A DNA stretch of 64,000 bases from an uncultured delta proteobacterium (GCA_963728565.1 CAVSLC010000015.1:1-64000), one strand, 5' to 3'; positions 1 to 64,000 are shown, numbered from the stretch's first letter. Notes: generated from the letters alone by a model not told the origin. Translations and numbers: made by a program.

Positions 1-171
1 GACATCGAGGCGACGGATGCGCGCATGGGGCAGCGGGCTGCGCAGGCACTTGCCCCAAATCATACCGGGAAAACTGTGGTCCGCGGTGTAGCGGGTGCTC
101 CGGTAACCTTCGCCGGGCCGTCGAGGCAACGCGCGGAGGTGCCTGTTAGGAAAAGTTTTTCCGCGGTTCAT
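1..171 (-). CDS. 5' end of xanthine dehydrogenase-family molybdopterin-binding subunit (runs off window; apparent compensating frameshifts)
   Basis: Minus strand reads ...RYTADHSFPGMIWGKCLRSPLPHARIRRLDV, and an adjacent frame gives LDGPAKVTG. This matches the N-terminus of the Mo subunit at 46016-48277 (LEGPEKVSGRALYATD...WCKVLRSP). Confidence 0.75.
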   Translation of the reverse strand, partial: MNRGKTFPNRHLRALPRRPGEGYRSTRYTADHSFPGMIWGKCLRSPLPHARIRRLDV

Positions 172-489
172 GTCTGATGCTGTCGGAGAAATGTTTTTAG
201 TCGAAGCCGAAGATAAAGTGTGGGCGCAGGCTGTCACTCGATATTCGGCTGAAGAGGAAGAGCCGAGGAAAGTTACCGCGAGACGCCGACACACGGTTCG
301 AAAAAGGTTTGATGACGGGAGAAAATCGGATTGGTATATCTGTGATTCTGTGCCACTGTGCTGCGCCTCCCGAATTTCTCTATTCCAACTATTTCCATTG
401 ACAAGGTTCTGGCAAGGGGATAAACGGACTTTGGCTTTGTAGTGAGACAAGAGATTCCCTAACGCACCAACGCCTTTCAGGAGGCAACC

Positions 490-1008
490 ATGAATAAGGT
501 CGCTCGTCATCTGCGTCATCCTGCGGTCGTCAACATGAACCTCGAAGAGATTGCAGAGCGCTATACGGTTCTCTTCGCCGACATCAAGCCGGACTGGAGC
601 GTGTCCGGTGATTCGAACTACGAAGGTGGTCGTCGAGCGCAGTTGCGTTATATCGGCGAAACTCTCGGTAAGCCGGAGGTGAGACATCCCGCCGGCGCGA
701 CGCGGTTGTCTGTGATGTTGGTGCCGCCGGGCGAAGGCAATGCGCCGCACACGCATCCTGTCGAAGAAGTGTCCTTCATCTTGAAAGGCAATGTGACGGT
801 ATCTTCGAAGAAGAAGACGGCCGCCGCGTGGAGGAAAACCTCGGTCCTTGGGATCAGCCTCATGCCCGGCCGGAGTCATTCATGGCTTTCAAAACAATGG
901 CCTCGAGCCTGCTTACTTGCAGGTGATGGTGGGCAAACCAGACCCGAGCCGATGGGTTACGCCGATGTGAAGCTTGACGCTAGCGATGCTCGCCTGGCGC
1001 GCAGATAG
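490..1008 (+). pseudogene. Cupin domain protein with ~3 frameshifts (net in frame)
   Basis: Cupin motif 1 PPGEGNAPHTHPVEE. Motif 2 (CPAGVIHGFQNNG..PAYLQVMVG) lies in another frame at ~860-935. GGAGG RBS upstream. Confidence 0.7.
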
Positions 1009-1057
1009 CCGCCGAGAAATCAATTCAATAACGTCCGTTGACGTTCAAGGATGCTCT

Positions 1058-2104
1058 GTGAATTTAGCAATTCGGCATGGCGCAAAAATCTTCCTCTCAT
1101 CGGCATTGTTCCTGATCGCTGCCGTTCCGGCCGCGGCTCAAGAGTTCTTCAAAGGAAAAACTGTCGTGGTGCTCGTCGGCACCGCTGCCGGCGGCGGATT
1201 CGATACCTACAGTCGCACGATGGCGCGCCATCTTGGCAAACATCTGCCGGGTAATCCGAGTATTATCGTGCAGAACATGCCGGGCGCCGGGCAGCTCATC
1301 GCCGCCAATCATTTGTACAATAGATCGGCGCCCGACGGTTTGACCATCGGCCATTTCTCCGGCTCGGTGATCTTCCGCCATGTGTTGGGTGATAAAAGCG
1401 CGATGTTCGACGGTAGGAAATTTGGCTGGCTTGGCACGCCGGCACCGGAGCGCCACACCTGCGTAGTGACGGAAAAAACCGGCGTTAAAACGTTGGCGGA
1501 TTGGTCCGCATCCAAGCGGCCGCTCAAGTTTAGCGCGCTCGGGCCCGGTAACTCGACATCGGCCTGGCCCCATCTGCTCAAGTCCACATTGGGTGTTCCG
1601 CTAAGCGTCATCGAAGGTTTCAAAGGAACCTCGGACGTTCGGCTGGCGGCGGAGTCCGGCGAAGTCGATGGCGGATGTTGGGGCTGGGATTCGATCAAGG
1701 TCACCTGGTCGAAAGGCCTCGAATCGGGATTCGTTCGACCGTTGATCCAGACCACCCTCGAACCTCATCCCGATCTCCCCAATGTTGCAGTTGCAATTCA
1801 GCAGGCCAAGAACAAAGACGACCAGGCGCTGCTGCGTCTTGCGGCGCAAGCCTACGGGCCGGCATCGATCGCTTACTCTGTGCCGCCGGGCTTGGCCAAG
1901 GATCGCTTGGAAACTTTGCAGACGGCTTTTATGGAGACGATGAAGGATGCCGAGTTTTTGGCCGAAGTGAAAAAGTCGAACCTGGTAGTCAGCCCCCTCG
2001 ACGGTCCAGCGATCGAGCAGACGGTGGCGGAACTCTACCGCGCCGAGCCCAAGCTGCTCGAGCGCTTCCGCAACGTCATCGAGATGTCACAGCCGCAACG
2101 CTAA
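1058..2104 (+). CDS. Tripartite tricarboxylate transporter substrate-binding protein (TctC/Bug family)
   Basis: Signal peptide; GTAAGGGFD, NMPGAG, PDGLTIG, ESGEVDG motifs. GTG start chosen, exact start uncertain. Confidence 0.9.
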   Translation: MNLAIRHGAKIFLSSALFLIAAVPAAAQEFFKGKTVVVLVGTAAGGGFDTYSRTMARHLGKHLPGNPSIIVQNMPGAGQLIAANHLYNRSAPDGLTIGHFSGSVIFRHVLGDKSAMFDGRKFGWLGTPAPERHTCVVTEKTGVKTLADWSASKRPLKFSALGPGNSTSAWPHLLKSTLGVPLSVIEGFKGTSDVRLAAESGEVDGGCWGWDSIKVTWSKGLESGFVRPLIQTTLEPHPDLPNVAVAIQQAKNKDDQALLRLAAQAYGPASIAYSVPPGLAKDRLETLQTAFMETMKDAEFLAEVKKSNLVVSPLDGPAIEQTVAELYRAEPKLLERFRNVIEMSQPQR

Positions 2105-2222
2105 CCGGATTGGAAGAGCGGCCGGTTGGCGCCGGTTCCAGGTGATGCCGAGTTTATCCCGCTTCCTGAGTGATCTTTGGGCTGCAAGCCGCGTCCGGAT
2201 TCGATTTCGACTGAATGCGTAA

Positions 2223-2256
2223 AGGGGCAGTTGCTACCGTGGCAACAACCGCCCCT
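2223..2256 (-). terminator. Possible intrinsic terminator downstream of TPP enzyme
   Basis: AGGGGC..GTTGC...GCAAC..GCCCCT hairpin followed by TTT on the minus strand, just past the stop at 2268. Confidence 0.35.
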
Positions 2257-2267
2257 CCCCTGTCCAT

Positions 2268-3956
2268 CTATTCAACAATCACATCGATGATCGCGGGCTT
2301 GCCACTGCCATTGGCTTCGAGGCCGCGCTTCAGTGCCTCCTGCAGCTTCTCCGGATCCGTCACCTGCTCGCCATAGCCGCCGACGGATTCGGCGACCTTA
2401 ACGAAGCTGGGCGGATTGATATGGGTGCCGTGGTAGAGATCGATCTCCGCCGCGATCCCGTCCGGATACATCTTCTGGTGCATGCCCTGCATCGCGGCGT
2501 ATTTCTTGTTGTTGAAGATGACCGTCATTGTCGGCAGTTTGTAATCGCGCGCCGCGCCGAGGCTGCCGAGAGCCGGGTTGTACAGAAACGCTCCGTCGCC
2601 GATCAAGGTCACGACCTGCCGTTCCGGCTTCCCCAGCTTGATCCCGAGCGAAAGACCCAGCCCCTGTCCAAGACCGCCTTGCCGGGTGAACAGACACTGC
2701 GGGTCGTTCCATACCAGATGTTGGCGCAGAGTCGCGGTGTGAGTCGTCACCTCGTCGATGTAAATCGTATCTTTTGGCATCACGGCGTTTAGAGAGGCGC
2801 AGAGCCACACCGGATCGATCGGTGTCTTCTTGCGCGCCGCGGCCTGCGCCGCATTTCTTTTCTCGACCAGCGCATCGTGCGCCGCCGCGAGCTCCCTTCG
2901 TCTTGCATCCACTAAAGCCTTGTCAACTTTGGCGGCGTTCGCCAGATCGCGCAGCGTCTGCGCCGCGTTGCCTTCCAGGTACATGTCGGCCTGATGGCTT
3001 TGGTAGACCATGGCCGAGTTGTGCGGCCGCTCGTCCACCATGGCGATAACGGCTTTGGGCGGGCGGTTGCTCGGCGGATACCAGGGTGCGCGCGACCGGA
3101 CGACGATCGCCAGGTCCATGTCGTTCCAGAACGGTTTGATGTCGGTTCCCTGATAAAGCGGATGATCCTTGGGAAAGTTGGCGAACAGAGCGCCGGCCTT
3201 CTCGACCACCGGCAGAGCGAACTTCTCGCACAGCGCCACCAGCGCCTCATAGGTTTCGACCTCCTGGCCGGCGCCCTCGGTGAGCACCACCGGGCGCTTC
3301 GCTTTGGAGAGCTGGGCGGCGAGCTTTTCTATATCCTCCGGCGCCGTCAGCATGCGCGGCGCGGGCGGAACCTTGCGTGGATTGGCCGGCGGCGTCCAGC
3401 CATCCATCAGCGTTTCCGTCGAAACGGACAGATAAGTGGGTCCGGTCGGTTGCCGCTGCGCCAGCTCGCCCGCGCGGATGACGCTTTCATAGAGCGTGTA
3501 GGAGCTGCCCGCGACCGAAGAATATTTGACGATCGTATCGATCAGGCTGGTCGTACCGCCGACGATGCTGAGATTGTTGATCCACTGGGCGCCCGGATCG
3601 AACTCCGGCTGCTCGCCGTAGGTCATCGACTCTCCGGAGATCACCACCATCGGAACTCCGCTGACAAAGGCGCCGTGGATGCCCATGGCGCCCTGCAGCA
3701 GGCCGGCGCCCGCGTGCAGCAACACGGCCTGCATCTTGCCCGTGGCCAAGGTGTAGCCCGCCGCGATGTCTACGGCGAGCGTTTCATGCCACACGTCCAG
3801 GAGCTTTGGCCCTTCCTTCTTCCGGTGGATCTGGTCGGCCATGGCTTCCCACACGGGCGCCCATTCGGTGCCCGGCGAAGACAGAATGTATTCAACTCCG
3901 AGCTTGCGAAATGCTTCGACTAAGGCGCTGCCGCCATCGAACTGGTTTTTTTTCAT
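2268..3956 (-). CDS. Thiamine pyrophosphate-binding enzyme (acetolactate synthase/benzoylformate decarboxylase-like)
   Basis: SPGTE, WHE catalytic Glu, GDGAFLY...FNN TPP motif. ATG at 3956 with GGGAG RBS. Confidence 0.92.
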   Translation of the reverse strand: MKKNQFDGGSALVEAFRKLGVEYILSSPGTEWAPVWEAMADQIHRKKEGPKLLDVWHETLAVDIAAGYTLATGKMQAVLLHAGAGLLQGAMGIHGAFVSGVPMVVISGESMTYGEQPEFDPGAQWINNLSIVGGTTSLIDTIVKYSSVAGSSYTLYESVIRAGELAQRQPTGPTYLSVSTETLMDGWTPPANPRKVPPAPRMLTAPEDIEKLAAQLSKAKRPVVLTEGAGQEVETYEALVALCEKFALPVVEKAGALFANFPKDHPLYQGTDIKPFWNDMDLAIVVRSRAPWYPPSNRPPKAVIAMVDERPHNSAMVYQSHQADMYLEGNAAQTLRDLANAAKVDKALVDARRRELAAAHDALVEKRNAAQAAARKKTPIDPVWLCASLNAVMPKDTIYIDEVTTHTATLRQHLVWNDPQCLFTRQGGLGQGLGLSLGIKLGKPERQVVTLIGDGAFLYNPALGSLGAARDYKLPTMTVIFNNKKYAAMQGMHQKMYPDGIAAEIDLYHGTHINPPSFVKVAESVGGYGEQVTDPEKLQEALKRGLEANGSGKPAIIDVIVE

Positions 3957-4212
3957 ATTTGGTCTCCCTGAAGTGCTTTTTGATGGGTGTATTATCTCAC
4001 GCCTGAACACGCAAGACCCTGGCGCGCTGCCCGAGTTTTGATGGAACAATTCAGCAACAGCCCGGTCGCGCAATCCTGATTTGCTATAATGCTGGAGCCT
4101 AGGCGAGCAGCTTGGCCCAGGCGATCTGCGCATGGCCGCGACGACCCATCGGGGTTGTTCGACTCTGTATTATGCTCGACCCTGAGCTCTCCCGTTGCAC
4201 GGATTCATGACC

Positions 4213-5124
4213 CTACGGCTCTAATTGGAATCGCCTTCCGGGAGGATTCCCCGCCTGGTACTGCAATAGTTTCACGCGCGCGACAGAGACACCGCTGCAA
4301 AGCTTCCGAACGTTTATCAGCTCGGTCGGCGCGTCCCACTCGCTCTTCGACTCGCAGCCGACTTGCGCGCAGGTGGTTTTCCTGAGCCAGGAGCACACTG
4401 TCACCTCGCGGCCCGCCGTATCCACGATCTCGGTCTCATATCGGGCGCCGGGCTTGTCGTTGCCATTCTGCAAATGCACGCGTTGCACCATCGTGTAGAA
4501 AACGCCGTCGACCTCGAGCAAGCTCAACACCTTCTCAACGAACTGAGACAAGTCTTCGGTATAGGAGAAGCCGCCGTACACGTCGCTAATGATCTGGAAT
4601 TTTCCAAGCTCCTCGCGCGAATACTGCCGCAGGCGCTTGCCCGAGAGATATCGTATACGGTCGTCGCCTAGGCTCGCGGCCTGCTGTTGCCACTTCTCCG
4701 TCCGGCGGTCCTCAATCGACATCGCCACCGCGCGCGCCCTGCCGCGATAACCGGTGCATTTTGTCGACGGCGCCGCGCCACCTGCGGGTGCATAGTAGTC
4801 CAGTATCGCCTGGCCAGCGCCCGCGCCGATATCCAGCCACCGGTCCGAGCTGCTCAGGCTAGCGAGCGCATCGCAGAAACCGTATGGAAGAATTTCCACG
4901 TAGTCCGAGAGCGCTCGGTTGGTGACGTAGCCGCCGGGAACGTCGCCGCCCCGGCTACCATAAATTTTCTCCTGCTTTGCGATCTCCTCGTCGGTCCGGA
5001 GTGAAACGGATTCCTGTGGCCAGGCAACTTCCAGCCCAAGCACCGGCACGACGATAACCATCAGAACGGCCAGACCCGTTGCCGCGCTCTTCCATCCTTT
5101 CGCTGAGATTTTGACTGAAAACAT
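4213..5124 (-). CDS. Exported protein with class I SAM-methyltransferase-like motif
   Basis: N-terminal hydrophobic signal; WLDIGAGAG motif I; LLEVDGVF motif III-like. Confidence 0.65.
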   Translation of the reverse strand: MFSVKISAKGWKSAATGLAVLMVIVVPVLGLEVAWPQESVSLRTDEEIAKQEKIYGSRGGDVPGGYVTNRALSDYVEILPYGFCDALASLSSSDRWLDIGAGAGQAILDYYAPAGGAAPSTKCTGYRGRARAVAMSIEDRRTEKWQQQAASLGDDRIRYLSGKRLRQYSREELGKFQIISDVYGGFSYTEDLSQFVEKVLSLLEVDGVFYTMVQRVHLQNGNDKPGARYETEIVDTAGREVTVCSWLRKTTCAQVGCESKSEWDAPTELINVRKLCSGVSVARVKLLQYQAGNPPGRRFQLEP

Positions 5125-5129
5125 GATGT

Positions 5130-6209
5130 TTACTTTCTCCTCCCGTTGAAAAAAATTCCGTTCTTGAGAGCGTCCTCAAAGCTGTTCCAGCCATAGTCGA
5201 TGCTGCCGGTGGCGGCAAGACCGAAGGCTGAGGCGGTTAGCGCGCTCACGAATGCGATCTGCGCTTCCTCGGTATCATCGGGCTTGTCTTCGAAAGCGCG
5301 CAGCGTGTACTCATTGGGATACTGTGCATCTTCGTGAACCGTGTCTCGTATGGAAATCTCGCCCACGGCGCCCGGAATGAAGCGGAAAAATTGGCCGCGG
5401 TTGCGGCTAGGCCAGATGTCCTCGTCGGCGCCGATCAGCATAACGGGAACTTTGATTCGATTCAGGAATTGCCGCAATTGCCGGCCGATCCCGGCGGGAT
5501 CGAGAAGGACGGCTCCCCGAGCCGGGGCGCCTTCTCCCAATGCAGTGGCAACAGCGGTCGCGCCGAATGAGTGGCCCACAAGGATTATTTTGTACGGGTC
5601 TATATGCTCATCGACGAGCTCAGGCGTCCGCTGAATGGTTTCAACCAGCTTGGCAAGAGTTCTGCCGTTGGCGCTCCATGGGCCGCTGTTGGGCAAATCA
5701 ATGGCAAGGCCGTGCATGCCCCAGGAGGCCAAATGCATCGCTTGGAAGGCGTGGTCCTCTTTGGAGTTGTCGAGACCGTGCAACACGATCACCAGCGGAG
5801 CCTTGCGCGCCGCTGCACAGAGATATAGGTCCGCTTCCACCGTGAGACGGGAAATCAGCGGGATTTCCAGATCCCTGCGCTGGATGACCGCAAACGGCCC
5901 ACGCGACCTAAACTGCGTTACATCGGGTTTGCTGGAGAGTAGATGGCGCTGGAGCTCGGCGGGGTTTGCCGCCTTTATCGGCGTGATTTCGGTCACCGGA
6001 AAGCGGCGAGCACAGCCGCCGAGATGCGCCATGAAGGCGATCAGCAGAAGGGCTGGAATGCAAAAACTCGATCGGGCGAGCCGGGCTGCGGCTCCCGGCA
6101 GGTTACTCCAGAACGACTCAGGTAGAATTTTCGATAGCCTGCTGAAACAGCCCGAGCGCATCAGAACGGATGAATTATGAAAGCTGAAAGCAGCAATTTC
6201 CGTTTTCAT
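5130..6209 (-). CDS. Alpha/beta hydrolase, probable lipoprotein (true start probably ~6030-6100)
   Basis: VLHG, GHSFG nucleophile elbow, LLDP, LGGC lipobox-like. The first ~25 codons of the ORF run through a MITE, so the annotated start is doubtful. Confidence 0.8.
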   Translation of the reverse strand: MKTEIAAFSFHNSSVLMRSGCFSRLSKILPESFWSNLPGAAARLARSSFCIPALLLIAFMAHLGGCARRFPVTEITPIKAANPAELQRHLLSSKPDVTQFRSRGPFAVIQRRDLEIPLISRLTVEADLYLCAAARKAPLVIVLHGLDNSKEDHAFQAMHLASWGMHGLAIDLPNSGPWSANGRTLAKLVETIQRTPELVDEHIDPYKIILVGHSFGATAVATALGEGAPARGAVLLDPAGIGRQLRQFLNRIKVPVMLIGADEDIWPSRNRGQFFRFIPGAVGEISIRDTVHEDAQYPNEYTLRAFEDKPDDTEEAQIAFVSALTASAFGLAATGSIDYGWNSFEDALKNGIFFNGRRK

Positions 6210-6262
6210 CCTTCCGCTTTCATCCTTGTCTTTTGCGCATCGAAGCCTTTTTGAACAGCCTG
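6136..6262. mobile_element. MITE-like element with CAGGCTGYTSAAAA-type terminal inverted repeats
   Basis: AGCCTGCTGAAAC ... TTTTTGAACAGCCTG; same end motif as elements at 52743 and 60408. Confidence 0.55.
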
Positions 6263-6517
6263 ATTCTGAGCGTCAAACTATCTTGAAGCTTGACCGCTCT
6301 ACTTTCGATTTTGCTCGTTATAACAGTTCGCAATGATTCGGTTAAGCCTGCAATGGATAGGGGGCAGCTCAATTGTCTTCGCGAACCTTCATTCGCTTTT
6401 TTTCATCGGCAGCGCTTCTTGATCTTCGGGCAATCCCCCATGCGCTGGAAATGCGCGGCAACGATATTGGGACCTCAGGCGTTTGACCCGTGGCTTGGAT
6501 TACGTTTGAATCTAGCG

Positions 6518-7531
6518 ATGCACAAACAGATTGCGCTGGTTTTGATCCTCTTATTCGGCGCCGGGTTGAACGGCTTTGCTCAGACGAACTCGACACCAGG
6601 CGCGCCGACCGCGGCTATTGTCGCAGCCACGAAGAAATTTCTCGCGACGCTTGACGATGCGCAGCGTGGCAAGGTGGTCTTCGATTTCAAAGACGAGGCG
6701 CAACGCAAACGCTGGTCGAATCTTCCGGCAGCAATCTTCAAACGGCAGGGCCTGCGCATGGGCGACCTGACAAAGCCGCAGCGCGAGGCCGTGCTGGCGG
6801 TGTTGGCAGCGGCGTTGAGTCCGCAGGGATACACGAAAATTCTGCAGATCGTCGAAGCCGACGAAGTACTGAAGAACTCGGGAGGCCAGACGATGTTCGG
6901 GCGCGATGATTATTATCTCTCGTTGCTTGGCCAGCCTTCCACCACCGAGCCGTGGATGATTCAGTTCGGCGGGCACCATCTCGGTCTCAACATCACGCTT
7001 GCCGGCGAGCAGCGCACGCTGGCGCCGAGCCACACCGGCGCGCAGCCGGCCGTTTACGAGCTCGAAGGCAAGACGGTGCGCCCGCTCGGTCGCGAGACCG
7101 ACAAGGCGTTTGCGCTGCTTAGCTCGCTGAACGAAGCGCAACGCAAGCAGGCCATTCTTGACTTTCAGATGCGCGACCTCGTGCTCGGACCCGGCCGCGA
7201 CGGCCAGACCCTTCAGCCGGAAGGAGTCAAAGGCTCGGTCTTGACCGAGAAGCAGCAAGAGATGCTGCTGAATCTCGCCGGCGAATGGAGCGGCATACTG
7301 CACGAAGCGGCTGCGACGGCGAAAAGTCGCGAGATGAGAGAAAATATCAGCGACACCTACTTCGCGTGGAGCGGACCAATTGAAAAAGGCAGCGCCGCTT
7401 ATTTCCGCATCCACGGCCCGACGGTCATCATCGAATACGCGCCGCAGCGCTTGGGCGGCGACGCGACCAAGCACATCCACACGATTTACCGCGATCCAAC
7501 CAACGATTACGGATTGAAATGGAAGCCGTGA
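6518..7531 (+). CDS. DUF3500 domain exported protein
   Basis: Signal peptide; RKRWSNLP, QFGGHHLGLN, YFAWSG, HIHTIYRDPTNDYG motifs. Confidence 0.85.
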   Translation: MHKQIALVLILLFGAGLNGFAQTNSTPGAPTAAIVAATKKFLATLDDAQRGKVVFDFKDEAQRKRWSNLPAAIFKRQGLRMGDLTKPQREAVLAVLAAALSPQGYTKILQIVEADEVLKNSGGQTMFGRDDYYLSLLGQPSTTEPWMIQFGGHHLGLNITLAGEQRTLAPSHTGAQPAVYELEGKTVRPLGRETDKAFALLSSLNEAQRKQAILDFQMRDLVLGPGRDGQTLQPEGVKGSVLTEKQQEMLLNLAGEWSGILHEAAATAKSREMRENISDTYFAWSGPIEKGSAAYFRIHGPTVIIEYAPQRLGGDATKHIHTIYRDPTNDYGLKWKP

Positions 7532-8094
7532 TCCGGACTCTTTGTCATCTGGCGCTGCTGTTGGCGTTGATCGCGTTTCCGCCCGCCGTTTTCGCGCATC
7601 GGGATGACCAGTATCTGCAAGCGACGCTTGTGGCCATCGAACCGAGCGCTGTCCGGCTGCAAATCGACCTTACGCCGGGCATCGCTGTCGCTGAACAGGT
7701 AATCGCCGAGATCGACCGCGATAGCGACGGCGCGATTTCCAAGAGCGAAGCCGCAGCCTATGCCGAGTTGCTGAAGCACGATCTCACGCTGCGCATGGAC
7801 GGGCGAGATTTGAAGTTGAACCTCACGGCGTCCGAATTCGTCGAGCCTGCGGAGCTGCGCACCGGTTCGGGAACCATTCAGATGGAATTCTCCGCGATCT
7901 TCGGCGCGCTCGCGGCCGGTCCCCACATGCTCACGCTCGAGAACCGGCATTCAACCGCGATCAGTGTGCATCTCATCAACGCTGCTCGCCCCAGATTTGC
8001 CACGGTCCAGATCACCAGGCAGAAACGCAACCAGAATCAGAGCGCCGGCCAGATCGAATTTACCGTTTCATCCGCTCCACCCAAAGATCACTGA
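7528..8094 (+). CDS. Exported hypothetical protein (AHRxDxYLQAT type, EF-hand-like DRDSDGAIS)
   Basis: Signal peptide ending AFA-H; GTGA overlap with the DUF3500 gene. Confidence 0.65.
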   Translation: MIRTLCHLALLLALIAFPPAVFAHRDDQYLQATLVAIEPSAVRLQIDLTPGIAVAEQVIAEIDRDSDGAISKSEAAAYAELLKHDLTLRMDGRDLKLNLTASEFVEPAELRTGSGTIQMEFSAIFGALAAGPHMLTLENRHSTAISVHLINAARPRFATVQITRQKRNQNQSAGQIEFTVSSAPPKDH

Positions 8095-8339
8095 AGCCTC
8101 TGCGCGGTCTTGCACTGGGTGGTGAAAACAAGCAGAACACACTTCAGTTTCGATTCTGAATAGGTAGAGGAAAATGGCGAAAGGCTGAAATGTCCACCTC
8201 TCCTGGCGACGTATACCAACTGCTGTAATTCAAAACGTCGGCAAGGAGGCGACAATCGATGCAGATACTATGATAAAGGCCGGGCGAGTTGGCGATTCTT
8301 CACACGCGTGCTGATGACGCTGATCGCCGTGTCGCGCGA

Positions 8340-8663
8340 TTACCAGCGGCGCAGCCCGACGACGTCGAGGCGATGGTGCGCGCCTATCTGGAAGGCGTCG
8401 CGGCGGCAAGCCAGCAAAAGGAAGGAGCGCTACAGGTGATCCAGAAATACACGCGCCTGCAAGAGCCGAAATCGATCGACGAACTCGACGCGGACGGCAT
8501 CAAATTCCTCGGGAGAGTGCCGCGGCTGGACGCAGAGGCGCTGGCGCCGATCGTCGAGTTCATGGGCAAGAGGCCGATACCGGTCGAGACCGTCGCTGAT
8601 AATGGCATCCTCAACCGCCTGGAACGAGAGGGCTTCATCGACAAGCTGTACGGCAAACGATAG
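8340..8663 (+). pseudogene. C-terminal fragment of NMT1/SsuA-like ABC substrate-binding protein
   Basis: PDDVEAMVRAYLEG...ADNGILNRLEREGFIDKLY resembles the C-termini of the full SBPs in this window; N-terminal two-thirds absent. Confidence 0.7.
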
Positions 8664-8752
8664 CCCTGCTTAGATAAACACTTCGGTTGCTGACAACTGT
8701 TGGCGATCACATCCGGTACGGATCGCCTCGAACATCGTAGAAGGAGACCCAG

Positions 8753-9136
8753 ATGCCCAACAAAGAAATTATTCAGGTGAATCTTGCTGCGGCCAATCCG
8801 AATCTCTCACCCGCTACACGTTTCGGCGATCTCGTATTCGTCGCCGGCCAAACCGGCCGGCATCCGATCAGCGGAGAGGTCGGCAGAGACGTTCGCGAAC
8901 AGACCCGCTATGCCATCGAACGCATCAAGATGATTTTGGAAACCGCGGGGACCTCTCTCGACAATGTCCTGACCGTGTTGACGCATCTGACCAAACGCGA
9001 GGACCTTGCGCCGTATAACGATGAGTATGCGAAATTTTTCCCGGCCAACAAACCAGCCAGGACCACGGTGGAGGCGATGTTGAACTTCCCCGAGCTGCTT
9101 GTGGAGATAACCGTCACGGCTTGCATTCCCGACTAG
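8753..9136 (+). CDS. RidA/YjgF/YER057c family protein
   Basis: LVFVAGQTG, KPARTTV, LVEI motifs; AAGGAG RBS. Confidence 0.92.
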   Translation: MPNKEIIQVNLAAANPNLSPATRFGDLVFVAGQTGRHPISGEVGRDVREQTRYAIERIKMILETAGTSLDNVLTVLTHLTKREDLAPYNDEYAKFFPANKPARTTVEAMLNFPELLVEITVTACIPD

Positions 9137-9416
9137 CAGCTCCAATGATTCAAGATCGATCGCGCTCTCTTAGTGTCTGCGAATAATCATTCACTTCTTT
9201 TTCATAGACCATCAGGTTCCGGTGCCCGGGCGTAAACTTCATGTTGATCGTTCGAAAACTCACGTCGGATGGTGGGGTGACGCACTTGCGAGTGTTGAAA
9301 ACTTTTATCGATACGCTGTGCAGTTTCCTATTGACGGCCATCCCTGAGCGCGCCTAATGTGCCATCTCAGACCCGCTTGTTCCCGCGCGTCCGGGGCTTC
9401 GAAGGGAGGTTCGTCC

Positions 9417-10454
9417 ATGTATATCGACTGCGACTCGCATTACTTTCCGGTTAAATTTCTCGAGCCGGTGAGCGCCAAGTATCGTCACTCACCCCGGGTG
9501 GTTCGCCAAGGCGACGATGTCAGATCGGTTCTGCCCGACGGAACTTTGATTAAAAACCAGGCGCCGAAAGGCCGCTGGCATCTCGATACTCGCGACCAGC
9601 ATGTCGACTGGGAAGGCTTCGACGTTCACGTTCTCATTCCCGAAAACCGCGAGCTGCTCTACACCTGGGATCGCGATCTCGGTTGCGAGCTCGCCCGCGC
9701 CTATAACGACGCCGTGGCACAAGACCTCAAGGAGTGCGCGCATCCGGAAAAATACATCGGTGTCGCCTGGGTGTTTCTGCCGGATGTCGAGGAATCCTGC
9801 CGCGAGGTCGAAAGAGCGGTAAAAACCCTCGGACTGAAAGCAGTCAAGTTCATGGGCGGATTTGAAGGGGCCAACCTGGGCGCGGAGAAGCTCTGGCCCT
9901 TCTACGATAAAATCTGCCAGCTCGATATTCCGATTCTCGTCCACGATACCGCTTCGGACCGCGATGGCCATCCCAATCCCGCGCTCGTGGGCATAGAGCA
10001 GTTATTCCTGGAAGCGGACAATAATGCTCTGGCTTTTTTGCTCGCCTTCCCGTTCCGCTACATGGTCGATATCGGCAGCCTGATTCTGCGCGGAGCGTTG
10101 AAGGAATTTCCAAAGCTCAAGATCTGCTTCGTCGAAGGATCGGCTGCGTTTGTTCCCTGGCTGATGGAGAGGCTCGATATGGATGTCAAAGCGAAGGAAC
10201 GGCTCGGCAAGCTGCCGAGCGAATTCTTCAATCAAATCTGGGTTTCGGCATTCGCCGCTGAGACCTCGCTAAAATATGCCTGCGATTTCTGGAAGGAGCA
10301 TAACCTGACTGTGGGCAGCGATTATCCGCACGGCGATCCATCCGCGACTTGGAACATAGGCACCGTCAAGATGATAAAAGAGATGGACGGAATGGCCGCG
10401 AGCGACAAAGAAAAAATCCTCGGTGGCAACGCCATGCGCTTATTCGGCATGTAG
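9417..10454 (+). CDS. Amidohydrolase family protein (Amidohydro_2, ACMSD-like)
   Basis: IDCDSH, PILVH, FVEG, GSDYPH, ILGGNAMRLF; GGGAGG RBS. Confidence 0.9.
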   Translation: MYIDCDSHYFPVKFLEPVSAKYRHSPRVVRQGDDVRSVLPDGTLIKNQAPKGRWHLDTRDQHVDWEGFDVHVLIPENRELLYTWDRDLGCELARAYNDAVAQDLKECAHPEKYIGVAWVFLPDVEESCREVERAVKTLGLKAVKFMGGFEGANLGAEKLWPFYDKICQLDIPILVHDTASDRDGHPNPALVGIEQLFLEADNNALAFLLAFPFRYMVDIGSLILRGALKEFPKLKICFVEGSAAFVPWLMERLDMDVKAKERLGKLPSEFFNQIWVSAFAAETSLKYACDFWKEHNLTVGSDYPHGDPSATWNIGTVKMIKEMDGMAASDKEKILGGNAMRLFGM

Positions 10455-10539
10455 CGGCGGCATGCCGAGTACTGTTTAGACACTCTGCGGCCGGCGGCGC
10501 GCTGTCCGCCACTCGACGGAGTTCTCAAGGAGGCGAGCT

Positions 10540-11577
10540 ATGGCCGGCTATAGAATCGGTATTGTGGCGAGCGCGCTGTTTGCCGGGCTGGGTGCGTTTC
10601 ATCAGTATGGCATCGCAGTATACGCTGCCGCGGCACCCCCCAAGGTTGTCATCTCGTTTGCCGGAGTGAATCCCCGACAGACTCCGCTCTGGATCGCGCA
10701 GGAACAGAAATTTTTCGCCAAGCATGGCGTTGACGCGGATGTTGTATTTATTCGCACGGGGCCGATTCAAGTAGCTGCCGTAAGCTCCGGCGCCACCCAA
10801 CTCGCCTACTCCGGCCCGGCATCGGTCCTCGGCGCAGCCGCCGGTGGAACCGATCTCCGGCTGATTGCTTCTTTCACCAACAAGCTGACTTACACAATGA
10901 TCGCCAGGCCGGAAATCAAAAGGGCCGAAGACCTGCGCGGTAAACGCTTCGGCGTCCAAGCCATCGGCGGATCTGTTTGGATGGGAGCGGTATTGGGGCT
11001 GGAACACCTGGGGCTCGAGCAGCGGCGCGATAATATCAACATCATCAACGTCGGCGATCAGACGGTGCTGGCGCAGGCGATGGAGAGCGGAACGATCGAT
11101 GTTACCGTGCTCGACGGCGTTTTCAGCCGCAGATTGAAGCAGAAAGGCTTCTCCGTCCTGGTCGAGCTTGCCGAGACGACCATTCCGTATGTCAGCAATA
11201 CGATCGTTGGAACCCGGACATTTTTTCAACAGCAGCCCGAATTGACCGAGAACATCATGAAAGGGCTGATCGAAAGTGTGGCGTTCATCATGGCGCCACG
11301 AAACAAAGCAATCGTGGTGAATACCATCATGAAGCGCCTGAAAATCAGCGATCAAGCCGTGGCCGAGGAGGGATACCAGGACCTGGTTCAGATCTCCGAC
11401 CCAAAACCGTACGTCTCCTTGGAAGGCCTGCGCAATATACAGCGGCTGATCAAAATCCAAAATCCGCCCATCGGCAACGTCAAGCTGGAGGAACTGATCG
11501 ATAACCGGCCACTGAAGAAACTCGAAGACAGCGGTTTTCTTCAAAAGACTTATGCCGCCTACGGCGTCGTACGATAG
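10540..11577 (+). CDS. ABC substrate-binding protein, NMT1/SsuA family
   Basis: Signal peptide; LWIAQEQKFFAKHGVD, DLRGKRFGV. Confidence 0.88.
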   Translation: MAGYRIGIVASALFAGLGAFHQYGIAVYAAAAPPKVVISFAGVNPRQTPLWIAQEQKFFAKHGVDADVVFIRTGPIQVAAVSSGATQLAYSGPASVLGAAAGGTDLRLIASFTNKLTYTMIARPEIKRAEDLRGKRFGVQAIGGSVWMGAVLGLEHLGLEQRRDNINIINVGDQTVLAQAMESGTIDVTVLDGVFSRRLKQKGFSVLVELAETTIPYVSNTIVGTRTFFQQQPELTENIMKGLIESVAFIMAPRNKAIVVNTIMKRLKISDQAVAEEGYQDLVQISDPKPYVSLEGLRNIQRLIKIQNPPIGNVKLEELIDNRPLKKLEDSGFLQKTYAAYGVVR

Positions 11578-12188
11578 CTAGAGAGGGAAGAATCAGCAAG
11601 GTGATTGACGGCATGATGCATCGAGAAACATTCAGTGTTTCACTGCACAGCAGCGAGAGGACGGGTTATGTCAGCCGGTGGCTCTGCATCTGCTGCTGAA
11701 CGCGGTTGCCGTTTCATTCTGAGTATCGCGTCAGCGCGGTTGTTCGCAAGCACAACCAATTTCACCTCCCAGGACAAAGATACCGACGAACTGCGATCAG
11801 CGACTAAACTGTTCTGATAATCCCATCTCCCGGCGACGTCTCTTGCACTTGGCACAGGATCCGTCGGGCGCCTTTCGGCTCAGCGCCGCGTCAATGTCCG
11901 CAGCACATTGCCAGGTTGTTTTTCTGCCTCGTGGTATTCGGCCACGCTCATGCCGCGTTCGGGGTACTCGCGCTTGAACGGCTGCTTTCCAAGAAGCGCC
12001 GTAGCGGAATCGCTCCAGCAATCTTTGCCCGACGGGGCGCTGTTTATTCACATTTTTTGCCCGCCTGAATCCATCATTTTCGTACGCTGTCGTACGGACC
12101 CACCCCATTTTGCCTGCGTTTTTGTCAGCTAATATGCCCTATCGCGGGCTTTTGCGCCTCCTCGCCGCCGGTGTCGATGCATGATTTA

Positions 12189-12204
12189 GGGGCATGGTCA
12201 TTGC
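12189..12204 (+). promoter_or_regulatory. Possible sigma-54 -24/-12 promoter upstream of rlpA-like gene
   Basis: GGCATG-GTCA-TTGC gives exact GG-N10-GC spacing. Confidence 0.3.
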
Positions 12205-12228
12205 GGAGGTAGCCTTGTGCGGTGAGCC

Positions 12229-12900
12229 ATGCACTGTTCGTTTACAAGATCGTCAATTTCGCCGGCCCATGTGTTCTGTTTTGAGTTGCGGATTAGCGCA
12301 TGGATGATAACGGCGGCGCTGTTGTCGGCCGCTCCAGGCTGCAGCACCATTTCAGATGCACCTCATCGATCGATAGCGACGAGCGCAGTGTTGCCGGCTG
12401 AGAGCCTGAGCGACAATCCTCCGGTGGACGAGCCACCGACCGACATTCCCACGCTTGAGAGTTCATCTGCAGCGATTGTTCCGCGCTCTCCCGAGACGCA
12501 GGAAGCTCCGCCACCGCCAACTCTCCCCACGCCTGCGCCAGCGGCGATTATAGGAACCGGGCTCGCCTCTTGGTATGGAGCAAAACATCACGGCAAGCGG
12601 ACCGCGAGCGGAGAAATCTTTGACCAGAATAAATTCACCGCCGCGCATCGAACTCTTCCGTGGGGCAGCATTGTAAGGGTGACTAATCTCGAGAATGGAA
12701 AAGCGGTGGAAGTGCGGATAAACGATCGCGGGCCGTTTACCAAAGGCCGGCTCATCGATCTCTCGCGCGCCGCGGCAAGAGCTGTGGGCATGTTGGAATC
12801 GGGAGTAACCCCGGTGCGAATGGAATTGCTTTCGCCTCGCGAAAACTCAAGTGATCTGGTGCGGCAAAATAGCCAATCGTCTTCAACAGAGAGTCATTAG
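12229..12900 (+). CDS. rlpA: Septal ring lytic transglycosylase RlpA family lipoprotein (DPBB domain, no SPOR)
   Basis: GLASWYG, TASGE, TAAHRTLP, VRINDRGPF, IDLS; APGC lipobox. Start uncertain. Confidence 0.9.
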   Translation: MHCSFTRSSISPAHVFCFELRISAWMITAALLSAAPGCSTISDAPHRSIATSAVLPAESLSDNPPVDEPPTDIPTLESSSAAIVPRSPETQEAPPPPTLPTPAPAAIIGTGLASWYGAKHHGKRTASGEIFDQNKFTAAHRTLPWGSIVRVTNLENGKAVEVRINDRGPFTKGRLIDLSRAAARAVGMLESGVTPVRMELLSPRENSSDLVRQNSQSSSTESH

Positions 12901-13181
12901 ATCCCGCATCTCTACACATCCTCATTCAGGCATCGCCAGGTTAGCTACGGGGGTGTTCGCAGTAATGGTTTTCCCCTACGTTTACTGCTTCTCCGCCACA
13001 GAATAGCCGCTTGAATCGGAAACGGATCGGGCGTGGGATGGTCTTGGAACAGTAACAAAAGATCGGATCGAGGAATTCTCGGCACCCAGGGATTCTGGAA
13101 TACGAGCCGTCTGCCTTTTATGTTTAATAGCTTGTCCCTCTTCTTCTCCCGTTTGCTGTGTCGGCTCGTTTCGCGGCCCGG

Positions 13182-13814
13182 TCAGTAAAGCTCGGTCTTC
13201 AGGCGCTCGGCATATTTCTCGTTATAACTTCTGGCGTAGGCAGCATCCTTGCCGTCGCGGGCGGCGGCGAAGTCGCCGTGAGTCGGCGCACCGCTCGGCC
13301 GCTCCTTCGCATCCCACAGCTTGGCCCGCACCAGAGCTTTGGGGCAGTGATTGAAGGCTTCCTCGACAGCGACGATCACGACCACGCGCGGCGGCTTGCC
13401 GCCCACCTCGAATCGCTTCAGCAACTCCGGGTCCGTGCTGATCGTCGCACTGCCAGTCACGCGGTAGGTTTCGTTCGATCCGGGGGTCATAAAAATGATA
13501 CCGACCTTCGGATTGACAAGCAGGTTCTTCATCCCGTCGATGCGGTTGTTGCCCGGCCGGTCGGGAATCAGCAGTGTACGGTCGTCGAGCAGCTGCACAA
13601 ATCCGGGCGCATCGCCTTTGGGCGAACAATCGATGCTGGTCCCGTTCGAGGTCCCGATCACCAGGAACGGCGATGCCGCGATGAAGGCGCGCCCGACCTC
13701 GGTGATGTGGTCGGTTTCCTTGGTGGCGACGTGGGGCAACGGCTTGGCATATATCTTCGCGAGATCGTCGAGTGAAGTAACGGTATAGGCATCGTTCCGG
13801 TCTATCGCGTCCAT
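13182..13814 (-). CDS. Pyridoxamine 5'-phosphate oxidase-like FMN-binding protein (MSMEG_1061 type)
   Basis: DCSPKGDAPGFV, IPDRPGNNRID, HCPKALVRAKLW. Confidence 0.9.
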   Translation of the reverse strand: MDAIDRNDAYTVTSLDDLAKIYAKPLPHVATKETDHITEVGRAFIAASPFLVIGTSNGTSIDCSPKGDAPGFVQLLDDRTLLIPDRPGNNRIDGMKNLLVNPKVGIIFMTPGSNETYRVTGSATISTDPELLKRFEVGGKPPRVVVIVAVEEAFNHCPKALVRAKLWDAKERPSGAPTHGDFAAARDGKDAAYARSYNEKYAERLKTELY

Positions 13815-14057
13815 GTCATATTCCTCCCCGCTCGGTGACGGTAGCAGTAGTCTTCGTTGAATTCTGCAATATCGATTGCTAACTGAGTCTTGTCAACATT
13901 GCAATTTGCCGCCCAGGCCGAACGGGGCAGCGAATCATATCCCCAAGGAACGGCCGCTTATTTCGACGTAATGAGTTTACTTCGGCGAAACGTAGCTGAA
14001 CTCTTTTCTTCGCACTTATTTAGTCCCTCGCAACGCGCTGCACGCTACTCGACCGTG

Positions 14058-14546
14058 TTAATCAATGCTGACTCTTCGCCCAAAGAAAGTATCAGAAGCG
14101 ACGGCCGGAGTATTCGAATCAAGGGGATCGTCATTGGGATTGAAAGCGCGCAACTCGAAGCTTCCTTCCATTTCGTCACACCTTTCAGCGAACCTCATGA
14201 CAATATCGAGTCTGGCGATCTGCGACGGTGGAACACCACCGTTCACGGGAGTCTCTTTGAAATTGAAGTCCAGGCCCCTCGCCCTGGCGTCCCGAGCGCC
14301 GCTTTTCTTCCACACACCTTGTATGTGGCTGAAGCCAAACGCCCTTTCGGCGGAGCTCGTAATCTGAAACCCACCGTCTTGTGACAGCGTCCAGAGACTT
14401 TGCGTGCCACTGCCTTCAACAACAAGATAAGTGCCGGGGAAACAGCCGCCCTGTGATCCAGTATCGCGCGAGCTAGCGCTGGTCGAACTCGATAAAAAAG
14501 CCGCGCTCGACAATATAAATGCCAGGATTACAAGTCGGTATTTCAT
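14058..14546 (-). CDS. Exported hypothetical beta-rich protein
   Basis: AAGGAG RBS, signal peptide MKYRLVILAF..., GTY and GVW motifs. Confidence 0.6.
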   Translation of the reverse strand: MKYRLVILAFILSSAAFLSSSTSASSRDTGSQGGCFPGTYLVVEGSGTQSLWTLSQDGGFQITSSAERAFGFSHIQGVWKKSGARDARARGLDFNFKETPVNGGVPPSQIARLDIVMRFAERCDEMEGSFELRAFNPNDDPLDSNTPAVASDTFFGRRVSID

Positions 14547-14797
14547 GGCGCGCTCCTTGTTGCGGTTATCGTGCAGACTTCTCGGAACACCGGCTTCTAG
14601 CATAGGATGCGCCGTCAAACAAATCCGTAACGTCGGTTGAGTCAAATACCGCTGGATTCATCCATGAAGCTCTACGCGAGATCGGCGGCCAGTAACAATG
14701 CTTCTTTAACTGAAGACTATTCCCACCAGGGCGACCCGAGACGGTGAACTCGTTGTAGTCGTGGATTGAGTATGGTCGAGAGCGGTTTGTTTTTCTG

Positions 14798-15037
14798 TTA
14801 GTTCTTCTGCGCTAATCGAAGGTCCGCGATGATGGGCAGTTCGAACAGATCGCTACGAAGGAGACGAGTTGAAAAAAACAGTACTTCGAGATTTTCGATT
14901 TCTCCCGTTTTCGGATTGAGCCTGGCGATAACCTCGTCCCCGAGTTCTTCGGACTCCTGTTCGGCATAGGGCGGCATCTTGTTGATGTAGAGAATGTCTC
15001 CTTGGCGGTCGTATTTAAACGTTAACTTCGCTTCCAT
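14798..15037 (-). CDS. DUF2283 family protein (putative antitoxin)
   Basis: FKYDRQGDILYI...LNPKTGEIENLEVL; overlaps the end of the upstream toxin-like pseudogene. Confidence 0.8.
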   Translation of the reverse strand: MEAKLTFKYDRQGDILYINKMPPYAEQESEELGDEVIARLNPKTGEIENLEVLFFSTRLLRSDLFELPIIADLRLAQKN

Positions 15038-15346
15038 TCCCCGTCTCCTTCTGGAATTCTCCTGGTAACATAAGCCGTGACAACCCAATCTCGACTCTTA
15101 GGGAGAGCCTCGCTAACGACAACAACGACCAAATGCTTCCCTTTCACGAGATCATCATATCACTTTGAAAACAGACGCGCATTCGCAAAACGCCGGCTTC
15201 GCCGGACCTGATCTGGATCATGCAAAGTATCGCCGATCTGATCCTCATGCTCCGGGAGTAGCTCAGGGTGCGTTTCAGCGATGTGGCTCTCCCGTTCGTC
15301 TGAGAGCTCGACTTCACCGCCGAGATAGGGACACGGAAATGTTCAT
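15022..15346 (-). pseudogene. Inactivated RelE/BECR-fold-like toxin partner of DUF2283
   Basis: FPCPYLGGEVELSDERESHIAETHPE...LHDPDQVRRS...FSK*YDD..KHLVVVVV...WVVTAY. In-frame TGA at 15160-15162 and ATG out of frame. Confidence 0.65.
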
Positions 15347-15350
15347 CGGC

Positions 15351-15437
15351 TTACAAAACTAACAAACCGCGAACCATCGAAGGCACATTAGCAATCGCGG
15401 TGAAGTAATGCAGTTCTGTGATATCCGCACGTTTCAT
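15351..15437 (-). pseudogene. N-terminal stub resembling DarT (DUF4433) ssDNA ADP-ribosyltransferase
   Basis: MKRADITELHYFTAIANVPSM resembles the DarT start motif LYH(I/F)TxIxNLPSI; only 28 codons remain. Confidence 0.4.
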
Positions 15438-15440
15438 TCG

Positions 15441-15692
15441 TCACTCAGCTTCCGCTTCTCGCACCGTACGGTATGTGATGTCTTAATTAATGATGGAGTC
15501 CAACTCCTCGTCCGTACGCTCGTATTGCCCGGCCAAGAGGCCCGTCGATTCATCTACTATAGCTTTGCGTCGTTTGGAATCGACTGAATCAATCAGCAGC
15601 CCGATCTTTCGCGATGACTCGTGTAGGACGAAAACATCTCGTCAACTTCACTGATAATGCTTTTCAGTTTGCCTTTGTTTCGCTCTGAGGAG
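15441..15692 (-). pseudogene. C-terminal remnant of type IIG/Eco57I-like restriction-modification enzyme
   Basis: KAIVDE...LLAGQYERTDEELDSIIN*DITYR matches the KxIIDEIDxxLAxHYGxTDEELDFIINYDIKYR tail of such enzymes; cut off by the RAYT element at 15693. Confidence 0.55.
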
Positions 15693-16075
15693 ATGTAACG
15701 GGGACAGACTACTTTTTTATCTACTTCCTCATTTCGCTTAGAGCGGGTCGGCCCCGTAGAGCCATCGTACTCTCTGATTGCATGAATCGGCTCAGAGACT
15801 AATGTGCGAAGCTTCAATCACAAAGTGAAAGTGATTCGGCATTAGAGAAAGCAAGCATCTTAACTGGGTGCCGCGTTTTTGCTAGCGCGAGCATGGAAAG
15901 AAAGGCTTGGTAATCTTGAGCGTGATGGAAGATAGTTGCGCGACCGTTCCCTCGGTTAATTACATGATAAACAAAACCAGCCTGTTGCGCATGCGGGATT
16001 GTCGGCATGGCAGGCCTTTATTATATAGGCGAACGTGATCACAACGATGAAAATAGCCTGTCACCTTTAATCCCC
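15693..16075 (-). mobile_element. RAYT family-1 element, internally deleted (copy A), with both TIRs
   Basis: Left end GGGGACAGACTACTTT, right end AAATAGCCTGTCACCTTTAA; encodes MP...YHVINRGNGRATIF. Confidence 0.8.
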
Positions 16076-16255
16076 GTCACTCTCGGTTTTAGTGCCATGG
16101 TGCCGCGCGATCTCATTCACCAGCTATAATGGAATATGAAAGACCGCTTGACTCCCTCCTTCTTCAGCAAGCGACACGGAAGGTTCTCGCCAGTCGTACT
16201 CTGAGCAATTTCAACTGCTCCCAGATAACCTAAGCTCTAGATATCTGCCCGGCGA

Positions 16256-17308
16256 TTAATCGCCAAGCAGAATCGCCTTCATTTTGGCCACCAGAGCCGG
16301 CTCCAGATGGAAAAGGCTGTCGATGGCTCTTCCCGCATCCTCACCGGTGGTAGGATCTATCTCGAGATTGGATTTTTTTGCCTCAGCCAAAAAGTCTGCG
16401 TCTTTCATGGTCTCCATGAAAGATCTTTGCAGTACTCTTACCCGATCTTTCGGCGTGCCTGGCGGGAGTGCATACAAGCGCGTTATCGGCGCTGTTGTCT
16501 GAACGCTGGCTGTGATTAATTTGCGTGCTTCGTCACTTTGAACCAGGTTGAGCGCGAGAGGAACTTTTGGCAGATCAGGAAGAGGCTCGTTAGTCAGTTG
16601 AACGACGATGTTCACGGTGCCTGCCTGTAAGCCGGCCCGCCAGGTAGGCTTGATCGACTCCCACTGCCAGCAACCGCCGGCCAATTCTCCACTCTCGGCG
16701 GCAAGCCGGATGGGTGCGGTGCCCGAATATCCCGAAACCAGTTGAATAGGCAGGCCAACAACGTGCTTAAGAACCAACGCGGTATTGTCGGTTATGATCA
16801 ATCTTCCAGTGCCGCCTAATTTAACCGGAGTCTTGGAGGCTTTCCACGCTTCTATCGTAGTGATTCCACTTGCCTTGGTCAGCGCACAAACGATGTTGTC
16901 CTTGACCGGAACACCGAGCCACTCGAATTTCTGAAAGTCAAAGTCAACGCCAGGCTGGTTCAACAACCGTCCTAAGGCGATGTCGGCGATGAAGGTCCCA
17001 ATCGTCAGCCCATCCGGCTTGGCTTGAAAAACATTCTTGGCCGCCACCAGAGTCGCGGCGCCGGGCTGGTTTTCAATGATGATTTGCGGGTTGCCGGGAA
17101 TATATTTGCCCCAGTGACGCGCGATTGCCCGCGCGTATACATCAAAACCGCCGCCGGGTGCAGTTCCTACGACTACTCTTACAATCTTGCCTTGATAGAA
17201 AGGACTCTGTTCCGCTGCCAGTCCAAGTTCAGGTAACGCCAAGCCGCTAACAGCTGCGACAAGGAAAATAAACAGCATCGTATAACGGACGTGACATTCA
17301 AGAGTCAT
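16256..17308 (-). CDS. TTT substrate-binding protein (TctC/Bug)
   Basis: GTAPGGGFD, ENQPGA, PDGLTIG, ESGELAG. Confidence 0.9.
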   Translation of the reverse strand: MTLECHVRYTMLFIFLVAAVSGLALPELGLAAEQSPFYQGKIVRVVVGTAPGGGFDVYARAIARHWGKYIPGNPQIIIENQPGAATLVAAKNVFQAKPDGLTIGTFIADIALGRLLNQPGVDFDFQKFEWLGVPVKDNIVCALTKASGITTIEAWKASKTPVKLGGTGRLIITDNTALVLKHVVGLPIQLVSGYSGTAPIRLAAESGELAGGCWQWESIKPTWRAGLQAGTVNIVVQLTNEPLPDLPKVPLALNLVQSDEARKLITASVQTTAPITRLYALPPGTPKDRVRVLQRSFMETMKDADFLAEAKKSNLEIDPTTGEDAGRAIDSLFHLEPALVAKMKAILLGD

Positions 17309-17490
17309 CAGCTGACCTCCGCGGCAGTGCCCCATCAAACGGATTGTAAAAACTCTCCGGGCAGTGTGGGAAGAGATCTCAAAGGGAACCACGGGAATCG
17401 CTCCCTGAGAGCTTCGGCCCAGACGCAAACGGTTGATCCTGTCTCTTGATTCTGAACTGTTGGCGCGCTTAATACGTCGCAGCGAGTCGT

Positions 17491-17829
17491 TCAGACAGGC
17501 CATCCATGTTCAGAGATATCCACCCGATTGCCTTCGGGGTCCTGTATCCAGCTCTCCGCAATGGCCCCGTAGACGTTTGAGTTCGCGGTGGTACCGACAA
17601 ACTCTTCGACGGCTTTGACGCTGGTCACTACAAAACCAAAGTGATGGATGCCCCAGGGAAGGTTCGGCGCATTGATCAGGGCAACGTCAACGAAGCCATC
17701 GGATAGATAAATCGTGCCATTCGGACCACGTTCCTTTTCTTCCAGCTTGAACACATCCTTGTAGTACTCGGCAGCTTTTTCGCGATCTTCAACGTTGATA
17801 GCGATATGGCGAATTCGTGGTCTATCCAT
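17491..17829 (-). CDS. VOC (glyoxalase/bleomycin resistance) family protein
   Basis: IRHIAI, GIHHFGF, DPEGNRVDIS. Confidence 0.9.
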   Translation of the reverse strand: MDRPRIRHIAINVEDREKAAEYYKDVFKLEEKERGPNGTIYLSDGFVDVALINAPNLPWGIHHFGFVVTSVKAVEEFVGTTANSNVYGAIAESWIQDPEGNRVDISEHGWPV

Positions 17830-17946
17830 AATCAATCTCCTTCGACAGCTTGCAACAAATAAGCGCAGACTGACATGTCTTTGGTGTTTCCTTCATCGAA
17901 GCGATTTGAACGGCCTGAACTTTTTGAACGAAAGTATTTTCCGCCC

Positions 17947-18636
17947 TTACCTCAAGCTATAACCCATCTCGTAATGGATGTAGATGCCGTCAAAAAAGAA
18001 CCATCGCATCCGTGCGCTTTCGCGCGCGTAAGTGACCGCCATCTCCTGCAACTCGGGTGTAATCGCGTACTCGTCCAGTATGTCGAAACCTTTTCCACCG
18101 TGCTCTGTATCGGCTACCGCATGCAGCCAAAAGTGTTCTATGTCCTCCTCCTTCATCCGATAGATCTCGCGCAAGGCGGGAAGCACTTTGCTATAAAGAG
18201 GCGGCGATTGGGATTCGGTGCCAACGTTGGTCGCCGCTACGCTGGCAATGAAGGACTCCTCTTTGCACACGCGGTTGAAAAACGTCACCCATGCTTCCGT
18301 GGTCGGAAGGCCTCGGCTTCGCTTGACCTGCTCGACGTCGGCTCCATTAGCGGCCGCAAATCTCAGAATGATATCGAGATGAGGACGCGCCGGATCGCTT
18401 TCCTCAAGATAATTTTCCAACAACAACCGTTGCACAGCCAACGGTGTATTCGCGGCTTTGAAGAGCTCGCCGCGGTAAATGTTGCTGATCCAGTGATATT
18501 GCTCGATGCCCCATCCCATTAATGCGTTGCGGCTGAGCTTTCCCGCAGCCCACTTTTCAGTCAACGGATGATTAACGCAATGGCGCTCCATCACGGCTGC
18601 CTCGAGTCGTTCGCGCAGAGCACTTTTGGTTGTCAT
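17947..18636 (-). CDS. Heme-oxygenase-like diiron oxidase (TenA/PqqC/CADD superfamily)
   Basis: NYLEE..xxPH, E-SQ and HAVADTEH give the CADD-type E/H/E/H/D/H ligand set. Confidence 0.8.
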   Translation of the reverse strand: MTTKSALRERLEAAVMERHCVNHPLTEKWAAGKLSRNALMGWGIEQYHWISNIYRGELFKAANTPLAVQRLLLENYLEESDPARPHLDIILRFAAANGADVEQVKRSRGLPTTEAWVTFFNRVCKEESFIASVAATNVGTESQSPPLYSKVLPALREIYRMKEEDIEHFWLHAVADTEHGGKGFDILDEYAITPELQEMAVTYARESARMRWFFFDGIYIHYEMGYSLR

Positions 18637-18684
18637 GTTTAAGTCTCCATGTTTTAGATTTGCGACTAATTCAAAGTCGGATGA

Positions 18685-19710
18685 TCACTTGAGAACGTCT
18701 TTAAGCTTGGCCACGAGAGCCGGCTCCAGCTTAAAGATTCCGTCGACTAATTTCTCCAGCTCCTCTCCCGATACTGGATCGATTTCCAAGGTCGATTTTT
18801 TTGCTTCCGCGATAAAACTCGGGTCATTCAGGGTTTCGAGAAACGCCTTACGCAAAAGCTGGACTCGTTCTTTGGGAGTTGCCGGCGGCAAAAGGTAGGG
18901 GCGTGTCATGGCGGCAGGATCATGGAGTCCCGCGCGAATCAGCTGGCGCGCCTCCTCGCTCTTGGCTTCGTCTATGGCGTTTGGAACCTGAGCCAGCTCC
19001 GGATGGCGTTTGGGATTCGTTTGGATGACTATCACCACCTCGCCTGCATCGAGGCCTTTGCGCCACGTAGTCTTGATCGATTCCCACTGAAAGCAAGCGC
19101 CCGCCAGCTCTCCGCTTTCCGCGGCAAGTCGCATATCGGCGGTGCCTTTGTAGCCCATTACGAGTTGAATGGGCAGGCTCAAAGCTTCCTTCAAAATTTT
19201 GGCATTGGTCGTGGTGGTATCTCCCGGGCCGCCCCCGCCCAATTTGACCGGTGTCTTGGAGGCCCTCCACTGCTCGAGACTGGTAATGCCACTCGCTTTG
19301 GTCAACGCACAGGCGCCGTTGTCCTTAACCGGAACTCCAATCCATTCGAAGCGACGGGCGTCAAACTCGATACCGGGACTGCCAAGAACCTGATTAAGAA
19401 TTTGGTTGCCGTGAATGTTCCCGATTGTGAGCCCGTCGGGTTTGGCAACTTTGAAGAGATGATTGGCGGCAACCAGGCTTGCCGCTCCCGTCATGTTCTC
19501 AACGACGACGCTCGGATTACCCGGGATGTGTTTACTCAGGTGACGCGCAATCGCGCGCGAATAGATATCGAAACCACCTCCCGCGGCAAAGCCGACGATT
19601 AATCGGACAGTTTTGTTCTTAAAGAAGTCGTCGCTTGCCGAGATCACAGTACCCGGCATCAGAGTAAGGCTAAAAAGGAACGAACAAAGAACGGCAAAAT
19701 TTCTCTTCAC
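18685..19710 (-). CDS. TTT substrate-binding protein (TctC/Bug)
   Basis: GFAAGGGFD, ENMTGA, PDGLTIG; close paralog of 16256-17308. Confidence 0.9.
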   Translation of the reverse strand: MKRNFAVLCSFLFSLTLMPGTVISASDDFFKNKTVRLIVGFAAGGGFDIYSRAIARHLSKHIPGNPSVVVENMTGAASLVAANHLFKVAKPDGLTIGNIHGNQILNQVLGSPGIEFDARRFEWIGVPVKDNGACALTKASGITSLEQWRASKTPVKLGGGGPGDTTTTNAKILKEALSLPIQLVMGYKGTADMRLAAESGELAGACFQWESIKTTWRKGLDAGEVVIVIQTNPKRHPELAQVPNAIDEAKSEEARQLIRAGLHDPAAMTRPYLLPPATPKERVQLLRKAFLETLNDPSFIAEAKKSTLEIDPVSGEELEKLVDGIFKLEPALVAKLKDVLK

Positions 19711-20037
19711 CGCGATTTCGCTTTCTTGAGCAGAGGCATTCGCAGTTGTACGTCCACTCGGTTGCGATAGGACTCCACTTGATGACAACACTTCGTCCGA
19801 CACAAGCTAATCAAGACGCCTTTCGCTGTCAATCAAAAATTGTCAGCTGTGTTGTAGCAAAGCGATTATGTCAGATGACCGGCTAACAATCTGAGATCAA
19901 GAAAAAACCGCTAACGATAATCGAGAGAGTCTATCCAAGAGAGACTCTGCTGCGCCATTGAACGTGGCGGGGTTTGTTCTCTAAGATATTTTCGAGTGAA
20001 CCGTTAGGGCAACCTCTTGGGGTCTACCATTGGAATT

Positions 20038-20202
20038 GCGAGCCGCGGCAAGGGCTCTGGCATGGTGGAATCGGGAGTAAGCCTGATGCGAATGGAAATT
20101 GCTTCGCCTCACGAAATGTCAGATGAGCTGGTCTTACGAAACAGCCAATCCTGCTCGGGCCACAGACAGCATTAGAACCCCCCCACACACACACATTTTC
20201 AG
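20038..20202 (+). pseudogene. Degenerate duplicate of the rlpA 3' end and downstream DNA
   Basis: GCCGCGGCAAGGGCTCTGGCATGGTGGAATCGGGAGTAA...CGAATGGAA...AGCCAATC...CATTAGA aligns with 12769-12930. Confidence 0.75.
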
Positions 20203-20600
20203 CCCTTGCGGTCGTTCAGACGTCGCTAAGCCCAAGTTACTGTAGAGGCTTCATAACCGCGTAGGTTTTTGTCTCTCAGTAACTAATGCCTATTTTGAAA
20301 TTTTTTATGAGGAATCGAGATGTTAGACAGTCTGAGGCACATGACGGCCCGGGAGTTTACCACGTCAGCTATGGACTCAGCGAAGACCTGTCGCTATCAG
20401 TTCCTTGTGGGTTTTTCATCTTGAAAATGCGTCGTTTTTACAAAAGTTGCCCACCAGCGAAAAGACTCTCCGTCTTCTATCCATGTGCCAACGAGAAGGG
20501 CTTCTTGATTGGAGATCATAATTTTACAGTTGGCCGTCCCTTGTATGTGCGTATTGCCGTTAATGGCTGTGAACCCACCGCGGAACTCATTCCCTGCGGG

Positions 20601-21345
20601 ATGTAAAGGGGACACGCTACTTCTTATCTACTTCCTCATTTTGCTGAAACCGGGTCGGCCCCATGAACGCATCGTACTCTCAGGTCCAATAGACCTGCAA
20701 TCGACGTCTGCCAGTCTGGTTCTCCAAAAGGTCTTTAACGATTCACTGACTAACGAATTGCAGCCAATTGCCGCGCTGATAGCGGTTCGTCCAAATGCGC
20801 CAGCCGGTCTGTCTCGACTTCGAAAGGACAGGGATCGGCCAGCTCGTTCCGACAGCAACTTGACTTACGGCCGATCATCTATCGACGCTGCCAAGCCTGA
20901 TCTGACTGGATTCTGTAACACGTAGCGCACGACCATTAGCAAATGCTCATCGCGCTGCACTGGAAAACTTTTAAACCGGCCCTGCCAAACATGCCCGCTG
21001 CCGCCGTAATGCTTGTGATAACGCCGTACGTGACTGGTCAAGATCCCTTGCATGAATCGGCTCAGAGACTGGTGATGCGAAGCTCAATCAGAAAGTGAAA
21101 GTGATTCGGAATCAGAGAGAAAGCAAACAACTTAACTGGGTGCCGCGCTTTTGCTAGCGCGAGGATGCAAAGAAAGACTTGGTGATCTTGAGCTTGATGA
21201 AAGATAGTTACGCGACCGTTCCCTCGGTTGATCACATGATAAATATAACCAGCCTGTTGCGCACGCGAGCTTCTTGGCATGGCAGGGCTTTATCATTTAT
21301 GCGAACGTGATCACAAACGATGAAAGTCGCTTGTCCCTTAATCCC
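20601..21345 (-). mobile_element. RAYT family-1 element, near full length (copy B); transposase pseudogene
   Basis: YHVINRGN, LIPNHFHF (HUH), HVWQGRFKS, RYVLQNPVR (catalytic Tyr) and C-terminal ESTMRSWGRP, split over frames. Ends TAAAGGGGACACGCTACTT / AAAGTCGCTTGTCCCTTAA. Confidence 0.88.
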
Positions 21346-21383
21346 GTCAATCTCCCGATCTCCCTCGGCTGTCCTTAGACGCT

Positions 21384-21562
21384 TTGAACGAGGCGCAGCG
21401 ATCCAACGGCTTGAACGAAATCGTTTATTCCTCTGGCGCGCGGCATCACTTGTTCATAGAACAAACATTCAATAAACGCTGCGTTCTCCACGTTGTGTTC
21501 CTGAGTTTCCTAAATTATTTGAACCAAGCGAAGCGGGTGAACGTTTGGAACGACTGGAACAA
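21384..21562. repeat. Low-complexity TTGAAC/GTTCAA-rich intergenic repeat family
   Basis: Clusters of TTGAACG/TGGAAC here, at ~17905-17930, and in reverse orientation at ~40510-40660. Confidence 0.45.
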
Positions 21563-21594
21563 GCCCGGGGTTATGGTCCGATGACACCCTGTTC

Positions 21595-22656
21595 TTATCG
21601 CATTGGCAGCGGCGTCGCTCCGGAAAAGGTCTTGAACAGGTCGATCAATTCAGGGTCGCGAGGGGTATCTTGAATGGCCTTGGTCAAATCCTCCGGCATC
21701 AACGGACTTGCCTCTTCGCCAACCACCTTGCGGTATTCGCGATGAAAATCCGGATCTGTAAAAGTCTTGCGCATCGCCTCCTGAAGATCAGCAACACGAT
21801 CTTTGGGTGTCCCGGGCGACAGAACGTAAGGTGAGCCGGTGAGCCTGAATGTTCGCGAGAGAGCGAGCAGCCTGCGTTCTCGTTCGGACTTAGCGAAGGT
21901 TTCGATCTCAGGAAGGTGGCCAAAGCGGGGGTGCTTGAGATCTTTGGGAATTGCATAGATCGCATGGAAATCCATTAGACCTTTTTCCACCCAATCAGGA
22001 TTGCGATGCCAAACTGAGGTTGCGGTGTTCGCCCTGGCGTCGATCTCCCCACTCAGCAGTGCGACGTCCAAGTCCGGCGCCCCGTACCCCGGGATAAACT
22101 TCGGGTCCTTCAAAGCGAGAAAGTACGCAAAGAATCGTGCCGCTATGTAGGCGCTATGTCCGACGGGCCGGGTTCCCACTCTGACTCCGGGAGTCGCTCT
22201 GAGTTTTTCCAAACTGTTCAAGCCCACGTCTTTTCGGGTATAGAACACTAGATGGCTGGAGCTTTCCGGCGAGCCGAGATAGAGGAATTTATCAACATCG
22301 TACATCACTCCGGTCTCACGTAAGAGACTTAGTCCAATGACGCTGCTGCTGAACGCGCCGATCGTGAGCCCGTCAGGGCGGGCGTTGCGAAATAGGTGAT
22401 TGCCCACTTGTCGACCACCGCCGCCGTCCATGTACTCGATGAGGATTGTGGGATTTCCTGCAATGTATTTGCGCAGAAAAGGAACCGTAGCCTTGACCCG
22501 GTTGTCGCCAATTCCTCCGGGGGCGGTCGCGGCAATGATCTTTATGGTCTTGCCTTGGTAATAGGGCGCTTGCGCAAAGGCGTACTCGGGTGAAAGACCG
22601 GTTAGCACCACCAGCACGCCAAAGACTGCTAGTCCAACGAGGGCCTTGGTAATCAT
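21595..22656 (-). CDS. TTT substrate-binding protein (divergent TctC/Bug)
   Basis: APGGIGD, YMDGGGG, PDGLTIG, SGEIDA. Confidence 0.85.
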   Translation of the reverse strand: MITKALVGLAVFGVLVVLTGLSPEYAFAQAPYYQGKTIKIIAATAPGGIGDNRVKATVPFLRKYIAGNPTILIEYMDGGGGRQVGNHLFRNARPDGLTIGAFSSSVIGLSLLRETGVMYDVDKFLYLGSPESSSHLVFYTRKDVGLNSLEKLRATPGVRVGTRPVGHSAYIAARFFAYFLALKDPKFIPGYGAPDLDVALLSGEIDARANTATSVWHRNPDWVEKGLMDFHAIYAIPKDLKHPRFGHLPEIETFAKSERERRLLALSRTFRLTGSPYVLSPGTPKDRVADLQEAMRKTFTDPDFHREYRKVVGEEASPLMPEDLTKAIQDTPRDPELIDLFKTFSGATPLPMR

Positions 22657-22929
22657 AGGAGACCACCCAATTTCTTTTTTTCAGTCGGCCGAAAGTTTAA
22701 CAGAAATCTTTTGCCACACCGGATCTGTGCAAAGCCAACAGATTTGAAAACCTTCCTAACTGATCTGGCGGCTTATGTCCATGCATATGCGGCTGCCTAC
22801 CGGGCGAATCTGAAACCAGTCATGAGCAACTGTAAGAGAAAAGAACCGAAGGATGGAGTGGGACTTATTTAATAGGGCGGCGACAAGAAACTATCAAGTG
22901 AGTAGGCGTGACAAAACCAGGCAACGGCT

Positions 22930-23075
22930 GACCGCTCTGGATAGAGTACTCAGGAACAACCCCCCGCGCGTTGCGGCGGTTAAACAGATGCTAGATCGAT
23001 CGGAAAATTTTAATCGTAGGGCGTCGCGCCATTAACGCTTCGCAGGAGCGACGTTGCAGCATAAGACCTGACACC
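22930..23075 (-). pseudogene. 5' stub of a different RAYT, with GACCTGACACC end motif
   Basis: MARRPTIKIFRSI*HLFNRRNARG resembles the MARRPR...YHVxNRGN start; terminal motif at 23065-23075. Confidence 0.5.
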
Positions 23076-23084
23076 AGGTTCTTG

Positions 23085-23225
23085 GGCCGCGCCCGTTCTC
23101 CCGGTTGATCGAATGATAAAACAAAACCTGCCTCTTGCGCGCGCGGGATTCTCGGCATGGCAGGGCTTTATCATATAGGCGAACGGGATCACAACGATGA
23201 AAGTAGCCTGTCCCCTTTAATCCCC
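23085..23225 (-). mobile_element. RAYT family-1 5' end (copy C)
   Basis: Shared block GGCAGGGCTTTATCATATAGGCGAACGGGATCACAACGATGAAAGTAGCCTGTCCCCTTTAATCCCC. Confidence 0.8.
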
Positions 23226-23330
23226 TTCGAAAGTAAATGATCATGGCTCAACGACGCGGTGCCGTTCTCCGGCTCATTCGAAGTTAAACTCATTTTCAGA
23301 ACACGCAGTCGATTAAAGCATCTAGGTACT

Positions 23331-23360
23331 GTGGCTCAACTAGCTAACTCCATACTTGAC
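23331..23360 (+). repeat. 30-bp direct repeat, copy 1 (copy 2 at 27699-27728)
   Basis: GTGGC(T/G)CAACTAGCTAACTCCATACTTGAC, 29/30 identical. Confidence 0.85.
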
Positions 23361-23482
23361 TTAAATGAAAAGCAGATGTTGCGAGCTGCACCTCGCAAAT
23401 TGGGCGGTGACGGTCTCTAATGGACCAACATATTAACAGGCTGACTCTGTGAGGAGTCGCCTAAGCCTAAAGGAGGTGCAGC

Positions 23483-24567
23483 ATGAAAGAGTATATAGGA
23501 GTGGACCTGGGGAAGCACAAGGCCGTGGTGGTAAAGAAAGATCGACAGGGAAAGACAACCAGCAAGGTTACTGTACCTGTGACTCAAGCAGCATTGGAAA
23601 GTTATTTTTCGAAGCAGGACCGTCGAAGCCAGGTGGTGGTGGAGGCCACGGGGAACTGGATGTATCTCTACGAGACCATCGAGCGCTACACACCGGAGGT
23701 CGTCTTGGCACACCCACTTAAGACCCGGGCGATTGCCGAGGCACGGATTAAGACCGACACCATTGATGCGACGACCTTAGCGGAACTGCTACGTCTAGAT
23801 GGCATCCCGAAAGCGTATATACCACCTCGTGAGGTTCGTGACATTCGAGAGTTGTTGCGTTACCGGGCCTCGCTGGTATCGATACGAGTCGGTATCAAGA
23901 ACAAGATTCATGCGGTGCTGACCAAGAACGGCATCGATTGCACGTTCAGTGATATTTTGGGGAAATCCTCCCGGCAGTGGCTGAAGAGTCTAGCCGTGCG
24001 TGCTTGCTATCGGCTAGAGATTGATGGGTATCTACGGATCGCGGAGGCGTTGGCGATTTCGATTGGAGAGATCACAAAAACGATAAAGGCCGAGGTAGCT
24101 GAAAACCCACAGGCTCAACTATTGATGGGTATTCCGGGTATCAGCTACTACTCGGCTCTGTTAATCCTCAGTGAGATTGGTGAGGTAGACCGTTTTCCCA
24201 ATGCCAAGCGATTGTGTTCGTATGCCGGCTTGGTTCCCAGTATCTATAGCTCGGGAAGCAAGAGCTACAGCGGATCACCAAACAGGGTTCACGGTGGCTG
24301 CGATGGATTTTGGTAGAGATCAGCATCCATGCCGCCAACGGGGATTCGAACTTTCAGAAAGTGTACCGCAGAGTGAGTCGACGACGCGGTCCTAGCACGG
24401 CGAGAGTGGCGGTAGCGCGAAAGATCCTCACTGTCATTTACGCCATGCTAAAGCGAAGTGAGTCGTTTAACCGTCACAGACCTCGGCAACGACTTATGGC
24501 TGTACCTGGGCGAAAAAAAGTGACCGACGTCTCTGGTCATCCTCCTGGGGTCATGGTCCCGGCCTAA
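23483..24567 (+). pseudogene. IS110 transposase/recombinase with one frameshift near 24272
   Basis: GVDLG, VVEATG, KTDTID (DEDD), IPGI, YAGLVP..SSG; continues ITKQGSRWLRWILVE...VAVARK in another frame. Confidence 0.88.
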
Positions 24568-24773
24568 ACCGGAGATCCGAAGATTTGATTAGGAGACCAG
24601 AGTCGAATTCAATAATGTGCCGAAGAGCACGGATGAGTGACTGACCGATTGGTCGACCGAGACCGAACAGAACTCTGGTCGCAAACAACGGCAGTGTGGG
24701 TGATTAGACTAACCCCACGCCTCCCGTGAAGAGGTGCATCTAAACGAGACCTTGACAAGTTTCTTTTCATGAG
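24528..24773 (+). ncRNA. Candidate bridge/seek RNA of IS110 #1
   Basis: Stem CTCTGGTC...GACCAGAG encloses GGGGTCA (24547-24553), the exact reverse complement of the right flank TGACCCC. Confidence 0.5.
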
Positions 24774-24994
24774 TGACCCCTTGATCCACCTCTCAGTTTT
24801 GTACAGACGCACAGCCACCAACAGGCAGTTCGTGGTGCCCTTTTCACTGTTGACCTGCGCATCGTTGATCGGGTAATACGATTTCGGGACTACGTCCTTT
24901 ACGAGTGGCTGCGAGCCTGGTCCCACGTAACAACGTGTACACAGTTTTCAAAGCCCGGCTCTGACCGAGAAAGCTTTAGGGTAAGGGAGACAAG

Positions 24995-25960
24995 GTGAAA
25001 GCATTCATCAGCATATTGATCCCAACTCAAGGTCGAATCGATCAACTGAGGCGGCTGTTGCGTAGCTTGTCGCGGCTGGACGGTCGAGAAAATGTTGAAC
25101 ACGAAATCATCGTCTGCAACAACGCGCCGGACGATGTGAAAGCCCGCTCCGTAGAAGGTATCGTCAAGTATTACGTTGCAAAAGAGCCGAAACGATGGCA
25201 CCTGGCGCGAGAACCCTTGCCTGGTAAAAGCCGCGCCTTAAATAAGATTATTCCGCTTTCAAGAGGGCAGATCCTGGGATTCTTAGACGATGACGTGGAG
25301 GTAAATTCCTCATGGCTGCAAGCTACTTGCAATTTCTTTTCTCATCATTCCTTTGACGTAATGCAAGGATCTATTCTCGTACCGCCGGAGATGGCTGGTG
25401 ATGAAAAGTTTCTTAAGCTGCTGAATCGTTATCGAACGATCTGTTACTACCAGAAGCCTGGATTGGAAGTCAGGGAGATCCGCACTCTCAATGCAGCCAA
25501 TATCGCGTTCAGACGCGAACTTCTTGAGAAGACAGATCTTTTCGACGAGCGCATCGGTCCAGGTCAGTCGGGAACCTCAATGGATGTGGAGTTTGGCGAA
25601 AGAGTCCTGAGGAACGGAGGACGGATTGGCTACGATCCCAGTTCTATTGTATACCACGAGGTCGACTGGAATCGCCTCACTGAGGATTATTTTCGTTTGC
25701 GTCATGAGAGGCAAGGAAGAAGCCGCCTCCTTTATAAATCCAGTTCACTACCAACTATTATGGGAGATTTGATCCGGGCTACGTGCGGTCTGGGTCTCTA
25801 TTCGCTATTGAACGACGAACGTAAAAAGTATCGCGCCAAAGGCCGGTATTTTCATTATCGGGCCATGCTTGGCGAGAAAATTCGCCGCTCAGCTTGGCGC
25901 ATGCGGCAGGTGCAGGGCGAACTATCACGTGAGCCAAGTGGCCGGCCGCCGTCGCTGTGA
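24995..25960 (+). CDS. Glycosyltransferase family 2
   Basis: ISILIPT, GKSRALN, FLDDD, FDERIG, DVEFG. Confidence 0.9.
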   Translation: MKAFISILIPTQGRIDQLRRLLRSLSRLDGRENVEHEIIVCNNAPDDVKARSVEGIVKYYVAKEPKRWHLAREPLPGKSRALNKIIPLSRGQILGFLDDDVEVNSSWLQATCNFFSHHSFDVMQGSILVPPEMAGDEKFLKLLNRYRTICYYQKPGLEVREIRTLNAANIAFRRELLEKTDLFDERIGPGQSGTSMDVEFGERVLRNGGRIGYDPSSIVYHEVDWNRLTEDYFRLRHERQGRSRLLYKSSSLPTIMGDLIRATCGLGLYSLLNDERKKYRAKGRYFHYRAMLGEKIRRSAWRMRQVQGELSREPSGRPPSL

Positions 25961-26026
25961 TTGTCGACTGCGAATTGTTTGTATCGGTCACTGTCGGACT
26001 CAATCACTGCCGAGGTTAGTTTTCGT

Positions 26027-27136
26027 ATGAGATCGCCTTCATCACGTTATTCGAATCGCGAGAGCCGGTTTCGCGTGATGTACATAGTTAAAAATTATCC
26101 ACAGATGTCCGAGACTTATATCAAAACCGAGATCGAAGCCGTTGCTGAGCGCTGCGACGTTAGCGTCTTAGCAACAAGAAAAGCTAACTTGCCGGCAAAA
26201 GAGCATATGCCATTCAAGTTGGTTGAGGATACTTCAGCAATTGGTGAAGCCATAGAGGCGTTCCAGCCGGATGTTCTTCACAGTCACTGGTTAAATTCGG
26301 TGAAGATACTCGGCAAATTCGCGCGAAAGCTGAATATTCCGTTCACAGTGAGGGCGCATTCTTTCGACTCGATTTGGCAGGAGAATAAGACGGCCTTTGA
26401 CTTTCTGCCCTTTGTTCGTTCGTTCCGTCTACCATCTCGAATCCGCCGGGCCGTATCCCTTATCAACGACGACCTCTGTCTTGGTATTCTCGCGTTTCCC
26501 TTCGCCCGTGCCCGCTTGGAGAGGGCGGGCATTCGCGGTGACAAGATCGTTGATTGCTATCCGGTGGTGAATTACCGTCGGTTTCATGACGAATCGCCAA
26601 ACGGCGAAGCCATCATGAACGTTGGCGCGGCTATTCGGAAAAAAAAGATGGAGGACTTCATTGAGCTAAGCACCCTGGCTCCCAAGTTACAGTTCAATCT
26701 CTACGCTTTAGGATATAATGTGGAGCAGTTGCGGCAACTCAGCATCGACAAAGCAAGCCCAGTCAATTTTATTTCACCCATCGAATTGGAGGATATGCCT
26801 GCCGAGTATAAGAAACACCGCTGGTTGGTTTATACAGCCGCAAAAGACGGAAGAGTCGGCTGGCCCATGTCTGTCGCAGAAGCTCAGGCGGCCGGGGTCG
26901 GTGTCTGCATGGCAAATATCCGGCCGGATTTGCGTGAGTATGTGGGTCCGGCCGGCTTTTTGTACGATTCACTCAGTCAAGTGCTGGAGATCATCTCCAA
27001 ACCGTTTCCGGCGGAATTGCGAGAGATGGGCTTTGAGCACGCAAAGAAATCCGACATTTTTTCGCACCGCGCCTCGCTGTTCAAGCTTTGGCAAAAGGCG
27101 AACTCAGCTCACTCAGTTCAAGGTTCCCTATCATAG
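26027..27136 (+). CDS. Glycosyltransferase, GT-B/GT4-like
   Basis: YPQMSETYI, PDVLHSHW, KKKMED, GWPMSVAEAQAAG. Confidence 0.8.
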   Translation: MRSPSSRYSNRESRFRVMYIVKNYPQMSETYIKTEIEAVAERCDVSVLATRKANLPAKEHMPFKLVEDTSAIGEAIEAFQPDVLHSHWLNSVKILGKFARKLNIPFTVRAHSFDSIWQENKTAFDFLPFVRSFRLPSRIRRAVSLINDDLCLGILAFPFARARLERAGIRGDKIVDCYPVVNYRRFHDESPNGEAIMNVGAAIRKKKMEDFIELSTLAPKLQFNLYALGYNVEQLRQLSIDKASPVNFISPIELEDMPAEYKKHRWLVYTAAKDGRVGWPMSVAEAQAAGVGVCMANIRPDLREYVGPAGFLYDSLSQVLEIISKPFPAELREMGFEHAKKSDIFSHRASLFKLWQKANSAHSVQGSLS

Positions 27137-27163
27137 CCGAGCATTCTCGGTCATCACACGCCT

Positions 27164-27731
27164 GGGTCAGGCATGAGTTATTGACTTGTTGAGCCAACGC
27201 TGCAACTCCGATTCTGATCGCTTGTCCCGTTTCTCCACATACGCCGCGTGCAGCCGGCTAATCATCGATGCGTCGCGATGGAGGTGTTCTGCCGAACTCT
27301 CCATTTGATCCCGCATCACTCCCGCGCCGCATAGACCAACAACGATCGCGGCTCTGCCCAGCTTCGCTTGCGTTCCGTGCGCAGCAGTCGCCCTGCTTCA
27401 ATGCTATACAGCGACGCCACCCGCTCCACCAAGCGGGTAAATTTAACCTTAACCTTTGCCGGCTCCGTTTCCTTTGTCTTCTTCTCAACTTCGTTGACAA
27501 ACCGCTCGTCGCCTAAAAATCGTTGCTCTACCGTCTGATAGAGACGATCCAGGTGCCCCTGACCCAGTCCCTCTTTGATAAAACCATGATACCCTCTTCG
27601 GGCAACGCTCGGATTGGACCCGAACTGCTTCAGCACGGAGCTGCTCTGAATCGTGACCGGAGTGTGTTCTCCGGCATAGGCCCGATGGCTGCTCCAGCGT
27701 GGCGCAACTAGCTAACTCCATACTTGACCCC
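27164..27731 (-). mobile_element. RAYT family-3 element (C-terminal DnaA-C-like HTH), internally deleted, imperfect ~26-bp TIRs
   Basis: WSSHRAY, ARRGYHGFIKEG, FLGDERFV, RSLLVYAARE. Ends GGGTCAGGCATGAGTTATTGACTTG / CAACTAGCTAACTCCATACTTGACCCC. Confidence 0.7.
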
Positions 27732-27951
27732 TTAACCCCCTCCGCCGTGGAAAAGCAGCCGCCTGTTTCGTAGCCGTCGAACCGCGGAAACAACTTGAGC
27801 GGCATTGATTCAGAGAGCTAGAGAGGCTAAATCTTTGGTTAGCATAATCAGTTCTCCTACAGAATGCTGTGCCCAGATAGGCGACTAAGCGTCAACCAAG
27901 ACTAATTTCTATTTGCTATCAGCGATTTCATAGACAGAAAGAAGAAGCAAA

Positions 27952-28209
27952 ATGGATTTCGAAAAAGCAAAGCTGAATCCCGCAGCCGTTTTTAAGAGCC
28001 CTCAAGAAGTGGTTTCAAGTCAAGAATTGTCGCGCCAGCAAAAAATTGAAATCCTTCAGCGATGGGAACAGGACGCGACGTTGATGGAAGTCGCGGAGGA
28101 AGAAGGCATGCCCGGCCCGCAACCCAAACTGCTACAGCCGATCCGCGACGCTCTGCACGCCCTCGATTATTGGCCGGATACTGAGAACTCGGGCCCCAGC
28201 AAAGTCTGA
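27952..28209 (+). CDS. Small conserved hypothetical protein
   Basis: PAAVFKSPQEVV...LSRQQKIEILQRWEQD...AEEEGM is a recurring small-protein pattern. Confidence 0.7.
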   Translation: MDFEKAKLNPAAVFKSPQEVVSSQELSRQQKIEILQRWEQDATLMEVAEEEGMPGPQPKLLQPIRDALHALDYWPDTENSGPSKV

Positions 28210-28330
28210 GAAGCGGACCGCAAGAAAGTCGCGATGCGCAAAGCAACTCCGTTCAACCTGACCCCTCAATGCCTTATCCAGGCTCGTCCGTTAAGTCGAG
28301 GTTAGGCCAACTCCGCAGGTTTACCTCCGC

Positions 28331-28359
28331 TTGACACAGTGCCCCGCCGTGCTTACCTT
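28331..28359 (+). promoter_or_regulatory. Sigma-70-like promoter for hsp20
   Basis: TTGACA-N17-TACCTT upstream of AAGGAG RBS. Confidence 0.45.
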
Positions 28360-28400
28360 CTCATCAGCTTAAAGAAAAGGTTTAAAAAGGAGCGCTAATT

Positions 28401-28847
28401 ATGGAACTAGTAAGATGGGAACAGGTTGAAGGTGTAAACAGAATTCAGTCCCGGATCAACGAGCTATTCGAAGACGCGTTGGGTCGTACACGGGCGCAAC
28501 AGAGTGCTGCTGCTGGAGTTTGGTATCCTCCCGTGGACATTCTTGAAAGTAAGGATTCGTATCTCATTCGCGCCGAGCTGCCCGGGATGAGAAACGAGGA
28601 TCTCAAAACGGAAGTAAACGAGGGCATATTGACACTCAGTGGCGAGAGAAGGCTTGAAGAGCCGGCCAGTGGGGTCGAGTACCACCGGGTCGAGCGGGTT
28701 ACAGGTAAATTTTCTCGATCCTTCCACGTGCCGCAAACCGTGAACCCCGATGGCATCAAAGCGACCTATAGGGATGGCATACTTGAAGTACAAGTTCCCA
28801 AAGCCGATGAGGCCAAGCCGAGACAAATCGCTATAAGCTTGAATTGA
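28401..28847 (+). CDS. Hsp20/alpha-crystallin small heat-shock protein
   Basis: PPVDI, AELPG, LTLSGER, GKFSRSF, ATYRDGIL. Confidence 0.95.
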   Translation: MELVRWEQVEGVNRIQSRINELFEDALGRTRAQQSAAAGVWYPPVDILESKDSYLIRAELPGMRNEDLKTEVNEGILTLSGERRLEEPASGVEYHRVERVTGKFSRSFHVPQTVNPDGIKATYRDGILEVQVPKADEAKPRQIAISLN

Positions 28848-28875
28848 TTCATCGCAGAACCGTCAAACAGATACT

Positions 28876-28909
28876 CAGGGGGGAAAGCCAAGCGCTTCCT
28901 CCCTGTTTT
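28876..28909 (+). terminator. Intrinsic terminator after hsp20
   Basis: CAGGGGGGAAAG...CTTCCTCCCTG followed by TTTT. Confidence 0.5.
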
Positions 28910-28949
28910 CTGGTAACCCCGCCAAAAAGCACTTAGCTTAGTATCGAAC

Positions 28950-29044
28950 ACGTAATGCTCGCTCTTATGAAACACCGCGGCACGACCGTTGCCGCGGTTT
29001 ATTATGGCGCAGAGCAGTTTGTCGACCACGCGTATTCCCTGCAT
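28950..29044 (-). pseudogene. Diverged RAYT 5' stub (copy D)
   Basis: IINRGNGRAAVFHKSEHY. Confidence 0.55.
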
Positions 29045-29420
29045 AAGCGGCTTCTAACATAGCCGGCGAGTTCGTCGCGATATTTGATTCTCATCCTCAA
29101 TCAATCTCCGATCTGAGTTTGAGCGCGCCGGCATGGGGAATCTTCGCGGTCGACGGTGCTATGCCTTAGCCATTTCAACAGCTTTGTCCCAAGGAATCGT
29201 GTTTTCTGGCCTTAGCGCATCATTTGACCGGCAAATTCGCTGTCCTAAAAGTTTCTGAAATTAGCGCCGCTATGCAACCGATAGCACTGGATCAATAACT
29301 TTCTCTGCTTCGACTCGCCGGTAACCAAGTCCTGATACCATCATGAACGAGTTTGGAGCTATTGTCCCGATCACAAGAATTGGACAAGATAAGGAAGCCC
29401 CCGAAAAGGAGGATCCTGCG

Positions 29421-29702
29421 ATGCACTTGTTCCTGATCGTCGCATTAGGGTTAGCGATTCTAACGGTCATCTTTGCACTGCAGAATCCTATTCCCGTTGG
29501 TGTGACTTTTTTTATTTGGAAATTTGAAGGCTCGTTGGCTCTAGTGCTGATATTAACATTTGCCCTGGGAGTTTTAGTGACTTTGTTGATATCGATCCCC
29601 GCTATAGTAAAAAGAAGATCGTCGACTTCACGTCAGACGAAGAAAATAGAGGAGCTGGAGACTCGATCCCGCGAAAGGACCCCACCGCCCCCGTCACTAT
29701 GA
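29421..29702 (+). CDS. LapA (DUF1049) family membrane protein
   Basis: IFALQN..V.V.FF.W....SLALV; AGGAGG RBS. Confidence 0.85.
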   Translation: MHLFLIVALGLAILTVIFALQNPIPVGVTFFIWKFEGSLALVLILTFALGVLVTLLISIPAIVKRRSSTSRQTKKIEELETRSRERTPPPPSL

Positions 29703-29724
29703 CAGTTACGCTGCGGCAATAATA

Positions 29725-29958
29725 CATCAGAGAGAAAGCAAACATCTTAACTGGGTACCGCGCTTTGCTAGCGCACGGATGGAAAGAAAGGCTTGGTAAT
29801 CTTGAGCTTCAAAAGGTCGTTCTGCGACCGTTCCTCGGTTGATCACATGATAAACAAAACCAGCCTGTTGCGCATGCGGGATTCTCGGCAGGGCAGGGCT
29901 TTATCAAATAGACGCACGTGATCACAAACGAGAAAAGTAGCCTGTCCCCTTTAATCCC
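29725..29958 (-). mobile_element. RAYT family-1 5' end (copy E)
   Basis: Same block as A/B/C, ending AAAGTAGCCTGTCCCCTTTAATCCC. Confidence 0.82.
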
Positions 29959-30028
29959 GGTGGAAGTGATGGAGCCGGACGCGCGGCTTTGTTTTCCTTT
30001 GGACGGGCCATCGTTCATCTTAACGGGC

Positions 30029-31039
30029 TTATTCCCGTTTCTCCCACCGTGCGATCAAGCCCAGCAAATCGCAGACGCGATTGGAGTATCCCCATTCATT
30101 GTCGTACCAACTGAGACACTTTAGATATCTACCGCCCGTAACGCTGGTAAATGCCGGGTCGAAAATAGAGGAGTGCGAATTCCCTATGACGTCGGATGAT
30201 ACGACGGGTGTTTCCATGAGTTGCAAAATGCCTTTCATCCGTTTCGAGTCCGCCGCGGATTTTATCGCGCCATGAACGTCCTCGGCACTAATACGTTTCT
30301 GGAGCTCGACGAACAAGTCGACCACGGAGCCATCGGGTACCGGTACCCGCGCGGCGATTCCGTCCAGCCGTCCTTTCAATTCAGGCAAGACCTCGCCCAC
30401 CGCCTTGGCCGCTCCGGTGGATGTCGGTATGATATTTTCCGCCGCGGCGCGGCTCCGCCGCCAATCCGAGTGCGGCACGTCGGCGAGGCGCTGATCGTTG
30501 GTGTAGGCGTGCACGGTATTGATGATTCCTTCCACGATACCGAAAGAATCGTGGAGCACCTTGGCCAGCGGCGCAAGACAATTCGTGGTGCAGCTCGCGT
30601 TAGAAATCATCCTGTGCTCGGGCTTGAGCCCGTCATCGTTGACGCCGATTACGACGGTATAATCGATCTCATCCTTCGCCGGAACGGTCAGCACCACTCG
30701 CTTGGCTCCCGCATCCAGATGCTTGGCAAGTTGTTCCCTGCTAGTGAATATTCCCGTCGATTCGATGACGACATCGATGTCGATCTCGCGCCAGGGCAGT
30801 TTGAGCGGGTCCTTTTCACGAAGCATGCGCGTCCGACCGTGCGATGTCACCAGTTCATTGCCTTCGAGTCGCAGGGCGCCCTCAAAACGACCCATTACGG
30901 TGTCATAGTTGAGCAAGTATCGCAGCGCGTCATGGTCGAAGAGGTCATTGATCGCAACCAGTTCGGCGTCCGCCCGCTTATCGAGAATGCGGAACACAGA
31001 ACGGCCGATTCGACCGAATCCATTAATGGCAACTCTCAT
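30029..31039 (-). CDS. gap: Type I glyceraldehyde-3-phosphate dehydrogenase
   Basis: NGFGRIGR, ASCTTNCL, TVHAYT, PTSTGAAKA, RVPV, WYDNEWGYS. Confidence 0.95.
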   Translation of the reverse strand: MRVAINGFGRIGRSVFRILDKRADAELVAINDLFDHDALRYLLNYDTVMGRFEGALRLEGNELVTSHGRTRMLREKDPLKLPWREIDIDVVIESTGIFTSREQLAKHLDAGAKRVVLTVPAKDEIDYTVVIGVNDDGLKPEHRMISNASCTTNCLAPLAKVLHDSFGIVEGIINTVHAYTNDQRLADVPHSDWRRSRAAAENIIPTSTGAAKAVGEVLPELKGRLDGIAARVPVPDGSVVDLFVELQKRISAEDVHGAIKSAADSKRMKGILQLMETPVVSSDVIGNSHSSIFDPAFTSVTGGRYLKCLSWYDNEWGYSNRVCDLLGLIARWEKRE

Positions 31040-32055
31040 CGCCCACCTCCGATCGTATCGAGGGTGCTGTAGTGCCGGACCACTTCGAGCACGCGGCACG
31101 CATGCCCCAGGCTCTCATACCAGGCCAGCACTTTGATTATTCTTTTTCCTGCTTTAATGGTGGCGAGCGAATCGAAGAGCAAGGATTGCCGGCAACCGAT
31201 GACATCCGAAGAAACAATCGGATCATCGGTCACGCCGATCAACGTCGGATGATCGGCAGCGGCGGCGCGCATAGCTCCGCTCACTTGCTCGGCCGTGACG
31301 GTGCCAGCCTGCATGACGCAGTTAACATCGAGCAATGATCCGCGTTGGACCGGCACGTTAAGGGCGTAACCGCTCAACTTTCCCTCAAACTTGGGCAGAA
31401 CAAGCTCCACCCATCGCGCGGACTCATTGTTGTTGGGGATGATATTCTCCGCCGCGGACCGGCTGCGCCGGAAATCTTTGTGTGCATAATTCTGCAGCGA
31501 CTGATCGCTACTATAGGCGTGGACCGTCGTCATCGATGCGCAGTCGACTCCTAAGGCCTGATCCAGAGATTGCAATAAAAGCGCAAATGCATTGGTGGTC
31601 GCGGAACCGGCCGAAATCATTTTGTCCGCGGCGGCGGCGCTCCCTTCATTGATTCCCGGTACTACGATACGGTCGATTGATTCCGCCGGCAGCGACGCCA
31701 GAATGACCCGCGGGGCACCGGCGCGCAGATGGGCCTCCATGTCCCGACGACTCTTATATCTGCCTGTGGCATCGACGACGCAGTGGACATCCAGAACATC
31801 CCATGGAACCTCCTCCGGCCGGACAAGCTGGAGCATTCTTGTGCGGAACTTCTCGTTGATCAGGTAATTGTCCTGGAGCTCGCAGGGCGCCTCGTCCACG
31901 CCGTCGCTATTGAGCAGATACTGAATGATTTCAGGTTTGCCGATATCGGCCACCGCGACGATTTCGATATCATCTATTTCCCGCGCAAGGTGATACAGAT
32001 GCCGCCCAATTTGGCCCAATCCCATAATGCCGATTCGGATTTTACCATTACGCAT
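31036..32055 (-). CDS. GAPDH-like protein lacking the catalytic cysteine
   Basis: GLGQIGR, full-length fold, but AGSATTNAF replaces ASCTTNCL and WYES replaces WYDNE; ATGA overlap with gap. Confidence 0.88.
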   Translation of the reverse strand: MRNGKIRIGIMGLGQIGRHLYHLAREIDDIEIVAVADIGKPEIIQYLLNSDGVDEAPCELQDNYLINEKFRTRMLQLVRPEEVPWDVLDVHCVVDATGRYKSRRDMEAHLRAGAPRVILASLPAESIDRIVVPGINEGSAAAADKMISAGSATTNAFALLLQSLDQALGVDCASMTTVHAYSSDQSLQNYAHKDFRRSRSAAENIIPNNNESARWVELVLPKFEGKLSGYALNVPVQRGSLLDVNCVMQAGTVTAEQVSGAMRAAAADHPTLIGVTDDPIVSSDVIGCRQSLLFDSLATIKAGKRIIKVLAWYESLGHACRVLEVVRHYSTLDTIGGGR

Positions 32056-32174
32056 TTGGCCGCCTCCGTTTCCGCAAAATTAAGCGCTCGAAGTTGGCGT
32101 TATCCATAGCCGAGAACTCTAACAACCGATCAACCAAAAGAAAATGCTTTTCTGAGGAAATCGTCAAACTGGAG

Positions 32175-32494
32175 GTGTAAAGGGGAGAGGCTACTTTTTA
32201 TCTACTTCCTCATTTCGCTGAGACTGGTGATGCGAAGCTTCAATCAGAAAGTGCAAGTGATTCGGCATCAGAGCGAAAGCAAACATCTTAACTGGGTGCC
32301 GCGCTTTGCTAGCGCGAGGATGGAAAGAAAGACTTGGTAATCTTGAGCTTTATCAGAGATAGTTGCACGACCGTTACCTCGATTGATCACATGATAAATG
32401 AAACCAGCCTGTTGCGCACGTCGGCATGGCAGGGCTTTCATACAGGCGAACGTGATCACAGACGATGAAAGTAGCCTATCCCCTTTAATCCCCC
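32175..32494 (-). mobile_element. RAYT family-1 element, internally deleted (copy F), with both TIRs
   Basis: TAAAGGGGAGAGGCTACTTT ... AAAGTAGCCTATCCCCTTTA; YHVINRGNGRATI. Confidence 0.85.
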
Positions 32495-32495
32495 C

Positions 32496-32715
32496 GATTT
32501 GAACATGGTTCGCGCCCGAGTGGTTACGCATCCCTGTGATTGGACACACAGCGGCGCATCGCGAAGTCATTGAAAGTGGCGGTACATATGAGCTCCGGGA
32601 GCAGACTCAAAGTTATGGGTCCAATTTCGGCGGTTAAATGAGGTGCTAAGCTTGGATATACTAGCTTCTGGAACGAAGATTTAAACCTAGTGCAACTTAG
32701 GCTTGGTCCGACCCC
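32496..32715 (+). mobile_element. RAYT family-2 3' remnant ending GGTCCGACCCC
   Basis: Deleted copy of 34870-35395 (shared GAAGTCATTGAAAGTGGCGGTACATATGAGCTCCGGGAGCAGACT). Confidence 0.75.
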
Positions 32716-32834
32716 GGACTTCTAGTTTCACCCGGTAGGGTCGCAGGCTACTGCAGTAGAGCCGGCGGAGTATATGGGCGCGGCAAAATCCTTTTGAGCT
32801 GCCAAGAGCCCCGTACGGCAAACTTCAGGGTGAA

Positions 32835-34304
32835 TTACCGTATGAACCCTAACAGTCTCCAATAAGGAACACTGACGCCTAACGCTAAAAAGTTCGCAGC
32901 GCATCGTACCACCATGAGTTTCCGAGCTTGCGCATGTGAAAACGCATTGCCGTCTGTACTGTAAAAGGCGATTTGATAAGCATCGTTCTGAGATAGAAGA
33001 AACCAGCTCTCATTTGCCATAAGGATGGTGATTAGAAGAATTCCGGGATGCACCCCCAGCTCCTGCCCCCAAGAACTTAGCCCGAGAGTGGATAAGAGAA
33101 TAACGGTTGGTGTTTTACCGAGAAAGAAACGAATGAAGTACACGGCTACTGAAACAACCGTCAGAAAAGCCAAAGGACCCAACGCCACATAAGAAAAGTA
33201 TGGACCGATAGATGCCATGAGCCACTGATCGATTTTTAGATGACGCATGATGCCGTCGAAACTCGAAATCACACCTAAGAAAAAGAGGAAACCCCAATCT
33301 ATTCTGGCTTTGAAATCGTCTTTTTCGAGTACTCTGGTTAGAAGGAAAACTGAGAGCGCGCCCAACGCAACCCATGTCTCGCTCAATCCATGCATTGGCT
33401 TTGATAACCACCCGACAAGCGCGAACATCAGTATTCCGAGACTAAGCCGTTCATTACGGGTTAATGATTTCGGCCTATCGAGAGGATGATCTGGTTGTTT
33501 CACTTGGCTAGACCGTGAAATGACTTCGGTCGGGAACAGGTAGTGTACTCCGAGGAGTAGGCATCCCAGTGTAACGACTCCCGCCGGAAGCGCGGCCACA
33601 GCCCAAGTCGTCCAGCCAAAATCCAATTTGGCTGCTTGCGGAAGTAAGTTCCATCCGATCAAGCAGGAGGTCGCTCCTGTAAGGAACATAAATGCACATT
33701 GGGTAAAACCGACATACGCTGAGAGGCCTATTCCCGCCGAGCCGTTCGAGCGCCTTTCAAATCCCATTGTTTCCGAGATCGTTCTACTGAGAGGTGCTGC
33801 TATCGCCATACGAGCCTTACTCGTTGGCATCACCGGGGTAACTATGAGACCAGATATGGTGAGTAACCAGGTGTACATCCGGTAATTAGGCGAGATCCGG
33901 CGCAGAGTTTCTAAAGCTATACTATGAAACAGCCCAGATTTGTTGACGGCAACAGCGATCCCAAGAACTGCAACAACAAAGCACCATGACGTCTTGGAGA
34001 ACCCGGCCAGCGCTACTTCTGAGGGCACGGCATCCGAAACTACCCAAAAAAGCAACATCAATATGCCGACAAGATACTCGTCGTATACGTTGAACATGAG
34101 AAGCAGCGTTCCGGCGGTAAGACTACCGAGAAAATAGAGTCCGCTCGCATCCAGGAGGGCGGGGGTCGGAAGCTGCATGACTAGCCAACCCATCGTCAAA
34201 GCGATCATCAGGCCAATAAGTTTTCCATCAAATATCTGCGCCGCGTTCCGTGCTGACCACAACGAGTCCGTTATCGGCTGGAGAGTCTGGCTGCGATTCA
34301 TCAA
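32835..34304 (-). CDS. SLC13/DASS family anion:sodium symporter
   Basis: Multiple TM segments; ALAGFS, MPTSKAR, MFLTG, IDWGFL, SVPYWRLLG. Confidence 0.85.
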   Translation of the reverse strand: MMNRSQTLQPITDSLWSARNAAQIFDGKLIGLMIALTMGWLVMQLPTPALLDASGLYFLGSLTAGTLLLMFNVYDEYLVGILMLLFWVVSDAVPSEVALAGFSKTSWCFVVAVLGIAVAVNKSGLFHSIALETLRRISPNYRMYTWLLTISGLIVTPVMPTSKARMAIAAPLSRTISETMGFERRSNGSAGIGLSAYVGFTQCAFMFLTGATSCLIGWNLLPQAAKLDFGWTTWAVAALPAGVVTLGCLLLGVHYLFPTEVISRSSQVKQPDHPLDRPKSLTRNERLSLGILMFALVGWLSKPMHGLSETWVALGALSVFLLTRVLEKDDFKARIDWGFLFFLGVISSFDGIMRHLKIDQWLMASIGPYFSYVALGPLAFLTVVSVAVYFIRFFLGKTPTVILLSTLGLSSWGQELGVHPGILLITILMANESWFLLSQNDAYQIAFYSTDGNAFSHAQARKLMVVRCAANFLALGVSVPYWRLLGFIR

Positions 34305-34865
34305 CGAACCACGTCAAATGCTAGGCCGCACTGCGAAGGTGTTTCTTCGGCATTTGACAACTGTTCAAAGAGAATTTTAGTCATCGCTTCAATAACAATT
34401 TGTCCGCCCATTATATCTTTCCGGCTTTCTAAGCTTGAGTAGCCATTCATGTTAACATCTCTTCAGTGACAAAACCCTTTCCTTCACAACGAGCTACGTC
34501 TTCCGGTTCCCCCGGATGACACCCGCGCTACGTAGAAACGTTCTCCTATAGCTGCATCTTGTTTCGGATCAGGCGGGAACTGCCAACCAAAACAGATAAG
34601 GCAAAGCCGATGCCGTTTACTGATCGGAGTTTTAACCGTTTGTCGGTAAACCGTGGCACTGCTGGGGTGACGATAAATGCCAAAAGTGACTGTCGCTGCA
34701 CAAAAGCGTCGTCTGATTTTCTACTCGGCACGTTGGGAAGCTGAGAAACCGCACTGACTCAAGAGTAACATCGATGGAGGGAGGTGGGCCGGTTAGCGCT
34801 TATGGCGGATATTTCCAACATAAATACCAAACTGCATCAACCCAGCAATCCTGAGATGTTTCGTC

Positions 34866-35385
34866 ACGGCGCATTTTGGAGACCGCTATCATGCCACGGC
34901 CATCGAGATTAACGAGCAACTTCAACATTGTCTCGTTTACATCGATTTGAATATAGTTCGCGCCGGAGTCGTTACGCATCCCTGTAATTGGACACACGCG
35001 GGTTATCGAGAGATGCAGAAACCCCCCGAAGCGCTACGGGATTATCGATCTACCGGAGTTAAGTTCGCTATGTGGATTCGGCGACGTTGCAACATTTCAG
35101 CAAGCACATCGTCGGTGGGTAGATGATTCACTCGCGCGCGAGGCGATGGCAAGAGAAGGTGCGTGGTCAGAAGCGATTGCGGTCGGCAATTTGAATTTTG
35201 TTGATAAGGTGCAGAACGAACTCGGATACAAAGCGGCACACCGCGAAGTCATTGAAAGTGGCGGTACATATGAGCTCCGGGAGCAGACTGAAAGTTATGG
35301 GTCCAATTTTAGCGGTCAAAATGAGGTGCTAAGCTCGGAGAACACTAGATTTTGGAACGAAAGTTCCGAAGTTACTGCAACTTAG
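34866..35385 (+). pseudogene. RAYT family-2 transposase, 5'-truncated and frameshifted
   Basis: GAFW-DRYHATAIE, CLVYIDLNIVRAGVVTHP, WSEAIAVG. Confidence 0.75.
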
Positions 35386-35473
35386 CTTGGTCCGATAATC
35401 ATCTAGCAGGCTCCTTCGATAGGCCGTAACGTGCGGGGACATCAACCCACACCCGCTCAAAGGAGGAAGCGAG

Positions 35474-36490
35474 ATGAAATTGTACGGAGCTATTGATTTG
35501 CATTCCAACAACAACGTGACGGTGGTGATCAACGAGCAAGATCAAGTGTTGTATCAGAAGCGCTTGCCCAACGATCTTTCGTTGATCGCGCAGCAACTCT
35601 CGAGCTATCGCAGATCGCTACAGGGAATCGTGGTGGAGTCTACCTATAACTGGTACTGGCTGGTCGATGGACTGATGGAGAAGGGCCATCAAGTTCATCT
35701 GGCCAACACCGCGGCGATCCAGCAATACAATGGGCTGAAGTACACCGATGACCACAGCGACGCGCGGTGGCTGGCCCATCTGCTGCGGCTAGGGGTCTTA
35801 CCCGAGGGCTACATTTATCCCAAGGAAGAGCGAGCGGTGCGTGATTTGTTGCGCAAGCGCGGCCAGCTCGTGCATCAGAGGACGGCTAATCTTCTCAGTA
35901 TCCAGAGTCTAATCAGCCGGACCACGGGAAACTCGATCGGCACCCAGTACATCAAAGCGCTCAATATCGAACATCTGGATGGAGTCTTACCTAACCCGGA
36001 TCACATCCTTGCACTCAAAGCCAATCTGGCAGTCATGAAAAGCGCTGATGCCCAGATCGAGATCTTGGAAAAAGCCGTCCAGGACCGAGTCAAGCTACGA
36101 CCTCAGTTCGGATTTCTAAAGACGGTACCCGGAATCGGGCCGATCCTGGCGCTGACGATCATGCTCGAGACCGGAGAGATCGAGAGATTTGCCTGTGTCG
36201 GCAATTACGCTTCGTACTGTCGCTGTGTGGGGAGCCAGAAGATCAGCAACGGCAAACGTAAAGGAATCGGCAATACCAAAAACGGCAACAAGTATTTGGC
36301 CTGGGCGTTTGTAGAGGCTGCCAATTTTGCGATCCGGTTTAATTCGAAGATCAAAGGCTTCTATCAGAAAAAGAAATCTAAGAGCAATGGGATTGTGGCA
36401 ATCAAAGCGGTGGCCCACAAGCTCTGCCGGGCTTGCTACTACATTATCAAAGATCAGGTGGCTTTTGATCTCACCAAAGCGTTTGCTTAG
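35474..36490 (+). CDS. IS110 transposase/recombinase (intact)
   Basis: AIDLH, VVEST, YTDDHSD (DEDD), VPGIG, catalytic-Ser region ISNGK, AVAHKL; AGGAGG RBS. Confidence 0.93.
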   Translation: MKLYGAIDLHSNNNVTVVINEQDQVLYQKRLPNDLSLIAQQLSSYRRSLQGIVVESTYNWYWLVDGLMEKGHQVHLANTAAIQQYNGLKYTDDHSDARWLAHLLRLGVLPEGYIYPKEERAVRDLLRKRGQLVHQRTANLLSIQSLISRTTGNSIGTQYIKALNIEHLDGVLPNPDHILALKANLAVMKSADAQIEILEKAVQDRVKLRPQFGFLKTVPGIGPILALTIMLETGEIERFACVGNYASYCRCVGSQKISNGKRKGIGNTKNGNKYLAWAFVEAANFAIRFNSKIKGFYQKKKSKSNGIVAIKAVAHKLCRACYYIIKDQVAFDLTKAFA

Positions 36491-36499
36491 CAGATCGAT

Positions 36500-36942
36500 T
36501 TAACGGTTGGGATGGGATAGTGAGCCTTGGCTGGGGTTGGCTTAGAACCACATGGTCCGATTTGGCGGCTCTCCCGTCCCTGATCATATGGACAACTCGG
36601 CGGTGCTGTGATTCGATGGACGCCCACGCCGTGAGCCACAATAGGGTTGGCCCCCAACAGGGAGAGCCACAGGATCTGTGATCCTATAACCTTGGACGCG
36701 GCGTGGTACCGATAGTTTTCTGGGGCAATTAAGATTGCCAGGGGCGCGAGATCGCTGCCCGAGAGGACAGCTCTCAAAGCCTTGAACCTGATGGGTGACT
36801 GGTGCGTACCTACGGTCCGACACCAACTGATTGAAAACAGGGGCGCGTCAATCAGGGATCACATAGTCGGCGAGGGTTCAAAAAGGGAATAAGAAAAATT
36901 CTCACAGGAACGTCTGTGCCTCTTGACCTGCCTGCTAATGGG
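36500..36942 (+). ncRNA. Candidate bridge/seek RNA of IS110 #2
   Basis: GAGCC...GGCTC stem enclosing GGGGTTGG (36533-36540) and TGGTCCGA (36553-36560), matching opposite strands of the target; a second GTGAGCC..GGGTTGG module at ~36631. Confidence 0.55.
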
Positions 36943-37127
36943 CGACCCAACGCTTTGTACGCAAAACTGACTTTCACCATGGGCTGCTAAACGTGGAGAG
37001 CCTCGAACAAACGCTTGGGGGAGACTCAGAGAGAAGCCGCCCATTGAAAAGTAGGCCGTTTGGCTTTCCCCATCAGAGTGGCGTGGGATCTGATGGGGAA
37101 AGCCGCGACCAGAACACTCGACAATCG

Positions 37128-38459
37128 CTAAAACCGAGCATTGGCCCAGTTGGCGACATAGTTCCACGTATTGAGCAGCACGTTAACATAAGGGCCCGTA
37201 CCGTGGTAAGCAGCGCATTCATTGCAGTTCCCGCCGCCGTGGGTCGCCCCCTCCACGACGATAAACTCCTTATTGATGGCGGCCGCATTCTCGAAGATCT
37301 CCTCGCCATCACGAATGAAATAGTGGCCTTGGTGCGCCAAAACCAGGGTGGGCACCGAGATCACCCGAACCGCGCAGACCGTAGAGTTATTGGTCGAGCA
37401 CCAATCCAGGTCATCAAGCGCATGGTGAGAGCGGATTGCATTGGCACTTAAGAATGATGTGATTGTGAATTCCTCGGGGCTGTTTTCATCGTCGTCCTTG
37501 ATATCTGGAGTAGGAACTCTGACGGTACGAATGATCTGCGGGGCCGAGAGCTCCCCGGTCGCGTCCTGTAGAAGTTTCGTTGGATTCAGCGTGCAGCAGT
37601 GAACCTGGGTGGTAAGTTGCACCAAACGCGCGTTGACGCGGTTAAGAACAAATGCGTCATCAGCCGGGTCATGCAACCCAAGCTCCATTTTGCGCCTGAT
37701 TGTTAGAGCATCCCTAATCAGATTGTTCATACGTCTTGACTGCGCAAGAGAGTATTTGTCGACAAAATGATCCGAGTAGGTTGAATCGCCATCCGGTTCG
37801 TGGTCTGGCGGGAGGCCGTTGTAGCCGTTTGCCGGGTCGAAAGGGTCGAGCGTTTTATTGATCGCAGGACCGAATGGTTGGTTTTCATTGACGACAGATG
37901 CGTTAACCGAACGCAGCCCATTGACCCCGACTCCCGGATGCGCGTCAGTAAAAACGATTCCGTTAGCTCTATCCGCAGCGTTGAAATCTGTGTCTGTAAA
38001 AGGGCACTCAGTAATTTTCTTAGGCCCCTGGCAGTAAGATGGGCCATTTTCCGCTAACGCCTGGTAGTAGGACGTGCTCGGACCACCCCCACTGCGCCCA
38101 ACTAGAATGACGCTTGTGTGTCCTTTGCTTCTTAGGAATCGCACTCCATTCCGTATATCGAGAGCGATTAGCTCGAAGTTGACGGCGGCTTCGCTATTGC
38201 CGAACCTAGTTCTGATACCAAGAGTGCCAAAGCCTCGATTTGCCAACTCCACAGATGACTGATGGTTTCGATAGTCATTGGTGCGATGGATAGAAAGGAA
38301 CGCGATGCGAGGCACTGGCCCCACCGCTGGAACCCGATAACGGCCAAGCGCGCCGTCACCCAAATTAACTTCTTCGATAGTTACCTGGGCAGAAGCGTTG
38401 GTCATTCCGAGAACTATGCCCAAACCAACGATGAATGACAAAATCTTTAATCTTACCAT
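37128..38459 (-). CDS. Exported alpha/beta hydrolase
   Basis: Signal peptide, GRSGG nucleophile elbow, VPTLV, EGATHG; GGGAGG RBS. Confidence 0.8.
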   Translation of the reverse strand: MVRLKILSFIVGLGIVLGMTNASAQVTIEEVNLGDGALGRYRVPAVGPVPRIAFLSIHRTNDYRNHQSSVELANRGFGTLGIRTRFGNSEAAVNFELIALDIRNGVRFLRSKGHTSVILVGRSGGGPSTSYYQALAENGPSYCQGPKKITECPFTDTDFNAADRANGIVFTDAHPGVGVNGLRSVNASVVNENQPFGPAINKTLDPFDPANGYNGLPPDHEPDGDSTYSDHFVDKYSLAQSRRMNNLIRDALTIRRKMELGLHDPADDAFVLNRVNARLVQLTTQVHCCTLNPTKLLQDATGELSAPQIIRTVRVPTPDIKDDDENSPEEFTITSFLSANAIRSHHALDDLDWCSTNNSTVCAVRVISVPTLVLAHQGHYFIRDGEEIFENAAAINKEFIVVEGATHGGGNCNECAAYHGTGPYVNVLLNTWNYVANWANARF

Positions 38460-38724
38460 AGAAACCTCCCTTGACTCTGTATGCCACTCTTAATACGCCA
38501 CCACCGTTACCGTCAAATTCTTTTTATGAAAGCAGCCATTTGATTTTTTAATGCCTGCACGGGGGAATCAAAAGCCTGAGATTTCCGCAAATCGAACCAA
38601 CATCAATGGCGAGGAAAAGCACTCTTAAGCCGCAGTTTGTTCAACACCAAACCATTACGCTAGAGATTTCAACATGAACTTTTCGCAACCTTAAAACTGG
38701 TCGCCGACACTTACACGGCTCAAG

Positions 38725-39002
38725 AGCCATTGCATGAATCGGCTCAGAGACTGGTGATGCGAAGCTTCAATTACAAAGTGAAAGTGATTCGGCATCAGAG
38801 CGAAGCAAACCTTAACTGGGTGCCGCGCTTTGCTAGCGCGAGGATGGAAAGAAAGGCTTGGTAATCTTGAGCTTTATGAAAGATAGTTGCGCCGACCGAC
38901 CGTGATTGATCACATGATAAACAAAACCAGCCTGTTGCGCGCGCGGATTCTCGGCATGACAGGGGCTTTATCATATAGGCGAACGGGATCACAAACGATG
39001 AA
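38725..39002 (-). mobile_element. RAYT family-1 5' segment (copy G), TIR lost
   Basis: Same block as A/B/F, truncated at GATGAA. Confidence 0.8.
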
Positions 39003-39003
39003 G

Positions 39004-39066
39004 GACGAGTGCGGGAGTAATGAACTTCGTGCGGATGTCCGCTTCGGTGAGTTCCTTTTTATTCAT
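39004..39066 (-). pseudogene. hsdR: N-terminal stub of type I restriction enzyme R subunit (EcoAI-like)
   Basis: MNKKELTEADIRTKFITPALV, then runs into RAYT copy G. Confidence 0.7.
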
Positions 39067-39800
39067 GCCAAGTAGCAGCTCGAAGGACCGGCAGGGTTAA
39101 AGTATCGCTCATACCGGGATGGGAGCTCGGGAAATACTAATCGAAGTGGCTGGAATTGCGCAAGACTTCTCAGAAGGCAGGGTCATCAGGTTGCCGCGTG
39201 AGTTATTGATTTGTTTGCCTGCAACTACCCACTTTGGAGATCGCAGCCGTTCAAAGGTTCAACGAAAGACAAGTCAGATGCGAACTCCACGTTTCGAGAA
39301 TTCCCGAAATGTCGAAATGGCAATTCTAATACCGACCTGGAAATTGGAAAACTTCTCGTCGCCAGCTAACGGGTTCCCATCTTTGTATTTTGACGTTTTC
39401 GTTTTCTGTTGGGTCTCACCACGTGGTCAACGTGAGAGCACCGTCCTTTGTTTCAGTTTGGACGAATTCTTCGGGATAACCCAACAAACCCGGCAGAAGG
39501 CCTGATGAGTACCGGAGATCGATCGTGTTAAGTCTATCTAAAAGCACTATTTCTAGCCCGCGCACCGCCATCCACCCGGCGATCAGTGCCGCAGTCACCG
39601 GGGCAAACTGAACCGTGCCCATCGGCACCCGGCACCGTCCGCGCAGCGCGGGAAGACCATGGGCTTAGGCATGAGTCGGGATTATCATTATATTGACCAC
39701 GCGGGAGGTGGATGCTAGCGTTTGGGCCTGGTAGAGGATCACTATCGAGCGGCTGCTGTTGTGCTGTGAACGGGGCTATCAAGCCCGGGAAGGAGCTCTT

Positions 39801-40325
39801 ATGGCACTTCAATCTCACACCACGAACACACCCACCGTCGTTTCTGAATCTACAGAGATTTCTGGCGTGTACGTCGAAGGTCTCGTTGCCGGCCTGATCG
39901 GCGCGGCGACGATTGCCGTATGGTTCTTCATCATCGATCTTTATAACGGTAGACCCTTTTACACGCCGAGCGTTTTGGGCGCCGCGCTGTCTCTTTCCGG
40001 AGCCGTCCGTGAATCTGCAACGGTTCCGATCTCGATGGAGTTCATCATATTCTATTCCTGGATTCACGGTTTAGTGTTTTGTGTGATTGGCGGATTGGCC
40101 GCCAAACTACTCTCACTCGCAGAACGCGACCTTAACTACGGATTTGGTATCTTGCTGCTATTCATCATCTTTGAATTTGGATTTGTTGCCGTCACCATGG
40201 TTTTTGCCGAACCCATACTGCGAACTCTGACATGGCCGGCGGTCCTGCTCGGCAATCTACTCGCGGCGGTTGCGATGGCGGTCTATTTTTGGCGCCATCA
40301 TCCGACGCTGCGGATCTTACCGTAA
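39801..40325 (+). CDS. Membrane protein (4 TM), hypothetical
   Basis: AAGGAG RBS; EGLVAGLIGA...GRPFYTPS.LG; hydrophobic helices. Confidence 0.75.
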   Translation: MALQSHTTNTPTVVSESTEISGVYVEGLVAGLIGAATIAVWFFIIDLYNGRPFYTPSVLGAALSLSGAVRESATVPISMEFIIFYSWIHGLVFCVIGGLAAKLLSLAERDLNYGFGILLLFIIFEFGFVAVTMVFAEPILRTLTWPAVLLGNLLAAVAMAVYFWRHHPTLRILP

Positions 40326-40860
40326 GTGAGCAGGGCGCCCCGCAGTGGAATCGAGTCTGTCATCTGGATAAGGAAATCCATGGCAGTGCAACATCAATTT
40401 TGATGTATATGCCGGCCTATAAGCCGACTTTGAGAGCGATTAAGCTATCGCTCAGGCAGTTTCTGGACCTCAATGTTTTACTTTGTTGTGCGGCTCAGTC
40501 CGGATAAAGCCGTTCAACAGTTCAACGAAAGATGAGTGGGAATGAGACCGTTCCAGATGTTTCGATGGCTCAGCCAATATTCGATATAGAACGCGTTCGA
40601 CCCGTTCAACCACTTCGCTCCATCCAACATGGCGGCGCCCGTTTCCAACGGTTCCAAGGCCGTGTTCGTGGGTGAAAGGCAAGGATAATTATGAAAGATG
40701 AAAGTTTAAACAGAGCAAAAGATTCTCCGAATGGCTGCTAAGCCTTCATAAACCGCTCATAGTGAGCTGGTCGACCATGGAACGCCTGCCATATGTAACG
40801 ACTTGAGTGATTTTAAAGCGCCGGCAGAATTCGCAGCGAATAGATAAACGCCAGTCTCAT

Positions 40861-41019
40861 TCACGGCTTTTCGGCGACGACTTTCCCGTTCTCCCAGATA
40901 TAGATCGGCGTGCCATGCATGCGTGCGGTCTTGCGGGCGACCTTGGCGGCGCGGCGAAGGGCGCGGCCGACGGCGGCAGAGAATTCCTTACTTGTTTGTA
41001 GTTTGGCTTTTGGCTTCAT
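40861..41019 (-). CDS. Small basic protein, partner of the AAA/zeta-like gene
   Basis: MKPKAKLQTSKEFSAAVGRALRRAAKVARKTARMHGTPIYIWENGKVVAEKP; ATGA overlap with the upstream gene. Confidence 0.7.
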   Translation of the reverse strand: MKPKAKLQTSKEFSAAVGRALRRAAKVARKTARMHGTPIYIWENGKVVAEKP

Positions 41020-41546
41020 GGCGACCTTTCCAACAATACTGGATTCCGACCGGAGTTATCATACACACTCCACCTATCCGCTAAAAGCCGGTAGTGATGC
41101 TCGAAATTATCGCGGCTGCGCGTGAAGCGGCGCAGAACATCCCTTCGCGGGACGTTGTGACCACCTTGTTTGACCCGGGCCGCAATACGACGCAGCGCGA
41201 GCTGCGGCGACGAGATGCGCAAATAGACGATTTCAATTCGCCGGCCGGCAGCTTTCCAACGCTTTAATCTACTTAGATAATTGAGGCCACTCAACGTGCT
41301 CTCGAAGGCAAAATCACTTCCCGCGTCGGCAAGCCGATCGAGTTCTTGGAGAAACAAGCGTCCGGCGGCAAACGCGGCCAATTCCGGTCGCAATGGGGAG
41401 AGCCCAGTGGCGATTAAATCCGGATTGACGAAATGGATTACAGCCGCCTCCTTGGCCAAGAACTCACGCGCAAAGGTGGTCTTTCCTGCTCCGTTGGGTC
41501 CCGCAATGATGATGCATCTTGGAGATAAAAGCCCCTGTTTATTCAT
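41016..41546 (-). CDS. Zeta-toxin-like P-loop ATPase
   Basis: IAGPNGAGKTT, FAFESTLSG, RVKQGGHNVP, YDNS. Confidence 0.88.
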   Translation of the reverse strand: MNKQGLLSPRCIIIAGPNGAGKTTFAREFLAKEAAVIHFVNPDLIATGLSPLRPELAAFAAGRLFLQELDRLADAGSDFAFESTLSGLNYLSRLKRWKAAGRRIEIVYLRISSPQLALRRIAARVKQGGHNVPRRDVLRRFTRSRDNFEHHYRLLADRWSVYDNSGRNPVLLERSP

Positions 41547-41678
41547 GGGCGCGATTCTAAGTACGGCAGCCTACATTACACAACTTCTCGCTCCGACCAT
41601 TCAACCGATTCGACAGGCGTCACATCCATGTTTTATGACGCGACTCGTTTCGCCTGCTCCGGACCGCAACCTTTGCCC

Positions 41679-42101
41679 TCAGCTGCCGCTCGTGCGGTTC
41701 TGCGGCCCGACTTTTTCAATCGTGAGACGGATGGCAATACGCCCTTCAGCGAGAGTCTTCTTGCGGATCTCGTCCCAGCTTGCGGGCTCGCCGCGAATTT
41801 GACGGTGCCAGTCGAGCACGATGTCCATCGCCTGCGGCTGCGCAATCACCTCCGCCTTGCCGTCAATCTGTATATAGTTCGAGCCATTGAACTTTTCCCC
41901 ATATACCAACAAGGATACTTGAGGATTACGCCTGATGTTTTTGACTTTGTAGGTGCTCTCGCGCGCCGTAATTGTGACCCTGCCGTCGCCGCCGATCACC
42001 GGCGAGACCAGCGTCATCTGCAACGAGCCGTCGCGCTTGCGCGCCACCAGCACGCCATGATGATTGTGCCTTAGAAACTCTTGAGCGTCCGCAATGTCCA
42101 T
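41679..42101 (-). CDS. PPOX-class (F420/FMN-binding split barrel) oxidoreductase
   Basis: RDGSLQ, KVKNIRRNPQVSL, YIQIDGKAEV. Confidence 0.85.
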   Translation of the reverse strand: MDIADAQEFLRHNHHGVLVARKRDGSLQMTLVSPVIGGDGRVTITARESTYKVKNIRRNPQVSLLVYGEKFNGSNYIQIDGKAEVIAQPQAMDIVLDWHRQIRGEPASWDEIRKKTLAEGRIAIRLTIEKVGPQNRTSGS

Positions 42102-42190
42102 AGAACCTCCGTTTCAGTTGTGATGCCGCTCGCTGAGTAAGGATGATTCGAGATTAGACTGTGGCTTGTAAATTCGATGGAGCCGGCGGG

Positions 42191-43147
42191 TTACTTCTTC
42201 TTCAACACTTCGTCGACCAGCGACGGGTCCGCCACTTGCTCCCACGAGACGTTTGCGGCGCCTTCCGATTGCAAAACGGCTTTAACAGCGGCGCCGGAGA
42301 CACGAACATCCTCGACGATCAGCGGGACATATATATTATACGATTCGACCGCAGTCGCTTCATCGGTGGAAAAAAACTCGCGCAAGAACCGGATCGCGTC
42401 GGCCTTTTGGCTCTTGATCCAATGCATCGCATCGATTTGCCCTCGGATCATCCGTTTCACTTGCTCCCGGTTGCGCTCGATCTTGGCGGCCGTGGTTGAG
42501 ATTCCGGTAAAAGGAATATTGAGAACATCTCCGGCCGAGCCGAGAAAACGAAAGCCTTGTTGCTTGGCGATCACCGAGTGCGGTAAAGAAAGCGTCGCCG
42601 CATCCATTTGCCCGGCGAGCAAAGCTTGATAGCGCGTCTCCGACCCGCCCATCGAGATCACGGCGGCGTCTCTTTTCGGATCCAGGCCGGCTTTTTGAAG
42701 CAGAGCACGAGCCACCAAGTCGTCGGTGGCGCCGATATTCGAGATCGCGATCTTCTTGCCGCGTAGCTCGTTGATCGACTGCAAATTCGGCCGCGCCACT
42801 AAAGTGTGAAAAGATGACTTGAGGCCGATCGTAACCAGCTTGAGCGGAATACCCTTGGAAGCCGCCCGGATGACCGTGCCGGTCATCCAACTGTAGTCGA
42901 TCTCACCGGCGTGCAGAGCGACCGCCGAAAGGTTGGGCCGAATCGTGATGACTTCCGATTCGATACCGTGTTTGCGAAAAAACCCCTTTTCATGCGCGAC
43001 CCAGGGATCGAAGAAGCCGATGGACTTGGATGAAACACCGATCAGCACCCGTTCGCGGCCGGATTCAGCCGCCGGCGCCGTTCCATTACCGATGGCGCAT
43101 AAAACTAAAACAGCTATTGCCGCACTTTGGAGAAATAACATCAACAC
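42191..43147 (-). CDS. ABC substrate-binding protein, NMT1/SsuA family
   Basis: VAHEKGFFRKHGIE, ELRGKKIAI. Confidence 0.87.
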   Translation of the reverse strand: MLMLFLQSAAIAVLVLCAIGNGTAPAAESGRERVLIGVSSKSIGFFDPWVAHEKGFFRKHGIESEVITIRPNLSAVALHAGEIDYSWMTGTVIRAASKGIPLKLVTIGLKSSFHTLVARPNLQSINELRGKKIAISNIGATDDLVARALLQKAGLDPKRDAAVISMGGSETRYQALLAGQMDAATLSLPHSVIAKQQGFRFLGSAGDVLNIPFTGISTTAAKIERNREQVKRMIRGQIDAMHWIKSQKADAIRFLREFFSTDEATAVESYNIYVPLIVEDVRVSGAAVKAVLQSEGAANVSWEQVADPSLVDEVLKKK

Positions 43148-43602
43148 CTACTTCGAGGTTTCGGGAAGTTTCACCGCAGAGACGCGGAGTACGCCGAGTT
43201 TCGAGAGAATGTTATTGTCAACGCCTGTGTATCTCCGGACTAAGCCCGGACTCCGCAGTCAAACCACGAATGCTGGACGCGAGGTGGAATCCTGGAGCAG
43301 CGAAGGCGCCCGACGTGAAGTTTCAAAGTGGTTTTGCGCTCTCGCACGTCGTTGCTATGAGGCTTAAACATCCCATTCGAAGCACCGCTGAGCGATGTCT
43401 GCTCAGAGGCAGAAACCCATCGACTTCGCTGCGGAAGGATTGTGCCTCGCGCTTTCTGTCAAATCGCAACTGCGGAATCCGGGCTGAGTGCTACTTCGGA
43501 ATTGCCGCCTACAATTCCATCGGAGTTTTATCGCAGGAGGCGCGGCGTGGCGCCGAGTTGAAAAAATCTTTTCCGCGGCAAAATATCTTTGCACTATGGT
43601 TA

Positions 43603-44628
43603 TTACCTCTTCGGCAGAAGAACTTCTTTCAATTTCGCAACAGTGTCTGGCTGGAGATCAAAAAGAGTGCCGAACTTCTTGGCAATGGTTGGTCCGTCAA
43701 TGACTTCGATATCGAGCTTGGATTTGTTAGCTTCAGCCAAAAACTCGGTATCTTTCAGAGTGTCAACGAAAGCCTTCTGTAAGAGGTCGAGGCGGTCCTT
43801 GGCCATGCCCGGCGGAACGGTGTAGGGGAACTGCGCGCCGTGGGCGCTGTCGGCGACGGTGACTAGCTGCTTGGCCAAATCTGTCTTGGCGTAGTTGATC
43901 GCCAGCGGCACTTTCTTGTACCTCGGATGCGACTGGAGCGATGCTTGCAGGACGGCATGAATCTTTCCGCTCTCATAGGCGTTGCGCCAAACCGTTTCGA
44001 CGGTCTGCCAGGAACCGCAATAGCCGTCGACCTCGCCCGATTCGACGGCTAGCCGCGCATCGGCGCCGCCCTTATAGCCTTCGAGTACGTCGAGCGGCAG
44101 GTTCAACGCAGCTTTGAGGAGTCTGGGAATATCCGAAGTGCTCGTCCCCGGGCCTATGGAGGAAATCTTCATGGGACGCTTTGCCTTGAACCAATCGTCT
44201 ATCGTCGCGATGCCGCTCTTGTCGTTGAACGTGCAAACCGTGTCGTAAGGGCTTGGCACGCCGAGATAGCCGAATTTTCGCGCATCGAACTTGACCGCCT
44301 CATTGCCCATGATCTGCTGCAGCACCAGGGGCGCGGCCCAGGCGCCGATAGTGAGACCATCAGGCTTGGCGATATTGTAAAGATGATTCGCCGCAATGAT
44401 GCCGCTGGCGCCGGTCATGTTCTCTACCAGAGTGGTGGGATTACCGGGAACATGCTTTGAGAAATGGCGCGCAATCACCCGGGTGTAGAGATCAAAGGAA
44501 CCGCCCGCCGAATAGCCGACGATAAAGCGGATGGTCTTGTCCTTATGGAATTCCTGCGCCCCAGCCGGTTTCCCGGGAAGCGCTGCTAAAAATATCAAAG
44601 CGATCCATGTTGAAACAATCCGTCGCAT
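43603..44628 (-). CDS. TTT substrate-binding protein (TctC/Bug)
   Basis: GYSAGGSFD, ENMTGA, PDGLTIG, ESGEVDG. Confidence 0.9.
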   Translation of the reverse strand: MRRIVSTWIALIFLAALPGKPAGAQEFHKDKTIRFIVGYSAGGSFDLYTRVIARHFSKHVPGNPTTLVENMTGASGIIAANHLYNIAKPDGLTIGAWAAPLVLQQIMGNEAVKFDARKFGYLGVPSPYDTVCTFNDKSGIATIDDWFKAKRPMKISSIGPGTSTSDIPRLLKAALNLPLDVLEGYKGGADARLAVESGEVDGYCGSWQTVETVWRNAYESGKIHAVLQASLQSHPRYKKVPLAINYAKTDLAKQLVTVADSAHGAQFPYTVPPGMAKDRLDLLQKAFVDTLKDTEFLAEANKSKLDIEVIDGPTIAKKFGTLFDLQPDTVAKLKEVLLPKR

Positions 44629-44645
44629 AGTCCTCCTCCAAGTTG

Positions 44646-45248
44646 CTAGCCCCTGCCGATGAAAGGAATAGTTTTCTTTTCCGTGCGCTCGAGATAGCGC
44701 ACAAAGGTGTATTTATTCTCGGCAAGATCGGTGTTCGGTCTCGGGATCTCGCGATGCAGCAAGCTTTCTTCGACTTTACAAACAAAGAATGCCAGCTCAT
44801 TGCCGGCTAAAGCATCGATGCCATGCTTTTTGAAGTCTTCAATATCGCGTATCGTGCGCGCGCTCTTGATGCCCGCGCCTTTAGCCATCGCTTCCAGATC
44901 CGTGTTTCCGGAAGTTGCCGTGGCATAGCTGATGCGGCTGCCGCTGTAGACGCCGTTGTCAAAGACATAAACGATAAGGTTCTTAGGCTGCAGATTGCCC
45001 AGAGTGGCGAGATTGAACAACGACAACAGCACGCTGCCGTCGGAGTCGAGCACGATCACCTTGCGGTGCGGCAGAGCTAGCGCCAAGCCCATGCCGACGC
45101 CGATGGCACATCCCATCATGCCCACCAACAAATTGCCTTGGTGTTTCGACAAGTGCGACCACTCGATACGCTGGCCGCTCTGGGAGGTCACCAGTAATTG
45201 ATCGGTTATGTTCGCGGCCAGCAGTTCCAGGCATTGGTAGCGAATCAT
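44646..45248 (-). CDS. TPP-binding beta subunit, ComE/phosphonopyruvate decarboxylase-like
   Basis: GMMG...GMGLALA, DSDGS...FDNG. Confidence 0.85.
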   Translation of the reverse strand: MIRYQCLELLAANITDQLLVTSQSGQRIEWSHLSKHQGNLLVGMMGCAIGVGMGLALALPHRKVIVLDSDGSVLLSLFNLATLGNLQPKNLIVYVFDNGVYSGSRISYATATSGNTDLEAMAKGAGIKSARTIRDIEDFKKHGIDALAGNELAFFVCKVEESLLHREIPRPNTDLAENKYTFVRYLERTEKKTIPFIGRG

Positions 45249-45751
45249 AGCGAAAACTCCCCGGCAAACAGCAGCGCAAAGGGCGCTCGCAAAGCATTCA
45301 TGCCGCGCACTGCGTCTTTGATTTTGATCTCCAGCCGGTCGCCGTCTTCGAGCAGCATGTGCTCGATGCCCAATCCCTGCAGAACCGGAATCGTATGATT
45401 GCCGATGGTGGCGTATAGAAAACTATTGCGCTGATCGGCGACCCCGCCCAAGAATCCCACAACCAGCAGTATCGGCACACCCAATTGCTTGCCCACCGCG
45501 AGCAGGCTGTAGCTGGACACATAGATGCCGGTATTTTCCATATACACGGCGGCCTGCTTGCCGCCGAGAGTGGCGCCGCCGGCAATCGTCACCGCTTCCT
45601 GCTCGCTTGCCGCTGCAATCAACTCCATCTCGGGGTCGTCTCGAATCAGGGGAACGATCTGGCTAAGCCGGGTTTCCGGCAGGTAAGTAACGAAGTTGAC
45701 CCCAGCGTCTTTGAGACCCCGAACGATCCGTTTGGCTAGTTCGTCTGTCAT
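45245..45751 (-). CDS. TPP-enzyme alpha subunit, ComD-like
   Basis: YLPETRL, SEQEAV, YMENTG; ATGA coupling to beta. Confidence 0.85.
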   Translation of the reverse strand: MTDELAKRIVRGLKDAGVNFVTYLPETRLSQIVPLIRDDPEMELIAAASEQEAVTIAGGATLGGKQAAVYMENTGIYVSSYSLLAVGKQLGVPILLVVGFLGGVADQRNSFLYATIGNHTIPVLQGLGIEHMLLEDGDRLEIKIKDAVRGMNALRAPFALLFAGEFSL

Positions 45752-45835
45752 AGATGGTGTGATGAATTACCAAATGAACAACCCCGTGGCAAACTGTCGA
45801 GGTATGAAGCGGCCCTCAGATTTTCCCCCCGGGTT

Positions 45836-45911
45836 GTCATCCTCCTGACTGTTTTAATCGGGGATCCAGTCCTACTCGCCTGGATTTCCGCTGTAAGCAT
45901 GCGGGAATGAC
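45836..45911. repeat. REP-like palindrome of the GTCATTCCCG...CGGGAATGAC type
   Basis: GTCATCC...GGGGATCCAG..CTGGATTTCC...CGGGAATGAC. Confidence 0.5.
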
Positions 45912-46015
45912 GGACTCTAGCAGAGCCTCCAACTGCCGTTGCGCATCAACGTGCGTGGAATTGAGATGAAAGTTACTTCCTCACAGCGGCCGACTAAAGT
46001 TTCACCTTTCCGCTT

Positions 46016-48277
46016 TCAGCTTTCATCCTTGTTTTTCTTCGCCTGTAAGGCGAGTAAAACCTTCTCGGCCGTGATCGGCAAATCATAGATGCGCACGCCG
46101 ACCGCGTCATGCACGGCGTTGGCGATGGCCGCCGCGGTTGGGATAACCGGCGGCTCGCCGATGCTCATGGCGCCGTACGGTCCATTGCCTACCGGATTCT
46201 CCTGGATAATCGTCTGCAGCGGCGGGATATCCATGATCGATGGAATCTTATTGTCGCCGAAGTTGGTGGTCATCACCCTACCGCCATCGATCATCACCTC
46301 TTCCATGAGCGCGTAACCGATGCCCATGACGACGCCGCCGTCGATCTGGCCTTGATGCATGAGCGGGTTGAGTACGGTTCCGGTGCTGTGCGCGCTGGTA
46401 AACCGCTTGACGGTTACCTGGCCGGTTTCACGATCGACCTCTACTTCGGCGATCTGAGCGCAAAGCGCAGCCTCGGGACCGGATTCGAAATTCTTGTAGA
46501 AGCCGTGGCCGCGAATTCCCTCGCCGCTGGCTTGAGCGATCTCGCCATAGCGGATGCTCTTGCCCGCCGGGGTCCGCGCCGTTCCGTCTCCAGCCAGAAA
46601 CAGCTCTTCCTTGGCAACACTCAATTTGTAGCTGGCAAGCTGAAGCAATTGTTCTTTGGCTTGCGCCGCAGCGAGCCGGGTTGCGTGTCCGAAAATGCGC
46701 GTGCCCCGACTTGCGCCGATTCCGGTATCCGGGCCGACCTCGCTGGTATCCAACGTCGCCACCCGGATCTTCTCCAGCGGCAGCTTGAGTTCTTCGGCCG
46801 CCACCAGCCGCATTGCGGTGTGGGTTCCCGCCCCTTGATCGAGCATCGCGGTAGCAACGGTAGCCGTCCCCTGGCCATCGATCGTGACCAGCGCGTGGCA
46901 CTCACCACCCAGCGGCAGCCACTGGGCCAAGCCGATTCCACGGCCGGTATTTTTTCGCTTGGGCCGGCGATAGCCCGACTTTTCCACGATGCTTTCGACG
47001 AGCTCGGCGCTTTTGATATGCGGAATGACGTGGCCGATCGGCGAAAGCTCACCGTCGTGGAGCAAATTCTTTTGCCTGAAAGCCACCGGATCCATGCCGA
47101 GCTGCCTGGCGATAAGATCCATCTGCGATTCGTTGGCGAAAAAGCCCTGGGGATCTCCCGGCGCGCGCATATGCCCGCAGGGAATTTTGTTGGTGTAAAC
47201 GATTTGCTCGCGGATAAAAACGTTGGGAATGCGGTAAGGTCCGGCGGCCTCTTTGGGGCCGACCAGATAACCCTGCGGCTTGAAAGCGCCGTAGGCGCCG
47301 CTGTCGAATACATAGTCCATGCGATGAGCGATCAGCCGGCCGTCTTTGTTGATTCCGGTTTTTACCCGGACGATTGCAGCGTGACGCGGATTTCCGGCGA
47401 CGAATTCTTCCGAATAATCCATCACCATCTTCACCGGGCGACCGCTCTTAAGCGACAGCAGATAGCAGACCGGCACATCCATGAAATCGCCTTTGCCGCC
47501 GAAGCAACCGCCGATATAACAAGGATGCACCGTGAAATGCTCAAAACCTTTGCCGAACGCTGTTGCCAACTGTTCGCGCAGCGCGAAGGGCACTTTCGAG
47601 CAGGCCCAGATGTCGGCATTATTTTCAGCTTGTGCTTGGACGACGCAAGCGTGCGGCTCTATATAAGCCTGATGGACCGGTCTGGTGGTAAAAACATTTT
47701 CGACGACGATGTCGGATTCGCGGAACCCCGCTTCGACATCGCCCTTCTTCCAGTTCATGTCGACAAAAACGTTGCTCGGCGTTTGAATTGGATGAAGCAG
47801 GCCGCGATAATCGGTTACGTTCGGATGAAGCAGCGCCGCGTCCGGTTTGATCGCATCGAGCGGATCGAGCAGCGCTTCCAGCTCTTCGTACTCGACGTTG
47901 ATCAATTCCACCGCCTGTTCGGCAATCGCCTCGCTGTCGGCCGCCACCGCCGCCACTTTCTCGCCGATGAACCTGACAACGCCGTCGGCGAGGATCGGCA
48001 TATCGTAGATTTTCCGGCCGATCAAAAGACCTTTGACATCTTCGCCGGTGGCAACCGCGCGCACGCCGGGCAAAGCCAACGCGCGGCTGGTATCGATCTT
48101 GGTGATGCGGCCGTAGGAAATCGGGCTGCGCAAAACTTTACACCAGAGCATTTCCGGCAACACTACGTCAGTGGCATAAAGCGCGCGGCCCGATACTTTT
48201 TCCGGACCTTCCAGACGCTGTGTCGGCGTGCCGATGATATTGCGGAATTTATGATTTAGAGGATCGACCGCTTTCAC
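46016..48277 (-). CDS. Xanthine dehydrogenase/CoxL-family molybdopterin-binding subunit
   Basis: VRFIGE, YIEPH, GGCFGGK, MRAPG, DQGAG, ASRG, GQIDGG, IGEPP; GTG start overlaps the upstream stop (GTGA). Confidence 0.92.
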   Translation of the reverse strand: MKAVDPLNHKFRNIIGTPTQRLEGPEKVSGRALYATDVVLPEMLWCKVLRSPISYGRITKIDTSRALALPGVRAVATGEDVKGLLIGRKIYDMPILADGVVRFIGEKVAAVAADSEAIAEQAVELINVEYEELEALLDPLDAIKPDAALLHPNVTDYRGLLHPIQTPSNVFVDMNWKKGDVEAGFRESDIVVENVFTTRPVHQAYIEPHACVVQAQAENNADIWACSKVPFALREQLATAFGKGFEHFTVHPCYIGGCFGGKGDFMDVPVCYLLSLKSGRPVKMVMDYSEEFVAGNPRHAAIVRVKTGINKDGRLIAHRMDYVFDSGAYGAFKPQGYLVGPKEAAGPYRIPNVFIREQIVYTNKIPCGHMRAPGDPQGFFANESQMDLIARQLGMDPVAFRQKNLLHDGELSPIGHVIPHIKSAELVESIVEKSGYRRPKRKNTGRGIGLAQWLPLGGECHALVTIDGQGTATVATAMLDQGAGTHTAMRLVAAEELKLPLEKIRVATLDTSEVGPDTGIGASRGTRIFGHATRLAAAQAKEQLLQLASYKLSVAKEELFLAGDGTARTPAGKSIRYGEIAQASGEGIRGHGFYKNFESGPEAALCAQIAEVEVDRETGQVTVKRFTSAHSTGTVLNPLMHQGQIDGGVVMGIGYALMEEVMIDGGRVMTTNFGDNKIPSIMDIPPLQTIIQENPVGNGPYGAMSIGEPPVIPTAAAIANAVHDAVGVRIYDLPITAEKVLLALQAKKNKDES

Positions 48278-49035
48278 TGTGATCCCCTGCCGGCTGAGTC
48301 CAGAGCGGCTTGCAGGCATACGCCGTGCAGATCCACGGCCGTCAGCCCGCAATATTCCAGACTATAGCCGGGCCGCGCGGTGGCCATCCCGTCCTCAAAG
48401 AGCCGCTGCAAAACCAGCCGTCTGAAACTGCCGTGACCCATCACGCCATCGTGCTCCTCGAGGTCGGCCTCTTCATGAGTCGAAAAATAGACCGCCTGCT
48501 CGCGGCTCAGCCCGTAATGTCCGGTCAGCGCTTTAAAAAATTCCGCCGACCAGTAGCCGGTCTGCTCTTCGGTCGCCCCCGCGGCATAGAACTCGGCGAC
48601 GGTTCCCTCCCAGAGGATCGATCGTTTGAAATCGAGCTTGGCGCGAAACTCGGCCAGCATCGGCGCGAGAAAAATCTCATCTTCTGTAATGCCCAGCGCC
48701 TTGGCGGTTTCCACTACGACATGGACATGACCCGGAGGCTTGGGGTGAATCAACTCATCGGCCAGCTTTGCCGCCATCGGACCCATGAGATCGCGATGCT
48801 TGCGGAAAAAAGAAATGTGCTTGTGGTAAGACGCAGCCTCCAGCGTGTTGATCTCGATGGTATACGAACCCCAGTTCTTAAAAAAAATCCTCAAGGCATT
48901 CTCGGAAAGCTTTCCGGCCCGCAACTGCTTCATGAACGATCCGTCGGTCACTCTCTCCTGCCAGCGCTTGGCGACTTTGCGGTAATGCTCATCGACTAGG
49001 TTTTTGGCCTGCTGGCTTTCCATCGAGGTTGTCAT
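48274..49035 (-). CDS. Heme-oxygenase-like diiron oxidase (TenA/PqqC/CADD superfamily)
   Basis: LADEL...PGH, TEEQ, YFSTHEEAD...GH. Confidence 0.75.
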   Translation of the reverse strand: MTTSMESQQAKNLVDEHYRKVAKRWQERVTDGSFMKQLRAGKLSENALRIFFKNWGSYTIEINTLEAASYHKHISFFRKHRDLMGPMAAKLADELIHPKPPGHVHVVVETAKALGITEDEIFLAPMLAEFRAKLDFKRSILWEGTVAEFYAAGATEEQTGYWSAEFFKALTGHYGLSREQAVYFSTHEEADLEEHDGVMGHGSFRRLVLQRLFEDGMATARPGYSLEYCGLTAVDLHGVCLQAALDSAGRGSQ

Positions 49036-49077
49036 TGATTATCCTTTATTAATCCTAATCCGACGTTATTCTAAGCC

Positions 49078-49206
49078 CGCGACGCCAGCGAGCCCTACAG
49101 CCGTGGGCAATGGGACAGTGCCTTCAAGGCCGGCCCCGCATTCCCCACGGGTGATGTTTTGTGCGTCGAGGCCTTATAGTCAACTGCGCGTTCGGTGCCC
49201 ACGGCT
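49078..49206. repeat. REP/REPIN-like intergenic inverted repeat
   Basis: AGCCGTGGGCA (49099-49109) / TGCCCACGGCT (49196-49206), perfect IR, preceded by GCCCTAC (GTAG-type REP end). Confidence 0.5.
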
Positions 49207-49261
49207 TCCGGTCTCGCCGTCCTCGCTCACTGCTGACGATGTCGACCATTGTGGGATAGGG

Positions 49262-49862
49262 TTAACCGTGACTGCGGACGATCCTTTTTCCTTCGGTTCG
49301 TTCAAGATACCGAACGAATACATACTTGTTCTCCAGCGGGTCCATATCCGTCCGCGGGATGTTGCGATGCTCTTTGCTTTCTTCCACCTTGCATACGACA
49401 AATTTCAACCGGTTTTCATTCATCGCCGCCGTCATCTCCTGTTTGAACGATTCAAGGTCGCGCACAGTCACAGCATTTTCAATACCGGCGGCTTGCGCCA
49501 TCCTGGCGAGATCGGTTTTTCCCGCAGTGGCCGTCGGTTCGCTGATCCGGGTGCCGCTGTAGGCAGCGTTGTCGAAAACCAAAACTATCAAGTTGTTCAG
49601 ATCGAGATTGGCTAGGGTCGGCAGATTGAACAAAGATAAAAGAACGCTGCCGTCCGATTCCAAGACGATAACTTTTCGCTGCGGCAGAGCCACAGCCAAG
49701 CCCATAGCCGACGCCAAGCGCGGTTCCCATAGTCCCGACCAGAAGATTGCCTTCGTGCTTGGATAAGTGCGCCCACTCGATTTTCTGACCGCTTAACGAA
49801 GTCACGACAATCTGGTCGGTAATCAGCGGCGCGAGGAGCTCGAGACAATGGAAGCGGATCAT
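49262..49862 (-). pseudogene. ComE-like TPP beta subunit with +1 frameshift near 49710
   Basis: MIRFHCLE...GTMGTALGV, then AMGLAVALP..ESDGS in the next frame; collinear with 44646-45248. Confidence 0.85.
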
Positions 49863-50365
49863 CGGGTAAAATCTCCGCTAAACAGAAGAGCCACCGGCAG
49901 CTTGAGCGCCTGGGTGTAGCGCGCCGCGTCTTTGATGCAAACTTCCAGATTATTACCGGTTTCCACCAGCCGGTATTGAATCTCCAGGGCGTCGAGCACC
50001 GGCGTGACATACGCTCCCGAAAGCGCGTAGACGGAATTGTTGCGCTGATCGGCAAAACTGCCCAGATGGGCGATCAGCAGCAGAAGCGGCACTCCGAAAC
50101 GTTTGGCAATCGATAAAATGCCGTAGCAGGAGACGTAGAGCCCGGTGCATTCCATGTAAACTGCAACTTGCTTGCCGCCCAAAGCCGCGCCGGCGCCGAT
50201 CGTGATCGCCTCGGCTTCGCTGGACACCGCAATGAGCTTGAACGAATCGTCGCTTCTAATCAGCGGCAGGATCTGGCTCAGCCTGGTTTCAGGAAGATAG
50301 GTGATCACGTCGATGCCGGCCTCACGTAAGCCGGTGACCAGTTTTTGCGCCAGTTCTTGTTCCAT
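49859..50365 (-). CDS. ComD-like TPP alpha subunit
   Basis: YLPETRL, SEAEAI, YMECTG. Confidence 0.85.
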   Translation of the reverse strand: MEQELAQKLVTGLREAGIDVITYLPETRLSQILPLIRSDDSFKLIAVSSEAEAITIGAGAALGGKQVAVYMECTGLYVSCYGILSIAKRFGVPLLLLIAHLGSFADQRNNSVYALSGAYVTPVLDALEIQYRLVETGNNLEVCIKDAARYTQALKLPVALLFSGDFTR

Positions 50366-50663
50366 ACGGTCACTGCTTTCTTCAGCGACGGAATTGCGCT
50401 CTCATCCCGGAGCGCTCACCCGATGATTCATGACACCAAGCCGCTGTAACAGCGACGGAGCGAGGCTGGAAAGGCGAAGTCGGGCGACCGCAGAAGTCCG
50501 ACGATTTGGCTGGCGCTCGGCCAGCGGTTCTAAGCACTCTGCAGGGTCGCTTGTCCACGGTCCCCGAGGCACACTCCAAGGCACAAACCTTTCGCCTGGC
50601 CTTCGAAGCCTTGCCCCGCCAGCAGCATCACAGGGAGATTTAGCCGGCGCGGGGGAGTATTCG

Positions 50664-51660
50664 TCACTTCACCCCCAGTTCCTGATTAACCTCGCGCTGC
50701 AGTGAAAAATCGAAAATCTTCGACGCGTGAAACCGGCTCCTTCAGTTTGAGAAGCTCGGCTTCGGACTTGAGAAACTCCTCGATCTCTTTATCAGAAGGG
50801 ATACCGTTCAAAGTGAACGCCGGTTTTGCCAGGCGGTAGGATTCCACCGCCACGGGCAGCTCAACGTTCTGATATTTTGCCAGGACTTCGCTGGTGCCGC
50901 GCTCATTTTCCATGAAGTAACGGTTCGCCCGCATGCGCGCGCGCAAGACCCGCTTCAGCACATCTCTTTTTTCGCGCAGAAATTTTTCCGTCACTGCTGT
51001 GCCATTCTGAAGGTTGGCCAGATCTTCCATTGCCGAACCGAGAACGTTCATGTTGTACTTGTCCCGCGCCAGGATAACGGTCGGCGGCGAAAGCGCCGCG
51101 GCATCGATGGTTCTACCGACCAGGCTTTGCAGCTGAGCCGGGACGTCGCCGCCGACGACCACGGTAATATCCTTTTCGTCGACCCCGCCTTTGCGTATCA
51201 GACGCATAGCCGCCGAGTGCTGCGAGCCGCCCAACGTGGTGGTGCCCAAGGTTTTACCTTTGAGCTGAGCAATCGAGGTGATTTCCGGCCTGGATACCAG
51301 CCAGAAGAGGTTGCGTTTGAGACTGACAGTCAAGATCTTCATGGGGAGCTCGCTGCGCTCCAGAGCTCGGATGACCGTGCCGACGCCGTTGGTAGCTTGA
51401 ACCTGCCCGCTCAAGGCCGCGGCGATGGCAACGTTGCCGCGAATCTGAACGATGTCGACATCGAGCCCTTCGTCGCGGAAGAACCCGCGATCTCTGGCGA
51501 TATAAAGATCGATGGCGGCAATGCTGCGGCTCGGAATCGAGAAGATCAGCTTCTCGGCGGCTTGGGCCGGCGCCGACTCGATCGAAAATAAAACCGCGAG
51601 CAGGCACAGAACCGCAGGGAAACCGGCGGCATGGAATTTTTGGCTAAGGGTAATCAGCAT
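50664..51660 (-). CDS. ABC substrate-binding protein, NMT1/SsuA family (frameshift near 50728 in the last ~20 codons)
   Basis: IARDRGFFRDEGLD. The expected tail ASKIFDFSLQREVNQELGVK* is in another frame, ending at 50664. Confidence 0.82.
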
Positions 51661-51717
51661 GAAAGCCTCGGTCGTATGATGTTGTCGCCCGATGATCGCG
51701 CTCAGTGGCAGCCGCAG

Positions 51718-52692
51718 CTACTTAGGGGCCTCGCCCATTTCCTTCAAAATCTCGCGCACGATAGTAAAATCAAATACGTCGTCCACCGCGACGTTCCTCT
51801 TGGTTTCAACATTCCAGCGCGTGCTCTCGATCACATTTTCAAGCGTCGGCCGCGACACCAGCAGATTACGGCTATAGTTCTTGTAGTTGTGCTGATAGGC
51901 CTCCTCGGCGACTTCCAGTTTCGATCTGCCCCAAGCGGCAAGAATCTTGATCGCCCCCTTGGGGTTATCCAAAATAAACCGGTTGGCCCGCAGCAGAGCG
52001 CGGGTTATTTTTTTTACCTCGTCTCGTTCGTTCCTGAGCTTCTGCTCGTGCAGCCCGATGCCGTTCACCGGAAAAGCAAACAGATCGCGGACATTCAGTA
52101 ATGTTTTGAAGCCGGCGGCTTCGGCCCGCAGATTTCCCGGCGGCGTTAGAAAAGCCGCCTGAACAACGCCGGTTTGCAATTGCGTCAGTCGCGCCGAGCT
52201 GCTGCCGGCGGCAACATACTGGACATCGCTTTTCGGGTCGAGTTTGAAGTGAGCCGATGTCAGCCGGGCGAGGATATCGACCAGAGAGCCGAACGAGCTA
52301 ATCGCGATCTTCTTGCCTTTAAGATCAGCAAACTTCTGGATGCTCGGGTGAACCACCACAGCATGGTTAGGCCGCTCGATCAATATGCCGGTAACTTTGA
52401 GCGGCAGCCCGCGAAGATTCGCGGTGACGACGGATTGCAAGATAAGATTGTAATCGATATTGCCGGCCGCCAGAGCCGCAACCGACACATTGGCGTTCAT
52501 CTGCAGCACGTCGACGTCCAGCCCCTCGTCTTTGAAGTAGCCTTGAAAATGAGCGACACCGCCGCTCAGAAACGACATGTCGGGATTGGACACACCGATA
52601 TAAATCGTTTTGGCTTCGATGCGCTGCGCTCCAAAAGCGAACAGAACCAACACAATCAAAAAGCCTTTTATCGCACACACTCCACGTTTCAT
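51718..52692 (-). CDS. ABC substrate-binding protein, NMT1/SsuA family
   Basis: GYFKDEGLD, DLKGKKIAISSFG. Confidence 0.88.
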   Translation of the reverse strand: MKRGVCAIKGFLIVLVLFAFGAQRIEAKTIYIGVSNPDMSFLSGGVAHFQGYFKDEGLDVDVLQMNANVSVAALAAGNIDYNLILQSVVTANLRGLPLKVTGILIERPNHAVVVHPSIQKFADLKGKKIAISSFGSLVDILARLTSAHFKLDPKSDVQYVAAGSSSARLTQLQTGVVQAAFLTPPGNLRAEAAGFKTLLNVRDLFAFPVNGIGLHEQKLRNERDEVKKITRALLRANRFILDNPKGAIKILAAWGRSKLEVAEEAYQHNYKNYSRNLLVSRPTLENVIESTRWNVETKRNVAVDDVFDFTIVREILKEMGEAPK

Positions 52693-52742
52693 CTTTCATT
52701 CTCTCCGTTTGAGCAAGTTGATTGTAACTAGTAAAGTCCCTG

Positions 52743-52865
52743 CAGGCTGCTCAAAAGATCTCATAGGCGAGGCGCGCGATGACCGACGAGCCGAAGCGTA
52801 CGTTGTGAGTACGTTGAGCGAGTCGGGCGAGTGCAACGAAGCCTATGAGGCTTTTCAGCAGCCTG
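52743..52865. mobile_element. MITE with ~25-bp TIRs
   Basis: CAGGCTGCTCAAAAGATCTCATAGGC ... GCCTATGAGGCTTTTCAGCAGCCTG. Confidence 0.75.
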
Positions 52866-52872
52866 TAGCCTG

Positions 52873-53379
52873 CTAATCGGTAAATTCGCCGGTGAACAAT
52901 AGGGCCACCGGCAACTTCAAAGCATTCATCATGCGCACGGCGCCGTCGATTCGCGCCTCGAGATGATCCCCTGATTCGACCAGCACGTGTTCGATGCCGA
53001 TGGTCTTTAGCAGGCTCATCGTTTTGATGCCATAGTGAGAAAACAAAAAAGAGTTTCGCTGATCATCGAAGCTGCCGACGAAGGCTACTATCAGAAGCAT
53101 CGGCACGCCATAGCGCTCGCCGACGGTAAGAAGGTTGTAAGCGGAGACAAACAGGCCGGTGCCTTCCATGTAGACTGCCGCGCGTTTGCCGCCTAAAGCG
53201 GCCCCCGCGGCAATGCCGACTGCCTCCGCTTCACTGGATACCGGCGCGAGGGTAAAAGCCTCGTCCGCTTTCATCACCGGAAGGATCTCGCTCAATCTGG
53301 TTTCGGGAATGTAACTGACGAAATCGATTCCGGCGCGTTTAAGTGCGGCAACCGTTTTCTGAGCCAATTCCGGTTTCAT
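52873..53379 (-). CDS. ComD-like TPP alpha subunit (no beta follows)
   Basis: YIPETRL, SEAEAV, YMEGTG. Confidence 0.85.
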   Translation of the reverse strand: MKPELAQKTVAALKRAGIDFVSYIPETRLSEILPVMKADEAFTLAPVSSEAEAVGIAAGAALGGKRAAVYMEGTGLFVSAYNLLTVGERYGVPMLLIVAFVGSFDDQRNSFLFSHYGIKTMSLLKTIGIEHVLVESGDHLEARIDGAVRMMNALKLPVALLFTGEFTD

Positions 53380-53387
53380 AATCCCGG

Positions 53388-53987
53388 CTACCCACGCCCA
53401 TGAAAAATCGTTTTGCCTTCGGTGCGTTCGAGATAACGCACGAAACGATACTTTGTTTCCAACAGATCGACGTTGCTTCTGGTAATTTGTCGATGGCCGA
53501 CGCTCTCTTCGATCTTACAGACAACGAAACGTAAGCCGTTTTGATCAAGGGCTCCTGTCGCCTCGGCTTTGAAATCCTCCAACTCCGAGACCGTCACCGA
53601 ATGCTCGATGCCCGATCCTCGAGCCACGGCGGCCAGATCCGTCTTGCCTGCGGTAGCGCTCGGGTAACTGATTCGCGTGCCGCTGTAAGCCTGATTGTCG
53701 AAAACGAATACCGCCAGATTCGCCGGGTTCAGATTGGCCAAAGTCGGCAGGTTGAAGAGCGAAAGCAGCACGCTGCCATCGGACTCGAAGACGAACACTT
53801 TTCGGTGTGGCAGCGCCAGCGCCAGACCGATGCCGACCGCAAGGGCATTGCCCATGGAGCCGAGATTGAGGTCGGCCTCTCGCTTCGACAGATGCCCCCA
53901 TTCGACTCTCTGGCCGCTCAGCGACGTGACCACCAGCTGATCGGTCATGAGCGGCGCCAGCCATTCGAAACAATCGTACCGAATCAT
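53388..53987 (-). CDS. ComE-like TPP beta subunit
   Basis: LGSMG, ESDGS...FDNQ. Confidence 0.85.
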   Translation of the reverse strand: MIRYDCFEWLAPLMTDQLVVTSLSGQRVEWGHLSKREADLNLGSMGNALAVGIGLALALPHRKVFVFESDGSVLLSLFNLPTLANLNPANLAVFVFDNQAYSGTRISYPSATAGKTDLAAVARGSGIEHSVTVSELEDFKAEATGALDQNGLRFVVCKIEESVGHRQITRSNVDLLETKYRFVRYLERTEGKTIFHGRG

Positions 53988-54490
53988 AAGGTAAAGTCCT
54001 CTGTGAACAACAAGGCGACCGGCTGTTTGAGCGCGTTCATCATGCGCACGGCGTTTTTAACTTTGCGCTCGAGCCCTGCGCCGCCGCGGATCACATGATA
54101 CTGCACATCGAGTGCTTCCAATTGCGGGATCAGCTTGATGCCGCGCTGGACATATAGAAAGCTGTTTCGGTGGTCTTCCAGACTGCCGACGTAGCTTACC
54201 AACAGCAACATCGGCACGCCGTAGCGAACCCCGACCGTCAGAATGTTGTAGCAAGCGACGTACACCCCGGTTCCTTCCATGTAGCTGGCAACGACTTTGC
54301 CACCGAGAGCGGCGCCGGCCGCGATCGACACCCCTTCGGCTTCGCTGCCCACCGGCGCCAGTTGGAAATGGCTATCGTTTTGTAGCAACGGTATGATCTG
54401 GCTGAGCCGGGTCTCAGGCAGATACGTGATAAAATCGATTCCCGCCGCCCGCAACGAATGCACCAGGCTCTGCGCCAGGGTTTCCTGCAT
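53984..54490 (-). CDS. ComD-like TPP alpha subunit
   Basis: YLPETRL, SEAEGV, YMEGTG; ATGA coupling. Confidence 0.85.
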   Translation of the reverse strand: MQETLAQSLVHSLRAAGIDFITYLPETRLSQIIPLLQNDSHFQLAPVGSEAEGVSIAAGAALGGKVVASYMEGTGVYVACYNILTVGVRYGVPMLLLVSYVGSLEDHRNSFLYVQRGIKLIPQLEALDVQYHVIRGGAGLERKVKNAVRMMNALKQPVALLFTEDFTL

Positions 54491-54492
54491 CC

Positions 54493-55497
54493 CTATTTCG
54501 CCTTGCCTTTATAGAGGCTGTCGATGTAACCGCTGTCATCGAGTTCTTTGATGAAACGGGTATCGACGAATTGCTCGGGACGCGCCGACTTGGCCTTGGG
54601 ATTTTCATCGGCGATGGCGTCTAGAACCGTCTGAATTCCCGGCAATGCCGGATATTGCTTACGCGAATATTTATCGTCCGTGGACGAGAGCTCGTAACTT
54701 CTTTCGAGAATTTCTTTATTGGCGGTCTGCCGCAGATACTTGCCGAGCACGGCGACGCTGGTTTTGCGATCGGTCTTCATCAGGTGGACTGCTTCAACTT
54801 GGGCCTTGACGTAGCGCCTTGCCGTTTCTGGATTATCCCGGACAAAGCGGCGCGATGCCGCAATGCCATTATGCAAAAACGGCAATCCCAGAGCGCCGAC
54901 ATCGGCAAGCACGTTGAATCCTTCTCGCTCCGCGACGATGCTGGTGGGCGGACTGAGAAGCGTGGCTTGCAGGCGCTTGTTGCGCATCGAGATCAGCCGC
55001 TCCGGCGTGCCGCCGATAACGATGAATTTGACGTCCTTCGTATTCAAGCCAAGTTTTTGCAGTGCGAATTCTGTGGCTACCAATGATGCGCCGCGAATCG
55101 AAGCAAGTCCGACGACTCCGCCCTTGAGCATTTCGGCTGTTTTAATTTCCGGCTGGCTCATAAAAATAAAATCCAGGGTGGCCATACCGCCGGCGATGTA
55201 AACCAGGTCCGAGCCCCTGAGAGCGCTCTCGAGAACGACCGGACCCGAAGCCTGGATGAAATCCAGCTCGCCGGAAAGAAGCGCCATGACCCCGATGGTG
55301 GTGCGAACGCGGACGAGGTCAGCGTCCAAGCCATTTTTGGCAAAAATCCCGGCTTCACGAGCCAGCCACGTGACCAGCGATCCCGGCGCATCGGAACTGT
55401 AGCCCACCTTGATCTTCTTGGCCTGGGACCAGGCCCCGGTAGGATTGCAGATAGATGCAACTGTGACCGCGCAGATCAGTGCTTTTATAAGGTTCAT
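54493..55497 (-). CDS. ABC substrate-binding protein, NMT1/SsuA family
   Basis: WLAREAGIFAKNGLD; FVDTRFIKELDDSGYIDSLY. Confidence 0.88.
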   Translation of the reverse strand: MNLIKALICAVTVASICNPTGAWSQAKKIKVGYSSDAPGSLVTWLAREAGIFAKNGLDADLVRVRTTIGVMALLSGELDFIQASGPVVLESALRGSDLVYIAGGMATLDFIFMSQPEIKTAEMLKGGVVGLASIRGASLVATEFALQKLGLNTKDVKFIVIGGTPERLISMRNKRLQATLLSPPTSIVAEREGFNVLADVGALGLPFLHNGIAASRRFVRDNPETARRYVKAQVEAVHLMKTDRKTSVAVLGKYLRQTANKEILERSYELSSTDDKYSRKQYPALPGIQTVLDAIADENPKAKSARPEQFVDTRFIKELDDSGYIDSLYKGKAK

Positions 55498-55593
55498 TAA
55501 ACGTAACTCCGAGCCGGAATTATCATGTTGTGTTTGTCAGCCGGGCGCTTTTCGTATCGAAACGCGCCGGCAGATTAGCAAGTCCGCATATTG

Positions 55594-57249
55594 CTACTTC
55601 TTTTCACCGGCTTGTTTCTTAAACTTTTCAATTTCTTCGGCCATGTACTTTTTCTTGAGATCCATAAACTTCGTGCCTTTGGGCACTTTGATACCCTGCT
55701 TCGAACTGAACTCGGCATTCACGCTGTGATTGCCGGCGACTGCGTTGCCGGCCTGGATTGCCGCTTCCTCCGGCCATAAACCGAGTGAATATCCGGACCA
55801 GGGCGGGCGCGGATTCAATTTCGGCAAGCCCAACTCCACCCAGATCTCGCGGGCGCGCTCCATGAACGGCCGCTGCGGCAGCGCCACCGGCGGAAATGCC
55901 GCCTTCAAAGTCGCGTCGACCAGCAACGTCGAATCGGTCACATCATAATGCTCTCCATCTGCGACATATCGAATAGGGTTCCAAGGCAGAGGGCGGTTCG
56001 GCACGATCCGCATGTCGCGGTGCGGCTGGCAGCGATTTGCTATCGCCCATAGCAGAGATTGGGCATCGTGCGGATCGATGTCTTCATCGACGCAAACGAT
56101 CAGCTTGTGAATCACCCGCGACGGCAGCAGTCCTTCGAGCGCGCGCCAGGTATCATCGGGCTTTTCCTTTTTGATCTGAATCACCGCCACCTGGCGGTTG
56201 AGCAGATCTTCGTAGAGCGCGACACGGGTTGCTTTCACGCCGAGGTCTTTATTGAGATGCTTTAACGCCAGAGTCTCATAGGCGGATTGCTTGATTTTGC
56301 TCGACTCGCTCGGCGTTAGCTGGCTGATCATCGAGACGTAAATGGGATTCTTGCGGTGCGTGATGCAGGTGACTTCGAATACCCCGTTCAGATCTCCCGG
56401 GTCGAGATAACCGTGCGCCTCGCCAAACGGCCCGTCGGGTTCGAGATAATCCCACGGAATCTTCCCCTCGATAACGATATCGGCATGCGCCGGAACTTCG
56501 AGATCGACTGTCTTGCAGCGAACCATCTCCAACGGGCTGCGCGCCAACCCGCCTGCCAGCGCCACTTCGTCGACCCCGTAGGGAACCGGCTGCACCGCTG
56601 CGTAAGTAATACACGGCGGGCCGCCGAGGACGATTGCGGCATCGAGCGGAATTCCCCTCTCGTTGCATTTCTCCCAGTGGATCGCGGTATGCTTGAGGCT
56701 TCCCCACATGATGCCGGTCTTGAGAGGACCTTTGATTTGCCCCCGGTACACACCCATATTTCTGACGCCGGTTTCCGGATCCTTGGTGATCCAGCATCCC
56801 GCCGTTAGATAAGGCGCATTGTCAAAGCCCGGCGTGGAAATCGGAATCGGTAGTTGGTAAAGGCCGCCCTTGCGAATCAGCTCTTCTCCGTGCCAGACGA
56901 CTTCTTGTACCGGGCCTTCCTTTACCAGAACCGGGTCGATGGGCTTCTCCAATGCTTGCGACCAGATCTCTTCGACTTCCGATTCTTTGCACATCAACCC
57001 CAAAGCATAAATCCTCTGCGAAGCCGCAAGCCCGCCGATAAGAACAGGAATGTCGTACTGTTTGCCTTTGGCGTCATAGATATTCTCAAACAGGAAAGCC
57101 TTTCTTTGCTCCTCCTCGAGGCCGCGGAACTGCCAACGAACCAGCGGGTGCATCTCGGTATCTTTATTGATGGCTTTGTCGATCCGGATCAGCAGGCCTT
57201 CTCGCTCGAGAACCTGCACATATTCAGAAAGGCTTTTGTAGTACGGCAT
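55594..57249 (-). CDS. UbiD family (prFMN-dependent) decarboxylase
   Basis: RNMGVYR, IVIEG, DGPFGEAHGY, VDEDID. Confidence 0.92.
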   Translation of the reverse strand: MPYYKSLSEYVQVLEREGLLIRIDKAINKDTEMHPLVRWQFRGLEEEQRKAFLFENIYDAKGKQYDIPVLIGGLAASQRIYALGLMCKESEVEEIWSQALEKPIDPVLVKEGPVQEVVWHGEELIRKGGLYQLPIPISTPGFDNAPYLTAGCWITKDPETGVRNMGVYRGQIKGPLKTGIMWGSLKHTAIHWEKCNERGIPLDAAIVLGGPPCITYAAVQPVPYGVDEVALAGGLARSPLEMVRCKTVDLEVPAHADIVIEGKIPWDYLEPDGPFGEAHGYLDPGDLNGVFEVTCITHRKNPIYVSMISQLTPSESSKIKQSAYETLALKHLNKDLGVKATRVALYEDLLNRQVAVIQIKKEKPDDTWRALEGLLPSRVIHKLIVCVDEDIDPHDAQSLLWAIANRCQPHRDMRIVPNRPLPWNPIRYVADGEHYDVTDSTLLVDATLKAAFPPVALPQRPFMERAREIWVELGLPKLNPRPPWSGYSLGLWPEEAAIQAGNAVAGNHSVNAEFSSKQGIKVPKGTKFMDLKKKYMAEEIEKFKKQAGEKK

Positions 57250-57312
57250 GGCGAATCCTTTGGGCGAATACTCTTGAGTAAATTAGCAAATTGATGGCGC
57301 CGATGATGCGGA

Positions 57313-58164
57313 TTAGATAGTTAAGAAGTTTTCCCAGCCATAGCGCGCTTTGAAGCCGAGCATTTTTTCGGCTTTTGCCGAATTGACGCCGCTCCAGTTG
57401 CCGGCGCGAGCGTTTCTCACCGGGATGCCATGGCCGAGATATTTCTCGATTAATTCCACAGTCGGCTCCCGCATGCTGCTCGTCGGCGCGGCGACGATCA
57501 TGACCTCATGTCCGGCAAAATCCGCCTCGATCGCCAAGCGACAAGCGGTTGCCGCGTCGCGGCCGTCGATGTATGCCCATGACGTGTTGGCGCGGGCGCC
57601 GGGATCTTTCCAACGGTCGCGCACCGACTCGTAGGAGACATCGAACACCACGCCCGGAAAGCGCAAACTGCTGATCGTCACATCGCCGTGCAGCAGCGCT
57701 ACGGAATCGGCGATCTGCTCGCCGACGACTTTAGACAATCCGTACGGGTCCTGCGGCCTGGACGGATGTTGCTCGTCCAACGGCAAGTATTCAGGAATCA
57801 TGCGCTGCAAAGCGTAAATAAACCCGAAAGCCGCCGTGCTCGAGGCCATCACCACTTTCTTGACGCCGAGATCGGCAGCGGCTTTGAGCACGTTGTAACT
57901 TGCCGTCACATTGTTGCTGAATACTTCCGCATCCGGCGCCAGCCCGGGCGCTTGATACGCGCCCAGGTGCACGACGCCGTAAGCCCCCGTGAGAGCCTGA
58001 TACAGATCACCCGAACAGCGCAAGTCGGCGATCCAGCTCGGACACGCGTTCATTGCCGGCCGCACCCGATCCAAGGAAAGAACCTGGTACTCGTGAGATA
58101 GAAGTTCCTGGATGACGAGCTGTCCCAGCCGGCCGCTGCCACCGGTTACCACGATTCTTTGCAC
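57313..58164 (-). CDS. NAD-dependent epimerase/dehydratase (extended SDR)
   Basis: TGGSGRLG, ASS, YGLSK. Confidence 0.9.
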   Translation of the reverse strand: MQRIVVTGGSGRLGQLVIQELLSHEYQVLSLDRVRPAMNACPSWIADLRCSGDLYQALTGAYGVVHLGAYQAPGLAPDAEVFSNNVTASYNVLKAAADLGVKKVVMASSTAAFGFIYALQRMIPEYLPLDEQHPSRPQDPYGLSKVVGEQIADSVALLHGDVTISSLRFPGVVFDVSYESVRDRWKDPGARANTSWAYIDGRDAATACRLAIEADFAGHEVMIVAAPTSSMREPTVELIEKYLGHGIPVRNARAGNWSGVNSAKAEKMLGFKARYGWENFLTI

Positions 58165-58249
58165 GAGGCTCCTAGTTACCTTCGCTCCATGAGCTGAGTC
58201 AACGATTTTCCCTCAAGATTTTTTAAACTGTGTATCAAATACTTTTAAA

Positions 58250-58279
58250 TTGACACTGCGTTAAACGCCGCCCTATGAT
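58250..58279 (+). promoter_or_regulatory. Sigma-70-like promoter for the cupin-SBP operon
   Basis: TTGACA-N18-TATGAT upstream of AGGAGG. Confidence 0.55.
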
Positions 58280-58316
58280 CACCACCCAATCACGGATGAA
58301 ATGCAGGAGGTTCATC

Positions 58317-59402
58317 ATGCAGAGCCAACCCGCTTATACTCAACGAGCCTACGGAGAAAAAACTTCTTTCGATCAATTCCTCGATTCTGAAGAAATTCCC
58401 GTTGTCAGAAACTTCGTCGTAGGTGATATCAGAAAGCTAGAAGTTACTCCATGGCGCAGGCGCGGCGGCCTGGGCTGCTACATCATCTTGGGCCATCCCA
58501 AGGAGGCCCCGAACTCGGCGGCTTACGTGTGCGAGATTCCACCGCGAGAAAGCCTGCAACCGCAAAAGCAAATGTTTGAAGAAATGATCTTTGTTTTGAA
58601 AGGACGCGGCGCAACTAGCGTTTGGCTCGATAACGGCAAAAAGCAGACCTTCGAGTGGCAGGAGCGCTCACTATTTTCCATTCCTCTCAACGCTTGGCAT
58701 CAACATTTCAACGGGCAGGGAGATGAATCGATCCGATTTATCGGCTATACCAACGCGCCGTCGGTATTCAACTTATATCACAACTGGGACTTCGTATTTA
58801 ATAACAGCTATCAATTCACCGATCGGTTTCGCGGCGAAGACAATTACTTCAGCGGCAAGGGAGTCGCAATTCCCGAAAAGCGGGTGTGGGATACCAGCTT
58901 CATCGCCGACATCGAAAAGCTCCAATTTCATGACTGGACCAAAAAAGGCCCCGGAGCGACCAATGTCGAGCTGGAATTCTGCGACAACATCATCTCGGCG
59001 CACATCACCCGCTCTCCCGTGGGCGCTTACAAGAAAGCGCACCGGCATGGGCTTGGCGCCGACATTCTCGTTCTCGAAGGCAAAGGGTACTCGCTCATGT
59101 GGCTTGAGGGAACGAAAATGGAACGATACGACTGGGGGCCGTTTAGCATGTTCTCGCCCCCCCACATGTGGTTTCACCAGCACTTCAATACGGCAAAAGA
59201 ACCGCTGAAGATGCTGGCATTCAAGCCGTTCGGTCAGAAGTTCCGGATCTTCGATTACGAAAAATTGTTCGTGAGCACCAGCGGAGGAGGTCACTTGATC
59301 GAACTGGAAGATGAAGACCCCAAGATCCGGAGCATGTTTCAGGAAGAACTCGAGAGCGAAGGAATTCCGTTCAACATGCCGCCCGTCACTTACCGACGCT
59401 GA
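58317..59402 (+). CDS. Bicupin protein (gentisate-dioxygenase-like architecture)
   Basis: FEEMIFVLKGRG..IPLNAWHQHFN and YKKAHRHG..GKGYSL..WFHQHFN. Confidence 0.85.
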   Translation: MQSQPAYTQRAYGEKTSFDQFLDSEEIPVVRNFVVGDIRKLEVTPWRRRGGLGCYIILGHPKEAPNSAAYVCEIPPRESLQPQKQMFEEMIFVLKGRGATSVWLDNGKKQTFEWQERSLFSIPLNAWHQHFNGQGDESIRFIGYTNAPSVFNLYHNWDFVFNNSYQFTDRFRGEDNYFSGKGVAIPEKRVWDTSFIADIEKLQFHDWTKKGPGATNVELEFCDNIISAHITRSPVGAYKKAHRHGLGADILVLEGKGYSLMWLEGTKMERYDWGPFSMFSPPHMWFHQHFNTAKEPLKMLAFKPFGQKFRIFDYEKLFVSTSGGGHLIELEDEDPKIRSMFQEELESEGIPFNMPPVTYRR

Positions 59403-59413
59403 GGAAATCATCT

Positions 59414-60388
59414 ATGAGCATTCGCAACATTCTTCTTGGGCTTGTAGCGTTATCATTCTTGCCCACGGTTGCAGTCCACTCGATGGAAAAAGCTGTCCTC
59501 GGCTATAGCGGGGTCGGCTCCGGCGAGGAAGTCAATCATTTTGCCAAGGAAAGCGGTGTCTTCAAAAAACATGGGTTGGACGTTGAGATCGTCTATATCC
59601 CCGGTGGCTCCACGGTGGTTCAAGCCATGATTTCCGGCGGTGTCCAGTTTGGACGCGGCTCCGCTACCGAAGTCGTGAGCTCGCATTTGGCGGGTTATCC
59701 ATTGAAAATCTTGGCAGCCCTCATCAACAAATTCGTTTATAGCTTCGTCACCTCCCTAGAAATTTCCCAGCCTCAGGATCTCAAGGGCAAGGCGGTTGCA
59801 GTTAGCCGGTTTGGTTCCGGCTCCGATTTTATCACCCGCATGGCTTTGAAATCGTGGGGGTTGGAGCCGGTTAGGGACGTCACAATCTTGCAGATAGGCA
59901 ATTCTCCGGAACGGCTGGCGGCGATCTCATCTGGAAAAGTTCACGGCTCCATTCTATCGCTGTCACAAACTCCCCGTGCCAAGAAACTTGGTCTGCGCGT
60001 TTTGGCAGACTTATCACAGATCGATGCGGAATACCCTCAAGGCGTTCTTTATGCGCCGTTATCTTTGATCGAAAAGAGACCCGACCTCGTCAGGACATTT
60101 GTGAAGGCTTACGTTGAGGCGATTCACCAGTTCAAAACAAACAGACAATTATCTTATCGAATTATCTCCAGGAGCAGTGGTCTGACAGATCAGGCCGACA
60201 TCGAAGAATACTTCAATCTATTGACCGGCCGATTCCTCCTCGATTACCCGATGCCAACCGTGGCGGGAATGAAAACTGTGTTGGACGATTTAGGAGCAAG
60301 AAATCCCAAGATTCGAGACGTGAAACCTGAAGATCTTCTCGATACCAGGTTCTTGCGCGAACTCAAGACAAGCGGCGCAGTCAAGTAG
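59414..60388 (+). CDS. ABC substrate-binding protein, NMT1/SsuA family
   Basis: GVFKKHGLD, DLKGKAVAVSRFGS. Confidence 0.88.
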   Translation: MSIRNILLGLVALSFLPTVAVHSMEKAVLGYSGVGSGEEVNHFAKESGVFKKHGLDVEIVYIPGGSTVVQAMISGGVQFGRGSATEVVSSHLAGYPLKILAALINKFVYSFVTSLEISQPQDLKGKAVAVSRFGSGSDFITRMALKSWGLEPVRDVTILQIGNSPERLAAISSGKVHGSILSLSQTPRAKKLGLRVLADLSQIDAEYPQGVLYAPLSLIEKRPDLVRTFVKAYVEAIHQFKTNRQLSYRIISRSSGLTDQADIEEYFNLLTGRFLLDYPMPTVAGMKTVLDDLGARNPKIRDVKPEDLLDTRFLRELKTSGAVK

Positions 60389-60407
60389 GCAATTGTCACT
60401 GCATCAG

Positions 60408-60551
60408 CAGGCTGCTGAAAAATCCATGTGTTTAGTTGCGCTCAATCATCTCGCGTCGGCGAACCACCCGATGTACGACTCCCCGTCGATCTCGCGCGCA
60501 TCACATCTGGATCTCTTTGAGCAGCTGAAAGAGTTTTTTTCAGCGACCTAG
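60408..60551. mobile_element. MITE-like element
   Basis: CAGGCTGCTGAAAAATCCA ... TGGATCTCTTTGAGCAGCTG / TTTTTTCAGCGACCT. Confidence 0.55.
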
Positions 60552-60554
60552 GGC

Positions 60555-61502
60555 TCAAGTACCGTAAAGCTCGTCGATAAAACCGCTGTCATCGATCTCC
60601 CTCAGGTAATGAAGATCCCACGGTTCAAGCGGCGCCACGCGAGCCATGGCGGGATCTTTCGCCACGTCCAGTTCATATACATTTTGTATAGCGGCCGGGA
60701 GCGGGTAAGGTTTGATCAAAAGCAGCTTTGCCCATTCCTTCTGCAGGTGCTGATAGTACTGTTCCTCGGTTAAACCATAATAGGCGGTCAGGTTTTTTTG
60801 CAGAATAGCAGTCACCTTCGTCGGGTTTGTCTTGAAAAAATGAATCGTCTCAATCAACGCCTTTAGAAAGTCTATGACGTTCTCTCTGTTGTCTCGGATA
60901 TAATCGGTCGTGCTCAAAATGGTCGTGTTGTGAATCACCGGACGGTCAGGTAGCTCAATGATCTTTAATCCTGAGTTTTTGCCATAGAGATCAAAGGGCA
61001 TGTCCACCAATGTCGCGCTGGCGTCACCCGCCACAACCCGGTCCACATAGCGGCGCCGGTCTGCTGCCATGCTCTCGATGGGTTCGATACGGATCTCATC
61101 ATCGCGAAATCCGAACTGTTTAAGGATCGCCGTGAAGTTGCCGAGAACGCAGGGCGCCTTGGAATGACACACGATTTTGCGGCCACGGAGATCCTGGACT
61201 CCGTTGATTTCCGAGGCGGCGACGAGGCGGTCATCCCATCGGTTCTGAGTCTGCGCCAAATACACGAGCCGCTTGTCGCCTCTGCTTCGGGCCCGATAAG
61301 TCTCATGATGCAATCCGCTGACGAAATCGATTTCGCCCGCAAAGATCAGGCTCGTGCGGTGCCCCATCGTTGGGGCTTTCGCCCCGCCGACAACGTCGAG
61401 CTCAATTTCGAAATCATATTTTTGGGTGACGCCGCATTCCCTAAATACAGTGAGAAGCGGCAGGTGCGAGGAATCGCTGGCGAGCAGGGCAACTTGACGC
61501 AT
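60555..61502 (-). CDS. NMT1/SsuA-fold protein without signal peptide
   Basis: GEIDF, DLRGRKI, KPYP, LREIDDSGFIDELY; no hydrophobic N-terminus. Confidence 0.8.
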   Translation of the reverse strand: MRQVALLASDSSHLPLLTVFRECGVTQKYDFEIELDVVGGAKAPTMGHRTSLIFAGEIDFVSGLHHETYRARSRGDKRLVYLAQTQNRWDDRLVAASEINGVQDLRGRKIVCHSKAPCVLGNFTAILKQFGFRDDEIRIEPIESMAADRRRYVDRVVAGDASATLVDMPFDLYGKNSGLKIIELPDRPVIHNTTILSTTDYIRDNRENVIDFLKALIETIHFFKTNPTKVTAILQKNLTAYYGLTEEQYYQHLQKEWAKLLLIKPYPLPAAIQNVYELDVAKDPAMARVAPLEPWDLHYLREIDDSGFIDELYGT

Positions 61503-61664
61503 ATAGATACCTCAGGTTCTAACGATCATCAGACTGCTGGAAAAATTCTACACTACGCTTGCTCTTGGGAATTGTTCCAGCCGTTGCAAACGTGCAAGTC
61601 GTGACAGACAGACTCGGCATCCGAGAACTGGTTGCAGCCGTACTACAGAGTTTCAACCAAACCG

Positions 61665-63092
61665 CTATGACAGGATCTGCTTGCCCCATTTCTCTCTGAC
61701 TTGCCGCGCCAAGTCTTGGGGCACGATCACCGAAGCGGGAAAATCTTTGAGCCATTCATAGGGCCGGCAGGCATCGATGACAGCGCGGGAATTGAAGCCC
61801 TTTTTGCCTCTTTGAATAATCGGGTCCAGGGGGCCGCTCAAACAGCGACGTAGAATTTCAATGTCTTCGGCGGGATCGCAGCGGGTCGTCATCGCCCACC
61901 ATACATCTTTCATGTCGGTGGGATCGATGTCTTCGTCGACGACAACGGTGAAGCGGCCCAAGTAGGCGGCGGCGTGACACTGCGAAGCGATCAATCCGGC
62001 CTGACGCGCGTGACCGGGGTAGCGCTGGCGAATGGCGACGACGGTAAGTAGTCGGGTATTGCCCTCGGGCGGACAGTAGACGCCGACGACGTCCGGCACA
62101 CCGGCGCGCTCCAGTTCTTCCCAAACCATCGCCGAACGCCAAAAGCTCTTGTAAAAAGTCGCTTCCGTCGGCGGGCGGCTCGGCGGCGCGCCGGCCATAA
62201 TCGGGTCATTGCGAAAATACACACGGCGGATTCGGATGACGGGTTCCTCGCGGACGTGACTCGCATAGTATCCGGTCCACTCGCCAAAAGGCCCTTCGGT
62301 CTTTACGTCTCCGGGCGAACACTCTCCCTCGATAACGACTTCCGCGCTGGCCGGCACCTGAAGTCCGGTTTGCGCTAATTTGACGACGTCGATCGGCTCG
62401 CCTTTCAAGCCACCGGCAAAGTCATACTCCGACAGGCCATACGGAACTTCGAAAGCGGAGGCCATAAAAAGAAGCGGGTCGTGTCCCAAGGAAAGCGCCA
62501 CCGGCATGGCACGTTTCTGAGCGAAATATTTTTCCATCTGAATGCGCGCGTGCCGTCCCGGCGAAATGTAAAGCCCCAACGACTTGCTGTCATGAACCAC
62601 GACTCGATAAGTGCCAATGTTGAGCCAACCCTCTTCCGGATCTCTGGTAATCGTCAGATGGCCGGTACCGATGTAGCGACCGCCGTCGCCGATGTTGTAG
62701 CGCGGCGTCGGAAAGCGCAGAACGTCCACATCTTTTTCTTCCCAGACATTCTCCATGAACGGTCCTTCTTTAACCTCGCGCGGCACAATCGGCTTCAGGT
62801 CCTTGATTTTCTTCCGCATGCTACGGACCAGATCCATGGTCGCCATGTCCGTCGGCATACCGCAGGTGAGCGCAACCCGTTTGATCGAGTTGAGCTGGCC
62901 GGCCACGATCCGCAACCCCTTGGCAAAGCCTTTGATGGAATCAAAAAGCAGGCATGGCGCCACCTGAGACTCCTTGCGCGCCATCTCGATGATCGCGCCG
63001 ATCTCCAAATCCCAATCCGCGCCTTCCACGGTTTTGAGCTCGCCCAACTGATTGACTTGATCCAGCCACTCCCGCAAATCTCGGTACGCCAT
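61665..63092 (-). CDS. UbiD family (prFMN-dependent) decarboxylase
   Basis: DGGRYIGT, NIGTYR, VVIEG, EGPFGEWTGY, VDEDID. Confidence 0.93.
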   Translation of the reverse strand: MAYRDLREWLDQVNQLGELKTVEGADWDLEIGAIIEMARKESQVAPCLLFDSIKGFAKGLRIVAGQLNSIKRVALTCGMPTDMATMDLVRSMRKKIKDLKPIVPREVKEGPFMENVWEEKDVDVLRFPTPRYNIGDGGRYIGTGHLTITRDPEEGWLNIGTYRVVVHDSKSLGLYISPGRHARIQMEKYFAQKRAMPVALSLGHDPLLFMASAFEVPYGLSEYDFAGGLKGEPIDVVKLAQTGLQVPASAEVVIEGECSPGDVKTEGPFGEWTGYYASHVREEPVIRIRRVYFRNDPIMAGAPPSRPPTEATFYKSFWRSAMVWEELERAGVPDVVGVYCPPEGNTRLLTVVAIRQRYPGHARQAGLIASQCHAAAYLGRFTVVVDEDIDPTDMKDVWWAMTTRCDPAEDIEILRRCLSGPLDPIIQRGKKGFNSRAVIDACRPYEWLKDFPASVIVPQDLARQVREKWGKQILS

Positions 63093-63101
63093 TACTGCCC
63101 C

Positions 63102-64000
63102 CTATCGGTACAACGTTTGAAACAATCCCTGCTGCTCGAGCTCCGCCACCAAACTATTATCGACGAAATCACTCGCCTTGACTCCCGTCGCCGTTTTTAC
63201 CTCGGAGCGCAACACTTCTTCGACGGCATCGAGCCTCACCCTTGGAATAGGCTCGAGGTACTTGACGCCGTAGATTCGATAAAGCTCGGCGAGGATCTCC
63301 GGGTCATCGACTTTTGTATATCTTGAAAGCACCTTCATCGTTCCTTCTTTATCCGTCCTGACCCGATGAATGCCCTCGGAATAGGCGCGCAACACGCGCA
63401 ACGCTGTGCTCCGATTCTTGTCGAGGAACTGTTGCGACGTTGCCAGGGGCGAATTGGGGTAAACGATGCCAATTTCGCCAAAATCGACCAGCTCCCTGAG
63501 GCCAAGCTTCGCGGCAGTCAAGTTGGTCGGCGGCGACACCACGCCGGCATCGACAATGCCAGCAGTGATTGCCCCGAGCAGTTGCGGCATGCCGCCCGTC
63601 TGGATGACCGCAACCTCGGAACCGCGGCGCATTCCCCATTGTTTGAGCGCGAGATCCAGAGCGAAATCCGTCGAGCCGCCGAGACGGGTCACGCCGATTT
63701 TTTTCCCCTTCAAATCCCTGGCCGTTTGATTTTCCGGGCGCGCCATAAGCGAGAACACCAGCGTATTGATGGTATTGCCAATCATCTTAAGGCTCGCTCC
63801 TCTGAGCGAAGCCTGGACAACGGAATTGGCGCCGAGGCGAACGAACTGCACATCGCCACCGATCAGCGCCTGAGTCACCACCGACCCGCCGCCGATATAG
63901 AGAAGCTGTACATCCAATCCCTGGCGGCGAAAGTAGCCGTAATCATGCGCCACCCACAACGGCGCCATCGCGCCGCTGATCGCGCTGTAAGCTAATCGAA
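63102..64000 (-). CDS. ABC substrate-binding protein, NMT1/SsuA family (5' end outside window)
   Basis: PLWVAHDYGYFRRQGLD, DLKGKKIGVTRLG. Confidence 0.87.
   Translation of the reverse strand, partial: RLAYSAISGAMAPLWVAHDYGYFRRQGLDVQLLYIGGGSVVTQALIGGDVQFVRLGANSVVQASLRGASLKMIGNTINTLVFSLMARPENQTARDLKGKKIGVTRLGGSTDFALDLALKQWGMRRGSEVAVIQTGGMPQLLGAITAGIVDAGVVSPPTNLTAAKLGLRELVDFGEIGIVYPNSPLATSQQFLDKNRSTALRVLRAYSEGIHRVRTDKEGTMKVLSRYTKVDDPEILAELYRIYGVKYLEPIPRVRLDAVEEVLRSEVKTATGVKASDFVDNSLVAELEQQGLFQTLYR

Follow-up and report, generated by a model that had tools for sequence, protein, structure and literature searches.

The window, by which is meant the whole 64,000-nucleotide stretch of DNA analysed, has between 15.7 and 39.0 kb seven related copies of a gene, six plus a diverged one (D), all encoded on the minus strand, as a sequence-only reading had proposed and as alignment and tblastn with an intact relative bear out. 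No copy of the seven is intact. The sole full-length one, B (20598..21348), is a pseudogene with several frameshifts and in-frame stops. It has an ATG start codon at 21280, IPNHFHF, which includes the HUH motif NHFH, and 'RYVLQNP' with the catalytic Tyr, read as RYVLQNPVRSGL. Its 3′ repeat is at 20604-20623 and its 5′ repeat, near 21320-21345, is degenerate, being off consensus by eye at ~5 of 20 positions, and hence was missed by a search that tolerated three mismatches. A (15693..16075; ends 15696-15715 and 16050-16069) and F (32172..32493; ends 32178-32197 and 32468-32487) have both ends and are internally deleted for ~aa 79-200 and ~aa 73-208, respectively, with the F breakpoints falling, by eye, at TCTCTGAGC and GCTCTAAGC, two short words that resemble each other. 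These two had been termed MITE-like, and their deletions do differ, but each is a single instance and the window contains no amplified MITE family. The others are stumps. C (23086..23225) consists of an exact 5′ repeat (23200-23219) and codons 1-24, the remainder being gone, and E (29725..29959) of an exact 5′ repeat (29934-29953) and codons 1-57; D (28952..29029) matches, by tblastn (E 2e-4 to 8e-5), aa 8-33 of intact relatives, and no repeat was detected there. G (38718..39002) has codons 1-82 with frameshifts, its 3′ part is gone and unrelated sequence is in place of the 5′ repeat, so neither end is kept. Save for the degeneracy in B, the retention of both ends by A, B and F, and of just the 5′ end by C and E, is then as had been described. 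By our own arithmetic the two-sided chance of all seven being on one strand is 2 x 0.5^7 = 0.016, and that of uniformly placed points all being within 23.3 of the 64 kb is ~0.011.

With up to three mismatches, the repeat core TAAAGGGGACAGGCTACTTT has 7 matches in the window, at 15696 (+), 16050 (-), 20604 (+), 23200 (-), 29934 (-), 32178 (+) and 32468 (-), where 0.00 are expected (100 shuffles); the same search found no repeat copy in the window outside the elements. The inverted repeat earlier given as 20 bp is accordingly well founded but extends further, to ~24-25 bp, as GGAT(G)TAAAGGGGACAGGCTACTTT. The terminal pair of the unit (20-25 bp) is AAAGGGGACAGGCTACTTT ... AAAGTAGCCTGTCCCCTTT. In every copy examined, similarity does not reach more than a few bases past the repeats, beyond which the sequences are unrelated.

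What the gene encodes is best seen in intact relatives, which are 216-231 aa long and come from at least eight phyla, among them that of R. baltica, a planctomycete. P0017, one such relative, scores 59.5 bits with Pfam PF01797 Y1_Tnp (cut-off 23), and 33 of the 36 relatives found have a precomputed PF01797 annotation. Five relatives score 84, 90.1, 73.5, 80.5 and 71.9 bits with NCBIfam REP_Tyr_transpos, three of them exceeding the cut-off of 80, and the pieces of copy B, scanned with NCBIfam only, reach 31 and 36 bits, below that cut-off as expected of fragments. The predicted structure (pLDDT 91.7) has as best PDB match 4er8_A (TnpAREP; E 1.2e-9), with ISDra2 and IS608 TnpA structures next; there are 27 PDB chains at E <= 1e-3, and every match listed, down to E 8.8e-4, is TnpAREP or IS200-family (ISDra2, IS608). 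Across 40 sequences N59, H60, H62 and Y120 never vary, and F61 and W99-Q100 are invariant or nearly so, the motifs across relatives being NHFH, WQ, W-S-S and Y---NP, with the Y motif as YV(L/E)xNP. These data support identification of the window genes as encoding Y1 HUH, RAYT-like transposases.

Do the intact homologs also have inverted ends, as was anticipated for them? The repeat core is at both ends of 67 of the 76 related loci, at one end of 8 and at neither end of 1. The main end variants are GGGGACAG and GGGGACAT; GG and TT variants are never mixed across the two ends of a locus, and the end variant splits exactly with protein clade (40 GG, 25 TT and 2 palindromic). In 49 of 72 intact ORFs the stop codon is the TAG of the GTAG within the repeat. 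Single ends do not fold on themselves (five ends, -1.8 to -2.7 kcal/mol, with z between -1.2 and +0.45). Strong folding is seen in short doublets, at -29 and -31 kcal/mol (z -8.6 and -9.1), and copy F, when folded as single-stranded DNA, closes on a terminal stem formed by its two repeats. These results support true terminal inverted repeats, as opposed to REP hairpins, as the boundaries of the genes. The contrast drawn earlier with GTAG REPs holds for the inverted ends and the lack of REP hairpins, but with GTAG inside the repeat it is less sharp than was supposed.

Local self-copying, also proposed at the outset, is borne out by duplicates that run from repeat to repeat and lie nearby: 99.2% identity over 733 bp in L031, 99.9% over 799 bp in L041, 99.2% over 905 bp in L059, 96.4% over 724 bp in L032, and 92.5-97.2% in L001, with unrelated flanks. 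Seventeen extra copies are present in 10 of the 76 loci and 14 of them are oriented like the main copy, the 3 opposite ones being divergent paralogues without DNA match to it. The gene-plus-ends unit is thus shown to duplicate whole, landing nearby in the same orientation, and to have done so recently in several lineages. No direct repeat or target duplication was seen at the junctions of the four near-identical pairs, and what is said here of cleavage points, target preference and lack of target duplication comes from reading those junctions. Might these nevertheless be domesticated, immobile RAYT-like host genes, with the window repeats due to segmental duplication and not to transposition? 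RAYTs have been argued to be generally domesticated (Bertels 2017; PMC5581495), and for TnpAY1 subclass 2.1, considered below, a mean copy number of 1.9, 49% within-genome identity and no typical IS features are reported (PMC6006769). However, with copy similarity stopping so close to the repeats, duplicates 96-99.9% identical in four lineages, and, in other genomes, miniature doublets whose ends are perfect and whose interiors are unrelated, we consider domestication very improbable.

How the window copies became incomplete is illuminated by L001, one close relative of which 20 kb was seen and which has a similar five-copy array, though frameshifts in its copies may be sequencing errors. Its positions 17307-19821 are 97% identical over 2515 bp to 32223-29725 of the window, a block that runs from the 3′ end of F through a pair of GAPDH genes (30029..32055, minus strand) to E. 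In that block the counterpart of E is a full-length copy and the counterpart of F a 3′ half copy, so E and F decayed where they sit; decay by stops, frameshifts and deletions has affected every window copy. An earlier suggestion was one-ended transposition of the IS91/ISCR kind; as a rolling-circle-like process it would have given rise to the 5′-only C, E and G and taken adjacent DNA with it. C, D, E and G, which are the truncated copies in the window, do all retain N-terminal sequence, but a result of four out of four has, by our own arithmetic, a two-sided probability of 0.125, and L001 also contains a 3′-only copy. Furthermore, the truncations are inside the gene, when read-through would yield a whole element plus downstream flank, and IS91-type transposases are much larger, two-tyrosine enzymes, while here there is a 217-aa single-tyrosine protein whose best structural match is TnpAREP. 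With E and F also contradicting it directly, one-ended copying has hardly any credibility left.

All seven copies are in a low-GC variable island (14000..42000) whose GC is 0.49-0.53, but 0.57 over the GAPDH pair located between F and E, with 0.55-0.61 outside. A second, longer Y1 gene family has left two remnants in the same island, which also carries two IS110-family transposase genes. The minus strand is G-rich throughout the window, and the orientation of the cargo genes is mostly that of the elements. Among the 36 + 32 window ORFs scanned there was no integrase by Pfam, and the boundaries between cargo blocks are transposase-gene remnants, features that do not fit an integron-like cassette array.

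Is the cargo captured? The sequence-only reading had envisaged a gene-capture island with cargo breakpoints at the terminal repeats. A workable form of that idea is that co-oriented copies constitute a cargo-moving platform, either as a composite of two copies with the genes between them, or as a circle of one copy plus cargo that joins a resident copy by homologous recombination or by the transposase; either route would give rise to direct-repeat arrays and reshuffle blocks among genomes. Co-oriented arrays with copies 0.4-9 kb apart do recur, in the window, L001, L031, L032, L041 and L059. The GAPDH pair has copies on both sides in two arrays, window and L001, that otherwise differ in cargo; in L041 a toxin-immunity pair (an HNH toxin fragment and an Imm33 gene) is between the two 99.9% identical copies, the L059 copies adjoin an RHS and Imm21 module, and the first L001 copy comes after Shedu and restriction-specificity genes. 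The co-directionality of cargo and elements is also in keeping with it. However, comparison of the window with L001 revealed no breakpoint of shared cargo at a repeat end: GAPDH homology enters both flanking copies through the repeats and ends only at the window deletions, and for a glyoxalase gene common to both the homology is gene-sized and sits ~300 bp away from the closest repeat of L001 and >1.4 kb away from the closest one of the window. The window yielded neither a tyrosine or serine recombinase nor an attC-like site, and insertion into variable islands accounts for the contexts equally well. Direct support for gene capture is accordingly lacking, and we regard a cargo platform as unlikely, though deserving of some weight. 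The GAPDH pair and the L041 toxin-immunity pair, taken for themselves, fit cargo movement as well as insertion.

The reading we favour, with a probability of about 70%, is that the window repeats represent seven dead TIRtron copies, a TIRtron being a ~740-bp unit comprising a gene for a ~217-aa RAYT-like Y1 HUH protein (TIRYT) and a 20-25 bp terminal inverted repeat; the unit copied itself locally in the same orientation and later decayed, without capture of cargo. By analogy with IS608 TnpA and TnpAREP, the enzyme would act on single-stranded DNA. The two repeats may pair into a stem that joins the ends, making the unit in effect a giant REPIN, and excision and reinsertion might be at the replication fork, in which case targets close by and a constant orientation would be preferred. 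For IS608 and ISDra2, a bias in orientation coupled to replication is established (PMC5027513). Of 53 loci for which the flank is 8 kb or more, 32 have a G-rich sense strand (p = 0.17), a proportion that does not establish fork coupling here. A low-GC island that tolerates insertions would let copies pile up in it, and the 'cargo' would then be whatever genes lie between insertions.

Among known systems, IS26 translocatable units also build directly oriented arrays, and the likeness to these, and to pseudo-compound transposons, is in copies that are directly oriented and separated by unrelated cargo; IS26, however, is a DDE enzyme unrelated to Y1, and there is no evidence here of targeted joining at an existing copy. 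Closer are IS200/IS605 elements (IS608, ISDra2), in the Y1 HUH fold, the absence of a visible target duplication, the multiple and partly decayed copies, and a bias of orientation for which fork coupling could be responsible (PMC5027513). They differ in having subterminal hairpins instead of terminal inverted repeats, Y---Q instead of Y---NP, and a tnpB partner, which is missing here. With ends that do not fold, Y---NP, and 20.5 bits for NCBIfam transpos_IS200 (NF033573; cut-off 55), the elements fall outside that family. The best match in sequence and fold is the REPtron (E. coli TnpAREP/RAYT with REP and REPIN, PDB 4er8). As there, inverted copies of the presumed cognate site stand on either side of the gene, GTAG is present, and short, inverted, hairpin-folding doublets like REPINs exist in relatives. 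Unlike there, single ends are not palindromic, and GTAG is inside the paired repeat whereas the canonical REP GT[AG]G occupies the unpaired foot of a hairpin that folds on itself. In addition, a REPtron has a single-copy gene and many dispersed REPs or REPINs, whereas here the gene, which moves together with its ends, is multi-copy (seven in 23 kb of the window and, in L001, five in 20 kb). Lacking REP hairpin flanks, and with its multi-copy gene, the element is not a canonical REPtron.

It is instead of a known type and not the new RAYT class that had been surmised. The names TIRtron and TIRYT were given in 2013 to RAYT-like genes with flanking TIRs (Di Nocera, De Gregorio, Rocco, BMC Genomics 14:522; PMC3733652), and in 2018 these were tentatively equated with TnpAY1 subclass 2.1, itself equated with Bertels Group 1 RAYTs (Quentin, Siguier, Chandler, Fichant; PMC6006769). 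By comparison of motifs, the element probably belongs to subclass 2.1. As described in that source (PMC6006769), the subclass has the HuH motif NH[YF]H (here NHFH), the W motif W[EQ] (here WQ), the Class 2 signature Y---NP shared with the relatives here, an 'SS' motif following the core (W-S-S in the relatives), a C-terminal tail past the catalytic core, as here, and no canonical REP nearby, again as here. Its Y motif is Y[IV]HLNP versus YV(L/E)xNP, its median length 238 aa versus 216-231 aa, and its tail helix-turn-helix-like, while Pfam detects no such domain in the tail of P0017; low copy number and low within-genome identity are given for it, and here there are near-identical neighbours. 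TIRtrons, as described in 2013 (PMC3733652), have like the window elements a RAYT-like Y1 gene with long terminal inverted repeats and no REP hairpins, the repeats overlapping the gene or standing at a fixed short distance, with repeat copies also as dimers or clusters, and are reported from Acidobacteria and R. baltica, two of the phyla found here. Their motif GGGGWSAS is fully fitted by GGGGACAG, and GGGGACAT is off at the last position, the likening of repeats being by motif and description. Those repeats are termed 'unrelated to GTAG repeats' (PMC3733652), and the one here carries GTAG. Beyond the published descriptions, in the portions available (PMC3733652; PMC6006769), which for TIRtrons are without whole-unit duplicates or co-oriented local arrays, are the duplication of the whole unit, its nearby co-oriented landing, and the five-copy array in the close relative L001.

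Matches to the 20-nt repeat motif (up to 3 mismatches) number seven in the window, against none expected from 100 shuffles, and all seven are ends of repeated units; a search of the whole window found no copy beyond 15.7-39.0 kb. The units are seven copies, A to G, of a gene for a Y1 HUH tyrosine transposase, and a direct-repeat scan, copy alignment and tblastn with an intact relative place the gene on the minus strand in every one. That part of the sequence-only reading, repeated units with inverted ends and all on one strand, is borne out, and the alignment agrees with it that A, B and F have both ends and that C and E have the 5′ end only. Copy A (15693-16075) has about amino acids 79-200 deleted, and F (32172-32493) about 73-208; C (23086-23225) retains the 5′ end with amino acids 1-24, and E (29725-29959) the 5′ end with 1-57; D (28952-29029) is reduced to amino acids 8-33 and G (38718-39002) to 1-82, its repeat being gone. 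The full-length copy, B (20598-21348, ATG start at 21280), is a pseudogene with several frameshifts and in-frame stops, so that none of the seven is intact. In the alignment, pairwise identity among the copies is 79-89% and the likeness gives out no more than a few bases from the repeats, whose full extent is about 24-25 bp. Segmental duplication is rejected as the origin of the copies because their flanks are unrelated. The window itself is an ordinary graveyard of a known element type.

What was the enzyme that these remnants once specified? The N-terminal open piece of B matched 36 relatives, 33 of them annotated PF01797, with full-length forms of 217 amino acids. P0017, the protein of one intact relative, reaches 59.5 bits against Pfam Y1_Tnp and 84 bits against NCBIfam REP_Tyr_transpos, where the cut-off is 80 and three of five relatives lie above it. 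Among solved structures, a profile of 40 relatives matches TnpAREP (4er8) best in sequence, and a confident predicted model (pLDDT 91.7) has the same structure as its best fold match (E 1.2e-9), with the ISDra2 and IS608 transposases next. Invariant among the 40 are the HUH histidines, the Y---NP tyrosine and W-Q. The C-terminal third is also conserved and closes with G-R-P inside an Arg/Lys-rich tail, which may be akin to an AT-hook. A PLSDB plasmid search with P0017 returned 7 records, all at 29-37% identity, and this subfamily was not found there.

With one genome per species, at least 584 relatives were confirmed, and the best 76 loci of these were taken. Among these 76 only one, L001, on contig CAVUZH010000013.1 of a MAG whose label is 'uncultured delta proteobacterium', is near the window gene (93%); at the others protein identity is 45-67%, and their hosts, going by record title, belong to Acidobacteriota, Nitrospirota, Planctomycetota, several deltaproteobacterial groups, Binatia, Actinomycetota, Bacillota, Omnitrophota, TA06 and WOR-3. 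The gene is intact at 72 of the best 76. When upstream and downstream flanks are compared, 69 of the 75 testable loci in that set have one and the same sequence of 19-25 bp as their best inverted repeat, and by a stricter pattern the repeat core is present at both ends in 67 of the best 76, at one end in 8 and at neither in 1, so intact homologues do carry the inverted ends that had been attributed to the unit. Within the same 76 the repeat reads GGGGACAGGCTAC at 40 loci, GGGGACATTCTAC at 25, those of a clade with an MPRTARAS-type N-terminus, and the self-palindromic GGGGACAGTCCCC at 2. The variants are never mixed between the two ends of a locus and follow protein clade without exception across the 76, an agreement that is descriptive and not a test, since related sequences share labels. 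Of the 72 intact genes at these best 76 loci, 49 have as their stop codon the TAG in a GTAG inside the 3′ repeat. Conservation of the repeat, its tracking of clade and its supply of the stop codon mark the repeat as the likely recognition site. Better conserved than the protein, with about 19 nt kept between proteins 45-67% identical, it is a clean substrate for biochemistry.

Single ends show no folding, and short doublets, made of two inverted repeat copies, fold strongly. Doublets with perfect ends and mostly unrelated interiors are present at L016, L019, L021, L022, L048, L060 and L067. In a single case, the miniature doublet at L048 (11639-11735), the matching arm changes CTAC to CTGG and GTAG to CCAG, so that GTAG is lost and complementarity retained. 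In the main copy at L016, L038, L039 and L059 the 5′ repeat has ...CTGC... and the 3′ repeat ...GTAG..., a recurrent asymmetry that could reflect different functions of the left end and the right.

Ten of the best 76 loci have further copies within 10 kb, 17 in all, and 14 of these are oriented as the main copy is; the 3 on the opposite strand are divergent paralogues whose DNA does not match that copy. Compared repeat to repeat, pairs are 99.2% identical over 733 bp at L031, 99.9% over 799 bp at L041, 99.2% over 905 bp at L059, 96.4% over 724 bp at L032 and 92.5-97.2% over some 740 bp at L001, with flanks that differ. The few filled-site junctions that could be read showed no target duplication, direct repeat or target word. 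Near-identical pairs in differing flanks, with no direct repeat, mean that the unit has moved whole, recently, and in several phyla. New copies tend to settle close by and to keep the orientation; L001 resembles the window in this, with four full-length copies and one 3′ half copy, co-oriented, in 20 kb. What is established here is which enzyme family is involved, what the ends are, that the unit duplicates as a whole, that copies are placed locally and co-oriented, and that they decay in place. A mechanism may be added, in which the chemistry would be single-stranded, of IS608 / TnpAREP type, the two repeats would pair into a stem, as those of F do when it is folded as single-stranded DNA, and transposition would be coupled to the replication fork. 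Fork coupling is established for IS608 and ISDra2 in the portion of PMC5027513 drawn on here. The window's minus strand is G-rich throughout, which fits such coupling; in a cruder test of GC skew against gene strand the sense strand was G-rich at 32 of 53 loci (p = 0.17), too weak either way. Landing near and in the same orientation is a testable handle on fork-coupled single-strand transposition by an enzyme whose ends are inverted repeats and not hairpins.

The copies' stretch of the window, 15.7-39.0 kb, is within a low-GC island between ordinary metabolic genes. Rfam and tRNA scans of the window found nothing, and therefore there is no tRNA-type island boundary; likewise PADLOC and PHROGs gave no match for 16 unannotated window ORFs, and hence no sign of that cargo being defence or phage. 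An integron-like array is rejected because no integrase was found among the window ORFs scanned. A second, longer Y1-type gene family has left two remnants on the strand opposite to the copies, at 32495-32711 (+) and 34884-35400 (+), 86-92% identical to each other, with conserved '...DLNxVRAxVVTHP...' and '...GGTYELREQTxSYGSNF...EN...'; the first lacks 234 bp and starts a few bases from the 5′ end of F. Two IS110-family transposase genes (Pfam DEDD_Tnp_IS110 and Transposase_20) are also present, one split (23483-24567, +), beginning about 260 bp past the 5′ repeat of C, the other (35474-36490, +) some 80 bp beyond the second Y1-family remnant's stop. REP-like sequences are targets of some IS110-family elements, and those in the window may have homed to copy ends. 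Just outside the island, the 3′ end of a lytic-transglycosylase-like (DPBB) gene (12229-12900, +) is repeated at 78% identity inside it, near the 3′ end of B (20041-20269, +), and in L001 the half copy, too, has such a fragment directly beside it (16701-16939); the repeated fragment may be a trace of the island's construction. At the island's far edge an ORF with a Zeta-toxin/AAA kinase-like domain (41016-41546, -) has no identified partner gene, and at 44646-54490 (-) split thiamine-pyrophosphate enzyme genes, with N and C domains in separate ORFs, form pairs repeated four-fold, in alternation with NMT1/THI5-like binding proteins; in the direct-repeat scan they are families D4 and D7.

Do such arrays capture genes? 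Window 32223-29725 and L001 17307-19821 share a block 97% identical over 2515 bp, which spans the last 45 bp of F and the two GAPDH genes and extends into E. In it the L001 counterpart of E is full length and that of F is a 3′ half copy, so E and F are products of deletion in place; one-ended copies or a transposed miniature are ruled out for them, and the one-ended local copying earlier proposed fails for both. By eye the F deletion is bounded by two short words that resemble each other, TCTCTGAGC and GCTCTAAGC, an arrangement that would suit slippage. Apart from this block the two arrays have only a glyoxalase gene in common (93% DNA, 95% protein), its similarity being gene-sized and stopping short of any repeat, and their remaining cargo is unrelated. 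Cargo breakpoints at the repeat ends, as expected of a gene-capture island, were sought between window and L001 and none was found. That absence tells against composite movement, in which co-oriented copies carry the genes between them; such movement, and gene capture with it, stays a minority possibility, since the GAPDH block has copies on both sides in two otherwise different arrays and, at L041, a toxin-immunity pair sits between two nearly identical copies.

Arrays in relatives adjoin an HNH and Imm33 toxin-immunity module (L041 10869-11835), an RHS and Imm21 module (L059 5240-6879), and Shedu SduA, DUF6119 and a type I restriction specificity gene (L001 448-5295); these sites are variable, conflict-related islands. 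A bolder and quite improbable reading would make these elements not just selfish insertions but a Y1-HUH-driven cassette platform shuffling cargo among variable islands of unrelated bacteria. Its unit would be one element plus adjacent genes, set by co-oriented copies; either the transposase, working on the paired repeats, or recombination from copy to copy would excise and rejoin it; and the cargo so shuffled would comprise metabolic genes, defence genes and pairs of toxin and immunity genes. If it were true, the near-invariant 19-nt repeat, in at least 8 phyla, would be a common docking site and units would be exchangeable between lineages.

The element type already has a name. The sequence-only reading took a RAYT class with inverted-repeat ends to be new; in the part of Di Nocera et al. 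2013 (PMC3733652) consulted, RAYT-like genes with long inverted repeats at their flanks are 'TIRYTs' and the units 'TIRtrons', with repeats that have a common motif GGGGWSAS and families that occur as dimers or clusters. Quentin et al. 2018 (PMC6006769), in the sections drawn on, assigns 20 of 26 TIRYT genes to TnpAY1 subclass 2.1, which a table brackets with Bertels' Group 1. Members of the subclass are described there as having the motifs NH[YF]H and W[EQ] and a tail at the C-terminus, as lacking a nearby REP, and as few in any one genome, where their identity to one another is low. With GGGGACAG in the repeat here, and NHFH and WQ in the protein, the fit is good: the window elements are decayed TIRtrons, a known type, and probably belong to subclass 2.1, so the claim of a new class falls. 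Three traits of the family go beyond what those portions of PMC3733652 and PMC6006769 describe and merit a short note: duplication of the whole unit, local arrays in one orientation, and a repeat conserved over great evolutionary depth. Continuing duplication of the unit, in which the whole TIRtron from repeat to repeat, beyond the repeats alone, is still copied like an insertion sequence in several phyla, bears on whether RAYT-like genes are domesticated or selfish.

Follow-up and report, generated by a model that had tools for sequence, protein, structure and literature searches.

The window, a stretch of 64,000 nucleotides, carries two mobile elements, IS#1 and IS#2, which are classified from their sequence as IS110-family insertion sequences of the IS1111 type. 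The explanation that accounts best for them, and that we consider probable, is that both are RNA-guided, act at a YGA core and occupy sites belonging to the flanks of RAYT genes. The case is built from element ends, empty sites, target logos, co-variation between guide-like segments and flanks, a co-varying stem and the bracketing of intact RAYT genes by the targeted repeat, all of which are shown.

Element ends and insertion sites

The elements, their target sites and the genes concerned are the following.

23331..23359, plus strand: left half of the IS#1 target (…CAACTAGCTAACTCCATACT) with the left TGA core copy (23357-23359)
23360..24773, plus strand: IS#1, IS1111-type, 1414 bp, 8-bp subterminal inverted repeat ATGAAAAG / CTTTTCAT
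23483..24567, plus strand: IS#1 recombinase gene, frameshifted by a 4-bp deletion between 24271 and 24272 (ORFs 23483-24316 and 24310-24567)
24752..24757, plus strand: TTGACA, resembling a -35 hexamer and 16 nt away from the right end of IS#1, part of a putative junction promoter
24774..24780, plus strand: right TGA core copy and CCCC right half-site of IS#1
27699..27735, plus strand: empty paralogue of the IS#1 target, CAACTAGCTAACTCCATACTTGACCCCTT…
32701..32715, plus strand: empty paralogue of the IS#2 target, GCTTGGTCCGACCCC
34860..35385, plus strand: 'RAYT2', what remains, with frameshifts, of the C-terminal part of a RAYT-like gene for a Y1 transposase (three-frame translation; stop TAG 35383-35385)
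35389..35395, plus strand: GGTC and left CGA core copy of the IS#2 target (CGA at 35393-95)
35396..36942, plus strand: IS#2, IS1111-type, 1547 bp, 8-bp subterminal inverted repeat TAGCAGGC / GCCTGCTA
35474..36490, plus strand: IS#2 recombinase gene, intact, 338 aa (Pfam, NCBIfam NF033542; many relatives match end to end)
36923..36928, plus strand: TTGACC, resembling a -35 hexamer and 14 nt away from the right end of IS#2, with a putative promoter function
36943..36949, plus strand: right CGA core copy (36943-45) and CCCA right half-site of IS#2

The ends of IS#2 at 35396 and 36942 are exact, as the preliminary description had placed them: the 54 relatives with both ends present begin with TAATCATCTAG and finish with CTAATGGG. 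The element occupies GGTC-CGA-CCC, 7 nt beyond the stop codon of the decayed RAYT gene, and its removal rebuilds GGTCCGACCCA, as had been claimed, only when one CGA copy (35393-95 or 36943-45) goes along with it. The uninterrupted site reported earlier at 32701-32715 is indeed present and closes a 173-bp paralogue of the IS#2 left flank with 86% identity. The 54 relatives represent 53 unique sites. At 49 of these the left core reads TGA and at 4 it reads CGA, and YGA followed by CCC stands at the right junction in 30 of the 53. Contigs assembled from four public runs of DNA split at 36947-36950 into several distinct right flanks of IS#2; the same contigs contained neither a joint spanning IS#2 nor an RE-LE junction.

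For IS#1, three close copies, one diverged miniature copy, metagenomic relatives and an empty site place the left end at 23360 and the right end at 24773. Homology between copies extends 57 nt to the left of 23417, the end proposed earlier, and reaches 23360, where the window copy carries one additional C at its first base relative to its relatives. TGA immediately precedes TTAAATGAAAAGC in 18 of the 19 IS#1-family sequences with a detectable left end, and beyond this TGA the copies and relatives carry unrelated sequence; TGACCC directly follows 14 of 15 right ends. The empty paralogous site CAACTAGCTAACTCCATACT-TGA-CCCCTT (27699-27735) fits the flanks of the 23360-24773 element, the left flank being 97% identical over 30 bp to 27699-27728. 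The copies and relatives, together with this empty site, therefore identify the IS#1 target as CATACT-TGA-CCCC and leave the TAAT at 23418 inside the element. To judge from its reading frame, located by alignment to an intact 362-aa copy in genome G005, the window copy of IS#1 is defective. The flank logos that had been suggested as a check bear out the ends of IS#2, but neither the earlier left end of IS#1 nor the earlier target: IS#1 and the majority of IS#2 relatives have ...AAGAYY/ATACT-TGA-CCCC.

Both recombinase ORFs score above the Pfam cut-offs for DEDD_Tnp_IS110 (PF01548) and Transposase_20 (PF02371), and with NCBIfam NF033542 (cut-off 140) IS#2 gives 184 bits and the intact G005 copy of IS#1 227.8 bits. 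The two had been rightly assigned to the IS110 family but were called unrelated; they share 28% identity (E 2e-25) and are therefore distant relatives. Similarity to the solved IS621 and ISCro4 transposases is distant. Within the G--P----SG motif, GLVPSIYSSG of the IS#1 family aligns with GLtPrryeSG of IS621; in IS#2 the serine is kept and followed by N rather than G (kiSN vs yeSG of ISCro4); SN in place of the catalytic SG of IS621 and ISCro4 is a point against the proposed explanation. Site-specific insertion with YGA on both sides, with two empty paralogous sites, agrees with the IS110 family. Several features are those of the IS1111 group: subterminal inverted repeats in the range of 7-17 bp in both elements, with a 6-mer test positive at 47 of the 53 unique IS#2-family sites; a longer non-coding region downstream of the gene than upstream (206 vs 123 nt in IS#1, 452 vs 78 nt in IS#2); and, in both families, a guide order in which GGGGTYR lies 5' of NNNNN-YGA.

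The RAYT-flanking repeat

At the DNA level the remnant preceding IS#2, 'RAYT2', is 82% identical to G000:C10:204747-204863, where Pfam Y1_Tnp gives 28.5 bits; its protein shares 58% identity with the L062 RAYT over 53 aa. Apart from this remnant, Y1_Tnp is represented in the window by fragments only, at 22 and 20.7 bits and below the cut-off. Elsewhere, the RAYT of G000:C7 reaches 49.9 bits on PF01797 (cut-off 23) and Pfam Y1_Tnp is passed by L066, L072 and L112; on NCBIfam REP_Tyr_transpos (NF047646, cut-off 80) L112 lies above with 92.3 bits, and L138 and L139 lie below with 66.2 and 70.9.

Inverted copies of AAGAYYTGACCC stand on both sides of intact RAYT genes at G000:C7, G005:C20 (L138) and G005:C2 (L139), and on the 3' side of all three the TGA of the motif is the RAYT stop codon. 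Two inverted flanking repeats, near the stop codon, are a feature of RAYT units in the published description (PMC2817692). The 25 nt in which the G005:C13 copy of IS#1 is inserted are identical to the RAYT repeat of C7, and the commonest target of both lineages is ...AAGAYY-TGA-CCCC, which is also found as solo copies.

The repeat is not abundant. GGTCYGACCC is not over-represented genome-wide (13 copies vs about 17 expected), AYTTGACCCC has 10 copies in G000 where about 18 are expected, and AAGAYYTGACCC occurs 2 to 17 times per genome in five genomes. Against a reversed control it is in excess in G005 (17 vs 2), G123 (8 vs 0) and G124 (7 vs 0), weakly so in G126 (11 vs 6) and not in G125 (2 vs 2). 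REPs usually exceed 100 copies per genome; with 10 copies in G000 and 2-17 in the five other genomes, the RAYT-flanking motif is a low-copy repeat and not a classical REP. RAYTs with flanking repeats that are not genome-wide have also been reported (PMC2817692).

It could be argued that the elements have no special tie to RAYTs and target a generic short intergenic motif, adjacency being incidental. No recognisable RAYT adjoins 84 of 91 IS#2-family and 18 of 22 IS#1-family sequences, many of them with short flanks, and the neighbours are mostly ordinary transport or metabolic genes or other transposases. We nevertheless regard this as unlikely. At the 11 loci with an adjacent RAYT, seven in the IS#2 family (Pfam Y1_Tnp confirmed in three) and four in the IS#1 family, the RAYT is always on the opposite strand and begins no more than about 50 nt from the left end. 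Left flanks are alike across phyla beyond the reach of the guide (…ATTGCAAGACC…), as expected of one repeat family, and both the bracketing of three intact genes, with its shared stop codon, and the excess over the control in three of the genomes speak for a RAYT-associated repeat. The earlier picture of RAYT ends as landing pads holds insofar as the sites are among RAYT-flanking sequences; the repeat is of low copy number and also stands alone, and most insertions of the relatives have no RAYT beside them.

Guide-like segments and the proposed mechanism

The 3' non-coding region of each element contains a folded RNA-like module. Short segments in it match the left flank together with the core, are complementary to the right flank, or repeat the right end of the element itself.

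24547..24553, plus strand: IS#1 GGGGTCA, right-target-guide-like, exact complement of the right half-site TGACCCC
24580..24588, plus strand: IS#1 AAGATTTGA, left-target-guide-like, identical to left flank and core of the G005:C13 copy
24633..24640, plus strand: IS#1 ATGAGTGA, donor-guide-like, identical to its own right end (CATGAG) and TGA
36507..36580, plus strand: IS#2 target-binding-loop-like module, with a co-varying outer stem around both guide-like segments
36531-36539, plus strand: IS#2 CTGGGGTTG, complement of YGACCCC with wobbles, inside the outer stem
36554-36560, plus strand: IS#2 GGTCCGA, identical to left flank and core, inside the outer stem
36791..36798, plus strand: IS#2 ATGGGTGA, donor-guide-like, matching the right end (AATGGG) and core

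Among the 23 IS#1-family sequences listed, GGGGTCA holds the same position in 16, all with a left-guide candidate, and 17 have a donor-guide-like segment at the equivalent place, at a distance of 62-141 nt from the right end. Relative L118 has AATACT-TGA at the left-guide-like position and is inserted at CTATACT-TGA; the left-guide-like AAGATT of the window IS#1 fits its own site, CATACT, only at -1 to -3 (one wobble) and -5. Short exact runs are likewise seen in L009, L012, L036, L040 and others, and both observations weigh against the proposed explanation. The guide-like segments of IS#2 fit the empty site at 32701-32715 at least as well as the occupied one. Compensatory changes occur in 14 of 20 pairs of the outer stem of the IS#2 family (RNAalifold, 34 relatives), and the IS#1 family folds alike, with 4 of 35 pairs compensatory (13 sequences).

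Over 43 unique sites of IS#2 relatives, exact runs between left guide-like segment and left flank total 134 compared with 36 on permutation, and right-flank matches total 221 compared with 176; neither observed value was reached in 2000 permutations, although these counts overstate independence because related elements share guides by descent. The left guide was anchored by a regular expression, which found none in 9 of the 54 elements and was misplaced in at least L075 and L100. Variants illustrate the pattern on the left side (L104 AAGATG, L102 AGGGC, L081 AGGTT), on the right (10-nt matches in L098 and L117) and in L086/L089, where CACAGG is paired with CCCTGTGT; the donor-guide-like segment shifts together with the right end and the next 3 nt in L097, L098, L075, L094, L111 and L116. 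This co-variation strongly suggests RNA guidance. A search of positions 23000-37500 against Rfam gave no matching family, the sole match being a sub-threshold STAXI.

Recognition of the site by the protein alone, with the non-coding matches arising by coincidence or as target remnants carried along, appears very improbable. A protein could read the right half-site and the element ends, which hardly vary within the family, and the element RNA is here a prediction from sequence; however, among similar recombinases the internal segments vary in step with the variable left flanks and with the rare divergent right flanks, these segments are held in an internal loop whose closing stem carries the compensatory changes, and RNA guidance has been demonstrated experimentally for other IS1111 and IS110 elements (PMC11187229, PMC11208160).

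In the RNA-guided explanation that we favour, the DEDD recombinase gene of each element is followed by a long 3' non-coding region that would specify a bridge/seekRNA-like RNA. On the 5' side of its stem-enclosed internal loop stands the complement of the right half-site's top strand (YGA-CCCC), and the 3' side, having the same sequence as the left flank and core, would therefore pair with the bottom strand. A second module repeats the element's own right end and core, and an RNA with such target- and end-matching segments would therefore direct site-specific recombination at the 3-nt YGA core, which would stand on both sides of the element after insertion. The sequence ...AAGAYY-TGA-CCCC is the outward-facing inverted repeat bracketing a clade of RAYT (Y1/HUH) genes; IS#1 landed in CATACT-TGA-CCCC and IS#2 just beyond the decayed RAYT stop in GGTC-CGA-CCC. 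In this genus the IS#2 clade has probably adapted its left guide, and its core from TGA to CGA, to a second type of RAYT. We infer that the RNA is made and guides recombination, and that circles form. The circle junction may create a promoter from the -35 of the right end and TGA-TAATCA or TGA-TTAAAT. Of 54 IS#2-family members, 52 contain TTGAC in their final 34 nt, and the hexamers near both right ends, noted earlier, are in place (24752-57, 36923-28); the TAAT described at both left ends does begin IS#2, but in IS#1 it is internal.

Scarcely credible is the reading in which IS#1 spans 23417-24773 and both elements share one RAYT end motif, GGTCYGACCC: GGTCT does stand at 23412-16 and GACCCC at 24775-80, past the right end, and IS#2 does occupy GGTC-CGA-CCC, but literal removal of 23417-24773 yields GGTCTTGACCCC, with one T too many, GGTCT lies inside IS#1 and is kept there even in diverged relatives, and both the 57 nt common to all copies and relatives and the empty site fit an end at 23360. 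What the two elements have in common is the right half-site YGA-CCC(C) within RAYT-flanking sites; the full motif is limited to IS#2 and four close relatives.

Related elements and implications

The architecture of IS#1 and IS#2 matches the published IS1111 type, in which the top-strand match of the RNA lies 5' of the bottom-strand match with an overlap at the core (PMC11187229, PMC11208160), and this was counted in favour of the proposed explanation. IS1111-group elements described with a seekRNA include ISEc11, ISPa11, ISKpn4, ISPst6 and ISPa25 (Siddiquee et al. 2024, PMC11187229) and, like the elements here, they combine a DEDD recombinase of about 340 aa with a long downstream non-coding region and subterminal inverted repeats. 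Diverged transposases may share one target, as reported for ISKpn4 and ISPa25 at 46% identity (PMC11187229); the lineages sharing a target here are further apart (28%), their target is a RAYT-flank repeat with a YGA core, and they are known from sequence alone. The bridge RNA of IS621 has two loops, and its target and donor guides surround a short core (Durrant et al. 2024, PMC11208160; structures 8WT6 and others). IS621 resembles the present elements in belonging to the IS110 family; it inserts into REP sequences, and a sigma-70 promoter is described as spanning its RE-LE junction (PMC11208160). It differs in being of the IS110 group, with the RNA in the left end, a dinucleotide core CT and very short inverted repeats, and the proteins here are only distantly similar (E 6e-6 and 4e-15).

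Among the matches returned, the named protein closest to the IS#2 recombinase is a plasmid-borne relative with 53% identity, which NCBI annotation assigns to the ISGsu4 family. Partridge and Hall are said to have described in 2003 that IS4321 and IS5075, of the IS1111 family, target the terminal inverted repeat of another transposon family. There too a mobile element lands in the end of another, the hosts being Tn21-family DDE transposons, unlike the RAYT units here. REP-targeting IS110-family elements were reportedly treated by Tobes and Pareja in 2006. ISPpu9 and ISPpu10 are such elements (PMC12288879; preprint 10.64898/2026.03.19.712850) and share with ours a site-specific insertion into repeats of the RAYT-associated kind, although the REPs described for them are high-copy whereas the present motif does not exceed 17 copies in a genome. 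IS#1 and IS#2 belong to a known kind, the REP- or transposon-end-targeting IS1111 elements, and constitute no new kind of system; the 'layered system' proposed earlier restates the known targeting of REPs and other transposons' ends by IS110/IS1111 elements.

More doubtful, and offered tentatively, is a broader view in which a site of about 13 nt in the outward-facing inverted repeats of one RAYT clade (AAGAYY-TGA-CCCC) might have been kept or converged on by at least two IS1111 lineages in many phyla. Host, RAYT unit and RNA-guided IS would then form three tiers of an old arrangement, with the flank as a conserved safe harbour. Mobilisation of the RAYT unit or its repeats may carry the IS with it, and the IS#2 clade of this genus would be undergoing natural retargeting that includes the core change from TGA to CGA.

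For practical purposes, the earlier ends would fail in any experiment with IS#1, whether donor design, circle PCR or flank logos, which require the corrected ends and core. Several dozen naturally occurring pairs of guide and target, for IS1111-type recombinases whose core is the 3-nt YGA, are available from the two families, including variants of left guide, right guide, donor guide and core, and these are useful for working out programming rules in the less studied IS1111 branch of the bridge recombinases. RAYT-flanking repeats thereby join the ends of mobile elements that serve IS1111 elements as places to land, with the very distant IS#1 and IS#2 lineages sharing one site.

Elements, ends and copies

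Two IS1111-type elements of the IS110 family lie in the window, IS#1 (23360-24773) and IS#2 (35396-36942), each with a recombinase gene.

Recombinase genes of the two elements (window coordinates)
IS#1: ORF 23483-24316 and, after a frameshift, 24310-24567; Pfam DEDD_Tnp_IS110 and Transposase_20
IS#2: ORF 35474-36490; Pfam DEDD_Tnp_IS110 and Transposase_20

Against the NCBIfam model NF033542 ("IS110 family RNA-guided transposase", cut-off 140 bits), the IS#2 protein scored 184 bits and the product of an intact IS#1 copy from a genome of the same genus (G005) scored 227.8 bits. The two recombinases were initially considered to be unrelated but they are distant relatives, sharing 28% identity across 261 residues (E 2e-25), and each shows only weak similarity to the transposases of known structure, IS621 and ISCro4. 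Both elements have the layout described for IS1111 elements in PMC11187229 and PMC11208160, with a short left end, 8-bp subterminal inverted repeats and an extended non-coding stretch downstream of the gene (206 nt in IS#1 and 452 nt in IS#2).

The source genome (G000), assembled in 28 contigs and 80.6% complete, carries one full copy of IS#2 and one right-end fragment of about 200 bp in contig C10. Further copies were recovered from related genomes, and scanning the genomes of 185,579 species yielded 80 more family loci, with 48-93% protein identity, in records from many phyla. Both ends are present in 54 of these elements, representing 53 unique sites; they start with TAATCATCTAG and finish with CTAATGGG, and the coordinates first proposed for IS#2, 35396-36942, hold. 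Of the unique sites, 49 have TGA and four have CGA as the 3 nt preceding the left end, and at 30 the right end is succeeded by YGA and then CCC. In the window, the junctions read GGTC-CGA|TAATC… on the left and …AATGGG|CGA-CCCA on the right. Contigs of four public sequencing runs containing IS#2 show several distinct right flanks that diverge at 36947-36950. The largest share of sampled words in any run was 0.43, and contigs from runs X1, X2, X3 and X5 yielded neither a joint across IS#2 nor a junction of right and left ends, which is uninformative on circles or excision because the run data are contigs.

The same comparison of flanks over homologous copies displaced the left end of IS#1 by 57 nt from the 23417 of the preliminary description. 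Both a copy in the source genome (C28:59682-60284) and the intact G005 copy in contig C13 match IS#1 down to about 23356-23360 and diverge beyond, and GGTCT at 23412-16 is conserved within the element, diverged relatives included. Deleting 23417-24773 yields GGTCTTGACCCC, which differs from the sequence first given; an empty paralogue at 27699-27735, CAACTAGCTAACTCCATACT-TGA-CCCCTT, corresponds to both flanks of a 23360-24773 element. A metagenome scan added 20 loci of the family, and among 24 sequences examined the left end TTAAATGAAAAGC occurs in 19, immediately preceded by TGA in 18 of them, and the right end CTTTTCATGAG in 15, with TGACCC next in 14. In the window copy, an additional C follows the left TGA, and the loss of 4 bp at 24271/24272 shifts the reading frame of the recombinase. 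The source genome, which is incomplete, yielded no intact IS#1 recombinase.

Miniature derivatives of IS#1 were also observed. The C28 copy (L002/L003) is a non-autonomous internal-deletion form of 603 bp in which positions 1-196 are joined to 1016-1358 (numbered from window 23417); it keeps both ends and the guide region, at the site CAAGACT-TGA-CCCC. A more diverged miniature of roughly 330 bp (G005:C5:18626-18954, about 70-79% identical) retains the motifs of both ends and lies between TGA on the left and TGA-CAC on the right. On a 7.4-kb metagenome contig (L129), an IS#1-family right end at 2779 is separated by about 1.2 kb from an IS#2-family-like right end at 4009, and TGA-CCC(C) comes directly after each. 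In another IS#2 relative (L033) the right end, around 2966-2976, reads CTAATGGG-TGC-TAATAGG-TGA-CCC, resembling a 10-nt partial duplication of the terminus.

Insertion sites and RAYT genes

It had been proposed that both elements occupy the end motif GGTCYGACCC of RAYT (Y1/HUH transposase) genes. The association with RAYT flanks stood, as did the placing of IS#2 in GGTC-CGA-CCC, while IS#1 lies in CATACT-TGA-CCCC. Neither GGTCYGACCC (13 copies, about 17 expected) nor AYTTGACCCC (10 copies, about 18 expected) is a high-copy REP of the source genome. Counts of AAGAYYTGACCC in five other genomes were 17, 8, 7, 2 and 11, and reversed-pattern controls gave 2, 0, 0, 2 and 6.

An intact Y1-transposase gene of the source genome (C7:33841-34797; Pfam Y1_Tnp, 49.9 bits) is bracketed by inverted copies of TGTCAACAAAAGATTTGACCCC, the TGA of the 3' copy being its stop codon, and two intact RAYT genes of G005 are bracketed in the same way. 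RAYTs with inverted repeats abutting the stop codon, some of them repeats that are not genome-wide, are described in PMC2817692. The 25 nt into which the G005:C13 copy of IS#1 is inserted match the C7 repeat exactly. In 7 of 91 IS#2-family and 4 of 22 IS#1-family sequences, a RAYT gene on the opposite strand starts about 50 nt or less from the left end, and Pfam confirmed Y1_Tnp in 3 of the 45 IS#2-family loci for which flanking ORFs were scanned. Most insertions neighbour ordinary genes or other transposases and, therefore, solo copies of the repeat are also used as sites. Left flanks from unrelated records are alike beyond the reach of the guide (…ATTGCAAGACC-TGA…), as would be expected of copies of one repeat family.

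The left flank of IS#2 consists of the 3' end of a RAYT-like remnant of a second type (RAYT2), which is frameshifted and has its stop codon TAG at 35383-85. A 173-bp paralogue of this flank, 86% identical, terminates at 32701-32715 in GCTTGGTCCGACCCC, the uninterrupted site noted at the outset.

Several other repeats were observed. In C10 of the source genome, the solitary right-end fragment (204396-204611) derives from an IS#2 relative (84% identical) and adjoins a RAYT fragment; about 1.8 kb away (about 206250-206700), a RAYT2-like 3' end terminates in GTGGTCCGACCGACCC, an element-free version of the IS#2 site in which the four nucleotides CGAC are duplicated. The GGTCCGACCGACCC at this 3' end may be an excision footprint or simply a variant. 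The window also carries six direct repeats (140-317 bp, 80-91% identical), found only in this contig of the source genome.

RAYT-fragment repeats in the window (N-terminal part of a RAYT-like gene, minus strand, with its 5' flank)
15777-16084
21038-21354
23088-23228
29725-29961
32220-32493
38720-39002

Every unit ends in …CCTGTCCCCTTTAATCCCC, and the position of truncation at the opposite side differs between units. The units are separated by ordinary genes for transport and metabolism. Two GAPDH-family ORFs on the minus strand (30029-31099 and 31036-32055), neighbouring and overlapping, are located between two of the units. Two high-copy repeat families of the genome, of about 245 bp (at least 15 copies) and about 125 bp (more than 50 copies on many contigs), occur in the window at 43241-43487, 52741-52866 and 60398-60549 and are unrelated to the IS targets. 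An ORF at 41016-41546 (minus strand) carries a Zeta_toxin/AAA_33 kinase-like Pfam domain (E 1e-13) and is possibly part of a toxin-antitoxin pair.

Guide-like segments and the element junction

Directly past the stop codon of IS#2, a stem with arms GGGATGGGATAGTGAGCC and GGCGGCTCTCCCGTCCC encloses an internal loop, the 5' side of which, CTGGGGTTG, is the complement of YGACCCC if G-U pairs are allowed, while its 3' side, GGTCCGA, is identical to the left flank and core. An alignment of 34 relatives shows compensatory changes in 14 of 20 predicted pairs, nearly all in the outer stem. RNAalifold pairs that join one guide-like segment to the other (columns 58-61 with 80-84) were set aside as probably reflecting the near-palindromic target, not structure.

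The 3' segment varies with the left flank, reading AAGATG (L104), AGGGC (L102), AGGTT (L081 and L082), ATACT (L100), GGAG (L106) and, in the window element, L007, L021 and L038, GGTC with CGA. The 5' segment varies with unusual right flanks, CACAGG being paired with CCCTGTGT in L086 and L089, and 10-nt matches to the right flank occur in L098 and L117. Summed over 43 unique sites, exact runs between segment and left flank came to 134 (permuted mean 36) and the summed best match to the right flank was 221 (permuted 176); none of 2000 permutations attained either value, with the proviso that relatives share guides by descent. Guides were anchored by an expression that at first captured 17 of the 54 elements and, in looser versions with some wrong anchors, 39 and then 45; the final version left nine without an anchor and misplaced at least two (L075 and L100).

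A further segment, ATGGGTGA, about 145-185 nt from the right end of IS#2, repeats the right end and core, and segments of this type track the right-end variants ATGAGTGG, ATGTGTGG, ATGGGTGT, ATGGGTGG and ATGGGTGC. When segments that could pair with the left end (a right-donor guide) were sought, the sole recurrent candidate was TGATTA beside the left guide, which the window's clade has in altered form. In six relatives (L097, L098, L111, L075, L094 and L116), TGG, TGT or TGC replaces TGA after the right end, and the donor-like segment agrees. What is strictly shared as core may thus come down to the dinucleotide YG, the third base coming from the flank or left end.

Guide-like segments of IS#1 (window coordinates)
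24547-53: right-guide-like, GGGGTCA
24580-88: left-guide-like, AAGATTTGA, an exact match to the flank of the G005:C13 copy
24633-40: donor-guide-like, ATGAGTGA

Thirteen IS#1-family sequences fold consistently with this, and 4 of their 35 pairs show compensatory changes. The window site CATACT fits its own segment, AAGATT, poorly, and the variant AATACT of relative L118 fits better. An Rfam scan of 23000-37500 (E up to 1) detected no bridge-RNA family and only a sub-threshold STAXI match.

Both elements were also said to carry TTGAC near the right end and TAAT at the left end. This applies to IS#2, where 52 of 54 family members have TTGAC about 14-17 nt before the right end (last 34 nt); IS#1 has its TTGAC at 24752-57, and its supposed TAAT is internal. 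On circularisation, the core joined to the left end would read TGA-TAATCA or GATAAT in IS#2 and TGA-TTAAAT in IS#1. A circle-junction promoter, inferred here, would agree with the pattern published for the IS110 family in PMC11208160.

Biological significance

It is established, from PMC11187229, PMC11208160 and references cited there, that there are IS1111 and IS110 elements that are RNA-guided, that insert into REPs or that insert into the inverted repeats of other transposons, and that diverged transposases can have one common target. Among the listed titles and abstract openings on RAYTs together with IS110, none describes this family or motif, which hints that the case may be unpublished; the supplementary target logos and structures of both papers might already include close relatives of IS#1 and IS#2. 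Here, one 13-nt RAYT-flank site, conserved across phyla, serves two lineages at 28% identity, and in the window's IS#2 clade the left guide and core have both shifted to the second RAYT type.
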